Source: Macrostomum lignano | Taxonomy: Eukaryota | Assembly: GCA_002269645.1 (NCBI GenBank) | Contig: NIVC01002709.1 | Span: forward strand, 124,001 to 188,000 | Direction: 5' to 3' | Length of the DNA: 64,000 bases | Shown here: one piece after another, positions 1 to 64,000 of the stretch | Numbering within the stretch: the stretch's first letter is position 1 | How the letters are laid out: each line of letters opens with the position of its first letter | The notes under the pieces: generated by a model | Database searches by the model: none | The model's input: the letters and a program-made list of their open reading frames with translations, nothing else | Told to the model about the DNA's origin: nothing | Position numbers and translations under genes: made by a program

Positions 1-339
1 TACTCTACTTGTTTCTAATATTTTTTAATTTTTAAATTAATAACTATGGCTATAGGAATCTATGGAATATGACAAAAACTACTATATTTTTGTAGTTATA
101 GCTGTAAGAGCAGCTATCTAGTATAGGCATATCTGTAGTTGTTATAAGCACCTATTTTACCATATTTGCCATAGGATCCCATAGCTGTAGCCATAGCTAC
201 AGTGGAATACTACACTTTATACTTAAAAGTTCAATAAAAGTTTATTTCTAAGAAATATATCTTCTCTTAAATTTTGGCATATAGATATTGACATAATTTT
301 TCTATTTAAATTAGCATAGAATTGAAAAAAACAGCAGAA

Positions 340-933
340 TTCTAAACAGGAGACTAAGCAGCAGTCGGCCCAGTGGACTCCAGTTGGCGGCATCCCACCA
401 TCCAAGCTTCGGTGAGAGTGCAGCGTGGCAAAGCAGATGGTGGCCATTTTTGTGGCGAAAACTAGTCATCTGGCCACAGTTCCACTTGTGCAGCAGCGCA
501 CAGTCACCGGTGACTAGTACGCCAATGTTTGCCTGCCAGAAGTGCTGAGCACTCTCTCCAGGCATCGCCCAAGGACTCAAGCTTGGGGCATCCTTCTCCA
601 TCACAACAATGCCCCAGCCTACAAGGCTCAACAGGTGGTGGAGTTCCTGGCTAGAGAGTGCATTCAAGAGCTTGGTCATCCACCCTACAGCCTCAACATG
701 GCCCCCTGTTTCCACAAATCAAGTGCAGGATGTGTGGAATCTACTATGGATCATCAGAAGCTGCAATAGAGGCCTTCATCTGGCATGTGGAGGAGGTGCC
801 TGCTTTAGCAAGTGGTAAAGCACATGAAAATTTACATTGAATCTTCTGGAGAGTACTTTGAAAAGATGCAACTGTTTTTTCTCTTAAACTATTTCTGTCT
901 GGGCATATCCAGAAACTTATTGCTTAGCCCTCA
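340..933 (+). mobile_element. Tc1/mariner transposon relic (3' part of transposase plus right TIR)
   Basis: Degenerate translation KQMVA...ATVPLVQQRTVT...CLPEVL...ILLHHNNAPAY...HPPYSLNMAPC...GEYFEK matches the mariner HDNA/HPPYSPDLAP/GEYFEK motifs. It ends ACTTATTGCTTAGCCCTCA followed by TA, like a mariner TIR. Confidence 0.85.
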
Positions 934-1017
934 TATAGCCAGGTGCAGGTCTATCTTTAAGTGAAGTATATAATGACTCAAAGAATGTATACCTATATAT
1001 ACCTATATACACATGCA

Positions 1018-1018
<1 letters not shown>

Positions 1019-1059
<41 letters not shown>

Positions 1060-1095
1060 CCTATATATATATTTATACCTATATATATATATATG
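1019..1095. repeat. (TA)n microsatellite
   Basis: Direct inspection. Confidence 0.95.
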
Positions 1096-2151
1096 TGAGT
1101 GCATGAATGTGCATATACAAATTAGTTTGCCAGAAATATACAGTATAGTATGTAGAGAGTGTAGCCTACAGAGTATAGGCTACAGTGCAGTTTAGTACAA
1201 TGCTACATAAGTGAATGATAAATCAATCGGTAAAGAGAGTAAGGGCAGGAGAAAGGAAAGAAAAATGAGGTACTTCCATGTTTCAATAAGCACAACACAC
1301 AAGCACGCATGAGGCATGCTACCCCCTCCCCCTGGTCCTTCAGTATAGTGGTGCATAGGTAAGTTGCAAATCTGGACAAAACTAAGTTGCACCGGATGGG
1401 TGAAATTTTGAGGTTGGGCATGTATGTTTGCAATAATGGCCATTGGCTATAATAAGTTATTTCAAATGATTTCAAAGTTATTTCAGATTTAAAAGCAAAG
1501 CCACTAAGCATTACATTAGGCCTATAAAAAGAATAATATAAAAAACATTTTAGATATTTAATTAAACAATTAAACTTTGTATGAAACATCTATAAAATAG
1601 GTTACTAAAAATTCAAATAAAAAATTTGCATAGTCTTGCCTTAGGGTAAAAACTTGTGCAAAAAATCTACATATAACTTTTTATTCCAAAATTGCCATGC
1701 AAAGATTCTATCCTAAGCAAGAAGCAAGAACTAGTAGACAAATTGTCCCCTACTTAGGGCTAGCGGGCTAGGCCTAGCAATTTAACTACCTAGGCTAGGC
1801 TAGATTAAAAGTCCATAAGACAAAATCAAATATACTTAACCTAGCAATATATTGGCATATTGCTGAATGTCCTAGATCTTCCATAGATTGGATCATATAT
1901 TTGTAGGTTTAATGCCAAAAAAAGAATAGGCCCTAAACCTTGTTTGTATACTAGGTTTATGTGCCAATAAAAAATTGTCATTTGACACAATGTATCAACT
2001 AAGTATTGTTATATATGCTGGGATATATCTTGATATACACTAAAAAATAGTAAGACCCTTACTGTATGCCGAGATACACCAAGGTAGATCCTTCCAAGGC
2101 TATGCCTAGCACCTATATGGGTGATCTTTTGGTTTCCTACTTTAAATTATT

Positions 2152-2550
2152 CGAAGAGCTTGCGTGCACGGCAGCCGTTCACGTAAGCTCAGAATTGCGT
2201 GCACGGCGGCTATCTACCTAGTGCTTTATTTGCATGTATGCAGCCGTACACCTAGTGTTGTAATTGCGTGCACGGCAGCCGGCAATTGGCCGGGACTGGG
2301 GCCCTTAAATCCACGCATTGGCATTGGCAAACCTAATTAAAAAATATTTTTACTATATTGTTTTATAATGTTTTATCCCTCGTACACCATGGACTGCAAA
2401 TGTAATCTTAATTCATTGTTTTTTTTTGTTAACTTGAATATTAATTCAAATAGTATATGACTTACTGTATAATAAGCCTATAAGATATAGCTCTGCCGTG
2501 CACGCAATTCTGAGCTTACGTGAACGGCGGCCGTGCACGCAAGCTCTTCG
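2152..2550. mobile_element. MITE-like element with 56-bp terminal inverted repeats
   Basis: 2152-2207 is the reverse complement of 2495-2550 with 1 mismatch. The motif TGCGTGCACGGC recurs internally. Confidence 0.6.
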
Positions 2551-3399
2551 TAAATTATTTTAACCCTCTTTTTGAACTTTTCAGCTATTGCTGAATCTAA
2601 AATAGGCCTATGGCTAACTAACCTCGAATGCTGCAATCTATTGTTCCTGCAATTGAAGTCATCAATAGCATCGTGCTGTGGCACTGTGCAACCTCGATGT
2701 GAACCATTTTTAAGGGATTTGCAATTTTTTGAAGGGAAGTCATCTGTTGCTGCTCCAGCTCATCAACATCATCTACTTCTGGTCAAAGAACCTGCAGGCT
2801 ACAGATGTTATAGTGGAGGCCACAATTGGGAGTGAAGCTGTAGTCGACTGGCTTAACTTCATTTCGTTTTCATCGCTTTGGGACTCTGAAAAGGGGGTTA
2901 GAATAATTTAGAGCGAGAAACCGGAAGATCGCCTAACGGGCTTGCAACAAACAGAAAGAACTTAAAGTTTAAACTTATGACACTTAGTGTCACGCAAATA
3001 TTTGCAGCACAGGACTGTTTTCGCGTGTGCTTCCGTGTCGCGTCTTGCGTGTAGAACTATTAGTATGAGTGCCTCAATCACTACTCTCTCCATGACTCAA
3101 TCATCAACAACGATGGAAAAATACCGAAAGATAACAATTTAAACCGCCTCTAAAAAATTTAACGATCCAGGAAACGAAAGGCAGTCATAAGAAAATGAAA
3201 ATGTAATGCAATTATTTTCTTGAATAGTTTGCTTCTGCGAAAATGTTGTGCCATCAGGCTCATCTCATAATGCAGTTTAATAATAACATATAATAATAGC
3301 ATATAATTATATAACACGCGTAATGATAATAATATATAATAGTATAATAATAACATATAATAATAGTACAGTAAACAACAACACAACAACGCAGTTAGC

Positions 3400-5060
3400 G
3401 TCACAGGGCGCGCTTCAAAGCCAGGTCGCGAATGGACGCCACGCCGCCAGCCGAATCGGGGGCGCCGGCGTCAGCCAGTAGGCAGTCGACGAAACGCGGA
3501 GTGCGCGCCTGCCCCCGCCGGTATATAGGGTGCCTGCAGCGTTAGCAGCAGCACCTCCTGCACCGGCTCTGGGCAGTACGACTCGGCGCGGATGATGTGG
3601 CCTGCCAGCTGGAGTCGCCGACGGCGCAACAGGTCGCGCACCAGGCCGGCGCGGCGATACAAAGCCGCGTTGGTCACTCGCTCGTAGCCGATCTTGAAGG
3701 CGGCGCGCAGCAGGCCAGAGTGCGCCGCGTCAACTTGCTGCTCGAGCGACTCCGTCAGCATCCATGTCTCGGCGTTGTACAGCAGGACGGTCTCGATCAC
3801 CGCCTGGTACAACGCCGCCCTCTGGCGGTCAGGTATAAGGCCTCGGACTGCAGGACTGCCCTCACAGAACGAAAGGCAGCCCAGGCAAGCCTGCGGCGAC
3901 GCCGCAGAGCCTCGCGGACGCCGGGAACCAGACCGCCGAGGTAGAGGAACTGCTGACAACGCGGAAGCTCTGTCGCCTGTCCATCAGCGCCTCGGCATAA
4001 AATTGCAGCCTCGATGTCGTCCGGCACGCAGAGCACGCGACGGTTTTCTGCGTGTTGACCACCAGGCCGACACTCGCCGCAACAGCAACTAGCTTGTCCA
4101 GTTGTCGCTGGGCACCCTCGACAGTTGAGGACAGCAGGGCGAGGTCGTCGGCGTAGCCAAGCACGCTGAGCCGCCTCTCCGGTTGACGTCGACCCACGCG
4201 TCGCCGCAACAGAAAGCCGTCGTCGTTCATGGTAGGAAGAGCGGTCCGCAGCACCCAGTCAAGCACCAGAACAAACAGGAACGGCGCAAGCGTATCTCCT
4301 TGAAGCACCCCGGAGGATGTCTCAAAGAAGTCTGATAGGCCGTGCGGTGTTCAAACAGCAGCTTTCGTATCACGGTACATCGCGATGATGGCGGAAATCA
4401 GCTGCTCTGGTACGTTGTACGCACGGAGCACCTATGGGAGCGCAGACCTGACGACCGAGTCGAATGCCTTCTTGAAATCTATGAAGATAACAATAAGGAT
4501 CGACTGGCGTAGCCGTGCTTCCTCGATGACTCGCCGAAGAGCCAGGATCTGCGTTGTTCCGCGATGGGGCCGCGGAAGCAGGACGACGCAGGTACGGATC
4601 CAGCACGGGCTGCAACCGCGACGGTTGAACAGCTTCGCAGCGCAGGACTGAAGGCAGATGCCTCGATGCTCCTCAAGCCTCGTGGTGCCCGGCTTCTTAG
4701 GAACTGCAACGATGTGCGCCGTGGTCCATTCTTTGGGTGCCTCCTCACTGAAGATCACGCGATTCATCACTCTGGCGACCTCACTGGCCACACATTGGAT
4801 GCGCGCAGCGCCTCGATGGGCACCTCGTCCGGACGCAGCGCTTTCCCGCCCGGTGGCTGTTAGGTGAGCCTCACAACGTCGGCTGTGCTGACTGGTACTA
4901 GGCTGAAGCTCTCCTCTGCCGGCAACGGCATCTCCGGCGGCAGCGTCAGACTGTCTGGCAGCGGGGGTGGCGGCGAAGAACTCACACAGCTCGTTCCTGG
5001 GTTCCTGAGTCGCCTGCCAGGTAGTAGTACAGTAACCTGGCAGTACAGTAAAATATTAGT
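3400..5060 (-). mobile_element. Degenerate 5'-truncated non-LTR retrotransposon (RTE-like RT)
   Basis: Frameshifted fragments HRGICLQS, FIDFKKAFDSV, LQGDTLAPFLF, GYADDLALL, IETVLLYNAETW. A degenerate (TTA)-rich tail lies at ~3280-3400. Confidence 0.9.
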
Positions 5061-6861
5061 TTAAACGCGAGACTTGACTTTTAGATTCAGCACATTGAGG
5101 CGTACACTTGTGTACATGTACAAAAGCGCGGGACTTTATTGCCTACGATAAACACAGTGGCGCAACCGAAAATTTGGCAAGGATGCGGATCTCCGGACCA
5201 AAGGATGAAGGGGCTGTATTCTAGCGAACTTTCGCTTAATTTATTGGTCCACATATAGTTTTCCTACATAGTCCGATCCTCTTCCGGACATTGGGGTGGA
5301 TCAGTGGCAACTTTGAGAAAATTCTTCTATTGCCATGAAGACCAAAAGCGCTTAAGTTAGAAGACATACATGTGAAGCTTCAACCGTGCATGTACGTTTT
5401 GGCTTTACCGTAAAATAAAACTGTTCAAACGGACGACTAGCCGAGCTCGACCCCAGCAACGGACTTTGCATTGACCTTGCTTTGCATTGCATTGTACGAG
5501 TCATCCCATGATGGATACAAGCGAAGAAAAAGAAGCTTGCTCAACAATCGCACATGTAAAACACTCAGTGGCCGTCTTACTATACTAAAAGGCACCATGG
5601 CCGCGATCACCGCTAAGCTATACTATAAGGTAAACAAGCTGCTTAACGGCTCGTATAATGTACATGTAATCCACTTTGCCTGTGCGCCTCGTCTATTCCT
5701 TCAGTGTTAAATGAGCGGTGATAATCAGTAGCGTAACTCTGATACCATAGACAAACCAATTCGAGATGGATAGACATGGATAGCGGAGATAACCCATTAT
5801 CTCTCCCGGAGTCGCACATGCCGTGTACATTTTCCTCGACTTTGTTTATTATCGTTAGTCTCAGTTTTTTCGTTCGTTCTAATAAAATAAACCTGAAGAT
5901 GCACCACGGAGTGCGAAACTCGTCGACTTACAAATGTTGATAGTTGGTTTTTTATTTTCCTCGACAGAATATGATCGACCAATTCCACTGGTTTCTGTGT
6001 CCAGGCCTTGGGGGGACCATCAGGCATTTATCTATATATGTACATGTATGTGACTTTTCAAGTGCTCTTCCGGTCTTCTGGAAGAATTGAACTGTGAAAT
6101 TGCAACTACATGTACTTTCAGGCCAGAAGATTTAATCAAGCTACACTGTACATGCATTTACATTCACTATTTACTAACTATACCACACTACTAAGCCTAA
6201 AGTTAAAACTGTTGATAAAGACAGCTAAAGCCATAACATGTATATGGATTGATCTTCTTTTGCATTACATTTCGGCCGTTTAATGCTTACCTGTGCCATA
6301 TAAACCTATAGCAACATAATATGCCCACACTGAGCTATCTGCTTACTACCCTTACATCACCATTCTAGGTGCTATAAGGTTTTCGACCATATCTACTCAT
6401 ACGACCATATCGACACAAAGTCATGCAGTTGAGGGATCAGCAACATTACAGTAGAAGCTATTAACATAAAGCGCAAATCTGACAGATAAATCAAGACAAA
6501 ATAAGTTCTTCAGAATCCACCACAAATTGAGTATTTGAGAATCTCAAAATGTATCCAATTAGAGCTTTTGTTCAAGGATGTCCCCTATAGTGCAGATGTT
6601 AATATACGAGTACGTTCTATCTTGAAGTGAAACCTGAAGATGACATTAATTAATGGACTGGATGGACAATGGAGAGGTTAAGAAGAGCAGCGAAGGACAG
6701 ACAGTGATGGCGGAAGCAGTGTAATTAATTGTCTGTGGTAGACATAGAAAATGAAAATAAGAGCTTGACAGAGATATCGATACAAGTGAATGAGATTTAA
6801 AGTGGATGAAAGTTTTTTTTTCACTTCAACGTTCTAATAATAAAAGCCCAAAGAAACAAAA

Positions 6862-7347
6862 ATGCAAGACTCAAACCAACCGCAGCACAATGCATGACAG
6901 CAACGTGGACAACATTCCGAGCAGCAGCTGCCCCAGCTGCAGGTGCGTCATCAGCACGGGGCTGCAGCATTCGGCTGGCCGGCTTACCTCTCCCGCAAGT
7001 ACTGTTTAGCCTTCCTGCTTTATTCGCTCGCCTGTTTGAGCATTTTTGTTCTGCTGCTATTGCCTGCTGCCAGCACACTGTCCGCCCACTGGCAGGGCAG
7101 GAAGTTACTGCTGGCAGCGACCTTACTTCTCACATTTGCATTCCTGCTGTGTGTCGCTTGTCACTGCTGCTCAGGCTTCTGCTGCGATCTGACATTGACG
7201 CGGCGGTCGACGCTGCTGCACGAAGACAACGACGATGGTGCAGATGAGCAGCCTGAAGTTGCTGTCGTTGCTGCGGTAGAAAACAGCGAGCATTCGTCTA
7301 TTGCCGCGGATGTACTCGGCGTACATGTAAGTACTCGACGCGAGTAG
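6862..7347 (+). pseudogene. Small two-TM membrane protein ORF with an in-frame TGA at codon 12
   Basis: ATG at 6862 (AAAAATG context), TGA at 6895, then the same frame stays open to 7347. It encodes a Gln-rich N-terminus, two hydrophobic helices, a Cys cluster (CVACHCCSGFCC) and an acidic tail. Confidence 0.4.
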
Positions 7348-7979
7348 AATATTGAAGAAAATCGAATTGAAGTCAGGCTGTTTTGCAATCGGTTCCAGTT
7401 ACATATGGGTAGCTGTATATCCTGCCCAGTTCGATAAATAGCTACTCCGATGATTTAAACGTATTGACATGACTTATTTGAAGTTTTATTTATTGGTTCT
7501 ACGCTGATCGAAGTTTGTCTGATACTTAACATATTTCAGTGATCTTTCATGGAAATCCATCGGCTATTTACTGTTCCAAATAGATTTTTTTGCGAAATTT
7601 AACGCTAATGTTTAATAAATAAAGGATACTTGTATGTAAAAAACAACATTTTTAACATTTCAACCAAGCTTGAATAGTTAATAAACACCTCGTACTTTCA
7701 ACAGAGATCAATAATCGAATAGTGCTCGTAGCAAGCCATATTGACTTGCTGATTGCATTGGATGAATCTGGATAGGAAAAGAAATTTAATCTGTCTGCTA
7801 GGATCAAAGGACAGTACAGGAAACGTTCACAAAAACAACATAGTAGCTCAATACTGCCTTCTCCGAGTCAATTGCCATACAGACCGCCTTTTGGTCTCAG
7901 CTCTCAGCATTGTCGTAAACCGACTGGAAAGATTAAAAGTGCTGTTGAGCTATTCTCACTGCATAAAACACGTGTTTAT

Positions 7980-8265
7980 TCAAGCAGTTGGAGACTTAAG
8001 CAGCTCTCGTTGGGGTCGGGCGGCTTGGCAGCAGCCAGCAGCTCCACGGCTGCGCCTTGGCTGATGGCGCCGGCGGAGGCGTCGGCTGCTCGGGTCCGCT
8101 TCAGCACTGCGGCAGTCGCTGCGCCGCCCACTGCGACGGCTGCGGCCACCGAGCAGCAGATGACAGCGACCGTCAGCAGCGCGCCGCTGTCAGAACTGCT
8201 TCTGCTTGTGGCGCTCGCTGAAGGACAAAATGTACTTCGTGAGCAGTGGTCGAACCCTGTGACAT
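7980..8265 (-). CDS. Transmembrane/cytoplasmic exon of the lectin-Ig receptor family (paralog A; upstream exons absent)
   Basis: GFDHCSRSTFC...ALLTVAVICCSVAAAVAVGGAATAAVLKRTR is nearly identical to the exon at 36560-36826. Confidence 0.7.
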
Positions 8266-8274
8266 AAAGATCAA

Positions 8275-8939
8275 AACCTAAAACCCTGGAATAATTTCCT
8301 TGTAGCTCTTTCGGGTTTTGGCCATTGCATATAAAAAAGTCATGCACAGTTTATCGCTCATAAAGACCCCTCGGAAGTTTGGAATCTTTAGCTCATTAAC
8401 TAAATCTTGAAGAAAAGTATCTGTTGTCATTTTTACAATTTTTAATTAAAAACCCATTTTTTGCAATCTCCAGTGGCCGGAAGTGCAGGCTTTTTATGTT
8501 GCCATCAAAGACAATCTCTTACTGTCTGCACCTGACAGGCCAATCTTCCTCTATTGAATCGTATAAATATTGTGGTTCTTGGACTGCATTTTCGAGAATT
8601 CATGGATAGTTCTCTTATTGTGACACAGATCTCTGAATACGGCTTTTAACTCATTCCTAACTACATTTTTGGGAACACCCTTAGCTTTTTTAATGGGATC
8701 TGATGCCTCACATTTTACAAAATAAGACTTTGCTCTCAACCCGATAAAATTCAATAATAATCATCGTTCATTTTCCCAAATCCCAATTACCCTCTTGTTA
8801 CGAGGGTCAAACATTTGATTGCCATTCTGTGTTTTGAATGATTCTGGGTATTCAGATAGGTCATACAAGTCCTTCCACGTCAAAAGGTCCTGATAAAAGT
8901 TTAACATTTTGATTGCCATTCTGTGTTTTGAATGGTTCT
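8275..8939 (-). mobile_element. Relic of an older sister Polinton, left part: PolB C-terminus plus internally deleted adenain gene
   Basis: FIGLRAKSYFVKCEASDPIKKAKG...KIGLSGAD...GHWRL is followed by ATG at 8430: MTTDTFLQDLVNELKIPNFRGVFMSD//KLCMTFLYAMAKTRKSYKEII. This parallels the intact adenain at 17675-18076 in the same gene order. Confidence 0.9.
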
Positions 8940-9178
8940 TGTTAGATGCTTAGATGGTTTATAGAAAATCTCTTATGTTAGTTATTACCACGGTGCATAC
9001 TCTATGGCCGAAACTGTCAAGCGATACTCTTTTCATTAAAGTGAGCAGAGCCGCAAGGCTCAAATACACTAAGCGTGATTAGAGAGAGCTGCTCAACTGG
9101 AGCACTTAAGAAATAACCGAGCTAGCTAAAGGCTACATCAAAATTGGTGTTATAGTGTCCGTGCATTCAGAACCAACA
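8940..9178 (+). mobile_element. 5' LTR of Gypsy element (TG...CA, 239 bp) followed by PBS
   Basis: Starts TGTTAG, ends ...AACCAACA. PBS-like TGGCGACGAGG at 9180-9190 precedes gag. GTTCT lies directly 5' (8935-8939). Confidence 0.85.
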
Positions 9179-9190
9179 CTGGCGACGAGG

Positions 9191-9916
9191 ATGGCGACGA
9201 TTCCAATCGAACCCCTGGAGACAGACGTGCCTGCCGAGGTCAGCAGATGGCTGCAGCGATTCGAGGCTATAGCCAAAGTCAAAAAGTGGAACGACGACGT
9301 GCTGAAGTACGCGTTTATAGCACAACTGGGGAAGAAGGCGTTCAACCTTCTGGCTGACGCTTCACTGCCAGCAAAGCCAGAGGAAAAGACCTTCGACCAG
9401 TTAAAGACGCTACTAACAAACGAAACGAAAGCATTGAAGTCGGGACTGGCCTATAGGTACGCTTTCCACCACATGAAGCAGGAAAGCGAAGAAGACACGT
9501 CGGCCTACGCTAGGAGACTTCGACAAGCCGCGGACAACTGTGAATTCACGGACCTAAACGACAAGTTGCGCGACCAGCTTGTGTTTGGCTTGTTCAACAA
9601 AGACATCGTGAGGAAACTGCTAACTGAAAAACTCGCAGACCTCACCTGGGAGAGGGTGACGTCCGTGGCAAGCGCATGCGAAGCCGTAGCGCGTGGTGAA
9701 AAACAGATGAGCAGCAGCGAAATCTTATCGGTCAAGAGGGCGGATCGACCGCGTTTGCCAGAGACTCGACAGAACGATCGCAAAGCGTGGCAGCCAACCG
9801 GGTACGGCAAGTGGAATCAACAGAGCCATGGCAACCAAGCAAAATGTTTCTGCTGTGGCAAGGATGGACACCGCAAGGACGTCTGCCAGCACCGTTCAAA
9901 GACCTGCCTGAATTGA
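9191..9916 (+). pseudogene. gag: Gypsy Gag (premature stop in the second zinc knuckle)
   Basis: WLQRFE...LRDQLVFGL...CFCCGKDGHRKDVC (CCHC knuckle), then CLN*GKTGHLKAVC. Confidence 0.9.
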
Positions 9917-10575
9917 GGAAAGACTGGCCATCTGAAAGCTGTGTGTAAGTCTAATACATCAAGACCTGCTCAACGGTCAAGACAGACGATCGAACCGCAG
10001 GAAGATTCTTCAGGACCTGTAGGTCTTGACAGCATTTTCTCCATAAATAGCAGCTGTGATGAGCCCAGCAGGCGCAGGATAACAAGGCTTCTGCTGGTCA
10101 ATGGGGCCAATCTTCGTATGATTATGGACACTGGATCCGTCTCATCATTTGTATCGCTAAAGATGTATCAAGGCCTTCCGTTGAAATCCAATTTAAGACC
10201 GACAGCCCGATGATTTACAGCATACCAAGGACATCCGGTGCGTGTTTTAGGAGAAGTTACTGTCAGAGTAGAGCGTGGCGGTGCAGTAGCGAACCTGCCA
10301 TTGTTTGTCGTGGACCACAGAGATGTGAAGCCCATATGTGGTTTGGACTGGATTGCAGAGCTGGAGCCGGAGCTTTATGTCGCCATAACCCAAGGTGGTA
10401 ATGCTAACACCACAGAAGAACGGCAATCAAGTCGCATGTCTCCAGTCGACACCGTGAAGGCGTCACTATCGATCAGGCCAGGCGCAAAACCTGTTTTCTG
10501 CAAGCCAAGACCGATTCCCTATGGTATTCAAGAAGACGTAATGAACGAGCTACGAAGAATGGAATCTGAAAGGAC
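9917..10575 (+). pseudogene. pol: Gypsy pol N-terminal part (aspartic protease, pre-RT), frameshifted and cut by the Polinton
   Basis: LLVNGANLRMIMDTGS (DTG protease motif), ICGLDWI, KPVFCKPRPIPY. It continues at 26398 as LEKVQSSEWATPIV. Confidence 0.9.
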
Positions 10576-10923
10576 AGTAGAAGGCATGAGGGGGCTTTTG
10601 GGACAAAATTTTTCACGTCCTCCATAATCCTATTAAATCCATCCATATTATCTCTGACAGAATCAGAAAAAAAAGGGGGGTCGCACTCGCTCACAAAACG
10701 TCCTCCATAATTCCATTAAATCCATCCATATTATCCCTGACAGAATCAGAGCATTATCCCTGACAGAATCAGAGCATAACAGGTGTCATATAATCCACTG
10801 ACATCCACCCATAGCATCTTCGAAACAATCAGAAAATAATCTGCATTCTTCTCCCCATGGGGCCCACATTCAATTCGCAACGTGCTACCAGATCCCAAAG
10901 ACTTTAAATCATCAGCGCAGGGT
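10576..10923 (+). repeat. Left TIR of Polinton (348 bp, starts AGTAG)
   Basis: Reverse complement of 26046-26391, differing by 2 substitutions and an A8 versus A6 run among the differences I noticed. Confidence 0.97.
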
Positions 10924-10960
10924 CCTTACCCTTTGAAAAAAAATTAAATTTTCTCTAAAA

Positions 10961-11197
10961 ATGTTTCCAGTTGTCTCTCCAGGTTCCTATTATACTCAGC
11001 CCAATCCATTGTACAAATCCAAGTACCAATGCAAACTAGAATGCAGCGAATACATGAGAAAATATTGGCCCGACGTTGATATCAATGTCCCTAATATTAA
11101 TCAAGCACTTAAATCTCACTGGTTTGAAAAACACGGAGTAGTCATTAACAATTTTGACAGCTATTATAACTTTGCTGAAGTTATAAGGCAGTTGTAG
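10961..11197 (+). CDS. Small hypothetical Polinton protein (78 aa)
   Basis: Open ORF with the AAAAATG start context shared by the other Polinton genes. No recognised motif. Confidence 0.5.
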   Translation: MFPVVSPGSYYTQPNPLYKSKYQCKLECSEYMRKYWPDVDINVPNINQALKSHWFEKHGVVINNFDSYYNFAEVIRQL

Positions 11198-11258
11198 TAG
11201 CCAACTACACGGTTGTACCTGGCGGCTTATATCGTAATTTTACAAGTCTGAAGACGAC

Positions 11259-12116
11259 TCACATTCTCTCAATAATAATTGTTAGCACAAACTCTTCCCC
11301 GTTAAAATCGACACCAACGCCATCCTCTGTTTCAAACTGCAGAATGATTTCATGTATCTCTCTATTACTCAGAATCACTCTTTTCACGGGGTTTGGCTTT
11401 TGCACAAGCATTTTGCCACCAGCAACAGAGTTTGAAATGTTAAAAAGTATGTTGCTTCGTTTGCCCTTGAATATCCAATCATGGCTCAGATTGCTGCGAA
11501 TTAATATATTCAAACCTTTGACAATGTCAGCGATATTTGGCGCCAAGTACATACCGGATATTAGCCGGGACACAGCAACAGTGCCAGGCGCCTGCAGCGG
11601 GCTTTGGTCTGTGGCGCCACCATAAACTCTCTTTTCAAATCCCAACTCGCGATACCAAGTGCCATCTTTAAACTCTACCTCTGCGTCCTTATGAACTTGC
11701 AAGACAACTCTCATGACAGTTAGATCATAAGTTAATCTAACAGGGAACAGTTTATTTTCTGGTTTGCTTTCATCCGGTATCTCAAAATGCTTTCGTTTAG
11801 TGAAGACGTTCTCCAAGAAGTAATTATAAGTATCCACGCTCTGTGTGCTGACAGGAAATATCACAACCTCTGTTGTAGTACGCTTCCATTTGTAATAAAA
11901 CTTGTTATTTTCCGCTGTCACATTGGGAACATTTGACCACCCAGTGAAATCATTGAGATAGACGTGGTAATTCGCCTCGGGATCCAAACGAAGTGGTTGC
12001 TCCAATTTTTGAATGAAGATTCCGTTTGACTCAGTAATGCGACCCGCTACAGTGATTGGAATGCTCTCCTTAGAGTGTGAAACAATGTTGTTCAGTCTTT
12101 CGGCTATGGCTTCCAT
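11259..12116 (-). CDS. Minor capsid protein (penton, single jelly-roll)
   Basis: Intact 285 aa adjacent to the MCP. The C-terminus IRSNL...SNILF...GKML...NPVK...EIILQFETEDGVGVDFNGE fits the Polinton penton pattern. Confidence 0.8.
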   Translation of the reverse strand: MEAIAERLNNIVSHSKESIPITVAGRITESNGIFIQKLEQPLRLDPEANYHVYLNDFTGWSNVPNVTAENNKFYYKWKRTTTEVVIFPVSTQSVDTYNYFLENVFTKRKHFEIPDESKPENKLFPVRLTYDLTVMRVVLQVHKDAEVEFKDGTWYRELGFEKRVYGGATDQSPLQAPGTVAVSRLISGMYLAPNIADIVKGLNILIRSNLSHDWIFKGKRSNILFNISNSVAGGKMLVQKPNPVKRVILSNREIHEIILQFETEDGVGVDFNGEEFVLTIIIERM

Positions 12117-12138
12117 TTTTTTATTGAAAAAAAATTAT

Positions 12139-13434
12139 TCAAACTTTACTAGACGAGTTATTGATCATATTGACCTTGATCTTCCTCTCAAATGCATAGA
12201 TAATAAACAGATCAACAGCCGTTGCGGCACCAAATTCTTTCCGCTCGATATTAGTCACAATGTTAACAGGGCTATTGTCTGTAGGCATTTGTCTAGCAGT
12301 CACATCAACACCAAATACTGGATATAGTTTTTTATACTGCAAGGTTGTCAAAACAATACCGTTATTCTCTTTGATAGCCAAGTCCGACAGTTCATTGTAA
12401 AACTTACTAATCTTGTTCTCCGAGAAATTCCCATTTTGTGGCAATGCAGGGTATAAATTGTCACTGATCTCATGCTGAATCGATCGAATGTTTCCATGTA
12501 GATATCTACCTACATTAGTTGTATTCCTCATAGTGACAATAATGTACCTTGGATTGCTACAGGAGCCTTCTTTAATGCAAATATTGTGTCTTGCGTCATT
12601 CCGCTCATCTCTGCACATATAAGCTGTATAAGCAACATCAATGTCTTTCTCAATCGCCTTCAAGTATTCAGCTTTGAGTGCAGTCTTGGGCTCAATAATT
12701 TCTAAGTACAGCTCCACGCTAGTTAGCTTAATCTCCATCGATGTATGATTGGCCCCCGACCAAATTCCTCTGTTCCGATCATCTCTAGTCAGTCTAAATG
12801 TGTAGCTAAAGTTGCTTGTCAACCGATTGAAACTATTACAGAAACCACTCATAAACCTCAAAGGTACAAAAATATCTACAGACCTAAACAGCGGATTCTT
12901 AGCAGCATCGTTCTCACCAGCAAGAGCATAGTTGTATCTCTCCTTTCTCTTTTTGTAACCAGGGTCATTCTCATCTCCTGTCTGTTCATTGGGGATGAAT
13001 CCAGCACCGCTCCCCATCTGAATAAAATCCGGGTTCTCAATCAAGCACTGGGTATCATAGACCACACCAAAGTTTGCTATTCTTTCCAACTCTGTACTTC
13101 CATTGGACACATTAAACTCTTTGAACATATAAGCCCAGAAATTACTGGTTAGTGCGACATCCGCATTGTGTAGATCATCATTAGCATGAGCGGCGTCTGC
13201 GCCTCCTTTAGTTTTGAATTGAAACGTCATATAGAAGCCGCTCCTTAGACTGTGGACACTGACCAAAGACGAACATCCATTGTATGTAAATGTCAGTGTT
13301 TGGCCAGGACCGAGATTAGTTTCATTCTGATTTTCCTGACTGGGAACTCTTACCTGAGTCGCTTTGATTGTGCTATCATCACTCAAAATAGGCTTGTTAA
13401 TTTTGTAGAAAACTGGTGTCAGTGGGTCGTTCAT
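12139..13434 (-). CDS. Major capsid protein (hexon-like double jelly-roll)
   Basis: Intact 431 aa. Size, position beside the penton, N-terminal D.S...NL..G.TLTF, NPRYIIV and LYPVFGVDV fit Polinton MCPs. Confidence 0.8.
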   Translation of the reverse strand: MNDPLTPVFYKINKPILSDDSTIKATQVRVPSQENQNETNLGPGQTLTFTYNGCSSLVSVHSLRSGFYMTFQFKTKGGADAAHANDDLHNADVALTSNFWAYMFKEFNVSNGSTELERIANFGVVYDTQCLIENPDFIQMGSGAGFIPNEQTGDENDPGYKKRKERYNYALAGENDAAKNPLFRSVDIFVPLRFMSGFCNSFNRLTSNFSYTFRLTRDDRNRGIWSGANHTSMEIKLTSVELYLEIIEPKTALKAEYLKAIEKDIDVAYTAYMCRDERNDARHNICIKEGSCSNPRYIIVTMRNTTNVGRYLHGNIRSIQHEISDNLYPALPQNGNFSENKISKFYNELSDLAIKENNGIVLTTLQYKKLYPVFGVDVTARQMPTDNSPVNIVTNIERKEFGAATAVDLFIIYAFERKIKVNMINNSSSKV

Positions 13435-13464
13435 TTTTTAACTAAAAATAAAATAAAATAAGAA

Positions 13465-14712
13465 ATGAAGCGAAAAAGTACACAGCAGATATCTGAACTA
13501 GAAAAGCTGGCGCAGGCAGAAAAGAGAGTTACCAAGCTAATAAATAAGGAGCAACAATCCTACAATGAGTTTGTCCAAGCAGCCACAGAGTTTCATAAAC
13601 CCGGGTATGGAGAAGCTAAGAAAAATATTGATCAGGTCAAAGAAACTATCGACGACATACAGGAAACCCAGGTGCAAAAGGCTTTGGGAAAAATTCCAGA
13701 AGCACCACAGATACAACCGCAACGACAGATACAACCGCAACCACAACAATCACAACCACAACAATCACAACCACAACAGCAACTAAAAGTGACAGATAAC
13801 ATTTTTGGACCAGTAGAGCGTGTCGAACATGATGGGAAATATGTATTTGGAATAAGTATGTGGAGAAAAAACATTTATAATGAACCAGTGGAATATTATA
13901 TCGACATAAATAAGGAAAAGATTTCTGTTGTCAAAGGCTCAGAAGCTATGAAAATTCCTTTCACAGACGCCTTACTGACTTTTATGACCAAGAACCAAGA
14001 GAGAATCTCGGACAAGCAGCTAAAGAACTACAGAGATCTAGTGACTTTTTCTCTTGCTAGAGATATAGAAATACTAAAGGTCCCAGAAGTTCTGAAACAC
14101 ATGTACAATGGCGGTGTCAACCTGACTAAATTCAAAAAGTACAAGCACTTTAAACAATGGTTTGGTTTGCCAGATCAGGGGGAAGTCATTGATCAGATGA
14201 AATATCTAGAACAACAGCAACAGCAACCACAACAACAACAACGACCGCCACAACAGCAGCAACATTTCACAGAAGAACAAGTACTCAGTCAACTCGAGCA
14301 GTTAGACCCTTTGAAAGTAGCTGAATATAAGAAACAAAACCCAACAGACTGGCAACGCTTAGAACAACACTCTCCAGATCGAATGAATAGAATCAATCAA
14401 AGAGTTTTCACACCTCAACAAAGACAGGCACCACATGACAGTTCCATCTCTGAAAGTGAGCAGTCTTTTGCATCACCTCCCCAGCAGCTACAAGCCCAAC
14501 CAACTCCACAACCCCAAGACCAACCGCCCTCAACTGGAAAAGGAATTTCTGAAATCTACAAGCGGTTAGCTGTTCTTCTAGGAGCAGCAAAGACCGGAAT
14601 GAAAGATGAGAATAGAAAAGAGTTCGTTCACATCCTCAATAAAATGCTTGAGAGAAAATACATCGATAAGAGGGCGAGAGAGCTTCTGCTTTCGCGGTTC
14701 AACAAAAAATAA
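13465..14712 (+). CDS. Gln-rich conserved Polinton core-like protein (PZ-like)
   Basis: Intact 415 aa. Central FG...DGKYVFG...LKNYRDLV block and C-terminal GKG...RLAVLLGAAKTG...EFVHILNKMLERKYI recall a conserved Polinton protein. Family name from memory, unverified. Confidence 0.6.
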   Translation: MKRKSTQQISELEKLAQAEKRVTKLINKEQQSYNEFVQAATEFHKPGYGEAKKNIDQVKETIDDIQETQVQKALGKIPEAPQIQPQRQIQPQPQQSQPQQSQPQQQLKVTDNIFGPVERVEHDGKYVFGISMWRKNIYNEPVEYYIDINKEKISVVKGSEAMKIPFTDALLTFMTKNQERISDKQLKNYRDLVTFSLARDIEILKVPEVLKHMYNGGVNLTKFKKYKHFKQWFGLPDQGEVIDQMKYLEQQQQQPQQQQRPPQQQQHFTEEQVLSQLEQLDPLKVAEYKKQNPTDWQRLEQHSPDRMNRINQRVFTPQQRQAPHDSSISESEQSFASPPQQLQAQPTPQPQDQPPSTGKGISEIYKRLAVLLGAAKTGMKDENRKEFVHILNKMLERKYIDKRARELLLSRFNKK

Positions 14713-14728
14713 TTTTTTTCAAGTAAAA

Positions 14729-15118
14729 ATGCCTCTTATTTTCGAAAAAGACATTGACAAATACTATGACAAAGAGGAACTTAATCTCATTAAACGCGGA
14801 TCTGGACTTTTCCCTGCAGGCCACTATCCAAGAAAAGAACGCTCAGGGAACGGTCTTGCCGATTTGATCGCTCAGGGGGCCAAGATTTTTAAGGTCATTG
14901 GAGAGAACAAAGAGAACATCAAGAACGTTGCCGAAGCGGCTGGCAGTGTAGCCACAGCAGCCAAAAAGATAAAGGATACTGTAACACCTAAACAAGAGAT
15001 TCAACCTCCACTGGCCCCGCTGGCCCCGCTGGCCCCAAATCCAGACAGTGTGGACCCTGCAGTCTATGAGAAGATGAGAGCAAGCATTAAAAAAGGAAGT
15101 GGTTTCAAATTTGACTAA
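14729..15118 (+). CDS. Small virion core/membrane-lytic-like protein (129 aa) with GxG motifs
   Basis: AAAAATG start at 14729. Contains KRGSG, RSGNG and KKGSG; GNG is followed by amphipathic LADLIAQGAKIFKVI. Confidence 0.6.
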   Translation: MPLIFEKDIDKYYDKEELNLIKRGSGLFPAGHYPRKERSGNGLADLIAQGAKIFKVIGENKENIKNVAEAAGSVATAAKKIKDTVTPKQEIQPPLAPLAPLAPNPDSVDPAVYEKMRASIKKGSGFKFD

Positions 15119-15142
15119 AGGTACTTTCCGAGGGTACAAGAC

Positions 15143-15312
15143 TAGTCCCGAAATGACACATCTAAGTCCCAAAATGACACATTTAAGTCCCAAAATGACA
15201 CATCTAAGTCCCAAAATGACACATCTAAGTCCCAAAATAACACATCCAAGTCCCAAAATGACACATCTAAGTCCCAAAACGACACATTCAAGTCCCGAAA
15301 TGACACATCTAA
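15143..15312 (+). repeat. 21-bp tandem array (AGTCCCAAAATGACACATCTA, about 8 copies) in Polinton intergenic region
   Basis: Direct inspection. Confidence 0.95.
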
Positions 15313-15346
15313 ATGATTTATTATTTAATTTTTTTTCATAGAAAAA

Positions 15347-16157
15347 ATGGACTTTTCAAACGACTTCAATCCTCACTGGACGCGTAATCAGATTAAGTTT
15401 TCTCATCACGAGTCAATTCCGAGTCATTCAGATGCATTGTTGTTGGTTCATCAGGTTCAGGTAAAACATTCAGAGTCTTTAACATGCTTCTTAGACCTGG
15501 CTTTATCGACTATGACACTCTGCACATCTACTCTCCCACACTGTATCAAGATGAGTATAGAATGTTGATTGCAGGGTTTCAAAACAAGCTGAACAAAGAG
15601 GACATTATTGCATGTTTTAATAACCAAATGAGCCTTCCCAGTAACCCAGAAATTGTAGCTGCTGAATATTCAAAGCACCTCAAAGACAATGAAAAATGGC
15701 AGAACATTAAAGTGTTCACCTATGGAGATCCACAGGCTGATCCAAAGACCAAACTTCTACCCCAACCAGATGAGCTAGAAAAGGGGAGAAAGCATTTGAT
15801 CGTCTTTGATGATTGTATGACAGGCCCACAGAAGCAGATAGAAAACTATTTTACAAGAGGACGACATAACAATTGTAATGTAATTTACATTGCACAGAAC
15901 TGGTTCGAGCTCCCGAACAAAACAATTCGTGGGAACTGCAATCTGATTCTCCTGTTTCCAACCATTCCACAGACAGGTTAAAAAGATTTTACAATGAGGT
16001 CATTGCGCCTGCCTATTTCATAAATCCAACAAAAAACTCAAGCAGAAAGATTTCACAAGAGGAATTCGTTAATCTTTGCTATGACAAGTGGAATCAGCCT
16101 TACCAGTTTGTGATTATCAGCAAAGAAAAAAGAACTGTAATTAAAATTTGCTATTAA
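15347..16157 (+). CDS. A32/FtsK-like genome-packaging ATPase (two frameshifts)
   Basis: A shifted frame gives FRCIVVGSSGSGKT (Walker A), then KHLIVFDD (Walker B), FTRGRHNNCNVIYIAQ, IRGNCN, and FVNLCYDKWNQPYQF after a second shift near 15975. Confidence 0.92.
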
Positions 16158-16160
16158 AAG

Positions 16161-16904
16161 ATGTCAATAAACTTTGCAGGTGAATCCATTTCTGGCAACA
16201 GCGCTCTTACATCAGCTCAAATATCCATCCTTGACAGGCGATATATCAACAGCGACGAAGAGATCCCAGAGATCAAACTGAATAAAAACAGACTGAAACA
16301 ATTAGAGCGCTCCATGCACCAGTTGCAAATAAACATGGAAGATCTCAGGCTTAAAGTAGCCAGGCAGAAGTTTGAAAGTGATAAGCTTTATGTACAGGTT
16401 GTACACGCAACTAATGAACTAAGGTCAGAAATAACTTCGGCAGTCTCGCAAATCAACGGTTTAAGAACAAATTTAGCATCGACAATTAATCTTCTGAGAA
16501 ACTCCATTGATAGGCGGATGCGCATTCTTGAAGAAGGAGTTTTCACAAACACAGCTAAAGTGAATAATTTAGAAGAGTTCATGAACCAGTCAACAGCGTT
16601 GCATGATAGAATTAAAGAAAACGTCGCAACCAACACAGGTAAAGTGAGGAATTTAGAAGAGTTCATGACTCAGTCAACAGCGTTGCATGATCAAATCAAA
16701 GTAAGAATTACTGCAAATAAAGTCTTTGTAGATTTAGTTTTTACCGAATGGCAGAAATCGGTGAGAAGAATCGGTCGTCTTGAACGCTTGCATAATCTCA
16801 AAAACATTGACGCTGAAGAGGCACCACAGACCACAAGGGAAACAAGTGATCCAACCGACTTGTTTGAGATCATGCGTAGAATGAAGCTCACAGATAATGA
16901 ATAG
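16161..16904 (+). CDS. Coiled-coil protein (247 aa) with a 27-aa internal repeat; possible fibre/spike
   Basis: Intact ORF with heptad-like pattern. The repeat is NTAKVNNLEEFMNQSTALHDRIK / NTGKVRNLEEFMTQSTALHDQIK. Confidence 0.6.
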   Translation: MSINFAGESISGNSALTSAQISILDRRYINSDEEIPEIKLNKNRLKQLERSMHQLQINMEDLRLKVARQKFESDKLYVQVVHATNELRSEITSAVSQINGLRTNLASTINLLRNSIDRRMRILEEGVFTNTAKVNNLEEFMNQSTALHDRIKENVATNTGKVRNLEEFMTQSTALHDQIKVRITANKVFVDLVFTEWQKSVRRIGRLERLHNLKNIDAEEAPQTTRETSDPTDLFEIMRRMKLTDNE

Positions 16905-17013
16905 GCAGATTCAGAGACCTGTTGCCGTCACTGCAGACGAAGCAATCAACCGTAAAACAAATCTAACCACCACCAACTAGTTGCCGATTTTTTTTTAAAA
17001 AATTCCCAAAAAA

Positions 17014-17670
17014 ATGGATGCTCAAAATTCTCTTTATGATCCGAACGCTCCCACAACACCTAGTGCACCTAGTGCACCCCAATATGAGCAACAAAAACTC
17101 TACCCCGTCATTACTTGTAACTCTCAACAGTTTCGACTAGTGGAGATTCAAAAAATGCGCGATGATCTTGAAAAAAATATTTTCCACAACACAAAGAAAA
17201 TTAAGCGCTATGACAACCACTGTAAATTTTTCGACTACAGCAATATGATTCTAGGATCTGTGTCTGTTCTATCTGGATCTGCTGCAGCTGTCTCAGTGTT
17301 GCCAGTCATCACAGCCCCAATCGCAATCCCACTCGGCTCTGTGGGTGCTGCATGTGGACTTATTTCAGCAATTACTGGAGCAGTAGCGCGAAACAGGCGA
17401 AAAAAACTAAAGCAGCTACAGGAGAAGCAAGTAAAAGAGAAAGGGGTGCACACATCAATCATAGGGTACATTTCAAGGGCAATCGAGGATAAGTTCATTT
17501 CAGAGGATGAGTTCAAAACCATTCAGGATCTTTATGAACAATCAATTCGAATGAACTTGAACATGGTCGGTACTGATGACATGAGTCAGCTGAGAAATGA
17601 ACTCGAGAAAGTTTTTCAACATTATGCGGAAAGAAGGACAACGAGAAGTACAACGAGAAATGCACAATGA
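17014..17670 (+). CDS. Hydrophobic-hairpin membrane protein (218 aa) with tandem PSAP motifs
   Basis: PTTPSAPSAP...LYPV, then FRLVEI, a ~45-aa hydrophobic stretch, a basic cluster and ISEDEF. Confidence 0.7.
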   Translation: MDAQNSLYDPNAPTTPSAPSAPQYEQQKLYPVITCNSQQFRLVEIQKMRDDLEKNIFHNTKKIKRYDNHCKFFDYSNMILGSVSVLSGSAAAVSVLPVITAPIAIPLGSVGAACGLISAITGAVARNRRKKLKQLQEKQVKEKGVHTSIIGYISRAIEDKFISEDEFKTIQDLYEQSIRMNLNMVGTDDMSQLRNELEKVFQHYAERRTTRSTTRNAQ

Positions 17671-17674
17671 ACCC

Positions 17675-18076
17675 CTATGAAACACAGGTACGAATAATTT
17701 CCTTGTAGGTCTTTCGTGTTTTGGTCATTGCATACAAAACAGTCATGCACAGCTCACCGCAAATATCACTGCTAAGACCTTGAAGAATAAAGTCTGAGTG
17801 GTAAATTTTTGTATTATTTTTTCCCTTCATATAATTTCTTAGCTCTTCTGGTACTGCCGTCCCATAGCTATCGAAGTAATAACACTTGTGCTTGCGATCG
17901 GGATCAATCACCCAGCAAACCCAATGAGATCCTGGCTTATCGGTGGTGTCAAAGTTCATGATGCCGCATTCCTTTCTTAGAGGAAAATCAGGCAGAGTGT
18001 CCCTCATAAATATTCCTCTAAAGTTTGGGATTTCCAGTTCGTTAGCCAAATCTTCAAGAAAGTTATTTGTCGTCAT
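17675..18076 (-). CDS. Adenain-like cysteine (maturation) protease
   Basis: Intact. Catalytic motifs GSHWV (His), YFDSYG (Asp), ILQ (oxyanion Gln) and ICGELC (Cys). Confidence 0.95.
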   Translation of the reverse strand: MTTNNFLEDLANELEIPNFRGIFMRDTLPDFPLRKECGIMNFDTTDKPGSHWVCWVIDPDRKHKCYYFDSYGTAVPEELRNYMKGKNNTKIYHSDFILQGLSSDICGELCMTVLYAMTKTRKTYKEIIRTCVS

Positions 18077-18181
18077 TTTTATGTCATTTTTTTATGAGGT
18101 TTATTAAACTTTCTCTCAAACCTAAACCCAATATCCACCTCCTAAACCTAACCTCCAGTGCCCGAATCTAACCTCCACCTC

Positions 18182-21100
18182 CTAAACCCAACCTCCTAAA
18201 CCTAATCTCCAGTGCCCGAACGGTAGACTGTTAATATTGTCATCAAAAATGAATCTCTTGTTATCTGCACCTGACAGTCCAATCTTCTTTTGCTGAATTG
18301 TGTGAATAAAATGGTTTTTAGATTGTAGCTTTGAGAACTCATGTGATGTCTTTTTGTTGCAATTCAAGGCGTCTCTGTATTCAGCTTCATTAATTTCCTT
18401 CCTAACCACACGTTTCGGAATTCCCTTTGATTTTTTAATTGGGTCTGACGACTCACATTTTACAAAATAGGACTTTGCTCTCAACCCAATGAATTCAGTG
18501 ATTATGTCACCAGCAATCTCGTCCTTCATTTTCCCAATCACTTTCTTGTTAGTGGCGTCAAACACTTGATCACCATTCAGCGTCCTGCAAGATTCATCAT
18601 ACTCAGACAAGTCAAACAACTCTTTTTGCTGCAGCATGTCCTGATAAATGTCTTCTGTTTGAATGTCCATAATAAAACTGTCTGTGTCAGTGTACAAGAG
18701 TTTCATTTTATCCTTGTACTGCTGCTTCATGCCATAGAAGAACTGGTACATCAACGTTTTGATTCGTCGAGAACAGTGACACCTGTATAGATCGGCTTGC
18801 GCAGCGTCACCTTGGTTTTGTAAAATATGATCACACCTAAGTAGCTATTAAAGATATGGAGTTCTTTGAATGTTGGCTTTGACATATTTGCCTGAATAAC
18901 AGCAGGCTCTGATGAGGTAACAAGTTTCAGGTTTGTTCTTTTCCGCTCATTCTCAAGAGTCTTGCCATAGACAGAGTTGTTGGCTAACTTAAAGAGGTTC
19001 TTGTCAAAGTCGTTGGTTGCTTTGGTCCTAAACTGGGTGTTCTTATCAATGTAGGGTTTCATCCACGCTTCCTCTGTAAATGTAAGAGCCCGGTGAACTT
19101 TGGTGACCCTGCAACCAAGTGAGATAAAATATTGAAGCAGTTTGTAATGGATTTTGTAACGTGTCTTGTTGTTTAGATTCTGTGTTAGTTTCTCTGTATG
19201 TTCTTTTTCTGTTCCTGACAGGTGCCAAGTTCCATTATTATCATTGGGAGTTTCGATTATTTTCGGGCACTTGATGTTCTCTGGGAAGGGTGGAAAGTCA
19301 GAGAAATAGTCGTGAAGCTCTGGTGGAATGTAAACATCAACCTCATAAATGGCAGCCAATGAAAAGTCCCATTTGAATTCTGATGAGGGTAGCCATCGAA
19401 AATCTCTAACTGGAAGATCTTGACTCATCGCCCACCCGTAGAGATTATTAGCGTCCAAGTAAGTAATGTAGTTTGAGGGCTGCTCCTTATTGTAAGATTC
19501 AATGTAGGGATTGTTTGCTTTTGCATACCTGTTAACGCAAATTGAGATCCCCCCTCGCTTTGACGATTCGACAAAATTGTACATGTCAATGTCTGTAAGA
19601 AGTTCAATGTACCAATCTGGATCTTGATCCCATTTCATTTTAAGCAAAGATTCCCAGCTAGTGGCAGGCAGAGACACATAATGTGCTGGATCGAGGCCAT
19701 ATGCTGTGTACCAGGTGTCTCTGAAGGTTTCAAACACATCAGCCAGCAGAAACACATCTGTGTAGAGGTAAAGCAGGTGATACTGGAAGAAGTTTTGACA
19801 ATTAAAGTAATTATAGACATGCTTTGCGTGCTCATAGTCTTTGTCAGAGATTCCAGAGTCTGTTAGCTTTGAAAAGAACTTTTCTTGTGGTGGTAAACCA
19901 TCTTCAAATACGTGATACCCAGAAATATTTTCATAGGGGTAGAAGCCTTTGGTTCTCAGGAGTTTAAATGATTCATCACTGTTGTTAATTTTACTTGCAA
20001 ACATCTTTGTATATGTACATTGTTCATCTTTTAGATTCTTGCTTAGTTCGTCTAGACTGGCAGCTAGAAATTGATATGAATCCTTCAGTCTTATTTTACC
20101 TGTAATTGAATTATCCTGTTTAATATCAACACACTTAAACTTCTCCTTGTTCTCTGCGATGCAATCAAGGTGTATGTCTGGAATCATGCCGATTTTTTCA
20201 ACTATTAAATGCATGTCATAATTCTTTGCGTTGTGACAAAATATCGTTAGATCATGAATGTTCGATTTTAGCTTTAGATTACAGGTGTTATGCGCTGCAC
20301 CTCTAAATTTCCCAGTATAGTGGCAGTGGTCTCTAACGGTCGGGTTTTTAATATTAGTGCAAGTTAACTGTTTCCTGCAGATGTGGCAATGAGTTGCTAA
20401 TAAGAAATTGCTTTCATCCTCCTCAGTCATCATTATTGGAACAGGTTGAAGGGTGCTAATTACTCTTTGCAACTCTAACATTCTGGCAATAAACTGCTCC
20501 ACACACTGTCTCCAAAGAAATAATTAGACTCAACAAGTCCTTTTGTATTAATAAAGGCATATGCTACTGAATTGGGGACATGTTTTTTGAGTTTCTGGCA
20601 TGATTGAGCATTCGAAATCAGCATATACAACAAATGGGAGCTTCTCCATCTTGTGATAGTTCTTAAACCGGAGATACTTCTCTTCAGCTGAAGGAAGAGA
20701 GCAGTTTGTTGGGTGATCCTCGCATGATAATTCATGCTCTGTTAGTTTTTCAAAGCGTTCAGGTCCACTGTAATGCTTAAGGCACAAGCGGCAGATGGCA
20801 ACAGCCTCGTGATGATTATTCAACTGCTTGTGAATGAGTCTTGAAAGATCTTTAATCCAAACATAGTGAGCCTCCTCTAGTAAATTACCAATCACTAGAA
20901 GATCCACTTCAGTCCGCCTTTTCCCCTCAGGATCTAAAACGTCTTTGCTACATCTGACCGGTTGAACTTTCTCAGTTTTTTCACTCCACTCAAAGACTGT
21001 GATTCTAATTTTGTTATTAAACACTTCTTCTAGCTTTGGGATTGAGAGATCGCCAAGCCTCCTTTGTCAAACCTGATTCCCTTCTTTTCGCATTCGATGA

Positions 21101-21995
21101 GATAGTAGTTGAAATAATTTTGATAATTTGAGGTTCTTTCGGGGTGGTGAGGGACACTATCATAAAGAAGTGCAGAAAGAACTGCCCATAGAGCACAGCA
21201 ATTGTCTTTATTTTTAACATTTATGCAAGCTTTTTTGCCGGCTAGCTTGTGTGGGAGCTCTATATAAGAGGAGGCTTTAAGTGGGTCATATTTCATGACC
21301 ATGACAGTCGCTCTTTGAATCCCTCCACGACCCATCCGGAACCTCTGGATGTAAACGCTTCAATTTTCTTATTGACATCTTGAAGGAAAGGATCCAGTGT
21401 GTCTGTGGGGTGAATGGCTTTGCCTTTGTTGTCATGTAATACTCGAGATGCTCAGTGGGTTTTGCAGGCATATAAAACGCAATCTTGAATGATATCTGTA
21501 GTTTAAAGGTCTTGCGTGTTTTGAGTGTGTGATCAACAACTGATTGGATGCTGTCTTTATAGTCGTAGATGTTTGCGGTGGTATCCTTAATTGGGATTGT
21601 GTACTCTATGTAATGTTCTGTAAACTTCCTCTGTGCAAAATTAATCTCTTCAATGGCAAGCTCCGACTCTTTTAAATGGATTAATTGCTCTAATTTCTCT
21701 TGTTCCTGCTTATTTTGTGGGTACTTTGCTTTTTCACCAGTGAGAGTTTCGTATTTGTTAACTAAGTTGCGACTCCTCTCTTGGTGTTCCTTTGCAGGAT
21801 TTTGTATAGGCGCATACTGGTTGGATTCTAATTGATTGATGATTTCCAACTGTTTTTCATAGCTTCCCAGGTGACCAGGGTCGGTGTTAAACTTTTGTTT
21901 ACATGCTTCTCTTAGTAAATTACTTTTGTCTTGAAATGAGACGCCTTTTGAAAATATTTGTTGACTAAATCTTTTGCTGGATTAGCTTTTGGCAT
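18182..21995 (-). CDS. polB: Protein-primed family B DNA polymerase (several frameshifts)
   Basis: Exonuclease motifs YADFEC, HNAKNYD, LKDSY, YLYTDVFLL. Polymerase motifs YLDANNLYGWAMS, KLANNSVYGK, LYTDTDS, GKMKDE, KSKG. Start MPKANP at 21995. Confidence 0.97.
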
Positions 21996-22229
21996 TTTTT
22001 CTCTAAAATAAAAAAAATTTTGAGGGTGACCACCCTGATAGAAAAGTTGAACTGTTTCTACATCCTATAAGTAGCGTTAGGTTTATGAAGCTGGATAAAG
22101 TGGGGTTTTAAACCTCATCACATGCGCATTATTGTAAACCCAGCATTGTGCAGTGTCATGATGCTTTGACAATGTCAGACTTGCTTACAGAATTTTCATG
22201 CTCACAATCATCATCATCACAATCACGCA

Positions 22230-22571
22230 GGGCAGCCCTCTCCTGCCTTAATTGTTATACCTTTGTCTCTTGCAATCTTTTGCAATTCTAGCTGGTGGGC
22301 TCTATCATTACCAGCTTTAACAGCAGTTGCTACACCTCCAGCTACACCACCTGCGGCACTTACAGCGCCTGCAATGATGGATAAGAGCTGCTAATGGTAG
22401 GATTCCTCCTGACTTTTCATCTGTGATGCTGTGTCTTTGCTCATTACACTGAACTATTTGCTGCGTGGGATCGATTTTTACTTTGACACCTTTAATTGAT
22501 ATAAGACCTGGTTTCTTTGATTCAATGATTTTATTGAGTTTATTGATGGTTCTGGTTTCAATCTTTGTCAT
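22230..22571 (-). CDS. Adenovirus pX/mu-like core protein (frameshifted)
   Basis: After one frameshift it reads KSGG|ILPLAALI(P)IIAGAVSAAGGVAGGVATAVKAG, similar to the adenoviral pX tail GG|ILPLLIPLIAAAIGA. Confidence 0.7.
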
Positions 22572-23610
22572 TTTTTATTTTAATATTTTAATTAATTTCG
22601 TGTCAGCTGGTATCACTAGGAGTTCAGCTCTAGTGAATGACCGTGGGGGATTTAGGGTTAAAGGCTGAGATAAAAAGTAATAGTCACCGGAGTCGGAGGT
22701 AAAATGTCTGTCTATTTTATGTACATCAAGGCTGAAGTATGGATCTGTAGCTCTTCTTTTGGTGTCTTCTCTAGCTCTCCAGGTAGATATAAAAAGCGTA
22801 GAAACTCAGAGTTTGTCAGTATGTATGGTGATTCAACTCCTGGAAGCTTAGGGTAGTTCGAGGTGTGTTTTGTGTTGTGTGTGTTGTGTGGGGTTGTAGT
22901 GTTGTTGTCTGTTCTATGAGATGCCTAAGTTCGACAGTGTCTTTTTTAATTGCATGGGATGGTTTCAATCCAGTCATACGTGTGACTTCATTGTTCAGTT
23001 GCTCTATAACAGTGGGAGCCGGTCTGTCCATTTTGAATAGTACTGACCACTTTTTAGTTTCAGCTCTCAGCTGTCTGCTTAGTGAATAGCCTCTTGGCTA
23101 GAGTTAGATTGAATCTCTCAAAGCGCTTGGTCTCTGTGCAAGTTTGTTCTGCCATAGCGAATTTTTGCGTCATACTTATGTAGAAGTGATTTCACTGCAC
23201 CCATGAATTCTTTACCGGGTCCGTCATAAAGATTTCAGGGTAACTAAGGGTGAGTTTTTATAAATATCTTGGAGGGCGGCTGCAACTGCTTCTGACTTCT
23301 TCGTCTTAAGCGGTCTCGCTTCCTTATATCTGGAAGCAACGTCTGTAATTGTAAGAGCATACTTGTAGCCTGAGTCGTTGGGGAGAAACAAAAAGATCTG
23401 CTTGGTGCGCCTCATTAGGTTTATAGATGTAAAGTGAGGTCTTGTAAATTTTACTGGTGGGAAATAGACTTGAAAGAGAGCCTGCTTAGAGAGCCATTTT
23501 TCTACTGTAGCTTTTGGTCCTTACTTAGTTCTGCGAGTTGGTGACTGCATTTTTTTCTACAAAGAATCCTTTGTCGCTGTAGTAGAGTTTTTAAGTTTCT
23601 GATCTGTCAT
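22558..23610 (-). CDS. int: Retroviral-type (rve) integrase of the Polinton, many frameshifts
   Basis: PNEAHQAD, LTITDVASRYKEARPL, FNLTLAKRLF, LNNEVTRMTGLKP, KRRATDPYFSL, RSFTRAELLVIPAD. Confidence 0.9.
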
Positions 23611-23640
23611 TTATTTAAAAAGAAAATTTTAAATAAAATA

Positions 23641-24095
23641 ATGCAACGCTCTGGTGGTAAATAGATTCACATGGACTGATAGAAAAGCTTCCTCATCCAA
23701 ACAAAGGCTGGACACTTCCCGGCTATAAATATTGCGGGCCTTTGAATCCACTTGAAATACAGCTAGATAAAAACAATAATCCACATCCTGGGCATGAGCC
23801 TGTGAACGAGCTAGACTCTGTCTGCATGTGGCACGACGTTAAATATAGAGATTTTCCTGAGGAGAAGAATCGCTGGGACAAAGAAATGCTCAGGAGACTC
23901 GACAATATAGGGGCTTCAAGCGGATTTCGCGAGTCTATTGCTCGGAAATTAGTTAAAGCTGTTATTTTTGGTAAGACAAAGTTGGGGTTGGGGGTCGGCG
24001 GCTGTTTGAGAGAAGGGGTGGGCTTTGTGTTGCAGACGCCAAGTAAAAAATTAGGAAGACTGCTGAAAGAGCTGGGGGTTGAGAGAGCAGAATGA
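23641..24095 (+). CDS. Parvovirus-VP1-type phospholipase A2 (1-nt deletion near start)
   Basis: MQRSGGK, then after the shift ...WTLPGYKYCGPLNP (Ca-binding-loop-like) ...NELDSVCMWHDVKYRD (HDxxY catalytic) ...WDKEML...KLGLG. Confidence 0.88.
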
Positions 24096-24349
24096 TTCAA
24101 GCAAGAAAATTCAAGAGAAACTTTTTAAGAAAATAACAGCAAAAGAAAAATAAATGGATGACATGATATACTTTTGAGCAGCAGTTAGTTTCCCGAATTT
24201 GGTACTCACACAGGCTGCCACTCGAAGGCCGCTGCTACAGCCCGCGCATCTTTAAAAGAAGAAAAAAAGTAATTTGATATTAGCAATCTCCTTACTTTCT
24301 TTTTCCTTTTAAAGATGGAAAAAATGTTAATCTTGTCTGAAACATGAAA

Positions 24350-24490
24350 GAGAAGATTTAGAGAAGAAGAGAAGAGAAGAGAAGAAGAGAAGAGAAGAGA
24401 GGAGGAGAAGAAGAAGAAGAAGAAGAAGAAGAAGAAGATTTAGAGAAGATGAGAATTATCTTCTTATTATTAAGAAGATAAAGAAAAGAA
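24350..24490 (+). repeat. Purine-rich (GAAGA)/(GAA)n tract
   Basis: Direct inspection. Confidence 0.9.
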
Positions 24491-24528
24491 AAGTTATATT
24501 TATTTACCATTTTTACTATTTTTATTTA

Positions 24529-25296
24529 CTATTCTTTTTTTATTTGAATAACACCCATGCTCCAATAGGTTTTATATTTATTCGAACACATTAACATGTC
24601 TTCAATATCATTTTTTAAGGTGTAAAGTTCCTCAAATGTTATATTTAGCTTAAAAAAACGAGGATAATCATGTAATGTTTTACTAAGAGACAACATTTTT
24701 CTAATAGTGCTTTTAGCATATGTTATCTCATGTCGTTGCAAAAACTCCAAAACCTGATCATCACACCTTTTACATTTAACAGTTTCTTCAGGATGTTCTA
24801 TTCTATGTTTCGCTGCGTTGTGGTTAAGCCATACACCACAGATGTATGTGGCAATGAGCATACGATTATTACATCTTTTTAAACTTGTGACTGCCGTCTG
24901 TAGTTGTTCTTCTACAGATAACGGCATATTCGTATCAACAATAGAATAGGGGTGAATAAATTCATCGACCCCTTCAAATTCAAATACTTTTGCGCAAAGA
25001 TATTGATGAAGCGTCTCACCAGTTGGCCGTAGTTTTTGCTTCTTTACTTTTACTTTCTTTCTTGCTGGTTGATCTTGATCCTCATCTACATCCATGCGCT
25101 CTTCATTTAATTTTTTTGATCGATCTTCTAAATTGCCACAACTAGGTACTAAGGGGCAATCTAATGTAACTTTTAAATGAATTAAATCATCTTCAGATAA
25201 GAGTAGTTCGTGTTTATTGTTATCTTTTGCTAACTGATTTAGCTGTAAAATTTTAGAGAAGAGAGATAGATCTGGTGTGACAGACAAGTCAGACAT
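24529..25296 (-). CDS. Hypothetical Polinton accessory protein (255 aa) with basic NLS-like cluster
   Basis: Intact ORF with AAAAATG start. An acidic patch is followed by RKKVKVKKQK and a helical C-terminal half. Confidence 0.75.
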   Translation of the reverse strand: MSDLSVTPDLSLFSKILQLNQLAKDNNKHELLLSEDDLIHLKVTLDCPLVPSCGNLEDRSKKLNEERMDVDEDQDQPARKKVKVKKQKLRPTGETLHQYLCAKVFEFEGVDEFIHPYSIVDTNMPLSVEEQLQTAVTSLKRCNNRMLIATYICGVWLNHNAAKHRIEHPEETVKCKRCDDQVLEFLQRHEITYAKSTIRKMLSLSKTLHDYPRFFKLNITFEELYTLKNDIEDMLMCSNKYKTYWSMGVIQIKKE

Positions 25297-25719
25297 TTTT
25301 AACCGAGTAACTCTTCAAAAGTAGTTGTATAAATAAGCTTTCTTCCTTACCCGACAGACTTTGGGGGGGGGATGTCCGCCTGATAGCGGCGAGACGACTT
25401 GGCTTTGGGGATAAGGGGAGAGAATTGAGTAGACTGAGAAGAGCTGTGGGACGAGGGACAATGGAGGATCAGGGGTATGGTTTTGGTTGGCCATACGTAT
25501 GCCATACGTAGCATACACGTGCTGCGGGATTGACTGTAGGTAGAGAAGTGGAAAGAGAGAGAACTTGCTATGTAGAAATAAATGCTCGCGGTGAGGAGAA
25601 GCTTGTGCATAGGAAGAGAGGTTCTCTCTGTATACGGGGTCTGCGTACTCTGAGTTAGTGAGGGCATGAAGCTTCTGCATGGGGGAAGAGATATTTGCTC
25701 TGTACATGCTCGGCGGCGG

Positions 25720-25822
25720 AACATTTGTTGGGCTGAGGAACAAATGTTCGGCTGAGGAACATTTGTTCGGCTGAGGAACATTTGTTCGGCTGAGGAACAT
25801 TTGTTCGGCTGAGGAACATTTG
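25720..25822. repeat. 19-bp tandem array with internal palindrome (GAACA-TT-TGTTC)
   Basis: About 5 copies of ATTTGTTCGGCTGAGGAAC. Confidence 0.9.
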
Positions 25823-26045
25823 TAGCTGGCTCTGTAGCTGGTGCCCTAGAGGGTAGTTTTACATTTTCCCTTAGATAAATAGTTGCAAGCGTTGATTTTA
25901 GATGTAAGAGCATTGTGTATGAATAGATCTTAGTAGACATTAACAAGCTTGGCAGAACTGTTCAGCGTGAGTTACTATAATAAGAACCTCGGGAGACAAC
26001 TGGAAGCATTTTTATTGAGAATTTAGATTTTTTCGGAGGATGAGC

Positions 26046-26391
26046 ACCCTGCGCTGATGATTTAAAGTCTTTGGGATCTGGTAGCACGTTGCGAATTGAA
26101 TGTGGGCCCCATGGGGAGAAGAATGCAGATTATTTTCTGATTGTTTCGAAGATGCTATGGGTGGATGTCAGTGGATTATATGACACCTGTTATGCTCTGA
26201 TTCTGTCAGGGATAATGCTCTGATTCTGTCAGGGATAATATGGATGGATTTAATGGAATTATGGAGGACGTTTTGTGAGCGAGTGCGACCCCCCTTTTTT
26301 CTGATTCTGTCAGGGATAATATGGATGGATTTAATGGGATTATGGAGGACGTGAAAAATTTTGTCCCAAAAGCCCCCTCATGCCTTCTACT
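26046..26391 (-). repeat. Right TIR of Polinton (346 bp, ends CTACT)
   Basis: Reverse complement of 10576-10923, followed by the TSD AAGGAC. Confidence 0.97.
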
Positions 26392-26397
26392 AAGGAC

Positions 26398-27133
26398 AGT
26401 TGGAGAAAGTGCAATCGAGCGAATGGGCCACGCCTATAGTGTGTGTCAGAAAGCAATCTGGAAGTATCAAGATTTGTGGCGACTATAAGATAACACTGAA
26501 CCCAGTCTTGGAAGACATGGTAGCGACAACGCCATCGATAGATGAAGTGATGTCCAGATTGGGTCGAGCCCGGAAATTCTCCACGCTAGATCTCACAAAC
26601 GCATACTTGCAGGTACCAGTCGGCGCCGAGACAAGTCAGATGCAAACTTGGAGCACACCCTTTGGCCTGTTTCGTCCAACCTCACTGGCTTTTGGGGTAA
26701 AACAAGCACTCGCTATCTTCCAGTCATATATGGATAAACTCCTGCTAAACCTCGACGGCGTGATATCCTACCAGGACGATATCCTCATCTGGGGCGAAAG
26801 TCAGACTGATCATGACGAAAGGCTCAACACAGTAATGAAGATCCTGGAAAACAATGGACTTCGCATAAATGCTGACAAGTCTGTACTAAACAAGTCGTCA
26901 ATATGATTTTTGGGCTACGAGATCAGTGCAAATGGAATTCGCCCACTAAAGGAGGAAGTGGAAGCCATTGCCGGATTAAAAGAGCAAAGAGACCTCACAC
27001 AACTACAGGCGTTCTTGGGAATGGTCGATTTCTATGGACGATGCATTCCTAACTTGGCTACGTTGAAAGATTCATTGACCAATCTAACCAGGTCAGGTGT
27101 GCGATGGACCTGGGGAAGGTAAGAACAGAAGGC
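26398..27133 (+). pseudogene. pol: Gypsy reverse transcriptase (continuation of pol), truncated after RT
   Basis: WATPIVCVRK...ICGDYK...FSTLDLTNAYLQ...TPFGLF...YQDDILI...GYEIS...FLGMVDFYGR...WTWG. Confidence 0.95.
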
Positions 27134-27194
27134 AAACATCTAGCTTCTTTGTTCCTTACGGAGACTTCCAGTCGTACGACTTCTTTGGGCCACG

Positions 27195-27915
27195 ATGGAC
27201 GGAAATGACGCCGAAGACGAGTTTTTCGTAAAAGTTGTCTCTCGCTACCCCGTCGTTCTCGACAAAAGCAAGACGCCCGGCACAATGGAGAAGAAGAACG
27301 CAGCATTCAGCTCAATACAAAAGGACCTGGAGGATAATGGAGTAAATCTAACCTGCAAGAAGATCAACAAGAGACTTTCGAACATTTAAGACGCGGCTGA
27401 AAGCAAAGACGGACTTGAAGAAGACCGGAAATAAAAAGATTGTTCTGAAGAAGTGGGAAGAATCCATGCTACAGTTTTTCAACATCGAGGAAAACCCAGT
27501 TTTTTCCAAGGTCCCTGACGCTCGTGTGTGTGGGGTTGCATCACAACTCGCTGACGACGATGAACCACAGACACCCCCGAGACCCAGCCCGAGCAACGAG
27601 GAGTCTGATCGCCAACCCTCGACGCCTGCGAGCGTTCAATCACGGCAGCAGTCTGCGAGAGCATCCGCGCCGCGACGAGTCACCAACGAGACGACTGCGA
27701 CGATAGGACTGAGCAATGCCGAGCTTCAGCGAATGGTGCTACTCGAGCAGCTCAGGTACATTTTCGTACGAAGACACGGCGCGAACTGGAACGGGAGGCC
27801 TACCAACGACAGTCGCAGATGCAACAGCACACAAGCGACGTCGGGGATGCGTCTGCTTCGTATATGCAACTTTAGGGGCCAATATAAAGCTTATTATAGG
27901 TTTTCGGACTGCTAA
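27195..27915 (+). pseudogene. Harbinger Myb/SANT-like DNA-binding protein (frameshifted)
   Basis: KSK...KKNAAFSSIQ...KKINKRLSNIKTRLKAKTDLKKTGNK...LSNAELQRMVLLEQ, convergent with the Harbinger transposase. Confidence 0.85.
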
Positions 27916-28243
27916 GCACGCTCGTTAGCTACTTGTTATTGATAATATTGTTACTTACGGTTACAGTCAAATTGTTAGTTTACAATTAGTTTACGTGGTT
28001 ACGACGCTTTAAATATACGACGACAAGTAAGAAAAAACGGTAAACGTTTATTGTTATCATAACAAACGTAAAACACAGTTGTTATTTACTAACGTTAATA
28101 TTATTAGCTAGGTTAGGGTCAGATTGCAATACCTTACAATTAGTTTACCTAGTTAGGAAGCTTTAAACATACGTTGACAAATATGAAAAAACAGCAAACG
28201 TGAGCAGCATGAGGTAAGTCAGTACGGATCGCGATGCAGTTTG

Positions 28244-28365
28244 TCATGGCCCATGCCTGAACATGATGTCGGCGATAGCGTTCTGGCGCTGAACTCCGGC
28301 TGCTCTTTTCGCGGCCTCACTGGCATTGTTCACGTCGAACGGTGGTGCGAGGGGCTCTTCTATCT
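28244..28365 (-). CDS. Detached C-terminal tail of the Harbinger transposase
   Basis: In-frame continuation EEPLAPPFDVNNASEAAKRAAGVQRQNAIADIMFRHGP* after removing the LINE. Confidence 0.8.
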
Positions 28366-31300
28366 TCTTCTTCTTCTTCTTCTCCGTTTATCGCCTTGCG
28401 GCGTGGAGTGAACAGCGTCAGGCTTCACCGCAAGTGCGTTTGTGTCGCGCCATGTTTGTCGCCGATAACGTTCTTCCGCACTTGTCGCATTCTGCTGTCT
28501 TCCTTCGGTATTTTCTTGCTCTTCTCTTGTTCTCCTCCATCTCCGGTGGATTGTGGTGTTGTTCTTTACATGTCTTTCTGTGCCTCGCTAGGTTCGATTT
28601 TACGATTGTGCTTCCACATTGCTGACATTTTACTCTTGACGCATCTATTTCCGTCTCGCCTTGGCACACCTTCTCATGGTTTGCCAGGGTCGCTTCCTGT
28701 CGGAACTCCTTGTCGCATTTGTGGCATCTGAATTTCACCGGCTCTTTAAACACGCGATGCATCCTCTTTTGGTGGATGGTTAGTCCCCCTTGCTTTTACA
28801 CACTTTGCCGCAGAGTTCGTATTCGCATTTGAAGCCATCTCCAACCTCTCTCGGGTTCGTTTTTACGTGGTACCGTTCTTGACTTCGTTCGATCAGGCTG
28901 TTGTTACTGTCCGTCTTGGCCTTTTTTCCTTGCACTCTCTCCCACTCTTGTAGGTGTACAGTCCGCTGGTGTACTACGTTCCGCCAGTGTTTCCTGTCTA
29001 GAACGTGGCGTTCGATGTCTTGCGGTTCCATACCGGCTTCCCGGATGAGGCGCTTCCAGTAGGATATGGTGTTGTTTTTCCGTTTTTTGCGCTTAGGGAT
29101 CCTTTCCAGGCCTCTGTACCACCCTAATACGGCTTGCTTTATTTGTCTGTCGTCTTCCATCCGTAGGACGTGGCCAATCCTTTTTAGGTGACTTTTCTCA
29201 ATCTTTGTTCTTAATGACACAACACCTAGTTCGTTGCGGATATCTTGCATATTTACTCCTAGGCTTTCCATTTCGCGCAGCGGTTCCATTCTCTTGTTGG
29301 ACCAAATGTTGCGGTATGTTTTGTCGATGAACTGTTGCATTTTCTTGATTTCGCCGAGCAGGAACGGGCGGGTGTTCGCATGGAACAGGAGTACACTTTC
29401 CACGCACGCCTCGACCACTTTAGCTTGTGTGGTCTTTTTCAGGCGGCATCGATGGAACCTTTTCCTGATCGCATTCCACGCTTTGGCGGCTCTCTGGATT
29501 CTTTGCTGTGTGTCGTATCTCCTATCCATCCACGACCCTAGGATGCGAGTTTTACCTCCGACGGATGTTCCTAGGGCCATCTCCTCCTGTTTCTCGTCAT
29601 TTGTCAGTTCTTCGAACTTCTTCATATTCTCTTTGGTCGTTGTTAGGCTTCTCGTCAGTTCTCTGCCATTGCCTAGGATGGTGGTGTCGTCTGCAAAGAG
29701 CGATGAGGTCCACTTGACCGTTCGCATCTCCGAGTTGTACTGGTTGATTCTCTGAGGTGGCAAGGAGTGTCCAGGTAAGTACGTCCATTCCACCCCGCAG
29801 CTTAATCCTCTGCTGGCCGCTTCTGTCTCCCGAGTTTCTTCCGCTTTCCTGATGCTCGCCTGGTGGTAGATGTTAAATAATATCGGGGAAGTTGGGCATC
29901 CCTCGCGTAAGCCTCGCTCGGGTAGCCATGTTTCGCTTGATTTCTCCTTGCCTTGCACTTTATACGCGGTATGTTCATGCAGGTCTTTCAGTTTTTCGAT
30001 CGTCTCTTGCGGCATCTTGTACGCTTGGAGGATTCCCCACAGGATCGGCTTGCACACTCTCGGATATGCCTTACGGAGGTCTAGGAGGATTGCCGTTTCT
30101 GTGTCTTCGATGTTGCAGTCTCCTGATGCTCTTTTTGTTTCCAGGTACTCGGCAATGTCCTCGTGCATCCTGGTGAATATCTGTGCGTTGTCCGCCGTCG
30201 ATCTTCCACTTCGGAAGCCGTTCTGGTTGTCATCTAGCGCTCCTATCACTTCTGCCCAATTCCGGATTCTGGTAGCCAGAATGCGGGCTAGTATTCTGCT
30301 GAGCATAGGTAATAGGCAGATTCCTCTGTAGTTATTCATGTCTGCTCGGTCTCCCTTCTTGAATAATGGAATAATGAGTCCAATTTTCTCGTTGTCATTC
30401 CATTTGTGCGCTCGCTCTTCAAACAGAAAGCGGATCCTTGCATACAGTTCTTTACGTACTGCGTCTGGGGCGATTCTAATGTATCTGATACGAAGTTCGT
30501 CCTCCCGGGACTTCGGTCTTTCATTTCTTTAATGGCTGCTTCTATTTCAAGGTCCGTTGGGACTGTCGTCAGTTGTGTTCTTGTCTTTTCCGTATCTTCC
30601 TGTTCCTTCATGGTTTTGATTGATCTGATCAGTTCGGCTGTTTCGGTTTCCGGGTTTTCCAATCTAGTCCCTTGGATTCTTTCCAAATGGTTCTTGAAGT
30701 CATCTTCGTCAAAGTTGGTGTCTGTTCCGCTGTTGTTCCACTTTCCTCGCTTGTCCAACATCCTTAATTTCTCATAGACCACTGCGATCTGGCCTCTATC
30801 CGCGGCATTTCTGCATTCCTCAGCGATTGCGTCCCACCAGTTTTCCTCCCATTCCGCGAGCTTCTTTTTTATCTTTTTTCGGATAGTTGTAGTCGCTAGG
30901 CGGGCTAGGGTCGTCGCCGCCGAGGTGGGGTCTTCTCTGACGCATGCGTTGCGATGGGCCAGCGTTTCTGCCAGCTCTCTTTGTTGTGCCTCGTGTTCGT
31001 CCAGGTGGGGGGCCATCCACGGGTTCGTTACTCGTGTCACCGTGCCGCATACGTGCCTTGCACTGTCGATGATTGAGTTTTGAACGTCTGTCCATTTCAT
31101 GTCTGTGAGGTTCCTGTCCTGCTTCTCTCTTAGTTCTTCGAATCTTGTTAGTATTTCTTTTTTTAACTCAGATGCCTTGTTCTCGTCGTGGAGTTTCCTC
31201 CAGTCGATGTTCTTCCGCCTGCGTCTCGTCTGGTCCTTGACGTACTTGTTCCGTGTCCAGCCCCGAATTATGACGGTTTTGGGCAGGTGGTCCGACAAGT

Positions 31301-32469
31301 TGCACTTGTTGTGGTTCTTTATCGTTTTGACCAGGCGGTGTCTGTCCTGCGCGCGAGTTATGAAGCCGTCTATCTCATACCACGTGCCGGTGCTTGGATT
31401 TCTCCAGGTTCCCCGGTTTTTTGACTTGTGGAACGAGTTGATCCAGGCTAGATCATTTGTCACTAACCAGTTTGCGAGGTCTTCGCCCTGCTGGTTGGTC
31501 AGTGCTAAGCCAAACTTTCCTCGATGTTGCGCGTCTGTGTTTTCAAATTTGCCAATCTGTGCGTTCATGTCACCGCCAATGATGATTGGTTTGTTCTTTC
31601 TTTCATTATGAATGTAACGTTCCAGGGTGTTTCTGAGCTCTGCTAGTTCCGTTTCGTAGTCCGGAGTGCCTCTAACTGGGCAGTACACGCTGATCAATGT
31701 CGCGTCGTATATTTCTATCATGATCGCTCTGTTCGTAATCTTCTTTTTTGATCCGCTGTCCTTCCACGTCTGGTACAATTCCTGGTTTAGGATGATGCCT
31801 GTTTTCTTGCCGTGAATCAGGAATGAATTCTGTTTCGGTTGGTGGTAACTTCTTATTCCGTCTGACGGTACCGATAACTCCGAGATGAGGGCTACCTCCC
31901 AATTCTCACTCATAATCTTTTTTGCGATCTCTCCAAAACGCGTGCCGAACACGTTTGCCCGCTGGACATTCCATGTTGTTATTCTCAGCTCGTTGTTTAA
32001 TGTTTCTCTGCGTTTGTTAATCTTCTTCGTTCTTCTTGTTCCACGGCGTCGGGTTCTTCTGATTAGTCTGCTTTTCTTCTCTTTTTGGGTTTTCGGTCGT
32101 TTTGTGCTTTTTCTTGGGTTTTCGGATTCTTTCTTTGGTCTTTCCTTCCTGTTTGGTCCTGGGTTCTTCTCTACTGTCGTCAGCTGTGCTTTCACTTTCG
32201 CCGACCTTTGTTTCCGGCTTGGTCTTGTGCGGCTCTGCTGTTCCTCTAGCTCTCTACCTTTGTGCTGTCCACTGGTTTTTGCCTGGTTAATCTCGGTACC
32301 CAGGTCGGCTACTTCTGGGTACCACGAGTGAAAAGGGCCGGTGTCGTCGTACTGGCTTCCGCCAGTGGCTTCGATCCATGGTCCCTTCCGTTTGCTCCCT
32401 TCTTTGCCAAGACTTTTTCGGGTCTTGTCCACTGGCCACCTCGTGAAGGTGGGGGAACAATCGGCCAGC
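28366..32469 (-). mobile_element. Full-length RTE-like LINE (APE + RT + C-terminal zinc fingers), 14-bp TSD
   Basis: TSD GGGCTCTTCTATCT at 28352-28365 and 32470-32483, with a (GAA)n 3' tail. APE motifs TWNV, GDMNA, EIDG, SDH. RT motifs YRGICLL, LDLRKAY, GLREGCPTSP, LFADD. Confidence 0.95.
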
Positions 32470-33405
32470 GGGCTCTTCTATCTCCTCCTCAATGGCTTCA
32501 TCGTCAACGGCATCATCGTTGAGCTCCTTCGCAATGTTGTGTAGGACACAGCAAGCGACAATAAATGTCGGAACTCTTTCCAACCGGACACGGCACATGT
32601 ATTTGAGGATCGGAAAACGTCGTTTTAATTGCCGAAATGTATTCTCAATTACGACTCGCGCCTCTGAATGTCGCTTGTTGAAGTACACTTCGTCTGGTGC
32701 TCCAGGATTCCGGAATGGCTTCGTGAGGAAGGGTGTGATGCCGTAGCCCTCGTCTCCTAGTAGCACTATCCCTGTTCTATTCGACAGGTCTGCGTAGATG
32801 TCCGGATTTTTAGGAATGCGATTATCGTGAACAGACCCTGGCCAAGACGCGTCAATACTAGTAAACATGCACTTCTCGTTCGTTGTGGCCTGCACATTTA
32901 AGGAGGCATACCCTTTTCGGTTCACGTACTCATTGCCAATAACACCAGCAGGCTTCTCGATCTGCACGTGTGTGCAGTCAATCACTCCAATGGCAGACGG
33001 GTATTTGTACTTGTCAAAGAAGCTCCGCTTGGCTTCTTGAATGGTTTGTGGTGACTCAGTTGGCCACTTAATGAACGATTGTGCTTCGCCGTAGATAGCT
33101 TGTACAACTTGCCATGCCGTTTTAGAAACAGTCATCTGGTGTATGCCAAACTCACGAGCTACGCCAGTCTGAAAGCCTGGATTGGCGAGATATCTGAGAG
33201 CCACCTCCATGCGTTCAACAGGTAGAAGTGCACCATCACGCGTTTCACGACCAGTGCCAATGAATCTTTCCGCGAGAGCTTCTACACTATTTCGATGAAA
33301 GCGAAACAGACGCCGGTATTCGTCGTCCCGATACACATCTGAGTGATGACGCTCCAAATACAGTTTCCGCCGAGCAGGCGCTACATCAGGCATGTATTCG
33401 GCCAT
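32470..33405 (-). CDS. PIF/Harbinger (HARBI1-like) DDE transposase, interrupted near its 3' end
   Basis: FRFHRNS, ALRYLA.G, GVIDCTHV, YVNRKGYASLNVQ, WPGSVHD, LLGDEGY, ARVVIE, LKRRFPIL, CCVLHN. Confidence 0.95.
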
Positions 33406-33529
33406 GCTCCAGAGTTTGAAAATCTCAAGAAAAGCTTTAGCTTTAGCTTTTAGGAGTTTAGCTTTGACGATTTATCTGCTTTTTACACTGCTACTCGTTC
33501 TTGAGTCTGCCAGGAGGCTGCCTCAACGT

Positions 33530-33654
33530 TTTCTGAGCAATTGCTCAGAAATTAAGTTTATGGTAGCAGTTTTATTCTTATTGACCTGAGAAATGGCTCA
33601 ATCTCAGAGTATTATCAGAGTATGAGCAATTTCTCAGTTTATTCATACAGGCCC
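33530..33654. repeat. Harbinger right subterminal region and probable TIR
   Basis: Perfect 22-bp palindrome TTTCTGAGCAATTGCTCAGAAA (33530-33551) plus two degenerate copies. The region ends TATTCATACAGGCCC. Confidence 0.6.
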
Positions 33655-33727
33655 GAGTAAATGCTTGAGTTGGAGCAGTTGCTCATTTTATTCATATGAC
33701 CTAGTGTCCGTGAATCCAGAACCAACA
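33655..33727 (+). mobile_element. Remnant 3' LTR end of the Gypsy element, followed by TSD GTTCT
   Basis: TAGTGTCCGTGAATCCAGAACCAACA matches the 5' LTR end TAGTGTCCGTGCATTCAGAACCAACA. GTTCT at 33728-33732 equals 8935-8939. Confidence 0.8.
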
Positions 33728-33900
33728 GTTCTGGGTATTCAGATAGGTCATACAAGTCCTTCCGCGTCAAAAGGTCCTGATAAAAGTCTACTGTTTCAGT
33801 GTTCAGGATCAAGCTGTCTGTGTCTGTATACAGAAGCTTTATTTTATTCCCATATTTCACCTTCATGTAGAACTTGTACATTAAACTTTTAATTGATTCG
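33728..33900 (-). mobile_element. Relic of older sister Polinton, right part (PolB motif C)
   Basis: LMYKFY...KIKLLYTDTDSLIL...DLYDLSEYPE is the upstream continuation of the fragment at 8440-8939. Confidence 0.9.
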
Positions 33901-33904
33901 TCAA

Positions 33905-34095
33905 GAATGCCACACACGGACCGCCTGCGCACTCCTCAGCTCTCAGCACAGTAGTAAACCGACTGGAAGGAATAAAATTGCTGTTGAGTTGATCTCACAT
34001 GAAATGCCTGCTTCATGCAAACAGAGTCTCACGTTGGGGTCAGGCGGCTTGGTAGAGCCGCCTGACCAGCAGATGACAGCGACTTGTCAGTAGTG
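33905..34095 (-). pseudogene. Deleted remnant of the receptor TM/3' exon (paralog B)
   Basis: Shares GTAGTAAACCGACTGGAAG...GAGTCTCACGTTGGGGTC with 36495-36600 and 55125-55230; the middle is deleted. Confidence 0.6.
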
Positions 34096-35215
34096 CACAG
34101 CCAGACTCTGGATTAGAAACCCCTCAGGCCAGCGCTGGCTGTCAGGGCTGTGCTCACTCGCTCATCTCTCTGGCAATTTAAAATCAGCCAGGTTAAAATT
34201 GCACAGAACTCACTGCCGCCCGCTGACAACTTTCTCTCTCATGAGCACACCTCTTCTGAGCACATCTCTCCTGAGCACAGCTCTCAGCCCTCATCGCACC
34301 TTCTCTTTCCCCACTGTTTCGACATGACACGACATCCCCATGACTACAATCCAACTCTCATACAGAATCTGACAGAAACCTTGGTACCCTGGATTCGCTC
34401 AAGCGATCGCTGTAGGACTTCGTGAAGACATACACTGAATCCCAAATACTAACAGAAAGGCTCTTCATCACGTAGTCTAGAGCACCTTCACACTGCTACA
34501 GAAGGCGTTAGTTAGCCAGACTTTATGTACATCATGTCCCAAATACCGCTTAGGTCACGACAGTCGTTTGCTTTTGTCGGAGGCGATGAAAGGCATCCTT
34601 TATGGCGGTTCCTTTTTCAATGACAAATTCAAACGACTCGAGCCTGACTAACTGAAGAACGAAGCCGGATTCTACACTTACTACTGTCTATATTATACTG
34701 TCTTTCATTTTCAGACTATGTTCACATCCTCATCAGTTGCTACAGTGCTGCCAGAATCTCGACTATTGACTGTTTTCGGAAACAGTCAGTCAGCTGTGCA
34801 TTTTAAGCAATCGAGAAGCTAAACTAAGAACATCAAGTCGGTCAGGAAGTCAAAGTTTTACCGAATGAGTTGCTATATACGCTCCTGATTTGTCTGTGGC
34901 GTTTCCAACTATTGAATATATGGATTGCACCGCTTGCATGCGATGAACCGCACTGGAGGTAAACAAGCCACGTTTTGCATTGCTGCAGCCTTCAGCACGC
35001 TGCTATAGATAGGTGCCAATCTTTCAAATGGGAATCGAATAGAATTTTAATCGCGGCAATTTGATAAATTTATTGCCAATATGGCATAAAATTAAAATTA
35101 ATTAAAATTGAAGCCCGGATCAGATTGTACATTCACTGTGCACGAAACAATGCAAAATGCACAGAAGTGTTCTGTCTGAATGAACTTTAATGCACCATTT
35201 GCCTCCTTCTTTGAG

Positions 35216-35749
35216 CAAGGTCTTGTTCAAAAGAGACAAGCAGGACCTCAATTCAAACGCTTTAAGAAACCTCAGCGCCTGCGGAAATTCAATTCAAACA
35301 AAGTCCCACTCCATTGAAACAGACGAAATTCAAACCAGACTGTCTGAGGCCAAAACTGTCCCCGAGTGACGGGCTTGAGCAGATTGGAAATTCAAAACAA
35401 ACAAAGTTACATTCTATTCCGACAGAGAGATAAAACACAACATATCTATGAACAAAAAAGTAAAATTTAAAACAGGAACAAATCGGTGTCCGGCGGTCAA
35501 CTTGAGCCACCTAACGATCAATAACCTGGTTCTGCCACCATGATGAACAAGAATGTAACTTTGTCTCTTTCAAATTTCAAATCCGCTCATGCGCATTACT
35601 CACGGACAGTTTTGGCCACACACAGTCTGGATTGAAGTTCGTCTGTTTCAATAGAATGTGACTTTGTTTGAATTGAATTTCCGCAAGCGCTGAGGTTTCC
35701 TAAAGTGTTAGAATTGAATTCCTGCTTGTCTCTTTTGATCAAGACCTTG
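35216..35749. mobile_element. MITE/foldback element with long imperfect TIRs
   Basis: Terminal CAAGGTCTTG(T/A)TCAAAAGAGACAAGCAGGA is inverted at both ends, with further inverted similarity inside. It is absent from the paralogous segment at ~51510-51530. Confidence 0.75.
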
Positions 35750-36039
35750 GTAAAATGGTGTAGAAACAAACTTTTATTTGAAATTCAAGAGAAAGCAAGA
35801 GAAAAACTGAGTAACCAACAGAAGATAATGCGTTTATGAAACCAGTTCGCTACACTGTGCGAGTCCTTGATTAAGTTAAAATATAAAATATATGACAAAG
35901 CAATAATACTTCTGTGAAAGAATAGCAGCTGAAAACCCCGTGTCAAAACAAGGATAATATCAATGTAACAATTAATTACACCTGTTCTAATGGGCACATG
36001 CGCAACCGACAGCTCAGCCGCAGCTATTGCGCGGCGCAT

Positions 36040-36250
36040 CAGAAGGCTGCGTACGGCTGTTCAGTCCAAGGACTGGGGGTCGCCACACACCTCATTTACC
36101 CCAGCTAATGCTGGCACCCATTTTACAGCTGGGTGAACTGAAGCATTGCAGAGTTACAAGTGTCTTGCTCAAGGACACAAATTGTTCCGAGTGGCTCCAG
36201 AATCGAACCCCTGACTTTTCAGTCGTGAGTCCGACGCTCTGACCGCTAGG
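36040..36250 (-). mobile_element. tRNA-derived SINE
   Basis: Box A-like TAGCGGTCAGAGCG, box B GGTTCGATTC, then the core GTGTCCTTGAGCAAGACACTT. A second copy lies at ~53998-54175. Confidence 0.8.
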
Positions 36251-36559
36251 CGACAACCAACTCAAAGCAAAGAGAATGTTTTAAAAAAGTGTTGCCTGCT
36301 GTACACAGCAGTTGGAAACCTCGGGAAAAAAACTCTTCGAATAACTCTGGGTTAATAAACAATAAAAAGTTGCTGTCTAATAAATAGACCAATGCAGTGA
36401 ACCGGAGGCAGCAGCAGCAGCAGCAGCCCATTACTGCTCCTAGAAGTCATCGAAGGCCACACGAACCGCTTGCCGGTCTCCTCAGCTCTCAGCATAGTAG
36501 TAAACCGACTGGAAGAAATAAAAGCTTCTGAGTTAATCTCACCTGAAACACCTGCTTAA

Positions 36560-39500
36560 TAAAAACTGAGTCTCACGTTGGGGTCGGGCGGCTTGGCAGC
36601 AGCCAGCAGCTCCACGGCCGCTCCTTGGCTGGTGACGCCAGCGGAGGCGGCGGCTGCTCGGGTCCGCTTCAGCACCGCGGCAGTCGCTGCGCCGCCCACT
36701 GCGACGGCTGCGGCCACCAAGCAGCTGATGACGACTGTCAGCAGCACACCGCTGTCAGAACTGCTTCTGCTTTTGGCGCTCGCTGAAGAACAAAATGTAC
36801 TTTGTGAGCAGTGATCGAACCCTGTGAGCATTCTCACACAAACCAAAACTTGAATGCTCACGGAACACGGCTCGAACAGTCCTCGAGCTCTTCACCGGTG
36901 AGAACACAGCGCCGAGACCGGGCCAGCTCTGGCTGATCAGACACGTCACAGTGACCTCATCCTGTCGCTCAAAGAACTGGTGAGTCAGTCGAGCTCTCCG
37001 AATCCAGCCTCCGTGGCTGCCTCTGAGATCGGGCTCAGGAGTGAGCTGCTCAGTAACATCGAAGGTCAAGTAGAGGGCCGTGAGTTATGACATTGAGAAT
37101 GCATGTACAGCAATGATGGACAGCAGCTTTGGTAGCAGCAAACATGAACTCACTGTGAGTCCTTCAATGCTGACTGTGTCGGACTTGATGGAGCAGTGCA
37201 GCTCGGGCCTCGGGTTTCCCTCCTGTGTCTGTCCCAGCAGACTCAGCTCAGAGCCGTTCAGCAGCTGGCCAGTCCAACCGATGCTGTTCGAAGGAACTGC
37301 AAGACAGTGCAATGACAGTTTTGCCTTCCATTTTGGTAAGTTACGTCGGGCTTGAACCTGTAGCTAGTGCATGCTTTCTGCTAGAATTTCGAGAGGTTCC
37401 TTCCTACTCACAGAACACAGTAATGTTTTGTACGAAATGTTACTCATTATCTCGCTTATCTATCACGTCTCCGCACATCACGGAGCGTCCGTTAATTCGC
37501 AAACAGCGTAGCGGGTCAGGGTTCCCGATACCATAATCTTTGGTCCTATTCAAGTACAAGCTAACAACAGGCACCATTGCCACAGCATCAATTAAAGGCT
37601 TAAAATTCAAAACGGGAATAAATCATTGTGTTCAGAGCTCGGTGCAGGTCTCAGTCATTGGTTCCATGAGTTGAATGCTCAATAAGGATAAGGATAAAGA
37701 TTCGTTTTTTACCCATCGCGAAAAGGTATATCATTGATGCATAATTCATTTCTGTCGACTGACAGTCTATGCCTCTAAACAGATTAAATAATAAATCAAC
37801 AATGAAATGGAACAAAGTGTAATTCACAAGTACGTTTCAATTGACACACCTGCAACAGGGCTCAGCAGGTAATTACTTACTTATTGTAACAAGTATGAAG
37901 CTGAAAACTCACAATAGACAGTAACGTTCTGTGTGAATCTGCCATCCACATCTTCGAGGCCATGCTGAGAGACCCTGCACTCCAAGGAGCCTCCGTTCAT
38001 CTGCCTTGTGGAACTCCAGCTGAACTCAGATTCCACCAGCGTCTCAACGCCTAGATTTTGAGCCTCGGGGGTGTTTTGGGCCCTGGTCATGCTGGTGCTG
38101 AGACCCTCGGCTGTCCGCAGCCAGCACCGGTGACTGGGCTCAGGGTTGCCACCAACTGACCGAACTGAGACTGACACGGGCTCGCCCTCCTTCATCACCA
38201 GAGGCTGAGTTGCATTCCATGAGCTGCTTGACGCGTCTGTTTTCGTGCAGGTGCGAGCATGGATGGCTAATTGTCTCAGCAATCTGAGTTGCTAATAGAT
38301 CAGAGATGCTGAACTGCAATCCACTCACATGACACATCGAGTTGCTCACTGCTGACATTCTGATTGAATACAAGTGTGCCGTCTGTACGAGTCTGAGCGA
38401 CCTGGCAGATGACTCTCATCTGGTTGTGGCTGGCCGATGCATTGAGTCGCCACACTGATGAAGCATTTGACTCAGATGGCAGCTGGAGTCAACAGAGTCA
38501 GTAATTTATAAATTTATGCATAATTTTTGCATTGACAATTCACAGTGAGTAACTCACTCTGAGCTGTTTCAGATTGGCTCCACCGATTGAGCAGAAGTGC
38601 TGAGCAGGCGGATTTCCTGTTTCCAGAGTCTGCAGGGTGACTTGAGCTTCTCTTCCACTGCGGATTCGTCCAGGAGGCAGCTTGATTGACAGGCCGGAGC
38701 TGCGGTCTGAAATGCAGTTCGGTATGGCAGTCAGGTGAGCTGCATTGGATCTAACTGGTGAACTGGTTCCGCATTGGATCTAACTGGTGAACTGGTTCCG
38801 CATTGGATCTAACTGGTGAACTGGTTCCGCATTGGATCTAACTGGTGAACTGGTTCCGCATTGGATCTAACTGGTGAGCTGGTTCCGCATTGGATCTAAC
38901 TGGTGAACTGGTTCCGCATTGGATCCAACTGGTGAGCTGGTTCCGCATTGGATCTAACTGGTGAACTGGAGAACATGCATCCAAGAACAAACAGAAGTAC
39001 ATGGACACTTACACAGAACTGCAGGCAGCTCGCGACGAGCCGTTACATCGAACAGTCCTGACTGGTTCACCCGACACAAAATTGATGCTGAGCTTCCCCA
39101 GCTCCTGCTCACAGTCACTGAGAATGTGCTGCTTGAGTTCGTGCTCTGAAAAGAGTCAGTTTTCACAGCTAAATTTCAGATCATTGTTGCCATGCACCCA
39201 ATACACAGGTGCAACCATGGGCCAGTGTGAGACTCACTGACAGCAGCTGAAGCGCTGTGTTTCCATTTCGCTGTGACTGCACAGAGCAGCTGTGGCTGAT
39301 TGGCATCCAGTAGCAACCCGGTGTGTCAGCTGTCAGATTGACGGCTGCTCCGTCTGTCCAGCTGGTGTTTGCGGGGAGCAGAAAGTGAGTGGTGCAGGGC
39401 TCTGGAAGGGTTTGAGTAGTGAGTGGTGCAGGGCTCTGGAAGAGTTTGAGTAGTGAGTGGTGCAGGGCTCCGGAAGGGTTTTAGTAGTAAGTGGTACAGG

Positions 39501-40700
39501 GCTCTGGAAGAGTTTGAGTAGTGAGTGGTGCAGGGCTCTGGAAGGGTTTGAGTAGTGAGTGGTGCAGGGCTGTAAGCCTGGGTTTGTAAGCCTGACTCAC
39601 TGGCTGACTACACACCCAGTGTGTGCGAAGTGCCAATCGCAGTCCCACCGTTGCAGCTGTGTCGGCACTTTAAAGCCGCCCCGTGCATTTCCATTTGCAC
39701 TGTAAAAGTTCTCAGAATCAGAGAGCTGGCCATGACCTCCCTCTGCAATGCGAACGCCCACCGGTGCTGTTAATTCCCATATCTGGTGCAAGCTCAAGTA
39801 TTTATCTCAATCGAACTCTTACCGAACTCAACTCCAAGAGGTCACTGCCTTTCCGCATTCTGATGCTGCAGTTTGATGCAGCAGGTGCTCTGCAGTTTCC
39901 TGGCAGCCGAGCTCGAATCATCACTTTCTCATTGAGCTTGAGCTGAGACAAGTCTTCCACAAAGCATCCCCTGGGTTGTTCTTTACAGAAGTCAGCTGGA
40001 GAGCAGCCAGAGCTGCTGTCTCTGTTACGCTGAAAGCAGTCACTTTTCTCAATTTCAAGCAGCACAAAGTTCATCATCTTGTCAGTCTGATTGGCCACGA
40101 ACTTCCTCAGCAGCACATACTGCGCCATCTGCAATGCGATGCTGCAACACTGCGAATTCCAATATTGAAAGAGTTGCAGCAACTGGGTGACAAACCTTGC
40201 CATCGGCCTCAGCTGAGCAGGTCACTTCATGCACCAAGTGCGACCTGAGTGAACTGCTGCTGTCATTTCTGGTGAAGCCGCAGTGTTGTGATCCGGACAG
40301 ACTGTGACTGAAAGCGGCTGCAGTGCAGTTGGGTGCATCCTCATCCAGACCGGCTGGCTTCTCCTCACTGAGCAGCACTTCGATGCCCAGGGCTCTGTGG
40401 CTGGCTGAGAAAAGTTTAGTGAGCAAAATCTGATTTCAAAATATCGTTCAGATTGATACTGAAATATGCGTAGGACTCACCCTCCTGTCTCCCATAGACA
40501 GTGATGGAGCGCACTGGGACACTTCGGGTCAGCTTCAGCAGCAGCCACTGGTAGCCGGAGGGGTCCGGAGTGTCGCTGGTAAGAAAATAGGCCCATTGCC
40601 CCGGCTTGTCCATTGATCTGATGAAGCAATCGCAGAATGCGTGATTGAAGACAGACGATTGCCAGGCATTGGCGATCTCAGCTCTGGAGACCTTGATGGC
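36560..40700 (-). CDS. Multi-exon host gene, copy C: F-type-lectin-like domain + several Ig-like domains + TM + short tail
   Basis: Exons with QSSVFNH...YQWLLLKLTRSVPVRSITVYGR / RALGIEV...TLSILEFAVL (FTP-like). Ig-like segments TFTVQMEMHGAALKCRH, STRQMNGGSLECRV and VTVTCLI. TM VLLTVVISCLVAAAVAVGGAATAAVL-KRTR. GT-AG boundaries seen. TAG at 39608-39610 where the paralog has CAG. Exon model is partial. Confidence 0.75.
38742..38968. repeat. 29-bp intronic VNTR (GCATTGGATCTAACTGGTGAACTGGTTCC)
   Basis: About 7.5 contiguous copies here and about 9 in the paralog (57274-57530). Confidence 0.95.
39385..39570. repeat. 34-bp intronic VNTR (GAGTGGTGCAGGGCTCTGGAAGGGTTTGAGTAGT)
   Basis: 5+ copies here and 4+ in the paralog (57947-58100). 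Confidence 0.95.
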
Positions 40701-41698
40701 ACAGCCTATGGATGTGGAGGTTCAACAACTTCGAAATATGACCTGTTATGAGACCATTTTGCGTTGTTTACGCTTTTGTCACAGTCAGCCAATTAGATAG
40801 AACTGCACGTAAGTCAACTACAACTCCATGGACATTTGCTCCATGGACAGCTAAAGCAGAAGAAAGTTTTCAGTGTTTTTTTAACTTCTGAACTTCTGGA
40901 TTCAAAATATAGCAAGTATGCCTTGTGTCCGAGGTACGCTCACCAGTTTACCAGTACGATTTCACTGGAACTGCTACCGGAGACCGGCAGATAAACACAC
41001 AGTTTCAGTGAACGAAATCTCAGCTGTTTCTGGTTGTAGTGTGCAAATTCTCCCCACAGAATTTCCCAATGGCGAAACCTCATCCAGAGCTTAGTTCTCA
41101 AAAACTGAAAACTTTCAATCCCACTAATCAGCATCAGCAAAAATAATTGAATTCTTTAAGGAGAAACAGTCGTAGTCACTTACTGTTACTTATACAGTAC
41201 GAAATGATTGCAAGGCACAGAAGTTCCTTCATGTGGACAGTCATATCGCAGAGCTGTACTTTGTAAAATAACAATTTTACATATAAGCTGCTGCTAGCAA
41301 CAGCTGTGGTATCGCTGGGCCTCCCAACCTTAGTCGAGCCGATGTTTATAGGAAAGCGGCAGGGCTGCGTGTGGAGGCGGAAATGCAGCCGCAGCCCATA
41401 GGCTGGAAGAAGATTGGCTGGCTCTGGCTGGCTGCAAAACAGGCAAGCGAGGTGCGAGATTGGAGGCCAATGAGGCTGGCGAAGATGGCGGAATCAGCAG
41501 CTTCTCTCAGCAGTGAGGGGCTTGAAGAAATGTGAGTACAGAAGATCCTCATTCATTTTCTGCCTGCCTGGGGGGTCTTTCTCAAAAGCAACTTATGATC
41601 GGCCATAGACGTAAGTTGGGGAGGAAGTGCCTGTGCTATAGAATCAAGAGTAATTTTAAGAGCTAGGAGGCTCCTTTAAGGAGACCATTTTAGGAGAC

Positions 41699-41893
41699 CA
41701 GTGGCGGATCCTGGGGGGGGGGGGCAAGGGGACCATGGCCCCCCCTCAGCTGCCTCGAAAAAAATTCTGCTCTTGGCCTTTGGCCCCCTTCTACCAGTAA
41801 GTAAAGAAAGGGCTTGGGCCTTGGGGTGGGTTCCTACTCGGGGCAGTATGAAAAAAGTTGGCCCCCCTCAATAAATTCCTGGATCCGCGCCTG
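41699..41893. mobile_element. hAT-type MITE (195 bp)
   Basis: TIR CAGTGGCGGATCC / GGATCCGCGCCTG with an 8-bp TSD TAGGAGAC on both sides. Confidence 0.9.
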
Positions 41894-42369
41894 TAGGAGA
41901 CCTCATAAAGGTTTCTGCAAGTGCTAAAGAATAAGGATTGAGGAGTTGGAGCTACTGTGGGTGCTGGGTGTTGCCGTTTCGGAGTGAATTTTAGGAGTGC
42001 GTGTCCTATAGAAGGAGCGAATTTCATTTCTAGCTCCTAACTCCGATAGTTAAGATTTCAAGGGCCAAATTGTACTCTTAGGTTAGTAGGAGTGTCTTTT
42101 TGTCATGTTTCGGACAGTGACCTGGGCTCTGACGATAAAGAAGCCAACGTTTGGCGACCCAGGCAATTCAGGCAAAGGATAAACTCTTCGAAGAATTTCG
42201 TACTGCATCTCGATTTCGGCTCAATAAGAGTCAACGCCAATTTCAACAAACATGTTGCATCTTAAAGCATCACGAATCAGCTTAGATTCCGACATGTACT
42301 ATTTTCTGTGAGCTGTTTTGCTGAGCACAATATTTACCACTTTTATGGTCTCTAATAGCACTCTAAGTA

Positions 42370-42910
42370 CGGCGTGGTGGTCGAGCTAATGAAAAACAAC
42401 GACTTTCTAGTCAAGCTGACCAGCGGCCGGGTTCTTCGGAGAAACCGAAAGTTCCTACGGAGAAGGTTTCCAGCACATGCGGCGGAAGCTCGCTACCAGC
42501 CCAATACTGGCCCTGCGGACTCGCAAGGTACGAATGGAGCCAGAGGGCCGGAAGGACGATCAAGACCGTGGCATACGAGAAACCGTCGGCCACCCAACAG
42601 GCTTCAGATTGACCCCCGCAAAAGTTCGTACGACTGACTGACAAGAAGTCACATTGTAACTGAAGGGGGAGGTGTTGTGTATGAGTGTGCATATGCATGT
42701 GTGTGACACTGAAGCTTGGGCTATACTCGTATGAATATTACTGTCTATGGTATAAATACACGTGACGGCCTAGAGAGACGGCCATGCCCTCTGAGCTTTA
42801 GTTTCATCAGACCGCGCGCTATAGAAGATATAACCCTCTCGGCTTCGCGATATATAACACCTTCACCCTTCTTATACAATATTTCTTATACCAGAGTTAG
42901 TTGTTTATCA
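42370..42910 (+). mobile_element. 3' relic of an LTR retrotransposon (integrase tail, PPT, LTR start)
   Basis: SGRVLRRNRKFLR, PPT GAAGGGGGAGG then TG at 42673. The LTR end is uncertain. Confidence 0.7.
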
Positions 42911-43589
42911 AATGGGAGCAATTAACTAACGATAGCAGTTAAACCATTTACTATTGACTTGGTCTATCAACTAATTAAATGCGCAGGCTTGTAGTCTAAA
43001 ATGGTTTTATTGCTTTACACGCTCGTAGCTCACGAGAGCCGCTTTTCACAGGGCAATAAAAGCTTGTTGTTGTTGCATACTCCTTAAAAGTGCATATATT
43101 TAGGAGGAGTTTAATATAGCACGCAGATTGGCCAGACTTCTTAGCCAATCACGCATCGGCAATTCTAGGATTGCAATCTGTGAAACTTACTCAGGCAGAA
43201 TAAAACAAAACAAAACCAATTCAGACAATCTTCAAAACTCCTAAAACAAAAAAATTTTCAGCTTCAGTAATACTTTATTTTTGCAACGCTTTATTCGCAT
43301 TTCTGATTAACGGAGTAATAAAACAATCAGATAAGAGTTATCAATCAGTCAGTCAATCAGTCACTGGAACACACGCAAGTCAGAGAGGCAAGCAAAGCTA
43401 CTCAATCAGTGATTATCAAACGCCATTGGCAGGAGTCGGACTCCCCATCGGTTCTGCTGTGGAGCTCAAATGACAAAATAAAAAGTTAAAACAAGGAAAA
43501 GCGAGGCGATCGACAGAAATATTCGGCGAAATGTTTCAGCCAGCAGTCCGAAAAAGGGGATCAGGCCGCAGGGAGGATGATAAACAGTT

Positions 43590-43800
43590 TATAGCAGTGC
43601 AGGTGCGCTTAACCGATTGGTGCAGCTGCACCAGAGCAGTGCAGTGCCCGGTGCGAGGGTGCAAATCCTGCGGCTCTGATCCCCTTTCCTCAGGGCAGTG
43701 CTGAACGGCCATGCAAAAAGAGCGAAAAGTACACAAACCGTCAAGTAAAAGTGCAAGCGGTAAAATAAATCTATATTTCGATACATATCGGTAGGTTGCA
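43590..43800 (-). CDS. Candidate first exon (signal-peptide-like) of the receptor gene
   Basis: MYRNIDLFYRLHFYLTVCVLFALFAWPFSTA is on the same strand upstream of the lectin exons. Linkage is not demonstrated. Confidence 0.35.
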
Positions 43801-43842
43801 TTCGCTGAAACTCTTGAAACTCAGTCAAGAGATAAGAGATAC

Positions 43843-44355
<513 letters not shown>

Positions 44356-44889
44356 ATTTTAGTGTTTACTAAATAACACATTAAACCATTTACATTTCCA
44401 GTTAAACAAAAGGTCTTCAGAACTTGGGCTCCAACAACCAAAGAGGAAATCCAAATAAATCAATATCTCAAAGCTCAATTCCATTGCCAACACTCACAGA
44501 GAAGTGCTAGAAGAAGTGGCTCATCAGAATCAAAGACTCCGGAATGCTTGCAGTGTGTGAAGAGAGACGGATATGCATAGAAACAGCAGAGGTGCATTAA
44601 TCAGTTCTGATTGTTAGTGCTGGATTTCAGTAAAAAAGAACATAAGCTAAAAACTGTACCAGTTAAAATGATGAATAACAAGCATCGAATTTATGGCATT
44701 TTTATGTACAGGAAACCAAAATTAAATGAAATTTGGAAGTGAATCATGTTGCACATACAACAAATAATGTACTCATTTAGTATGACTGCCTGTTAAATTA
44801 GAATGGATTGCTAATCTACAATAGCATACAGTAAGACTAGCAATCCGATTATAGATAAAATTTGTGGCATAAAAATCGGCATACAGCTT

Positions 44890-45950
44890 CAGTGAGCATT
44901 CTGTTGACTTCGCGGACACAGCGGTCGCCAGGTCATTAATATACACCAGTCAGAGGGTGGGGGCGAGAACGCTACCCTGTGTTAGGCCCTCGTGGAAGAT
45001 GCGCTCCTTGCTAATGCTAATGCTAATTGCTAATGCTAATGCTAATGCTAATGCTAATGCTAATGCTAATGCTAATGCTAATGCTAATGCTAATGCTAAT
45101 GCTAATGCTTGCTAATGCAGTTGTTCACGCGCACTCTGGCTCGGCGATCCGTCAGAAAAGTGCGGATCCTGCGGATGACGTCTCTTTGGACGCCGAGTTC
45201 CCGCAGTTTCTTTTACAGTGCCGCGCGCCAGACTCTATCGTAGGCGCGGCTGAAGTCGAAAAGACAAAGAATGGACCGGAGATGCGGGGTAGACTCCAAT
45301 TTGTCGAAAATTTCCTGACAGGTGCTCGCAATCAATTCCTCCGTAGAGCGGCCCTTGCCTGAGGTTTCGAGGGCATGGCGGAGACGCTGGAGGACCAGCC
45401 GCTTTGCCAGTTTGGCTATACAACTCGTGAGGGCGACTGGGCGGTAGGAGTCAGGCTTGCTGGCGTCCTTTCCCTTTTTTGGAACGGAATGATGATGGCT
45501 CATTTCCATTGCCAAGGACATTCCCCCTTCTGCCAAGAGCGGTTAGTGATGGACAGGGTCCTGTCATCCGTGGAGGGTGGGGGTGCTTTAGCATTTCATT
45601 GGTGACGCCATCCTGCCCGGGGGCCTTGCAGACTTGCGGATGGCATTACAGTGCTCCGGGTTGCTGAAGGGCGAGCAGATACCACTTCGAGCTCCGTGCC
45701 CGTCACAGCAGTGTTCTTTAAGCACCTCGTTGGCTGGTCGGGTCACTGGGCGGTCCCTAGGGCTGGTTGCGACCCTGGAGACGGCGCTGTAGATCTGACA
45801 GAAAAGATTCGCCTTCTCTAGATCGGTACTCGCTGGTCTGCTGGGTGCGACGGGTCCCATTTGGGGGGGGGGGACTCGCTGCTCGGGTTGCTTGGGCCTT
45901 CTCCCCGCATTTGCTACTGAATGGCTAGAAGCAGCAAATGTAGGCATTTT
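44890..45950 (-). mobile_element. Degenerate non-LTR retrotransposon RT fragment interrupted by (GCTAAT)n
   Basis: SYRPVALTSCIAKL, LFDFSRAYDRVW, GLTQGSVLAPTL...VYINDL. Hexamer array at ~45008-45118. Confidence 0.85.
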
Positions 45951-46054
45951 TTATTGAATTTTTAAATCACTGAATCGGAAAGAGCAACTATTTGGGAAGC
46001 GGAAATCATTCACTGTTTTTGTCTTTGCTTTTATCTCTGTGTTGGCTGGCGGGC

Positions 46055-46400
46055 GAGGTGGGTGAAGGAGTGAGGTGGGTGATGGTAGTGAGGTGGGTGA
46101 AGGAGTGGGATGGGCGATGGTAGTGAGGTGGGTGATGTTAGTGAGGTGGGTGAAGGAGTGGGATGGGTGAAGGAGTGAGGTAGGTGATGGTATGAGGTTG
46201 GCGATGGAGTGGGATGGGAGAAGAAGTGAAGTGAGTGAACCAGTGAGGTGGGTGAAGGAGTGGGGTGGGTGAAGGAGTGGGTGGGTGAAGGAGTGGGGTG
46301 GGTGAAGGAGTGGGTGGGTGAAGGAGTGGGTGGGTGAAGAAGCTGGTGGGTGAAGGAGCGGGTGGGTGAAGGAGCAAGTGGGTGAAGGAGCGGGTGGGTG
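46055..46400. repeat. G-rich degenerate minisatellite (GGTGGGTGAAGGAGT)n
   Basis: Direct inspection. Confidence 0.9.
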
Positions 46401-46519
46401 AGAGAGTATGATTAAAGTAGGCCTAATGTTACCTAGGGGATAAGGTTGATTTACTAATTTTTCGACTGCATACAAAGCAAATCAGTTTAAAGAAGATCAG
46501 CCAAAACTAGTTTTTACTA

Positions 46520-47236
46520 AATACACAGATACATAGATACATAGATGCATAGATGCATAGGTACATAGATACATAGAAACATAGATGCATAGATAAATAT
46601 ATACATAGATACCTAGATGCATAGGTACATAGGTACATAGATACATAGATACATAGGTACATAGGTACATAGGTACATAGATACATACGTACATAGGTAC
46701 ATAGTTACATAGATATATAGATACATAGATACATAGATACATAGGTACATAGGTACATAGGTACATAGATACATAGATATATAGATACATAGATACATAG
46801 ATACATAGATACATAGGTACATTGGTACATAGGTACATAGATAAATAGATGCATAGATACATAGATCCATAGATACATAGGTACATAGGTACATAGGTAG
46901 GTACATAGGTACATAGGTACATATGTACATAGGTACATATGTACATAGGTACATATGTACATAGGTACATAGGTACATTGGGACATAGGTACATTGGTAC
47001 ATAGGTACATAAATACATAGGTACATAGGTACATAGGTACATAGGTACATAGATCCATAGATACATAGATATATAGATACATAGATACATAGATGCATAG
47101 GTACATAGGTACATTGGTACATAGGTACATAGGTACATAGATACATAGATGCATAGATACATAGATACATAGATACATAGATACATAGATACATAGGTAC
47201 ATAGGTACATAGGTACATAGGTACATAGGTACATAG
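46520..47236. repeat. 8-bp satellite (TACATAGG/TACATAGA)n
   Basis: Direct inspection. Confidence 0.98.
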
Positions 47237-48261
47237 GTCCGACTAGATAAGTAGGTTTTTTGAGACAATAAATTTTCAAGTCTTTTCATTCTTCGCATCC
47301 AGCATCATTTTCGAAATTAATATTCGCCTCTACTACTTGTAAAAGTAGCAGGTAGCAGTTAATCATTAAGAAATTATTAATTTTGTGTAAATAATCTTCA
47401 TTTCGAAATTGCATGCCCCAGCAAGTCAACGAATAATCGATGCACATGTGACTGAATAAACAATTAAACCTGTGTTTGGATGTGGCTTACAATGTTCAGA
47501 GTGGAAAGGTGGAAATTTTAGACGAGCATTTCATTCCAAGGATTTTTTATTTATTAATTTGTAAGAAATTCTGCTTAACGTAATCTATTTTTAGTAACAA
47601 AGCAGCTAAAAGCAGAAAACTAGTGGGACGCCAAGGTCTGTTAAATAAAGCTACTCAAATCACTTAAAGGGTTGTTTGTGATTCCTCTTGTCACGTTTTC
47701 AGTACGTGAATTCTAGGATCTGCTTCAGGAATAACTTTTCATCCACATGGCCGGGGTGAGAGGGAATATCAGGCAATCTCCTCCTCTGGCAAGCATGCTT
47801 TTGCTATTTTAGTAGCTAAATAGCTAACCCTCAGGAAAGCCTGCTTATAGATTTATACATGCCTTAGAAGAGAAAGTAAACTGGTTCCATTTGCTAGTGG
47901 TGCGCATAGCAACTTATTAATGTAATTATCTTAATTGAACTTAATTGATTTAATTAATATGTGTGTAAAAATACAAAATTAAATATAAAATTTTAAACAA
48001 TAGTTTTTAGCCAGGTGTATTAAATATATAAAGATAATTAACATTGGAACAATTGTATTGATAAAATGTATCAGTATGTAGCAGTGTTAAGTAATTATGA
48101 GGCGTGAAGGCAGCAGTTCCGAAGGTTTGTTTTTGTTTAGCAGTTTAGGTTTTGAGTGTAGTTAGGCTTGTTAGACTTGAGTACATATAGTGTCGGGTGG
48201 CTTTATTTAATTTCATAGAAAATTATAAATTTCGGAAATATTCGGAAAGCATGTGCTCAGC

Positions 48262-50862
48262 AGGAGGGAAACACAGAGAGGGGAGGCAGAGAGACACAGA
48301 GAGGGGAGGCAGAGAGACACAGAGAGGGGAGGCAGAGAGAAACAGAGAGGGGAGGCAGAGAGACACAGAGAGGGGAGGCAGAGAGACAGAGAGAGGGGAG
48401 GCAGAGAGACAGAGAGGGGAGGCAGAGAGACAGAGAGGGGAGGCAGAGAGAGAGAGGGGGAAACAGAGAGACAGAGAGGGGAGGCAGAGAGACACAGAGA
48501 GGGGAGGCAGAGAGACACAGAGAGGGGAGGCAGAGAGAGACAGAGAGGGGAGGCAGAAAGACACAGAGAGGGGAGGCAGAGAAAGACAGACACAGAGAGG
48601 AGAGGCAGAGAGAGAGAGAGAGAGAGAGACAGAGAGGGGAGGCAGAGAGACACAGAGAGGTGAGGCAGAGAGACACAGAGAGGAGAGGCAGAGAGAGAGA
48701 GAGACACAGAGAGGGGAGGCAGAGAGACACAGAGAGGGGAAGCAGAGAGACACACAGAGAGGGGAGGCAGAGAGACACAGAGAGGGGAGGCAGAGAGACA
48801 CAGAGAGGAGAGGCAGAGAGAGAGAGAGACACAGAGAGGGGAGGCAGAGAGACACAGAGAGGAGAGGCAGAGAGAGAGAGACACAGAGAGGGGAGGCAGA
48901 GAGACACAGAGAGGGGAGGCAGAGAGACATAGAGAGGGGAGGCAGAGAGACACAGAGAGGGGAGGCAGAGAGATACAGAGAGGGGAGGCAGAGAGACACA
49001 GAGAGGGGAGGCAGAGAGACACAGAGAGGGGAGGCAGAGAGACACAGAGAGGGGAGGCAGAGAGACATAGAGAGGGGAGGCAGAGAGACATAGAGAGGGG
49101 AGGCAGAGAGACACAGAGAGGGGAGGCAGAGAGACACAGAGAGGGGAGGCAGACAGACACAGAGAGAGGCAGAGAGACACAGAGAGGTGAGGCAGAGAGA
49201 CACAGAGAGGAGAGGCAGAGAGAGAGAGAGACACAGAGAGGGGAGGCAGAGAGACACAGAGAGGGGAAGCAGAGAGACACACAGAGAGGGGAGGCAGAGA
49301 GACACAGAGAGGGGAGGCAGAGAGACACAGAGAGGAGAGGCAGAGAGAGAGAGACACAGAGAGTGAAGAGTTGATTCGGGAGGTGATCAGTCTCTCGAAA
49401 ACTCCCACTTCCAGACACTTAAGCCTGGGAACAAAATAAAGTGATCACTTACTGTTGCGGGCTCCTCTTCTGTGGAGTGCAGGTTCTCCGAGCTCGTTTC
49501 TTCTAATCTTCTTCTTCTGTGTAGTGCAGGTTCTCCGAGCTCGTTTCTTCTAATCTTCTTCTTCTCCGGAGGAATCTTCTTGAAGTCTCGAATCGGCCGA
49601 ATGAGAGCGTGACGATCAAATCAGGCGACGTCGCAGTATTTCTCGAATGCAAATCAATATAGGCCTTACGCTCAGTAATCAATATCAACGATGCGCCCTT
49701 GTAATAAAATCAACTTTCTGTAATAATCACGAGGACCTCCAAGAGGGGCGTCTTCTTCTAGATCTAACGGAATCGGAGTCGTGTGCTCCTATCGGTTAAT
49801 CTAGGATAACCAAAATCAATCAATCGATAATCCTCTAAGGGTATCGGAATCGGTCCGCAGATCCTATCCAATCCCTTAGGAAAATGGGAGGCCTCAAATT
49901 CAATGAACTCAGTCCAAACGACTGGACAGTAGCGGCCGGCAATAAATCGCTCTCAAAATCAATAACAAAGGCTCGAGCAACGGCTCACCAATTGGTTTAT
50001 CTCTCTCTCTCTCAGAGATGTAGCCTCGCTTAGCTGTTCCAGCAAGCTCCAAGATCTTTAGAGGCTGCTCCGAGTCCCAAGATCTTTTGAGGCTGCTCCG
50101 AGTCTGAGATTTTTAGCTCGGATTTTGGCTTGTATTTATAGGAAAAATTCTTGAGAAACAGCTTATTTTTAGTAGGTGACAGTTTAGCGCTTTGGAAATT
50201 TGGCCCCTATGGAATACATTAGGTTTGAGCGTCAATACCATATTCGGAGTTCTAAATTTAAGTGTTGCAAAAGATGGTCATTTGTTGCTTTCGTGGTCTT
50301 TAAAAATAGAGTGTGACAATTTGCAGTTTTTACATCATTCAAGTTTTTCGCATTTTTATGTTACTACTTACAGTAGTCTGCTTGTAATGCCTCTGGAGAT
50401 CTCTACAAGAGGGGAGGCAGAGAGACACAGAGAGGAGAGGCAGAGAGACATAGAGAGGGGAGGCAGAGAGACACAGAGAGGGGAGGCAGAGAGATGCAGA
50501 GAGGGGAGGCAGAGAGACACAGAGAGGGGAGGCAGAGAGACACAGAGAGGGGAGGCAGAGAGACACAGAGAGGGGAGGCAGAGAGACATAGAGAGGGGAG
50601 GCAGAGAGACATAGAGAGGGGAGGCAGAGAGACACAGAGAGGGGAGGCAGAGAGACACAGAGAGGGGAGGCAGACAGACACAGAGAGGAGAGGCAGAGAG
50701 ACACAGAGAGGGGAGGCAGACAGACACAGAGAGGAGAGGCAGAGAGAGAGAGAGAGACACAGAGAGGGGAGGCAGAGAGACACAGAGAGGAGAGGCAGAG
50801 AGAGAGAGACACAGAGAGGGGAGGCAGAGAGACACAGAGAGGGGAAGCAGAGAGGAAGACAC
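48262..50862. repeat. ~23-bp purine-rich satellite (GGCAGAGAGACACAGAGAGGGGA)n split by a solo LTR
   Basis: Arrays at 48262-49363 and 50408-50862. Confidence 0.97.
49364..50407 (-). mobile_element. Solo LTR (1044 bp)
   Basis: Ends TGAAGAG...CTCTACA (6/7 inverted), flanked by AGAG on both sides. TATA-like CTATAAATAC on the minus strand near 50135. Confidence 0.7.
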
Positions 50863-51759
50863 GGTTAAATTGCCTTATATAGAAAGTGTTGTTTACACGG
50901 AAATTTCTAGAAGGCTGGATACGATAACAGTCCCCCCACGCCGGGGTTGGAGTCCTGACGGAGTAAGGGAGAAGTATCTACTTTACATTTACAGAGATGG
51001 ACCTTGATACAATCGCCTGCTAGTACTGGGTGATACATATACTTCAGGTAGCGACATGTAGGTGTGGTGCTGTCACAAATGTTCAGGTTACAATGCTACC
51101 AGAATTTCTATTATTGAATCAATAATTTCGGAAACAATCAGGTACTTGTGTATTTTTAGTAATCGACAAGCTATAAACTAAGGACAGAAAATCGGTCAGG
51201 AAGTCACATGTTTACCTCACATATATACACTCATGATTTGTCTGTGGCGTTTCCAACTATATATGGCATTCACCGCTGGCATGCGATGAGCCGCGCCGAA
51301 GGTAAACAAGCCGTGTTTAGCATTACTGCAGCCTTCGGCTCGCTGCCATAAATAGGTGCCAATCTTTCTAAAAAAAGGGATCGAGTGGAATTTAAATGAG
51401 GTAAAATTATAAATGTATCGCCAACACGACAATCATTGAAATTAATTGAAATTGAAGCCCGGACCGTATTGTGTACTGCGTGAAACTATGCAAAATGCAC
51501 AGAAGTGTTCTGTGTCTCCATGCGCTCGAATAGAAACAAACTTTTTATTGAAATTCAAGAGAAAAACAAGAGAAAAGCTGAGTAACTATACAAAAGATAA
51601 TTGTTTAAAAACAATTCACTGCACTTTTTGCGATCCTTGATTGAGTTAAAGAATAACATATATGACAAAGCAATAACGTTTCTGTGAAACATGGCAGCAG
51701 AAAACCCAGTGTCAAAGCAAAGATAATAATAATAATTTGACTACACCTTTCTTAACGTG

Positions 51760-53998
51760 TGTAGCGAGTGAATCAAAACGCAGTGGAATTTGTTTTGTGG
51801 AAGTGAGATAGAACGGTTGTAAACCCTTGACGGGCTCTAACTTCGGCTTTATTCGATTTTAGAGACAGTAACGAGAACAGCTTAAGAATATCGTCTAGGG
51901 CCAAAAGGGACTCGCTGCTAGCTGATTAATGCTTCTCACTGCTACAAGATACTCCCCCTCCTAGATGAAGTACATCACTATGCATTATCTAATCGGAGAC
52001 AAAAAGTTCGAACAGCGCAGGGGAACGAGTAGGTAAGCAATGCAGATGTCATAGGTTGATCAGTTTATGAACACTGTTCAGGTATTGCTAGGTGGACTGT
52101 CCTTCTGGAAAACTTGCACGGAGGTCTCGCTCTTGAATCGCACGCGATTTGCGCTGCGCGACCTTGTGTTAGAGGCGGGAGCGTCGCTTGGCGGGGCCGG
52201 TGTAGCTGCTGGCTGCTCTAGTTGGGCTATTGGTAGGGTGGCGGGCTTGACACGATCGATCGACACTACGGTAGGCTTGCCGTTGATCTTGAGTGTCATT
52301 GTGGTGTCGTGCCTGTCCAGTACGGCGTACGGGCCTTGGTAAGGAGCCTCCAGGGGTCGTCGCACCCGGTCCAACCGCAACCAGACGTGTGTGCACGAAC
52401 TCAGCGCGGCTGGCAGATGCACGGCTATCTCGCGCGTTCTCAGCTGCCGGTATGGGAAGAAAAGCTGATGTAGGCTAGTCGAGAGCTCCTTGAGCGCAGA
52501 AGTGTCGATGACGACTGGTGGGACCAGCGGTTGCTCACCCGTAACAACGGAGAACGACGGGCAGCTGCTGCAGCCAGTTCTTGCCGCGCGCCTTCAAACC
52601 GAGCTTCAGCGTCCGGTGTGCACGTTCGATGACACCGTTTGCTCTCGGATTATAGGCTGAAGTGCGGATGTGGTGGATGCCGAGTAGGTCCGTCAAGTTT
52701 CTTATGAGCTCCGCTCGGAATTGGGATCCCTGGTCACTGATCAGCGTCAAAGGTGGGCCTTTGCGTCAAAGGCGTCAAAGGTGGGCATCCGCAGGTATTC
52801 GAACGAGCCGAACGGGGTACAAATCGCCGTCTTCTCGATGTCCTCATCTGCCATCGGAACGAAGTGATAGGCCTTGACGAGGTCAAGAGTGCTGAAAACT
52901 TTCGCACCGTGCAGCTGATGATGGAAATGGTTGATATTAGGGATAGGGTAGCGGTCTGGCTTGGTTGCCGCGTTTAAGGCTCGATAGTCTCCGCAAGGTC
53001 TCCAGGAGCCGTCCTTTTTCTTCACCATGTGAAGCGGGGAGGCCGACAGACTGGCGGAGGGGCGGACGATGCCAAGGCGCAGTGAGCTTGTCGAACTCCG
53101 CTTTTGCAACCGCGAACTTGGCAGGGGCAAGCGGTCGCGGTCGACAAAAAATGCGCTCGCCAGTGGTCTCAAAACGATGCCGAACCGACGTGGCGGGTGC
53201 TGCGGTGTAGTCCGGAGCTTCCAGAACTCGAGGGAACCGAGCAAGCGGTGTGGTGGGCTCAAGCAGCGTGTTGGCGTTGATTTGAGGGACTGAATCACTA
53301 GAAGAACAGAGAGTCGCACGCAAAGATGTCACAGGGTCTTGAATGCGCCGTGAATTCAGGTCAATTAGGAGACCGAGCTTGAGGAAGAAATCTGCACCGA
53401 GGATTGGCGCAGTACTAGTAACAATGAACGTCGCAAGGGTATAGTCTAGGTTCGGATTTTGCCGCCTTCGACGCCACAAAGCTTGACATAAGTGGGTACG
53501 AGTAGATTTTGAGGAACAAACTGCAAAGGAAGGAGCGACCGTTCGGCGCCGGTGTCAACGATGAACGAAACGGGCGCACGGAGAACTTGGCAACGAAGCA
53601 GCAACGTGGTGGCCTTTGACGGGTCGCGGCTCGGCCGAGGCACATGACCGACTATTTTGACGCCTGGCTTGGCGTCGGGCTGGACGCCCGGGACTGAACC
53701 GGAGTGGGCTGACGGCTGGCCAGCAGTGTCGGCGGTTTCGAGCCTGGCCACTGGCACCATGGTCGACAGGTGCGAGCATCGGCAGCGTAGTAGAGATGAC
53801 CGTTGCAGATCTTGGGTCGTCGGCGTGAGTTCCGGTTGGAGCACGAGTCGTCGGGCTTCCTGTTACGAAAAGAACCAGCGTTGCCTCTCAGGTGCTCTTG
53901 GCCGGTGGCCGAGGTGCGGTTTACAGAGGCGAACGGGGTGGCGCAACCGGCGACAGCCAGCATGCTGTCGGCGATCTTTGCAAACCACTTTGCAGACC
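51760..53998 (-). mobile_element. Internally deleted Gypsy element (Gag end, PR, half RT fused to IN, PPT, 3' LTR)
   Basis: FIVDTGAERS; [23 protein letters not shown]...TPFG; ISDQGSQF...NGVIERAHRTLK; GPY.V. PPT at 51952-51959. LTR 51760-51946 has TGTAGC...GCTACA. Confidence 0.92.
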
Positions 53999-54175
53999 AC
54001 CGCCACACACCCTCAATTACCCCAGCTAATGCTGGCACCCATTTTACAGCTTGGTGAACTGAAGCAATGCAGAGTTGAATTGAGTGTCTTCCTCAAGGAC
54101 AGAATTGTTCCGAATGGGACGAGAATCGAACCTCTGATCTTTCAGTCGTGAATCCGACGCTCTAACCACTATAAC
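53998..54175 (-). mobile_element. tRNA-derived SINE (paralog of 36040-36250)
   Basis: Shared TTACCCCAGCTAATGCTGGCACCCATTTTACAGCT core and box B. Confidence 0.8.
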
Positions 54176-54182
54176 CCACTAT

Positions 54183-54780
54183 AAATTAATGAATAATTAA
54201 TAAATTTTAACATTCCAAAAGTCTGAATATTAAACAAATTTTAACATTTCAAGTCAGAATAATTAACAAATTTTAACATTTCAACTCTGAATAATTAACA
54301 AATTTTAACATTTAAAGTCTAAATAATTAATAAATTTTAACATTCCAAAAGTCTGAATAATTAACAAATTTTAACATTTAAAGTCTGAATAATTAACAAA
54401 TTTTAACATTTCAAGTCTAAATAATTAATAAATTTTAACATTCCAAAAGTCTGAATAATTAACAAATTTTAACATTTAAAGTCTGAATAATTAACAAATT
54501 TAAACATTTCAAGTCTGAATAATTAACAGATTTTAACATTTAAAGTCTAAATAATTAATAAATTTTAACATTCAAAAAGTCTGAATAATTAACAAATTTT
54601 AACATTTAAAGTCTGAATAATTAACAAATTTAAACATTTCAAGTCTGAATAATTAACAGATTTTAACATTTAAAGTCTAAATAATTAATAAATTTTAACA
54701 TTCAAAAAGTCTGAATAATTAACAAATTTTAACATTTCAGGTCTGAATAATTAACAAATTTTAACATTTCAAGTCTGAAT
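54183..54780. repeat. AT-rich ~29-bp satellite (GTCTGAATAATTAACAAATTTTAACATTT..)n
   Basis: About 20 copies, absent from the first duplication unit. Confidence 0.95.
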
Positions 54781-55169
54781 ACGAGCGTACTTAACAACAT
54801 CTTGTACCTTTAACAGAGACCTCTTCGCAAAATGAGAAACAGATCCATGTAAATATCAGCTTCTCCTCCTGCAACACGGCAACGAGTGAAATTTTCAAGT
54901 ATGAGCTGAATATTAAAAAAATTATCAAAAATTACAAGCCATATTGATTTGCTGAGCGCGTTAAATGAATCTGGATAAGACAAGAACGAGAATTCATCTG
55001 TTAGTTAGTGTCAAATATCAGTACGGGAAAAGCTCACAAAAAACTGCATCGCAAGCCATACACCGCCTCCTCAGAAGCCATCGGATGCCTCACGGACCGC
55101 GTGCCGCTCTCCTCTGCTCACAGCACAGTAGTAAACCGACTGGAAGGAATAAAAGTGTTGCTGAGTTAT

Positions 55170-58100
55170 TCTCACATGAAATGCCTGCTTGATACAAGCT
55201 GAGTCTCACGTTGGGGTCGGGCGGCTTGGCAGCAGCCAGCAACTCCACGGCCGCACCCTGGCTGGCAGCGGCGGCTGCCGCGGCAATCGCTGCGCCGTCC
55301 ACTGCGCCCGCTACCAGAGCTGCCTGTAGCGCACGCTGAAGGACAATGTGTACTTTGTGAGCAGTGATCGAACCCTGTGAGCATTCTCACACAAACTAAA
55401 ACTTGAATGCTCACGAAACACGGCTCGAAAAGTCCTCGAGCTCTTCACCGGTGAGAACACAGCGCCGAGACCGGGAAAGCTCTGGCTGATCAGACACGTC
55501 ACAGTGACCTCATCCTGTCGCTCAAAGAACTGGTGAGTCAGTCGAGCTCTCCGAATCCAGCCTCCGTGGCTGCCTCTGAGATCGGGCTCAGGAGTGAGCT
55601 GCTCAGTAACATCGAAGGTCAAGTAGAGGGCCGTGAGTTATGACATTGAGAATGCATGTACAGCAATGATGGACAGCAGCTTTGGTAGCCGCAAACATGA
55701 ACTCACAGTGAGTCCTTCAATGCTGACTGTGTCGGACTTGATCGAGCAGTGCAGCTCGGGCCTCGGGTTTCCCTCCTGTGTCTGTCCCAGCAGACTCAGC
55801 TCAGAGCCGTTCAGCAGCTGGCCAGTCCAACCGATGCTGTTCGAAGGAACTGCAAGACAGTGCAATGACAGTTTTGCCATCCATTTTAGTAAGTTACGTC
55901 GGGCTTCAACCTGTAGCTAGTGCGTGCTTTCTGCTAGAAGTTCGAGAGGTTCCTTCCTACTCACAGAACACAGTAATGTTTTGTACGAAATGTTACTCAT
56001 TATCTCGCTTATCTATCACGACTCCGCACATCGCAAACAGCGTAGCGGGTCAGGGTTCCCGATACCATAATCTTTGGTCCCATTTAAGTACGAGCTAACA
56101 ACAGCCACCATTGCCACAGCATCAATTAAAGGCTTAAAATTCAAAACGGGAATAAATCATTGTGTTCAGAGCTCGGTGCAGGTCTCAGTCATTGGTTCCA
56201 TGAGTTGAATGCTCAATAAGGATAAGGATAAAGATTCGTTTTTGACCCAACGCGAAAAGTTATATCATTGATGCATAATTCATTTCTGTCGACTGACAGT
56301 CCATGCCTCTAAACAGCTGATAAATAATTTATAAATCAACAATGAAATAGAACAAAGTGTAATTCACAAGTACGTTCCAATTGACCTGCAACAGGCTCAG
56401 CAGGTAATTACTTACTTATTGTAACAAGTATGAAGCTGAATACTCACAATAGACAGTAACGTTCTGTGTGAATCTGCCATCCAGATCTTCGAGGCCATGC
56501 TGAGAGACCCTGCACTCCAATGACCTTCCGTTCATCTGCCTTGTGGAACTCAAGCTGAACTCAGATTCCACCAGCGTCTCAACGCCTAGATTTTGAGCCT
56601 CGGGGTTGTTCTGGGCCCTGGTCATGCTGGTGCTGAGACCCTCGGCTGTCCGCAGCCAGCACCGGTGACTCGGCTCAGGGTTGCCACCGACTGACCGAAC
56701 TGAGACTGACACGGGCTCGCCCTCCATCATCACCAGAGGCTGAGTTGCATTCCATGAGCTGTTTGACGCGTCTGTTTTCGTGCAGGTGCGAGCATGGATG
56801 GTTAATTGTCTCAGCAATCTGAGTTGCTGATGGATCAGAGATGCTGAACTGCAATCCACTCACATGACACATCGAGTTGCTCACTGCTGACAGACTGATT
56901 GAATACAAGTGTGCCGTCTGCATGAGTCTGAGCGACCTGGCAGATGACTCTCATCTGGTTGTGGCTGGCCGATGCATTGAGTCGCCACACTGATGAAGCA
57001 TTTGACTCAGATGGCAGCTGAGTCAACAGAGTCAGTAATTTATAAATTTATACATAATTTTTGCATTGACAATTCACAGTGAGTAACTCACTCTGAGCTG
57101 TTTCAGATTGGCTCCACCGATTGAGCAGAAGTGCTGAGCAGGCGGATTTCCTGTTTCCAGCGTCTGCAGGGTGACTTGAGCTTCTATTCCACTGCGGATT
57201 CGTCCAGGAGGCAGCTTGATTGACAGGCCGGAGCTGCGGTCTGAAATGCAGTTCGGTATGGCAGTCAGGTGAGCTGCATTGGATCTAACTGGTGAACTGG
57301 TTCCGCATTGGATCTAACTGGTGAACTGGTTCCGCATTGGATCTAACTGGTGAACTGGTTCCGCATTGGATCTAACTGGTGAACTGGTTCCGCATTGGAT
57401 CTAACTGGTGAACTGGTTCCGCATTGGATCTAACTGGTGAACTGGTTCCGCATTGGATCTAACTGGTGAACTGGTTCCGCATTGGATCTAACTGGTGAAC
57501 TGGTTCTGCATTGGATCTAACTGTTGAACTGGAGAACATGCATCCAAGAACAAGCAGAAGTACATGGACACTTACACAGAACTGCAGGCAGCTCGCGACG
57601 AGCCGTTACATCGAACAGTCCTGACTGGTTCACCCGACACAAAATTGATGCTGAGCTTCCCCAGCTCCTGCTCACAGTCACTGAGAATGTGCTGCTTGAG
57701 TTCGTGCTCTGAAAAGAGTCAGTTTTCACAGATAATTGTCAGATCATTGTTGCCATGCACCCAATACACAGGTGCAACCATGGGCCAGTGTGAGACTCAC
57801 TGACAGCAGCTGAAGCGCTGTGTTTCCATTTCGCTGTGACTGCACAGAGCAGCTGTGGCTGACTGGCATCCAGTAGCAACCCGGTGTGTCAGCTGTCAGA
57901 TTGACGGCTGCTCCGTCTGTCCAGCTGGTGTTTGCGGGGAGCAGAAAGTGAGTGGTGCAGGGCTCTGGAAGGGTTTGAGTAGTGAGTGGTGCAGGGCTCT
58001 GGAAGGGTTTGAGTAGTGAGTGGTGCAGGGCTCCGGAAGGGTTTGAGTAGTAAGTGGTACATGGCTCTGGAAGAGTTTGAGTAGTGAGTGGTGCAGGGCT

Positions 58101-59240
58101 GTAAGCCTGGGTTTGTAAGCCTGACTCACTGGCTGACTGCACACCCAGTGTGTGCGAAGTGCCAATCGCAGTCCCACCGCTGCAGCTGTGTCGGCACTTC
58201 AAAGCCGCCCCGTGCATTTCCATTCGCACTGTAAAAGTTCTCAGAATCAGAGAGCTGGCCGAGACCGCCCTCTGCAATGCGAACGCCCACCGGTGCTGTT
58301 AATTCCCATATCTGGTGCAAGCTCAAGTATTTATCTCAATCGAACTCTTACCGAACTCAACTCCAAGAGGTCACTGCCTTTCCGCATTCTGATGCTGCAG
58401 TTTGATGCAACAGGTGCTTTGCAGTTTCCTGGCAGCCGAGCTCGAATCATCACTTTCTCATTGAGCTTGAGCTGAGACAAGTCTTCCACAAAGCATCCCC
58501 TGGGTTGTTCTTTACAGAAGTCAGCTGGAGAGCAGCCAGAGCTGCTGTCTCTGTTACGCTGAAAGCAGTCTCTTTTCTCAATTTCAAGCAGCACAAAGTT
58601 CATCATCTTGTCAGTCTGATTGGCCACGAACTTCCTCAGCAGCACATACTGCGCCATCTGCAATGCGATGCTGCAACACTGCGAATTCCAATATTGAAAG
58701 AGTTGCAGCAACTGGGTGACAAACCTTGCCATCGGCCTCAGCTGAGCAGGTCACTTCATGCACCGACTGCGACCTGAGTGAGCTGCTGCTGTCATTTCTG
58801 GTGAAGCCGCAGTGTTGGAATCCGGACAGACTGTGACTGAAGTTGGCAGCAGTGCAGTTGGGTGCATCCTCATCCAGACCGGCTGGCTTCTCCTCACTGA
58901 GCAGCACTTCGATGCCCATGGCTCTGTGGCTCACTGAGAAAAGTTTAGTGAGCAAAATCTGATTTCAAAATATCGTTCAGATTGATACTGAAATGTGAAG
59001 GGAGGACTCACCCTCCTGTCTCCCATAGACAGTGATGGAGCGCACTGGGACACTTCGGGTCAGCTTCAGCAGCAGCCACTGGTAGCCGGAGGGGTCCGGA
59101 GTGTCGCTGGTAAGAAAATAGGCCCACTGCCCCGGCTTGTCCATTGATCTGATGAAGCAGTCGCATTCTGGGTGATTGTAGACAGACGATTGCCAGGCAT
59201 TGGCGATCTCAGCTCTGGAGACCTTGATGGCACAGCCTGT
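55170..59240 (-). CDS. Multi-exon host gene, copy D: lectin + Ig domains, TM segment deleted and frameshifted
   Basis: Collinear with copy C, a few percent diverged. The 3' exon lacks the VLLTVVISCLVAAAV-encoding segment. Confidence 0.72.
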
Positions 59241-60229
59241 GGATGTGGAGGTTCAACAACTTCGAAATATGACCTGTTATGAGACCATTGTGCGTTGTTT
59301 ACGCTTTTGTCACAGTCAGCCAATTAGATAGAACTGCACGTAAGTCAACTACAACTCCATGGACATTTGCTCCATGGACAGCTAAAGTAGAAGAAAGTTT
59401 TCAGTGTTTTTTTAACTTCTGAACTTCTGGATTCAAAATCCAGCAAGTATGCCTTGTGTCCGAGGTACGCTCACCAGTTTACCAGTACGATTTCACTGGA
59501 ACTGCTACCGGAGACCGGCAGATAAACACACAGTTTCAGTGAACGAAATCTCAGCTGTTTCTGGTTGTAGTGTGCAAATTCTCCCCACAGAATTTTCCAA
59601 TGGCGAAACCTCATCCAGAGCTTAGTTCTCAAAAACTGAAAACTTTCAATCCCACTAATCAGCATCAGCAAAAATAATTGAATTCTTTAAGGAGAAACAG
59701 TCGTAGTCACTTACTGTTACTTATACAGTACGAAATGATTGCAAGGCACAGAAGTTCCTTCATGTGGACAGTCATATCGCAGAGCTGTACTTTGTAAAAT
59801 AACAATTTTACATATAAGCTGCTGCTAGCAACAGCTGTGGTATCGCTGGGCCTCCCAACCTTAGTCGAGCCGATGTTTATAGGAAAGCGGCAGGGCTGCG
59901 TGTGGAGGCGGAAATGCAGCCGCAGCCCATAGGCTGGAAGAAGATTGGCTGGCTCTGGCTGGCTGCAAAACAGGCAAGCGAGGTGCGAGATTGGAGGCCA
60001 ATGAGGCTGGCGAAGATGGCGGAATCAGCAGCTTCTCTCAGCAGTGAGGGGCTTGAAGAAATGTGAGTACAGAAGATCCTCATTCATTTTCTGCCTGCCT
60101 GGGGGGTCTTTCTCAAAAGCAACTTATGATCGGCCATAGACGTAAGTTGGGGAGGAAGTGCCTGTGCTATAGAATCAAGAGTAATTTTAAGAGCTAGGAG
60201 GCTCCTTTAAGGAGACCATTTTAGGAGAC

Positions 60230-60422
60230 CAGTGGCGGATCCTGGGGGGGGGGCAAGGGGACCATGGCCCCCCCTCAGCTGCCTCGAAAAAAATTCTGCT
60301 CTTGGCCTTTGGCCCCCTTCTACCAGTAAGTAAAGAAAGGGCTTGGGCCTTGGGGTGGGTTCCTACTCGGGGCAGTATGAAAAAAGTTGGCCCCCCTCAA
60401 TAAATTCCTGGATCCGCGCCTG
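60230..60422. mobile_element. hAT-type MITE (duplicate of 41699-41893)
   Basis: Same TIRs and TSD TAGGAGAC. Confidence 0.9.
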
Positions 60423-60899
60423 TAGGAGACCTCATAAAGGTTTCTGCAAGTGCTAAAGAATAAGGATTGAGGAGTTGGAGCTACTGTGGGTGCTGGGTGT
60501 TGCCGTTTCGGAGTGAATTTTAGGAGTGCGTGTCCTATAGAAGGAGCGAATTTCATTTCTAGCTCCTAACTCCGATAGTTAAGATTTCAAGGGCCAAATT
60601 GTACTCTTAGGTTAGTAGGAGTGTCTTTTTGTCATGTTTCGGACAGTGACCTGGGCTCTGACGATAAAGAAGCCAACGTTTGGCGACCCAGGCAATTCAG
60701 GCAAAGGATAAACTCTTCGAAGAATTTCGTACTGCATCTCGATTTCGGCTCAATAAGAGTCAACGCCAATTTCAACAAACATGTTGCATCTTAAAGCATC
60801 ACGAATCAGCTTAGATTCCGACATGTACTATTTTCTGTGAGCTGTTTTGCTGAGCACAATATTTACCACTTTTATGGTCTCTAATAGCACTCTAAGTAC

Positions 60900-61440
60900 G
60901 GCGTGGTGGTCGAGCTAATGAAAAACAACGACTTTCTAGTCAAGCTGACCAGCGGCCGGGTTCTTCGGAGAAACCGAAAGTTCCTACGGAGAAGGTTTCC
61001 AGCACATGCGGCGGAAGCTCGCTACCAGCCCAATACTGGCCCTGCGGACTCGCAAGGTACGAATGGAGCCAGAGGGCCGGAAGGACGATCAAGACCGTGG
61101 CATACGAGAAACCGTCGGCCACCCAACAGGCTTCAGATTGACCCCCGCAAAAGTTCGTACGACTGACTGACAAGAAGTCACATTGTAACTGAAGGGGGAG
61201 GTGTTGTGTATGAGTGTGCATATGCATGTGTGTGACACTGAAGCTTGGGCTATACTCGTATGAATATTACTGTCTATGGTATAAATACACGTGACGGCCT
61301 AGAGAGACGGCCATGCCCTCTGAGCTTTAGTTTCATCAGACCGCGCGCTATAGAAGATATAACCCTCTCGGCTTCGCGATATATAACACCTTCACCCTTC
61401 TTATACAATATTTCTTATACCAGAGTTAGTTGTTTATCAA
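60900..61440 (+). mobile_element. 3' relic of an LTR retrotransposon (duplicate of 42370-42910)
   Basis: Apparently identical sequence. Confidence 0.7.
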
Positions 61441-62371
61441 ATGGGAGCAATTAACTAACGATAGCAGTTAAACCATTTACTATTGACTTGGTCTATCAAC
61501 TAATTAAATGCGCAGGCTTGTAGTCTAAAATGGTTTTATTGCTTTACACGCTCGTAGCTCACGAGAGCCGCTTTTCACAGGGCAATAAAAGCTTGTTGTT
61601 GTTGCATACTCCTTAAAAGTGCATATATTTAGGAGGAGTTTAATATAGCACGCAGATTGGCCAGACTTCTTAGCCAATCACGCATCGGCAATTCTAGGAT
61701 TGCAATCTGTGAAACTTACTCAGGCAGAATAAAACAAAACAAAACCAATTCAGACAATCTTCAAAACTCCTAAAACAAAAAAATTTTCAGCTTCAGTAAT
61801 ACTTTATTTTTGCAACGCTTTATTCGCATTTCTGATTAACGGAGTAATAAAACAATCAGATAAGAGTTATCAATCAGTCAGTCAATCAGTCACTGGAACA
61901 CACGCAAGTCAGAGAGGCAAGCAAAGCTACTCAATCAGTGATTATCAAACGCCATTGGCAGGAGTCGGACTCCCCATCGGTTCTGCTGTGGAGCTCAAAT
62001 GACAAAATAAAAAGTTAAAACAAGGAAAAGCGAGGCGATCGACAGAAATATTCGGCGAAATGTTTCAGCCAGCAGTCCGAAAAAGGGGATCAGGCCGCAG
62101 GGAGGATGATAAACAGTTTATAGCAGTGCAGGTGCGCTTAACCGATTGGTGCAGCTGCACCAGAGCAGTGCAGTGCCCGGTGCGAGGGTGCAAATCCTGC
62201 GGCTCTGATCCCCTTTCCTCAGGGCAGTGCTGAACGGCCATGCAAAAAGAGCGAAAAGTACACAAACCGTCAAGTAAAAGTGCAAGCGGTAAAATAAATC
62301 TATATTTCGATACATATCGGTAGGTTGCATTCGCTGAAACTCTTGAAACTCAGTCAAGAGATAAGAGATAC

Positions 62372-62896
<525 letters not shown>

Positions 62897-63429
62897 ATTT
62901 TAGTGTTTACTAAATAACACATTAAACCATTTACATTTCCAGTTAAACAAAAGGTCTTCAGAACTTGGGCTCCAACAACCAAAGAGGAAATCCAAATAAA
63001 TCAATATCTCAAAGCTCAATTCCATTGCCAACACTCACAGAGAAGTGCTAGAAGAAGTGGCTCATCAGAATCAAAGACTCCGGAATGCTTGCAGTGTGTG
63101 AAGAGAGACGGATATGCATAGAAACAGCAGAGGTGCATTAATCAGTTCTGATTGTTAGTGCTGGATTTCAGTAAAAAAGAACATAAGCTAAAAACTGTAC
63201 CAGTTAAAATGATGAATAACAAGCATCGAATTTATGGCATTTTTATGTACAGGAAACCAAAATTAAATGAAATTTGGAAGTGAATCATGTTGCACATACA
63301 ACAAATAATGTACTCATTTAGTATGACTGCCTGTTAAATTAGAATGGATTGCTAATCTACAATAGCATACAGTAAGACTAGCAATCCGATTATAGATAAA
63401 ATTTGTGGCATAAAAATCGGCATACAGCT

Positions 63430-64000
63430 TCAGTGAGCATTCTGTTGACTTCGCGGACACAGCGGTCGCCAGGTCATTAATATACACCAGTCAGAGGGTG
63501 GGGGCGAGAACGCTACCCTGTGTTAGGCCCTCGTGGAAGATGCGCTCCTTGCTAATGCTAATGCTAATTGCTAATGCTAATGCTAATGCTAATGCTAATG
63601 CTAATGCTAATGCTAATGCTAATGCTAATGCTAATGCTAATGCTAATGCTTGCTAATGCAGTTGTTCACGCGCACTCTGGCTCGGCGATCCGTCAGAAAA
63701 GTGCGGATCCTGCGGATGACGTCTCTTTGGACGCCGAGTTCCCGCAGTTTCTTTTACAGTGCCGCGCGCCAGACTCTATCGTAGGCGCGGCTGAAGTCGA
63801 AAAGACAAAGAATGGACCGGAGATGCGGGGTAGACTCCAATTTGTCGAAAATTTCCTGACAGGTGCTCGCAATCAATTCCTCCGTAGAGCGGCCCTTGCC
63901 TGAGGTTTCGAGGGCATGGCGGAGACGCTGGAGGACCAGCCGCTTTGCCAGTTTGGCTATACAACTCGTGAGGGCGACTGGGCGGTAGGAGTCAGGCTTG
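63430..64000 (-). mobile_element. Non-LTR RT fragment with (GCTAAT)n (duplicate of 44890-45420)
   Basis: Apparently identical sequence; runs off the window end. Confidence 0.85.

Follow-up and report, generated by a model that had tools for sequence, protein, structure and literature searches.

A young Polinton nested in a Gypsy retrotransposon within an older Polinton fragment in Macrostomum lignano

Do the stacked transposons at this locus record two waves of one viral lineage in a datable order, and does their meeting call for more than chance insertion? The window, i.e., the whole stretch of 64,000 nt analysed here, holds five element layers packed into 26 kb. The nest is real: a Polinton at 10576-26391 lies within the pol of a Gypsy element, the Gypsy lies within an older Polinton fragment, a Harbinger lies within the Gypsy 3' LTR, and the Harbinger transposase is interrupted by a LINE. 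In our judgement the whole nest very probably consists of ordinary nested insertions of known element types, and the notion of two waves of one lineage is supported at clade level.

The oldest layer and its neighbours comprise the following features:
7732..8262, minus strand: last (transmembrane) exon and 3' UTR of the host gene array, duplicated copy; left neighbour of the relic, 85% identical to 36481-36827
8263..8446, minus strand: old Polinton relic, remains of the protease (adenain) lacking ~220 nt internally
8464..8939, minus strand: old Polinton relic, broken C-terminal part of pPolB, 71.8% identical in DNA to inner 18204-18651 and 58% in protein
33728..33908, minus strand: right GTTCT duplication and rest of the PolB relic, 70.8% identical to inner 18600-18773 and 60% in protein
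33909..34060, minus strand: host last exon and 3' UTR again, partial, adjoining the relic on the right, 85-88% identical to 36458-36604 and 55091-55237

The protease remnant aligns in two pieces with the inner element (88% with 17692-17760 and 74% with 17984-18095), and tblastn matches it to residues 4-33 and 82-133 of the inner protease. PolB followed by protease on the minus strand is an order common to the relic and the inner element, as the initial annotation had read it. The high identity claimed for the two is not what we found: DNA identity is 71.8% over 451 nt and 70.8% over 178 nt, protein identity is 60.7% over 135 residues, and the 30-mer quoted in support (at 8713 and 18458) is a best-case patch. 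The surviving relic amounts to 677 + 176 nt (~0.85 kb) with two gene remnants, including a 93-nt tandem duplication within PolB (8810-8902, repeated as 8903-8939 plus 33733-33790) whose unit is single in all four relatives tested. A TIR match, a TSD and any other Polinton gene were looked for in the flanks 1-8262 and 33909-64000 and none was found, so that the relic, initially described as an outer Polinton, was rejected as a whole element; it is Polinton-derived DNA. The flanking sequence was likewise considered as a carrier transposon and rejected, being a locally repeated host exon: the nest is located at the end of the host gene array, the left exon copy has strong matches only on C2709, C476, C109 and C4805 and elsewhere three weak 72% matches, and reading of its sequence revealed a splice-acceptor-like site and a hydrophobic frame.

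Within the relic, the Gypsy element is represented by:
8935..8939, no strand: left 5-nt TSD, GTTCT; four of four free copies likewise have 5-nt duplications
8940..9178, plus strand: 5' LTR, 239 nt, TG...CA, followed at 9180 by a primer-binding-site-like word
9191..10575, plus strand: gag, protease and RT start, interrupted by in-frame stops; 92.6-94.6% identical to four free copies
26398..27133, plus strand: RT (PF00078, E 3.3e-19), with a deletion junction just ahead of RNase H
33702..33727, plus strand: 3' LTR remnant of 26 nt, beginning at the 3-nt Harbinger target; 24/26 identical to the 5' LTR end

GTTCT is present at both breakpoints (8935-8939 and 33728-33732), adjoining the TG.../...CA LTR termini, as initially noted. 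The LTRs, the primer-binding site and a TSD within 4-6 bp identify a Ty3/Gypsy element, as does the order RT, RNase H, integrase, with RT in the window and RNase H followed by the integrase zinc finger in a sister locus. Three frames in the gag, protease and RT-start region gave no Pfam match, and their domain labels come from motifs read by eye; the element may be Mag-like. Its U3 differs from that of the ~212-nt LTR of free copies. A whole Gypsy is not present: RNase H and integrase were deleted together with the Harbinger left end, and all but 26 nt of the 3' LTR is gone, for which reason dating by LTR-LTR comparison was rejected. The sister loci continue for a further 1036 nt past RT, through RNase H and the integrase zinc finger.

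The next two layers are:
27134..33701, no strand: Harbinger, with its right end at 33701 and its left end short by about 630-670 nt
28352..28365, no strand: 14-nt TSD at the LINE 3' side; the word occurs only twice in the window
28366..32469, minus strand: non-LTR retrotransposon, 4104 nt, with AP endonuclease (PF14529), RT (PF00078), C2H2 fingers (PF00096) and a trinucleotide tail
32470..32483, no strand: 14-nt TSD on the 5' side of the LINE; one contig of run X4 (30160-32514) spans it

The Harbinger encodes a transposase on the minus strand from about 33405 (PF13359 DDE_Tnp_4, E 2.2e-33) and a DNA-binding-type ORF on the plus strand from 27195, in which no MADF or Myb-SANT Pfam match was obtained for the first 64 aa and a later frame. 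Its ends were mapped against free copies, to which it is 94-97% identical over most of its length; the right end with a 3-nt target (TAG) was located, and the left end is deleted in the window, with both ends present in the free copies. These are uninterrupted at the LINE site, in agreement with a transposase split by a LINE with a 14-nt TSD. The LINE combines AP endonuclease, RT, a simple-repeat tail and a TSD of the variable kind, as APE-type non-LTR elements do, and it may be RTE-like; its look-alikes in the Atlas were generic RT clusters only. It is very young, being 99.5-99.9% identical to five other copies (0-2 substitutions in 1.5-2.5 kb for four, 5 in 1.8 kb for the fifth). That Harbinger and LINE were copied in together from another locus was rejected, as no other locus above 97% was found.

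The Gypsy pol is in turn split by the element of most interest:
10570..10575, no strand: left 6-nt TSD, AAGGAC, single copy in both sister loci
10576..26391, no strand: young full-length Polinton/Maverick, 15,816 nt, in one of three locus copies only
10576..10994, plus strand: left TIR, 419 nt, 95.5% identical to the right TIR, with 7 mismatches in the outer 364 nt
11259..12116, minus strand: probable minor capsid protein, open frame, labelled from size and position
12139..13434, minus strand: major capsid protein, open frame (PF21738 DJR-like, E 1.2e-8)
13465..15118, plus strand: two ORFs (416 and 171 aa frames), no Pfam match
15397..16157, plus strand: packaging ATPase, broken frame (PF04665 Pox_A32, E 3.2e-6), three private frame-breaking indels
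16161..17670, plus strand: two ORFs (248 and 223 aa frames), weak sub-cut-off Pfam matches only
17675..18075, minus strand: cysteine protease (adenain; PF00770, E 3.5e-4, 20.7 bits against a cut-off of 21.3)
18182..22000, minus strand: protein-primed PolB (PF03175, E 4.5e-17) with an endonuclease-VII-like insert (PF02945, E 7.3e-5)
22800..23600, minus strand: putative rve integrase region (PF00665, E 0.002, below cut-off), its frames heavily broken as assembled
23661..24095, plus strand: parvovirus-type phospholipase A2-like (PLA2X-like) ORF (PF08398, E 8.5e-14)
24529..25300, minus strand: accessory ORF, 261 aa frame, outside the alignment of five relatives
25976..26391, minus strand: right TIR, pairing with the left TIR
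26392..26397, no strand: right 6-nt TSD, AAGGAC, matching the left TSD

The ends AGTAG...CTACT, the TIRs of 419 nt, the 6-bp TSD and the length of 15,816 nt agree with the AG(T)...(A)CT end motif and the size of 12-25 kb given for Polinton/Maverick elements in PMC8097293, and the gene set includes protein-primed PolB, packaging ATPase, major capsid and a protease just under its cut-off. A PF03175-class PolB combined with a PLA2X gene further places it among the Alpha adintoviruses (PMC8502044); three broken N-terminal frames of PolB gave no Pfam match to an OTU domain. For the minor capsid candidate there was no Pfam match, and its look-alikes are viral hypothetical proteins only. The element had been called intact, a term that in PMC8097293 implies that all core ORFs are open. 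It is full length, yet as assembled its ATPase, PolB and integrase together have 19 private indels that break the frame: PolB is split over at least five frames by five private breaks, with another break near 18.7-18.9 kb in a register common to two of 11 relatives, and the integrase region, which is also present in relatives, contains 11. Many of these private breaks may be consensus errors. The best database relatives of its PolB are only 40-46% identical, and the inner Polinton would, as far as that database search shows, represent an undescribed family.

Such breaks raise the question of whether pieces of the assembly were wrongly joined through repeats, making the nest partly chimeric. 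Only one contig carries the Polinton and the deletion seen in the window, and the inner Polinton has 27 private indels (21 within 21.2-24.2 kb, 22 single-base) against 29 private substitutions, as compared to 3-10 indels per 35-40 substitutions in the sister loci, an excess that suggests a low-quality consensus. However, a chimeric join would not put a 6-nt duplication on both exact termini, as also seen in five of five other paired elements. Moreover, the relic-Gypsy and LTR-Harbinger junctions are present in three contigs, and run X4, which comes from a different study than X2 and X6, spans the LINE 5' junction. No bridging piece was seen for the right Polinton junction among the 32 contig pieces listed, with 1600 more beyond these. 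Overall, a chimera is most improbable, and we continue with the nest as a true arrangement.

Two sister copies of the locus retain the relic, the Gypsy and the Harbinger right end, whereas their Polinton site is empty with a single AAGGAC. Together with nine of nine free Gypsy copies examined that are uninterrupted, this confirms that pol is contiguous without the insert and that the flanking AAGGAC is its TSD, as proposed initially. The empty site thus allows the layers to be dated relative to each other. Divergence among the sister copies is 0.96-1.10%; since the split the window lineage has acquired 21 substitutions in 3617 nt (0.58%), and private substitutions of the inner Polinton amount to 0.23% (29/12,374 sites). 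As one of three near-identical loci gained a full-length Polinton after the split, its family has moved recently. The TIRs could not serve as a clock, their mismatch (7/364) exceeding the level expected from the interior (P about 0.002). The branching of the three loci is close to a star, with 21, 19 and 15 private substitutions, so that a deletion common to both sisters needs a short internal branch or gene conversion. The datable order claimed at the outset thus stands as a relative order, obtained mainly from the two sister loci; nesting does not order the Polinton and the LINE.

These data are best explained by a series of independent insertions in neutral, repeat-rich DNA where a tandem host gene array reaches its 3' end; such a spot would collect elements because insertion into dead transposon DNA costs nothing. 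The nesting and the empty sites show that the old Polinton fragment was the first occupant, followed by the Gypsy inserting into it and the Harbinger into the Gypsy 3' LTR. The locus then split into the three copies now ~1% apart, after which a young Polinton of the same PolB clade entered the Gypsy pol in the window's copy only, leaving a 6-nt duplication typical of Polinton integrase. The LINE, nearly identical to its other copies and hence probably later than the three-way split, entered the Harbinger transposase. Two separate deletions at short shared words, one in the window's copy and another common to the two sister copies, may account for the loss of the 3' half of the Gypsy and the left end of the Harbinger.

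Whether the two Polintons belong to one lineage was addressed by phylogeny. In a FastTree protein tree of 31 rows (40 before removal of near-duplicates; 29 of 50 loci and 3 of 20 database proteins, sampled from 120, dropped for too little alignment), the relic groups with other decayed fragments and the young family in a single PolB clade (SH-like support 0.974) against the other PolB lineages of the genome and the database relatives. Two waves of one viral lineage are thus supported at that level. The relic and the inner family do not appear to be direct sisters: the distance between them is 0.37 substitutions per site, the relic is nearer (79-84%) to other decayed fragments, and direct sisterhood received a support of 64 in a DNA tree (6 of 22 loci dropped). 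The decayed relatives indicate that the same PolB clade was present in the genome much earlier. The locus therefore documents Polinton activity in an animal genome cleanly and with relative dates, which is of use to paleovirology but hardly unexpected; evidence that Polintons target one another, or that the nest makes piRNAs, would raise its importance.

The first of these possibilities is that Polintons here prefer to integrate in or near other Polinton DNA through chromatin or sequence targeting, the window being one case. The genome is Polinton-rich (974 PolB and 662 TIR candidates), and we surveyed the flanks of other ends of this family, chosen by their TIR score (a terminus was recovered in 28 of 30 stretches, which reduce to 20 distinct sites; 50 of 95 open frames scanned). 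Six of the 20 ends lie in transposon or Polinton coding sequence, a raw count for these ends only: three in LTR-retrotransposon pol, one in a piggyBac-type transposase and two in their own family. The latter two unselected ends adjoin own-family interior at sites equivalent to window 15292 and 15428, only 136 nt apart, and exceed a uniform model at a rough, assumed genome share of 0.6% (P about 0.007), with P rising to 0.06 if the family makes up 2% of the genome. Both are known from one end each, however, and may be rearranged elements. Polinton nests across lineages occur on C1412 and C4948, but these were chosen because they are co-located; on C538 and C1884 a relic-type fragment has a distant PolB fragment about 2-3 kb away, and the two PolB matches on C271 have no similarity to the window's family. 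Furthermore, the 6-nt targets share no common word by eye, clustering would also arise from selection against insertions in genes, and the target of the window's Polinton is Gypsy pol, 1.6 kb from the relic, so that the meeting of the two waves needs no targeting. No report of Polinton self-targeting in animals was found in a literature search covering mostly sources outside subscription journals, without supplements. We regard such a preference as very unlikely, and continue to favour independent insertions.

The second possibility is a piRNA-cluster-like trap, in which a long precursor with Polinton, Gypsy, Harbinger and LINE pieces gives rise to family-silencing small RNAs. The dense layering within 26 kb would suit a trap, a model that itself arose from clusters of nested elements (10.1101/458059), and the genome has many Piwi-domain genes (96 matches, PIWI and AGO clades pooled). 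Annotated coding bases are 68% minus, the strand of the upstream host array. With the Gypsy on plus and Polinton genes on both strands, this falls short of elements overwhelmingly on one strand as in a uni-strand cluster and differs from the antisense bias of flamenco, but says nothing on dual-strand clusters, which require no orientation bias (both 10.1101/458059). In the sister copies, which have the same flanking sequence, no further element has entered the nest and the Harbinger is largely gone; a host gene array rather than further element layers makes up the flanks, and the young Polinton family is widespread although the relic was in place before the split. Thus, a trap seems a long shot: as judged from the sequence, which holds nothing in its favour (mixed strands, host-array edge, similar nests elsewhere), it would not be needed, given that six of 20 other family ends likewise lie in transposon or Polinton coding sequence. 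The wider proposal, that Polintons preferentially integrate in or beside earlier Polinton DNA (the own-family ATPase-start hotspot, C1412, C4948 and the window) and that the layered nests are piRNA sources recording successive waves of one viral clade, is to us unlikely. If true, this three-copy genome would offer filled and empty versions of one nest for a direct, within-genome test of targeting and of the trap model for a DNA virus-like element.

Stacked transposons are common in this repeat-rich animal genome, and similar nests occur at other places. In the same type of literature search (mostly outside subscription journals, without supplements), no published report of the three-layer arrangement was found. 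Compared to known systems, the Gypsy resembles Ty3/Gypsy elements in its TG...CA LTRs, primer-binding site, 5-nt TSD and order RT/RNase H/integrase, and differs in its variant U3 and the loss of RNase H, integrase and most of the 3' LTR. The Harbinger shares the DDE_Tnp_4 transposase, a second ORF on the opposite strand and a 3-nt target with PIF/Harbinger (10.64898/2026.05.26.728016), whereas the window's copy is without a left end and so has a single target copy, TAG, and its second ORF is not called MADF/Myb by Pfam. Like the flamenco and germline piRNA clusters (10.1101/458059), the locus brings several nested element families together, but it is small, lacks a strong strand bias and lies beside a host gene array. 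The inner Polinton corresponds to the Alpha "adintovirus" type (PMC8502044, PMC8097293) in its size of ~16 kb, TIRs near 400 nt, 6-nt TSD, AGT...ACT ends and the combination of PF03175 PolB with a putative rve integrase, ATPase, protease, double jelly-roll capsid and a PLA2-like gene, the latter tied to Alpha virion modules (PMC8502044); it differs in its AGTAGA terminus instead of (AGT)2 and in frames broken as assembled. Retroelements inserted in polinton-type genes have been described in cryptophytes, Cafeteria and Guillardia (PMC12220804), where retrotransposons are nested in polinton-like viruses and virophages as the Gypsy is nested here in a Polinton gene; those hosts are protists, and the reverse layer, a Polinton inside a retrotransposon, is not met in the part of that source available. 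Finally, nematodes have several PolB lineages side by side, with an HNH-type endonuclease insert in some of their PolBs (10.1101/2023.08.22.554363, the main text of which does not contain the word "nested"); the locus described here differs in that an old and a young member of a single clade are nested in one place.

The nested structure described in the initial annotation is real, and its layers can be placed in a relative time order. Known element types make it up, arranged as follows (window coordinates).

8263-8939 and 33728-33908, minus strand: fragment of an old Polinton (the relic), split by the Gypsy
8940: start of the Gypsy LTR (TG), beside a GTTCT duplication
10576-26391: inner Polinton, 15,816 nt, in Gypsy pol, starting AGTAG and ending CTACT, with AAGGAC duplicated on both sides
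27134-33701: Harbinger, in the Gypsy 3' LTR
28366-32469: LINE, 4104 nt, splitting the Harbinger transposase, with a 14-nt duplication on both sides (a word occurring only twice in the window)
33727: end of the Gypsy LTR remnant (CA), beside the GTTCT duplication

In a Pfam scan of 28 frames, 14 of them with a match at E 0.01 or better, the inner element gave PolB, capsid, ATPase and protease, besides a PLA2-like ORF and a weak integrase match; the Gypsy gave RT, the LINE gave endonuclease, RT and zinc fingers, and the Harbinger a DDE_Tnp_4 transposase. The Gypsy may be Mag-like and the LINE RTE-like, and one inner-element ORF presumably encodes a minor capsid protein.

The target duplications come in pairs and thus argue against an assembly chimera. 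In an independent sequencing run (X4), one contig (30160-32514) spans the 5' junction of the LINE, and the empty-site form appears as loose ends among the contig pieces listed from independent sequence; for the right junction of the Polinton, no bridging piece was found among the 32 contig pieces listed, with 1600 more beyond these.

The window is part of contig C2709, and the same locus is also present on contigs C476 and C109, at a divergence of 0.96-1.10%; over 3617 sites, the three loci have 21, 19 and 15 private substitutions. Both sister loci carry the relic, the Gypsy, the right end of the Harbinger and the LTR remnant, and both have a single AAGGAC and no Polinton, i.e., an empty site. 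The Polinton site is likewise uninterrupted in all nine free Gypsy copies examined, as is the LINE site in Harbinger copies on C271 and C1811. Nesting and empty sites thus show the order relic, Gypsy, Harbinger, split of the locus and Polinton, with the LINE later than the Harbinger. The sisters retain 1036 nt more of Gypsy pol, including RNase H and the integrase zinc finger, with the Harbinger reduced to 254 nt, while the window copy lacks the Gypsy from 27134 on as well as ~630-670 nt of the Harbinger left end; both deletion joints fall at short words common to Gypsy and Harbinger. Free Gypsy copies have LTRs of ~212 nt and 5-nt duplications (4/4 examined). The U3 of the nest Gypsy (8940-9106) is unlike the one found in most free copies; at least seven other loci match it at 91-95%, but no further than over 167 nt, which suggests an LTR subfamily or a recombinant LTR. 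Since Piwi-domain genes of the assembly also tend to come as triplets on different contigs, the triplication looks genome-wide, which suggests that the genome has been triplicated or that three haplotypes have been retained.

Ages can be given in relative terms only. Private substitutions of the inner Polinton amount to at most 0.23% (29/12,374 sites, against five relatives), less than the 0.58% that the window lineage has gained after splitting off. Between the LINE and four of five copies there are 0-2 substitutions, and 5 between it and the fifth, and this near-identity makes it probably the youngest layer, the order of Polinton and LINE not being fixed. At least 12 other copies of the LINE family are about 100% identical to it over the 1 kb tested, and the family looks to have been active very recently. 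The relic branch measures ~0.115 substitutions per site in a DNA tree, as much as about 20 times what each lineage has diverged since the split; because this branch includes change before insertion, the figure is an upper bound. Divergence between the TIRs (419 nt, 95.5% identity) was rejected as a clock (7/364 mismatches; given the rate in the interior, P about 0.002). The two TIRs (10576-10994 and 25976-26391) differ more than the age of the element predicts, and they hold an 82-83 nt repeat unit that forms long arrays in other copies, e.g., on C1830, C1526 and C5003.

The inner element carries 19 frame-breaking indels absent from all five relatives (ATPase 3, PolB 5, integrase 11). In total it has 27 indels, mostly single-base and clustered, against 29 substitutions, compared to 3-10 indels per 35-40 substitutions in the sister loci, and errors in the consensus may account for much of this load. 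A further break in PolB has a register common to 2 of 11 relatives, the closest one among them, so that the element may have inherited it from a defective parent mobilised in trans.

The relic (677 + 176 nt) contains the PolB C-terminus and a protease with a deletion, as well as a 93-nt stretch duplicated in tandem, of which 4/4 relatives have one copy; no TIR, TSD or further Polinton gene was found in its flanks within the window. A protein tree built on the PolB C-terminus (29/50 loci left out for too little alignment) unites the relic, decayed fragments and the young family in one clade (0.974), separate from other genomic PolBs and from 17 database relatives. The proposal of two waves of one lineage thus holds, whereas that of a sister at high identity does not, relic and inner element sharing 71-72% DNA identity. 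The relic is 79-84% identical to the nearest other decayed fragments, and the contig regions examined for such relatives (n = 6) contain fragments only. The DNA tree shows the old fragments as a radiation with no resolved order, at a relic-inner distance of 0.37. The best database PolB relatives of the inner element are 40-46% identical.

The genome is very rich in Polintons, with 974 PolB and 662 TIR candidates (lower bounds, not copy numbers) and several PolB lineages that are distant from one another, long open frames being frequent in them (91 of 974 candidates scored). Duplications of 6 nt flank 5/5 other paired elements. Among 20 distinct family ends picked by TIR score (flanks up to 1 kb, 50/95 frames scanned), three lie in LTR-retrotransposon pol, one in a piggyBac-type transposase, two adjoin the interior of their own family, four are beside host-like domains and ten gave no domain call. 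A young-family Polinton, itself broken within PolB by about 8.4 kb of other sequence, lies in a Harbinger derivative (C2406:73577-93000). Two cross-lineage nests, chosen for co-location, comprise a young copy that contains a second PolB element, whose TIRs measure 1396 nt (C1412:113829-138958), and a young copy ending within another PolB family (C4948 at 14583). Nesting of this kind is common in the genome as far as this Polinton family goes, and there is nothing unusual here in a Polinton within LTR pol. The two same-family ends are the sole open lead, their excess being relative to a uniform model and not to random control windows (P 0.007 for an assumed share of 0.6% of the genome and 0.06 for 2%). 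The junctions of these two young Polinton ends (C1098:28370-29370 and C2506:13190-14190) correspond to window positions 15292 and 15428, near the ATPase start, and may reflect either a self-insertion hotspot or rearranged elements.

A piRNA-cluster-like trap, as the initial annotation suggested, would be a candidate reading that the nest does not require. Of the coding bases in the nest, 68% lie on the minus strand, which differs from the strongly antisense-biased flamenco, although germline clusters show no strand bias according to 10.1101/458059. Moreover, the sisters acquired no element inside the nest, and the young Polinton family spread even though the relic predates the split. Strand mix, sister stasis and family spread lower the likelihood of a trap.

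On both sides, the relic adjoins duplicates of last-exon or 3' UTR sequence from a host gene array arranged in tandem (minus strand), whose genes are weakly immunoglobulin-like (C2-set_2, E 0.0027, below cut-off). The array occupies 36437-64000 and C2709:188001-208000 in units of roughly 17-18.5 kb (36437-45459 and 55067-64000 are 96% identical) and is also found on C476, C109 and C4805. Its units encode small minus-strand exons with weak Ig C2-set and F5/8-type matches, a probable single-pass membrane protein judging from sequence. Upstream of the nest lies an older broken non-LTR RT fragment (3471-5055, minus), present in the sister loci. Two small MITE-like inverted-repeat elements lie at 2152-2550 (arms 56 nt; absent from the corresponding place in both sisters) and 35210-35755 (arms 206 nt).

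The defining features of the element types are taken from PMC8097293, PMC8502044, 10.1101/2023.08.22.554363 and 10.64898/2026.05.26.728016. Retroelements nested in polinton-like viruses are covered in PMC12220804, and transposon interruption as a dating approach in PMC2517846; our literature search found no published case of the exact arrangement of this nest. The inner PolB holds a PF02945 endonuclease-VII/HNH-like insert (18751-20523), also recorded for many database relatives, including snake and sponge entries. By contrast, 10.1101/2023.08.22.554363 regards an HNH insert as peculiar to the pPolB2 of nematodes and oomycetes, which may or may not be the insert present in the window.

What the first reader, a model, noticed from the sequence alone, without database searches (positions are those of the whole stretch)
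10576..26391. Complete, apparently young Polinton/adintovirus with a full virion gene set
Seen: near-identical ~347-bp TIRs, a 6-bp TSD and about 14 genes. Established: AG...CT termini, 6-bp TSD, pPolB, rve integrase, A32 ATPase, adenain and double/single jelly-roll capsids define Polintons/Mavericks. Inference: intact capsid, penton and protease plus entry-type proteins (PLA2, pVI- and pX-like) suggest a lineage able to form virions, possibly an undescribed family in this host.
Basis: partly seen in the sequence, partly recalled or inferred. Interest (0 to 1): 0.8.

Follow-up and report, generated by a model that had tools for sequence, protein, structure and literature searches.

The report
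Young Polinton with frameshifted core genes
This is a recently inserted virus-like jumping element of a well-known animal family; it carries a distinctive set of capsid genes, but its copying and integration genes read as broken in this sequence, more likely from sequencing error than from age.

Summary
A real 15,816-bp Polinton/Maverick (Alpha-PolB adintovirus type) at 10576-26391. It has 348/346-bp TIRs (2 substitutions, one 2-bp indel) and a perfect 6-bp TSD, and it interrupts a Gypsy pol gene.

The major capsid protein models as a double jelly-roll and the minor one as a penton. Both, and the adenain protease, are open frames.

"Complete/intact" does not hold as written. pPolB, integrase, ATPase, PLA2 and the pX-like gene are split by 18-21 frame changes. 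These come with no in-frame stop in the core genes and cluster in 3.2 kb, whereas older elements in the same window carry stops. Local assembly error is the likelier cause (about 0.6); real damage is not excluded.

The pVI label rests on motifs only. The capsid belongs to a small clade of unnamed relatives (11 at 41-76% identity, the rest under 30%). An older relic of a related Polinton flanks the Gypsy, so this lineage inserted here twice.

Verdict: new member of a known kind. Host not identified; virions not shown.

The parts
10570..10575 (+). left 6-bp target-site duplication (AAGGAC)
10576..10923 (+). left TIR, 348 bp, with internal 53-bp and 23-bp repeats; degenerate extension to about 10994
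10961..11197 (+). 78-aa ORF starting in the TIR extension; function unassigned
   Evidence: only a sub-threshold hit; has the element's A-rich start context
11259..12116 (-). minor capsid protein (penton), 285 aa, open
   Evidence: model pLDDT 64; Foldseek top hit mavirus penton E 1.6e-5; VIA Z 9.8, rmsd 12.4, 202 aligned to mavirus penton, and Z 9.8, rmsd 2.7, 110 aligned to a PBCV-1 capsid chain 6ncl_a6; 12 relatives at 52-63%
12139..13434 (-). major capsid protein, double jelly-roll, 431 aa, open
   Evidence: PF21738 above cut-off; low-confidence model pLDDT 52; Foldseek top hits Sputnik, mavirus, PBCV-1 MCPs E 1e-11 to 1e-9; VIA Z 10.4, rmsd 6.2, 310 aligned to faustovirus MCP
13465..14712 (+). 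415-aa Gln/Pro-rich ORF, open; possible core protein (inference)
   Evidence: no family match
14729..15118 (+). 129-aa ORF with three GxG protease-site-like motifs and an amphipathic helix; 'pVI-like' by motif only
   Evidence: helix at 96th percentile of the element's 18-mers; no PDB match; Atlas nearest clusters unnamed
15144..15312 (+). 21-bp tandem repeat, 8 copies, intergenic
15347..16157 (+). A32/FtsK packaging ATPase; broken into 3 frames (breaks near 15.4 and 16.0 kb); Walker A, Walker B and RGRH motifs present in the middle piece
   Evidence: motif names recalled
16161..16904 (+). 247-aa coiled-coil ORF, open; fibre/cement candidate (inference)
   Evidence: only sub-threshold coiled-coil hits
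17014..17670 (+). 218-aa membrane protein, SLATT-like, with PSAP x2 and LYP motifs at the N-terminus; open
   Evidence: hydrophobic stretch 78-125 and motifs; SLATT_1 E 0.031, below cut-off; Atlas unnamed clusters 0.94
17675..18076 (-). adenain-type cysteine protease, 133 aa, open; His/Asp/Gln/Cys motif residues present
   Evidence: PF00770 E 3e-4; best PDB hit adenovirus proteinase E 0.006; catalytic assignment partly recalled
18182..21995 (-). protein-primed PolB, Alpha class, with an Endonuclease-VII-like insert; broken by 7 frame changes (near 18.76, 20.5, 20.6, 21.0, 21.3, 21.4 and 21.9-22.0 kb); all Exo I-III and Pol A-C motifs present across the pieces
22223..22571 (-). stand-alone pX-like gene; one frame change near 22.4 kb
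   Evidence: Adeno_PX E 0.016, below cut-off
22575..23610 (-). rve integrase; about 10 frame changes; the three catalytic motifs lie in different frames
   Evidence: 3 breaks homolog-guided, the rest from recalled motifs
23641..24095 (+). parvovirus-type PLA2; Ca-loop and His-Asp motifs present; one frame change at the 5' end; no pX domain detected on it
   Evidence: PF08398 E 9e-14; 38% to a Stylophora polinton-like protein
24529..25296 (-). 255-aa ORF, open; unassigned, regulatory candidate (inference)
   Evidence: no family match
25347..25940 (-). 197-aa ORF spanning a 19-bp tandem repeat; doubtful, lacks the usual start context; an upstream in-frame ATG at 26009 is cut off by a stop at 25962-25964
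26046..26391 (-). right TIR, 346 bp
26392..26397 (+). right 6-bp TSD (AAGGAC)
8940..10569 (+). target element, left part: Gypsy 5' LTR (8940-9178), gag and protease, 2 in-frame stops
26398..27140 (+). target element, right part: Gypsy reverse transcriptase, 2 in-frame stops
8289..8919 (-). older related Polinton relic: adenain remnant and PolB 3' end, about 71% nt / 58% aa to the young element in PolB
33729..33907 (-). continuation of the older Polinton relic beyond the Gypsy

Best explanation
A recently integrated copy of an Alpha-PolB Polinton (Eupolintoviridae, formerly Adintoviridae, type) from a lineage that is still or was lately mobile in an animal host. SHOWN: integration with a 6-bp TSD into a decayed Gypsy; near-identical TIRs; the full gene set; open capsid, penton and protease genes. 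INFERRED from known Polinton biology: the linear TIR-bounded DNA is copied by protein-primed PolB and inserted by the rve integrase; it can be packaged by the A32 ATPase into a double-jelly-roll capsid with penton vertices; adenain matures small core proteins at GxG/GG sites; PLA2 and an amphipathic peptide aid entry. INFERRED here: most of the 18-21 frame changes in pPolB, integrase, ATPase, PLA2 and pX are errors of this sequence (a poorly polished or low-coverage repeat segment), not decay. Identity as a Polinton is near certain (about 0.98); the confidence given is for the whole statement including the error reading.
For: TIR divergence is only 2 substitutions in 346 bp and the TSD is perfect. 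Homolog-guided frameshift-aware alignments needed 5 frame changes and 0 stops in pPolB and 3 and 0 in the integrase core. All successive pieces overlap, so no stop must be read through. Older elements in the window carry stops: Gypsy 4 stops, 0 frame changes in 2.1 kb; Polinton relic 2-3 stops, 0-2 frame changes. With LINE frame changes added to the controls, 7 stops:6 shifts against 1:18 gives Fisher p 0.003. 15 of 18 breaks fall in 33% of testable bases (permutation p 3.5e-4). All catalytic motifs checked survive. Start codons of broken genes keep the element's A-rich context (10 of 15 starts against 38 of 587 ATGs). That long-read assemblies keep homopolymer errors in repeats is stated in PMC8812927 (abstract start in listing).
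Against: No reads were available, and the sequencing technology is unknown. The 18.5-kb duplication nearby has only 3 one-base indels in 9.5 kb, so the window is not error-ridden overall. Homopolymer run spectra do not differ between broken and clean zones. The direction of shifts is not significantly biased (15 against 6, p 0.08). The window's MCP and penton have more private changes at otherwise invariant columns than any relative (7.8% against 2.2-5.9%; 10.2% against 0-5.8%), which could be mild decay. TIR divergence alone predicts about 5 real frameshifts at the window's non-triplet indel rate. 10-13 of the breaks rest on recalled motifs, and chaining overlapping pieces tends to avoid stops by construction; on the 8 homolog-guided breaks alone the expected-stop test is marginal under the lenient indel rate (p 0.056). 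One possible in-frame stop lies at 25962-25964. A LINE at 3.3-5.2 kb also shows about 4 frame changes with 2 stops in a weak alignment.
Confidence: 0.6

Rival explanations
1. The breaks are real: this is a defective copy, damaged by slippage-type indels before or soon after insertion and mobilised in trans by an autonomous relative because its TIRs are intact.
For: Five genes are broken as written. Few one-base indels elsewhere in the window. Excess private amino-acid changes in MCP and penton. Most Maverick copies in vertebrate genomes are degraded (PMC8097293 passages).
Against: Needs a process giving about 20 frameshifts with 0-1 stops, clustered in 3.2 kb, within the time of 2 TIR substitutions; older elements here show stops about as often as shifts.
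Confidence: 0.33
2. An old, passively decayed fossil or a capsid module domesticated by the host, with the replication module lost.
For: Capsid, penton, protease and four neighbouring ORFs are open while replication genes are broken.
Against: TIRs are 99% identical with a perfect TSD. The ATPase, PLA2 and pX of the virion module are broken too. It sits inside nested transposons, with no large deletions, unlike the true relic at 8289-8919.
Confidence: 0.05
3. The frame changes are programmed (ribosomal frameshifting, splicing or editing) and the genes are functional as written.
For: Catalytic motifs are conserved across the pieces.
Against: About 20 events in both directions. Full-length single-ORF PolB relatives are abundant. 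Intact Mavericks are intronless (PMC8097293).
Confidence: 0.02

Closest known systems
Alpha adintoviruses, e.g. Corynactis coral adintovirus (family Eupolintoviridae, formerly Adintoviridae; order Amphintovirales, formerly Orthopolintovirales; PMC12451622)
   Same: pfam03175-class PolB, 39-40% identical to Corynactis adintovirus PolB, which is listed among Alpha maps in Fig. S2 of PMC8502044; rve integrase, A32/FtsK ATPase, adenain, DJR hexon, penton, PLA2, SLATT-like gene, ITRs.
   Different: PLA2 and pX are separate genes on opposite strands either side of the integrase, not the fused PLA2X described for Alpha virion modules. PolB lies on a long branch (1.2 changes per site, at most 47% identity among 41 relatives tested). 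No named protein was among the capsid hits.
Vertebrate Mavericks (PMC8097293)
   Same: Size (12.7-24.6 kb there, 15.8 kb here), TIR length range, 6-bp TSD, intronless core genes.
   Different: End motif AGTAGA rather than (AGT)2 or (AG)3; different gene order; PZ/PW/PM orthology not tested; fails that paper's 'intact' criterion as written.
Unnamed database proteins P0001-P0011 (MCP) and P0284-P0295 (penton)
   Same: 41-76% (MCP) and 52-63% (penton) identity; the MCP forms one clade with 10 of them (SH-aLRT 100, quick tree).
   Different: All come from short contigs (at most 8.5 kb) without informative names; their hosts and genome context stayed unchecked.

Membership tests
Polinton/Maverick | Terminal inverted repeats of hundreds of bp with AG...CT ends | tested here: met
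   348/346 bp, AGTAGA...TCTACT
Polinton/Maverick | 6-bp target-site duplication | tested here: met
   AAGGAC on both sides
Polinton/Maverick | [quoted passage not shown] | tested here: met
   PF03175 E 4e-17; 5855 of 8000 scored candidates at E<=1e-50; gene is frameshifted
Polinton/Maverick | Retrovirus-like rve integrase gene | tested here: met
   rve E 0.002 on one piece, below cut-off; frameshift-aware score 126 against 30-33 for 3 shuffles with a Stylophora integrase; gene is frameshifted
Polinton/Maverick | [quoted passage not shown] | tested here: met
   PF21738 above cut-off; fold searches on a low-confidence model
Polinton/Maverick | Single-jelly-roll penton | tested here: met
   Mavirus, adenovirus and Sputnik pentons top both searches; moderate Z (8-10), high rmsd over both domains
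Polinton/Maverick | A32/FtsK packaging ATPase and adenain protease | tested here: met
   PF04665 above cut-off, gene frameshifted; PF00770 E 3e-4 and PDB adenain E 0.006, gene open
'Intact' Maverick (criterion of PMC8097293) | All core genes as uninterrupted ORFs | tested here: not met
   pPolB, integrase and ATPase are split; may be sequence error
Alpha adintovirus (PMC8502044) | pfam03175-class PolB | tested here: met
Alpha adintovirus (PMC8502044) | N-terminal OTU domain (and terminal protein) on PolB | tested here: inconclusive
   Cys and His motifs at the expected places and homology to relatives across the region; no OTU profile hit; terminal protein domain not tested
Alpha (Mayetiola-class) virion module | Fused PLA2X gene | tested here: not met
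   PLA2 (23641-24095 +) and pX-like (22223-22571 -) are separate genes
Alpha or Beta virion module | Hexon and penton cluster with Mayetiola or Terrapene references | not tested
   No named reference capsids were among the hits; the supplement's sequence files were cut from the held copy
Adenovirus pVI / adintovirus Cupiennin | Homology of the 129-aa ORF | tested here: inconclusive
   Motifs only; no match in PDB, NCBIfam or named Atlas clusters
Eupolintoviridae as bona fide viruses | Virion production and free linear genome | not testable with these tools
   Needs reads or experiments
A catalogued Repbase/Dfam Polinton family | Near-identity to a deposited consensus | not testable with these tools

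The most novel reading that the evidence does not exclude
A distinct, unnamed capsid lineage of Alpha-PolB polintoviruses (MCP clade under 30% identical to all other hits) with its own entry and exit kit: separate PLA2 and pX genes, a protease-matured amphipathic protein, and a two-helix membrane protein bearing PSAP/LYP late-domain-like motifs. It has colonised this invertebrate host repeatedly, is intact in the real genome, and still makes particles. That would give a tractable system for showing virions of an integrated animal Polinton.
Probability: 0.15. Interest if true: 0.72.

Novelty: new member of a known kind. Interest (0 to 1): 0.36.

Why it matters
Polintons with full virion gene sets are common in animal genomes, so the class itself is no surprise. 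PMC8097293 (2021, abstract passage) states that Maverick particles had not been observed; my one search for later animal work listed protist and algal systems in its top 15 and does not settle the point. A young copy of a divergent capsid lineage is a candidate for that test if the host is culturable and the breaks are errors. The locus also records two invasions by related Polintons, separated by a Gypsy insertion. It is a caution too: 'intact' calls from assemblies need read support.

Tried and rejected
Names and sources of the closest capsid relatives could not be looked up (one search did not complete), so their hosts stay unknown.

Host identity: no tool result identifies it. The repeat content and a LINE recalled a free-living flatworm; this is memory, untested. 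Paper searches on that guess gave only a passing report of Orthopolintovirales insertions in Rhabditophora (10.1101/2025.04.19.649669, passages).

pVI homology: PDB phmmer gave 4 unrelated hits at E 0.4-10. PDB searches for PLA2 and ATPase gave nothing useful.

Homopolymer-spectrum and shift-direction tests did not support the error reading.

No second copy or solo TIR of the young element in the window.

No clear Harbinger TIRs found.

The careful MCP tree did not finish; the quick tree on 60 of 100 full-length hits was used. The PolB search covered only proteins of 1009-2880 aa, so closer short relatives were not examined. The PolB tree used 41 of 120 listed hits and only the open 590-aa piece.

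Supplementary Table S1 and the sequence files of PMC8502044 were not visible and bear on the Alpha/Beta capsid placement.
Full report
OBSERVATION. The element spans 10576-26391 (15,816 bp, 39.8% GC against 46.7% for the rest of the window). Its arms align over 348/346 bp with 2 substitutions and one 2-bp indel, then decay to about 84% for another 70 bp. It starts AGTAGA and ends TCTACT, between perfect AAGGAC duplications. Size, TIR length and 6-bp TSD match the description of Mavericks in PMC8097293 (passages); the end motif differs slightly from the (AGT)2 and (AG)3 types listed there. The window holds no N.

GENES. Fifteen gene units cover 86% of the element. Pfam gave DJR capsid, pPolB, A32 ATPase and parvovirus-type PLA2 above cut-off, and adenain, rve and adenovirus pX below cut-off. 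The MCP model is low-confidence (pLDDT 52, 12 sequences), yet its best matches are DJR capsids: Sputnik, mavirus and PBCV-1 by Foldseek, faustovirus at Z 10.4 over 310 residues, rmsd 6.2. The 285-aa neighbour (pLDDT 64) matches the mavirus penton first in both searches, with adenovirus and Sputnik pentons behind it. The 129-aa ORF has three GxG motifs and an amphipathic helix but no match to pVI, so 'pVI-like' is a motif-level guess. 10.1101/341131 (passages) gives the adenain motifs and notes that pVI did not cluster with adintovirus core proteins.

Five genes are split over reading frames. A profile of 30 full-length PolB relatives aligned to 18212-21403 with 5 frame changes and no stop. A coral integrase aligned to 22942-23370 with 3 frame changes and no stop (score 126; 3 shuffles 30-33). 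Adding breaks inferred from adjacent pieces with recalled motifs gives 18 to 21: pPolB 7, integrase 10, ATPase 2, PLA2 1, pX-like 1. As written, this copy cannot make a polymerase, integrase or packaging ATPase. Capsid, penton and protease are open.

ERROR OR DECAY. For error: the older Gypsy around the element reads in one frame on each side, with 4 stops and no frame change in 2.1 kb. An older Polinton relic shows 3 stops and no shift by tblastn, or 2 stops and 2 shifts by the frameshift-aware aligner. The young element shows no stop in its core genes and one possible stop in an unassigned ORF. Counting LINE frame changes among the controls, 7:6 against 1:18 gives p 0.003. Breaks cluster: 15 of 18 lie in 2,949 of 8,979 testable bases (permutation p 3.5e-4). 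Against error: only 3 one-base indels in 9.5 kb of a nearby duplication; no homopolymer-spectrum difference; no significant direction bias; more private amino-acid changes in MCP and penton than in any relative; about 5 real frameshifts are expected from TIR age under a lenient indel rate; and over half the breaks are motif-guided. I put error at about 0.6 and a truly defective copy at about 0.33. Only reads can decide.

CONTEXT. The element interrupts the pol gene of a Gypsy (5' LTR 8940-9178, 5-bp TSD GTTCT at 8935-8939 and 33728-33732). That Gypsy itself interrupts an older Polinton relic at 8289-8919 and 33729-33907, about 71% identical in DNA and 58-60% in protein to the young PolB 3' end, with the same adenain-PolB order. 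A Harbinger transposase (32287-33471) and a LINE (28780-32477) also lie within the Gypsy. Related Polintons thus inserted at this locus twice, at different times. The host is a eukaryote with typical animal transposons and animal-type PolB relatives; no call identified it.

HOW IT WORKS. Shown: a TIR-bounded unit integrated with a 6-bp duplication. Inferred from PMC8502044 (parts 1-2 of 6 and passages) and PMC11071308 (passages): PolB with a terminal-protein and vOTU N-terminus copies the linear DNA; the rve integrase inserts it; A32 ATPase, DJR capsid, penton and adenain build and mature a particle; PLA2 aids membrane entry. All six polymerase and exonuclease motifs survive across the pieces. 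The terminal-protein domain was not tested.

COMPARISON. PolB is of the pfam03175 (Alpha) class, 39-40% identical to Corynactis coral adintovirus PolB, listed in the Alpha panel of Fig. S2 of PMC8502044 (text of the figure only). The family is now Eupolintoviridae (PMC12451622, passages). PolB sits on a long branch among 41 relatives, at most 47% identical (FastTree); shorter relatives were not searched. Its class in the pPolB1/pPolB2 scheme of PMC10748475 (passages) was not tested. The MCP search gave 14 hits among 3,501 candidates: 11 at 41-76% and 3 at 22-25%, none with an informative name. Of 100 full-length hits were at least 40% identical, 88 were under 30% and 2 had no 200-aa alignment; the window's MCP and those 10 form one clade (SH-aLRT 100, stem 0.84; quick tree on 60 of the 100). 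All 14 MCP-search hits rescanned still match PF21738. The penton search gave 12 hits among 588 candidates, at 52-63%, all unnamed. PLA2 and pX are separate genes, unlike the fused PLA2X of Alpha virion modules.

VERDICT. A genuine young Polinton of a known family with a divergent, unnamed capsid sub-lineage and a variant gene layout. It works like, and meets the tested defining features of, Polintons and Alpha-PolB adintoviruses; it fails the 'intact' criterion as written. Novelty: new member of a known kind. Interest 0.36; about 0.72 if reads show it intact and particles are found (probability about 0.15). Other papers seen: 10.1101/2025.04.19.649669 and 10.1101/2025.02.07.637071 (passages), PMC11296320 (abstract and outline), PMC8812927 (listing only).

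Noticed in passing
window 8289-8919 and 33729-33907 (-): Older relic of a related Polinton (adenain remnant plus PolB 3' end), split by the Gypsy; nesting order is old Polinton, then Gypsy, then young Polinton.
   Followed up: yes
window 8940-33727: Gypsy element with 5-bp TSD; the 5' LTR is whole, only about 26 bp of the 3' LTR remain next to the Harbinger. Its two pol halves are out of frame across the Polinton insertion once the TSD is allowed for.
   Followed up: partly
window about 27150-33700: PIF/Harbinger element (DDE_Tnp_4 transposase 32287-33471; a Myb-like partner near 27200-27915 is recalled, not tested) with a LINE at 28780-32477 inside it.
   Followed up: partly
element start codons, 10961-25296: Most genes have a T-rich then A-rich leader; AAA directly precedes 10 of 15 starts against 38 of 587 ATGs. 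Four leaders end a T-run with AG, like splice or trans-splice acceptors.
   Followed up: partly
window 23610 / 23641: Integrase and PLA2 start codons diverge only 30 bp apart; MCP and the 415-aa ORF do the same (13434 / 13465).
   Followed up: no
window 17014-17670: SLATT-like membrane protein with two PSAP and one LYP motif, resembling ESCRT late domains (motif names recalled); conservation in relatives unchecked.
   Followed up: partly
window about 18570-18690 of the PolB exonuclease region is not meant; motif lies near 20270-20390 (-): Endonuclease-VII-like (PF02945) Cys/His insert inside PolB (E 7e-5), shared by many relatives; relation to the HNH insert of nematode pPolB2 untested.
   Followed up: no
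window 25962-26009 (-) and 10961-11197 (+): The degenerate TIR extension carries paralogous ORF starts at both ends; the right one stops after 15 codons, in frame with the 197-aa ORF.
   Followed up: partly
window 36437-45459 and 55067-64000: Direct duplication at 18.5-kb spacing, 96.4% identical; segmental duplication or uncollapsed haplotypes.
   Followed up: partly
window 43600-51000, 54160-54800, 62300-62900: Long simple-repeat arrays (8-, 17-, 23-, 29-, 32-bp units).
   Followed up: no
window 2152-2550 and 35210-35755: Two short inverted-repeat elements (56-bp and 206-bp arms), probably MITE-like.
   Followed up: no
window 3300-5200 (-) and 52078-53554 (-): A decayed LINE and a second Gypsy-type pol fragment.
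   Followed up: partly

Follow-up and report, generated by a model that had tools for sequence, protein, structure and literature searches.

F-type lectins (fucolectins), for example the eel agglutinin AAA (1K12) and striped bass FBP32 (3CQO), are soluble proteins composed of single or tandem F-type-lectin-like domains (FTLDs; FTP domain). The partner domains of FTLDs named in reviews are CTLD, pentraxin, CCP, TM and FA58C; Ig is not among them. Drosophila furrowed and CG9095, which are implicated in cell adhesion, are type I membrane proteins whose ectodomain contains an FTLD, a CTLD and numerous CCP (sushi) repeats. The FTLD of CG9095 also departs from the basic triad (PMC5712786). IgSF and lectin-type domains are combined in the mollusc FREPs, CREPs and GREPs, which are secreted and have a fibrinogen, C-type or galectin domain at the C-terminal end. 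In Siglecs, SIRP and CD22-type receptors a V-set Ig head binds the ligand.

The window analysed here (64,000 nt of Macrostomum lignano DNA) contains on its minus strand two tandem copies, A and B, of one 13-exon M. lignano-type gene. Probably, they are paralogues of a Macrostomum-restricted family of FTLD-Ig type I membrane glycoproteins and are now decaying. The predicted combination of an FTLD, a Cys-rich module, four Ig-like domains and a transmembrane (TM) helix is an undescribed architecture made from known kinds of domains, and the family is not a named one; the initial annotation, too, did not recognise it as such. Like furrowed and CG9095, the predicted product is a type I membrane protein with an FTLD in its ectodomain, but the partner domains are Ig-like; outside the FTLD, phmmer detected no sequence relationship to either protein. 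With FREPs, CREPs and GREPs the locus shares the concept of a lineage-specific, multi-copy lophotrochozoan family with IgSF and lectin-type domains. In contrast to these, the lectin part is N-terminal, it is an FTLD, and the protein is membrane-anchored. Pfam gave no match to fibrinogen, CTLD or galectin domains in the window protein. The resemblance to Siglecs, SIRP and CD22 is one of working principle only: a ligand-binding head (putative in the window family) distal to the membrane, a C2-type Ig stalk and a TM segment are common to both, but the head is a predicted F-type jelly-roll and there is no homology past the generic Ig fold.

The coding region of copy A spans 36556–41244 (minus strand, as are all exons given below) and comprises 817 codons including one in-frame TAG. 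Its introns are all GT-AG and the donors are strong throughout. The parts are arranged in the order signal peptide, FTLD, Cys-rich module, four Ig-like domains, TM helix and short tail. Exon 1 (41184–41244) contains the start codon and a probable signal peptide (MTVHMKELLCLAIISYCISNS); P0005 begins at the same Met. The FTLD is formed by exon 2 (40481–40705; AWQSS...QWLLLKL...SITVYGRQE), exon 3 (40196–40404; SHRALGIEVLL...CSAEADGK) and the first part of exon 4 (39823–40128), where the last strands (MAQYVLLRKF...MNFVLLEIE) are followed by the start of the Cys-rich module. This module of about 120 residues has no assigned fold, connects the FTLD to the Ig-like domains and ends in exon 5 (39601–39742), which holds the in-frame TAG. 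Ig-like domain 1 is encoded by exons 6 (39238–39401) and 7 (39013–39145), domain 2 by exons 8 (38558–38706) and 9 (38329–38482; left out of most database models), domain 3 by exon 10 (37913–38266) and domain 4 by exons 11 (37154–37296) and 12 (36862–37048). Three of the domains are (1-0)(0-1) exon pairs, and domain 3 is complete in a single symmetric exon of phase 1-1. Exon 13 (36556–36782) provides the stalk, the TM helix (GVLLTVVISCLVAAAVAVGGAATAAVL), the tail (about 38–45 residues, depending on the end point chosen for the helix) and the stop codon. The predicted protein has 14 sequons.

The positions and phases of the FTLD introns and the exon-pair pattern are the same in P0013, a transcript-annotated paralogue. 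Together with the database models, this places the string TLSILEFAV, read as a lectin motif in the initial annotation, in intron 3 (40129–40195, 67 nt); the true continuation is MAQYVLLRKFVANQTDKMMNFVLLEIEK. The pattern then quoted for the lectin therefore has one intronic element, but the fusion of an FTLD to Ig-like domains is recovered by profile methods. Spliced minus-strand genes in which a lectin-like domain is joined to Ig-like exons, followed by a TM helix and a short tail, are present near the places given at the time. The range of 36560–59240 was about right and misses exon 1 of copy B.

Copy B spans 55172–59775. Its reading frames are open in exons 1–9 (59775–59715, 59236–59012, 58933–58725, 58657–58352, 58271–58130, 57964–57801, 57708–57576, 57240–57092 and 57017–56864), 11 (55849–55707) and 12 (55601–55415). 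The splice acceptor of exon 10 (56801–56448) has changed from AG to AA (56802–56803) and exon 13 (55335–55172) is degenerate. In this exon, two deletions (52 nt and 30 nt) have removed the TM coding sequence and shifted the frame, and the original stop codon TAA is now CAA; read from the acceptor, it gives a tail of 53 residues rich in Arg, Cys and Gly. A TM helix, previously ascribed to the genes in general, is thus encoded in copy A only. The lesion of copy A is the in-frame TAG (39608–39610), where copy B and every database paralogue have CAG (Gln). Most likely, to judge from these lesions, both copies are non-functional in this haplotype, or aberrant at best. The TAG in copy A and the AG to AA change in copy B could be assembly errors or haplotype-specific. 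On paper, an in-frame escape is possible in copy A by use of a weak donor (GTGTGT) lying 15 nt upstream and in copy B by skipping of exon 10. Copy B could yield just a secreted form devoid of Ig-like domain 3.

The two copies are parts of a segmental duplication (36767–45459 and 55320–64000, the latter extending to the window end) with an identity of 95–99%. This recently homogenised 5' block of 8.7 kb contains about 4.2 kb of upstream region and the gene body with exons 1–12. The 3' flanks, on the other hand, are just 74–87% identical. The locus probably began as an old tandem duplication, of which the 5' block was homogenised later by gene conversion or unequal exchange. An orphan homologue of exon 13 (7976–8217, minus strand, 85–88% identical) has an acceptor, an intact TM segment, a tail and a stop codon; upstream of it, no family exons were found in the window. 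Furthermore, in a 147-nt scrap (33913–34059, minus strand), homology to exon 13 covers the final ~49 nt of the coding sequence and the 3' UTR. No other family exons were found in a search of the whole window. The "at least four paralogous 3' ends" reported earlier are therefore two gene ends, an orphan TM exon and a scrap, and the "tandem family" amounts to two tandem copies within the window, both damaged. Birth-and-death in a TE-rich region, which had also been proposed, holds in view of the two-tier identity of A and B and the lesions in both. As part of the preferred reading, the locus is probably a snapshot of this process.

The assignment of the N-terminal domain as a predicted, highly divergent FTLD with profile homology to known FTLDs is supported. 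The family profile matches FBP32 (3cqo, E=9.8e-8) and AAA (1k12, E=0.0098), and F-type lectins are the only PDB chains matched by FTLD sequence profiles. Comparison with canonical FTLD repeats by hhalign (92%, E=5.8e-7) places GRQEVSHR on NRNEVPER. The shared elements are AxQSS, W-hydrophobic-x-(L/V)xL, the R-x-acidic-x3-R segment and the C-terminal strands (R/Q)YVxL ... hydrophobic-L-x-E-hydrophobic-E; for the window domain, a jelly-roll sandwich is predicted. However, the window domain stays below all Pfam thresholds (12.1 bits with F5_F8_type_C_2/F5_F8_type_C, cut-off 28.2); for the best family member, the FTP-type models give E=0.0022. With an AF2 model of the domain (pLDDT 70, pTM 0.74), Foldseek retrieved galactose-binding-like sandwiches only, including the four F-lectin structures 3cqo, 1k12, 3lek and 2j1r. 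The TM-scores are low (0.35–0.46), and SUN and discoidin domains, among them that of muskelin, rank equal to true F-type lectins.

The binding site was compared with the fucose-binding motif H-X24-R-X-D-X4-(R/K) and the Ca2+ motif h2DGx (PMC5712786). RQEVSHR aligns on RNEVPER and RDSFEKR; both Arg residues of the basic triad have been preserved, as has the acidic residue that forms the salt bridge, and their spacing equals that of a fish FTLD and the FBP32 C-domain. The canonical fucose-binding His is missing, and the alignment puts Asp or Thr of SDT in its position. The family has a conserved His of its own (Leu in the window copies) 3–4 residues upstream, opposite another His of AAA. The Ca2+ motif is missing as well: hhalign sets CFIRS against the canonical AIDGN, and DG occurs nowhere at this position in the family consensus. 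Since neither the canonical His nor the Ca2+ motif is conserved, glycan binding is not assured.

It is quite possible that the domain has F-type ancestry but is a lectin no more, in which case its jelly-roll would bind proteins or lipids, like discoidin/F5-8C, SUN or XRCC1-N, and "lectin receptor" would be a misnomer. The loss of both motif elements, the failure of the Pfam FTP-type models and the equal Foldseek ranks point in this direction, and FTLDs are on record in which the motif is altered and the ability to bind sugars may be gone (PMC5712786). The preserved Arg pair with its acidic partner and the exclusive selection of F-type lectins by the sequence profiles argue against it. According to the preferred reading, the protein would be a cell-surface recognition or adhesion receptor, in which the membrane-distal FTLD may bind a glycan or another ligand while the Ig stalk would hold it off the membrane.

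That exons 6–12 encode four Ig-like domains of a type I membrane protein is supported. The profile of the Ig repeats matches the C2 domain of nectin-4 best among PDB entries (E=1.7e-4), followed by Ig CL and titin modules. With Pfam C2-set_2 (cut-off 21), exon 10 reaches 19.9 bits and the paralogue P0006 21.4 bits. The multi-domain model, built on P0001 as a proxy, is poor overall (pLDDT 50); its stalk is all-beta, with a pLDDT of 70–88 for the domain of exons 6 and 7 and low confidence for the remaining domains. Foldseek ranks SYG-2 first for this stalk (2.3e-8) and also lists SIRP-alpha, CD22, titin and filamin. The canonical disulfide between the B- and F-strand Cys residues with the C-strand Trp is not found in the repeats, the B-strand Cys being absent. 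There are two invariant Cys about 49 residues apart, the first of which occupies the canonical position of the C-strand Trp (GNPEPSHRC versus GSPAPSVTW). The adhesion molecules nectin and SYG-2 (nephrin) share the G-x-P-x-P motif of the B-C loop, but differ in these Cys positions and have no counterpart of the FTLD head or the Cys-rich module.

Cytoplasmic tails were scanned for (S/I/V/L)xYxx(I/V/L) or TxYxx(V/I). The short tail of the window gene has no ITIM or ITSM and no other signalling motif, and the TM helix of the window subfamily has no charged residue, in which it differs from Siglecs, SIRP and CD22. Comparable to those receptors, the paralogues P0013, P0024 and P0026 have an ITIM-like VVYAQV and an ITSM-like TEYTEI, and P0027 an ITSM-like TEYLDI. 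Because these motifs are found in two divergent transcript-annotated subfamilies, signalling via SH2-domain proteins is probable for the whole family.

A reproductive or cell-cell recognition role (sperm-egg, sperm-female-tract or tissue adhesion), with turnover by sexual selection, is rather unlikely. It would agree with nectin-4 and SYG-2 as the nearest matches of the Ig repeats and with the confinement of the family to Macrostomum, a genus with fast-evolving reproductive genes. Oyster bindins in fertilisation and furrowed in adhesion are precedents among FTLD proteins (PMC5712786). The ITIM/ITSM-like tails of the paralogues, in contrast, are seen more typically in signalling of the immune type, although some adhesion receptors, PECAM-1 for example, have them too.

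The best database match to the window genes (E=5e-218) is to M. lignano predicted proteins, and all close matches are from this species. An exhaustive phmmer search with the FTLD over 1.84e9 proteins gave 16 matches, 14 of which are M. lignano paralogues; the other two are FTP/FTLD repeat proteins of Tigriopus (1.7e-4) and Trematomus (2.9e-4). Among these 1.84 billion proteins, the predicted FTLD-Ig family is restricted to M. lignano. At least 12 predicted proteins that are nearly identical belong to it, along with about seven divergent subfamilies. All database proteins of the window subfamily are older ab initio models, and none is part of the transcript-based NCBI set. M. lignano assemblies are redundant and partly polyploid, and the copy counts may be inflated accordingly.

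Between copies A and B, dN/dS is about 0.67 (dS 0.032) with an intron divergence of 1.5%; the ratios obtained range from 0.55 to 0.75, the FTLD having 0.55. In this comparison of two copies at the DNA level there is no sign of diversifying selection and no evidence of a FREP-like hyper-diversification of the IgSF or lectin region, and the value of 0.67 probably reflects relaxed constraint, again as part of the joint reading. The FTLD exons diverge by 4.4%, more than the adjacent introns (0–1.3%). Since dS and dN are both raised in the FTLD, mosaic gene conversion fits rather than selection on amino acids.

The proposal of diversified innate-immune receptors, in which tandem expansion and fast change of the lectin head generate a FREP-like repertoire against microbial glycans, is unlikely. 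It would account for a lectin-like head on an IgSF body, a lineage-restricted multi-copy family, the excess divergence of the FTLD exons and the ITIM/ITSM-like tails, and F-type lectins are known to act in self/non-self recognition (PMC5712786). However, an FTLD ratio of 0.55 is not above 1, neither the fucose-binding His nor the Ca site is present, the window contains just two copies, both damaged, and the family size may be inflated by assembly redundancy. "Diversified immune receptor", as the initial annotation put it, finds no support here. Also unlikely is an independently evolved Siglec-like glycan-sensing system with a lectin head on an Ig stalk, in which long-tailed members would signal through ITIM/ITSM-type motifs and short-tailed or secreted ones, such as the window copies, would serve as decoys or partners. 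Its rapid turnover would come about through tandem duplication, pseudogenisation and gene conversion; if true, flatworms would have paired receptors of the immune type that are based on an F-type lectin.

Introns 5 and 7 of both copies contain minisatellites. The 34-bp repeat of intron 5 has 5.5 units in copy A (39384–39571) and 4.5 units in copy B (57947–58100), and each unit repeats the acceptor and first bases of exon 6. The 29-bp repeat of intron 7 has 7.9 units in copy A (38742–38969) and 8.9 units in copy B (57276–57532).

The window is eukaryotic, and its close protein matches are all predicted proteins of the free-living flatworm M. lignano (n = 6, E = 5e-218 to 7e-104). Self-comparison of the window revealed one large direct duplication (36767-45459 versus 55320-64000, 95.5–98.9% identity), each arm of which is occupied by one minus-strand gene. 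The gene model was assembled from stop-to-stop frames, database proteins and the sequence itself. The gene of copy A (41244-36556, minus strand) comprises 13 exons; every intron is of the GT...AG type and the donors are mostly GTGAGT or GTAAGT. Copy B (59775-55172, minus strand) contains the same exon set.

The M. lignano paralogue P0013 (BOX15_Mlig012130g1 in the NCBI annotation of GCA_002269645.1) is ~29% identical to the window gene and likewise has 13 exons. Its introns 1–3 are exactly homologous to those of the window gene in position and phase. Two of the shared sites are in phase 1, one following the signal peptide and one following R-x-x-E; the third, in phase 0, precedes (M/L)xx(Y/F)(V/I)LLR. 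The (1-0)(0-1) exon pairs downstream are also common to both genes. The exon structure of P0013 can be regarded as independent support for the predicted gene model. Exon 10, which encodes one entire Ig-like domain, is an extra symmetric 1-1 exon of the window gene.

Intron 3 of copy A is 67 nt long (40195-40129) and its removal joins ...CSAEADGK to MAQYVLLRKFVANQTDKMMNFVLLEIEK. TLSILEFAV, listed among the lectin motifs in the initial annotation, is a read-through translation of this intron that ends in a stop. The motifs QSS, QWLLLKL, SITVYGRQE and HRALGIEV quoted alongside it are all exonic. Intron 5 contains a 34-bp minisatellite with 5.5 units in copy A (39384-39571) and 4.5 units in copy B (57947-58100). 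Each unit copies the splice acceptor of exon 6 and the first ~17 nt of that exon; therefore intron 5 has several tandem decoy acceptors, and the intron has no stop in any of the three frames.

For the lectin-like part, Pfam returned nothing on raw ORF pieces and only F5_F8_type_C on the correctly spliced domain (E = 0.22, 12 bits versus a 28-bit cut-off). The N-terminal domain of the best family member reached E = 0.0022–0.006. Single-sequence phmmer of this domain against the PDB gave 0 matches and only a family profile, made from ten family domains (alignment A3), was successful. In the PDB it matched only prototype F-lectins, namely FBP32 (3cqo, both domains, E = 9.8e-8) and eel agglutinin (AAA, 1k12, E = 0.0098). 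Profile-profile comparison with canonical repeats of the F-type-lectin-like domain (FTLD) gave 92% probability and E = 5.8e-7. An exhaustive phmmer search of 1.84 billion representative proteins with the N-terminal domain yielded 16 matches, 14 of them M. lignano paralogues with 30–95% identity. The remaining two are genuine proteins with F-type lectin repeats, one from Tigriopus californicus ('Fucolectin tachylectin-4 pentraxin-1 domain-containing', E = 1.7e-4) and one from a fish, Trematomus bernacchii (E = 2.9e-4). Word-indexed protein searches found matches in M. lignano proteins only, and within the databases searched the family is confined to this species.

The AlphaFold2 model of the N-terminal domain is an all-beta sandwich (pLDDT 69.9, pTM 0.74). 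Foldseek retrieved exclusively galactose-binding-domain-like folds with low TM-scores (0.35–0.46), including SUN, muskelin discoidin, F5/8C, CBM32 and the F-lectins 3cqo, 1k12, 3lek and 2j1r. The model supports a galactose-binding-domain-like fold class; the more specific assignment to an F-type ancestry is based on the sequence profiles.

The fucose motif of F-type lectins is HX24RXDX4(R/K) and their calcium motif is h2DGx (PMC5712786). In the window, GRQEVSHR pairs without gaps with NRNEVPER (fish) and with NRDSFEKR (C-domain of FBP32); therefore both arginines and the salt-bridging acidic residue are kept. The canonical His position is taken by the Asp or Thr of 'SDT' in the window alignment. 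The family has a conserved His of its own ('YFHT'), which faces another His of AAA and is replaced by Leu in both window copies. The calcium motif is absent from the window FTLD, with 'CFIRS' opposite 'AIDGN' in the profile-profile alignment. The window domain is a divergent FTLD with putative sugar binding.

The Cys-rich module (residues ~195-315) has eight conserved cysteines and no match in the PDB or Pfam. The four Ig-like repeats are encoded by exons 6+7, 8+9, 10 and 11+12. They align mutually and with the repeats of paralogues, and share two invariant cysteines and a GNPxP motif. Their repeat profile matches the C2 domain of nectin-4 (E = 1.7e-4), antibody constant domains and titin Ig modules. 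With Pfam C2-set_2, exon 10 scored 19.9 bits and paralogue P0006 reached the threshold with 21.4 bits. The AlphaFold2 model of a proxy, paralogue P0001, is all-beta throughout and poor overall (pLDDT 50), with a confident exon 6+7 domain (70–88); beyond residue 465 it is poor because P0001 lacks exon 9. Top Foldseek matches of this model were SYG-2, SIRP-alpha/gamma, CD22, titin and filamin. In alignment A7 the first invariant cysteine of the repeats is located at the canonical C-strand Trp position and the B-strand cysteine is missing. The family provides an example of Ig domains in which Cys has taken the place of the usual Trp, and the alignment implies that these would contain either an unusual disulfide between the C- and F-strands or free cysteines. 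There are 14 N-glycosylation sequons in the ectodomain. In copy A, exon 13 codes for a clear TM helix followed by a tail of 38–45 aa, depending on the TM end chosen, without tyrosine motifs.

In invertebrates, both F-type lectins and IgSF receptors have a central role in the recognition of gametes and of self versus non-self. The FTLD plus Ig transmembrane receptor proposed in the initial annotation is real as an architecture and was essentially correctly read, with the FTLD recovered by profiles and the Ig-like domains by the repeat profile, although Pfam failed for the lectin part. The immune function and diversification proposed with it are still putative, as is lectin activity. That the architecture is not a named family was borne out by searches of Pfam, UniProt and the literature, in which it is unnamed and unannotated. 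Mollusc FREPs, CREPs and GREPs are secreted proteins with the opposite domain order and with lectins of other classes; Siglec- and SIRP-type receptors are similar by functional analogy only. Two F-type lectin reviews (including PMC5712786) give CTLD, pentraxin, CCP, TM and FA58C as FTLD partners and furrowed and CG9095 as TM-type examples, and Ig is absent from their domain lists. A membrane receptor whose Ig stalk carries a single FTLD lies outside the architectures catalogued there. This FTLD-Ig combination is most appropriately treated as a new form within kinds that are already known. As RNAi, in situ hybridisation and transgenesis are available in the laboratory model M. lignano, the function is directly testable.

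The FTLD-Ig family has been wholly missed by standard annotation. Its Pfam entry is '-' for every member, and UniProt names are only 'Ig-like domain-containing' or 'uncharacterized'. UniRef names on family fragments, including 'Apple', 'ZP', 'FAD_binding_2' and 'Fibrinogen C-terminal', were rejected, having no counterpart in the sequences. Literature searches for the family, its locus names and FTLD+Ig architectures found nothing. At least 12 predicted proteins, nearly identical to one another, belong to the subfamily of the window, and every one of them comes from the older ab initio set. In addition there are ~7 divergent subfamilies; these copy counts are possibly inflated by redundant or partly polyploid M. 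lignano assemblies. Longer tails are present in two divergent, NCBI-annotated subfamilies, P0013/P0024/P0026 and P0027, which lie outside the window (locus L001, 4223-15969). Tails of the former contain the ITIM-like VVYAQV and the ITSM-like TEYTEI, and the P0027 tail contains TEYLDI. A C-terminal T-E-Y-x-x-I is conserved across these two subfamilies, which have ~30% FTLD identity.

Both window copies are decaying. Copy A has an in-frame TAG (39610-39608) at a position that is Gln in copy B and all database paralogues. In copy B the exon 10 acceptor is changed from AG to AA, and deletions of 52 nt and 30 nt in exon 13 eliminate the TM segment and cause a frameshift, leaving a 53-aa Arg/Cys/Gly-rich tail. 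On paper, the TAG of copy A would be bypassed in frame by splicing from a weak donor (GTGTGT) located 15 nt further upstream, and skipping of the symmetric exon 10 would keep the frame of copy B. The two copies are probably dead or dying.

Copies A and B differ at 53 of 2227 exonic nt and by 1.5% in equal-length introns. Their dN/dS (Nei-Gojobori) is 0.67 overall (FTLD 0.55, remainder 0.75) with a dS of 0.032. The comparison indicates that constraint on the pair is relaxed and gives no hint of positive selection, which was also rejected for the FTLD of this pair. The higher divergence of the FTLD exons is found in dS as well as in dN, and the variant FTLD residues reappear in other paralogues. 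This pattern is more consistent with mosaic gene conversion than with selection.

On the 3' side of exon 12 the arms are still collinear with only 74–87% identity (A, 34.7-36.9 kb; B, 51.1-55.5 kb). A 32-bp satellite and remnants of LTR retroelements interrupt the 3' flank of copy B. In the simplest reading, an old tandem duplication would have been homogenised recently over its 5' 8.7 kb, with a breakpoint just upstream of exon 13 (~36767/55320). The locus would then illustrate old tandem duplicates that were partly re-homogenised and are now decaying.

Instead of the at least four paralogous 3' ends counted initially, the ends other than those of copies A and B are an orphan exon 13 homologue (8217-7976, minus strand) and a 147-nt UTR scrap (33913-34059). 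No further family exons are present at ~8 kb or ~34 kb, and a third and a fourth gene copy at these places were therefore rejected; the window has none besides copies A and B and these two pieces. The orphan exon has an intact acceptor, TM and stop and adjoins transposon or virus-like ORFs. Directly upstream, short transposon/polymerase-like ORFs (8281-8949, minus strand) without a Pfam match may mark the insertion that split it from its gene.

Inverted repeats of ~420 bp (10576-10994 and 25976-26391, 95% identical) enclose ~15.8 kb (10576-26391). Among the ORFs between them (11262-12999, minus strand), one encodes a capsid-like domain of the double-jelly-roll type (PF21738, E = 4e-8). The repeats and the capsid-like ORF suggest a Maverick/Polinton-like, virus-type transposon. 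Degraded LTR-retroelement coding remnants are located between the gene copies (52000-53900, minus strand), with Pfam matches to aspartyl protease (E = 0.005), RVT_1 (E = 3.6e-11) and integrase core (E = 0.0016). On the copy A side, the duplicated block has a reverse-transcriptase fragment at its distal edge (45213-45536, minus strand; RVT_1, E = 2e-6). Neither Rfam nor tRNA scans gave a match in the window. Micro- and minisatellites form dense arrays at 43844-44355, 46055-47238, 48271-49348, 50408-50854 and 54190-54781. Much of the inter-copy spacer is taken up by such arrays, which give long spurious ORFs; among the types are (GTCT)n, an 8-bp TACATAGG array, 23/46-bp purine-rich arrays and a 32-bp AT-rich satellite. 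Downstream of copy A (35210-35755) there is a local inverted repeat of ~200 bp (35216-35415 versus 35749-35550, 86–87% identity).
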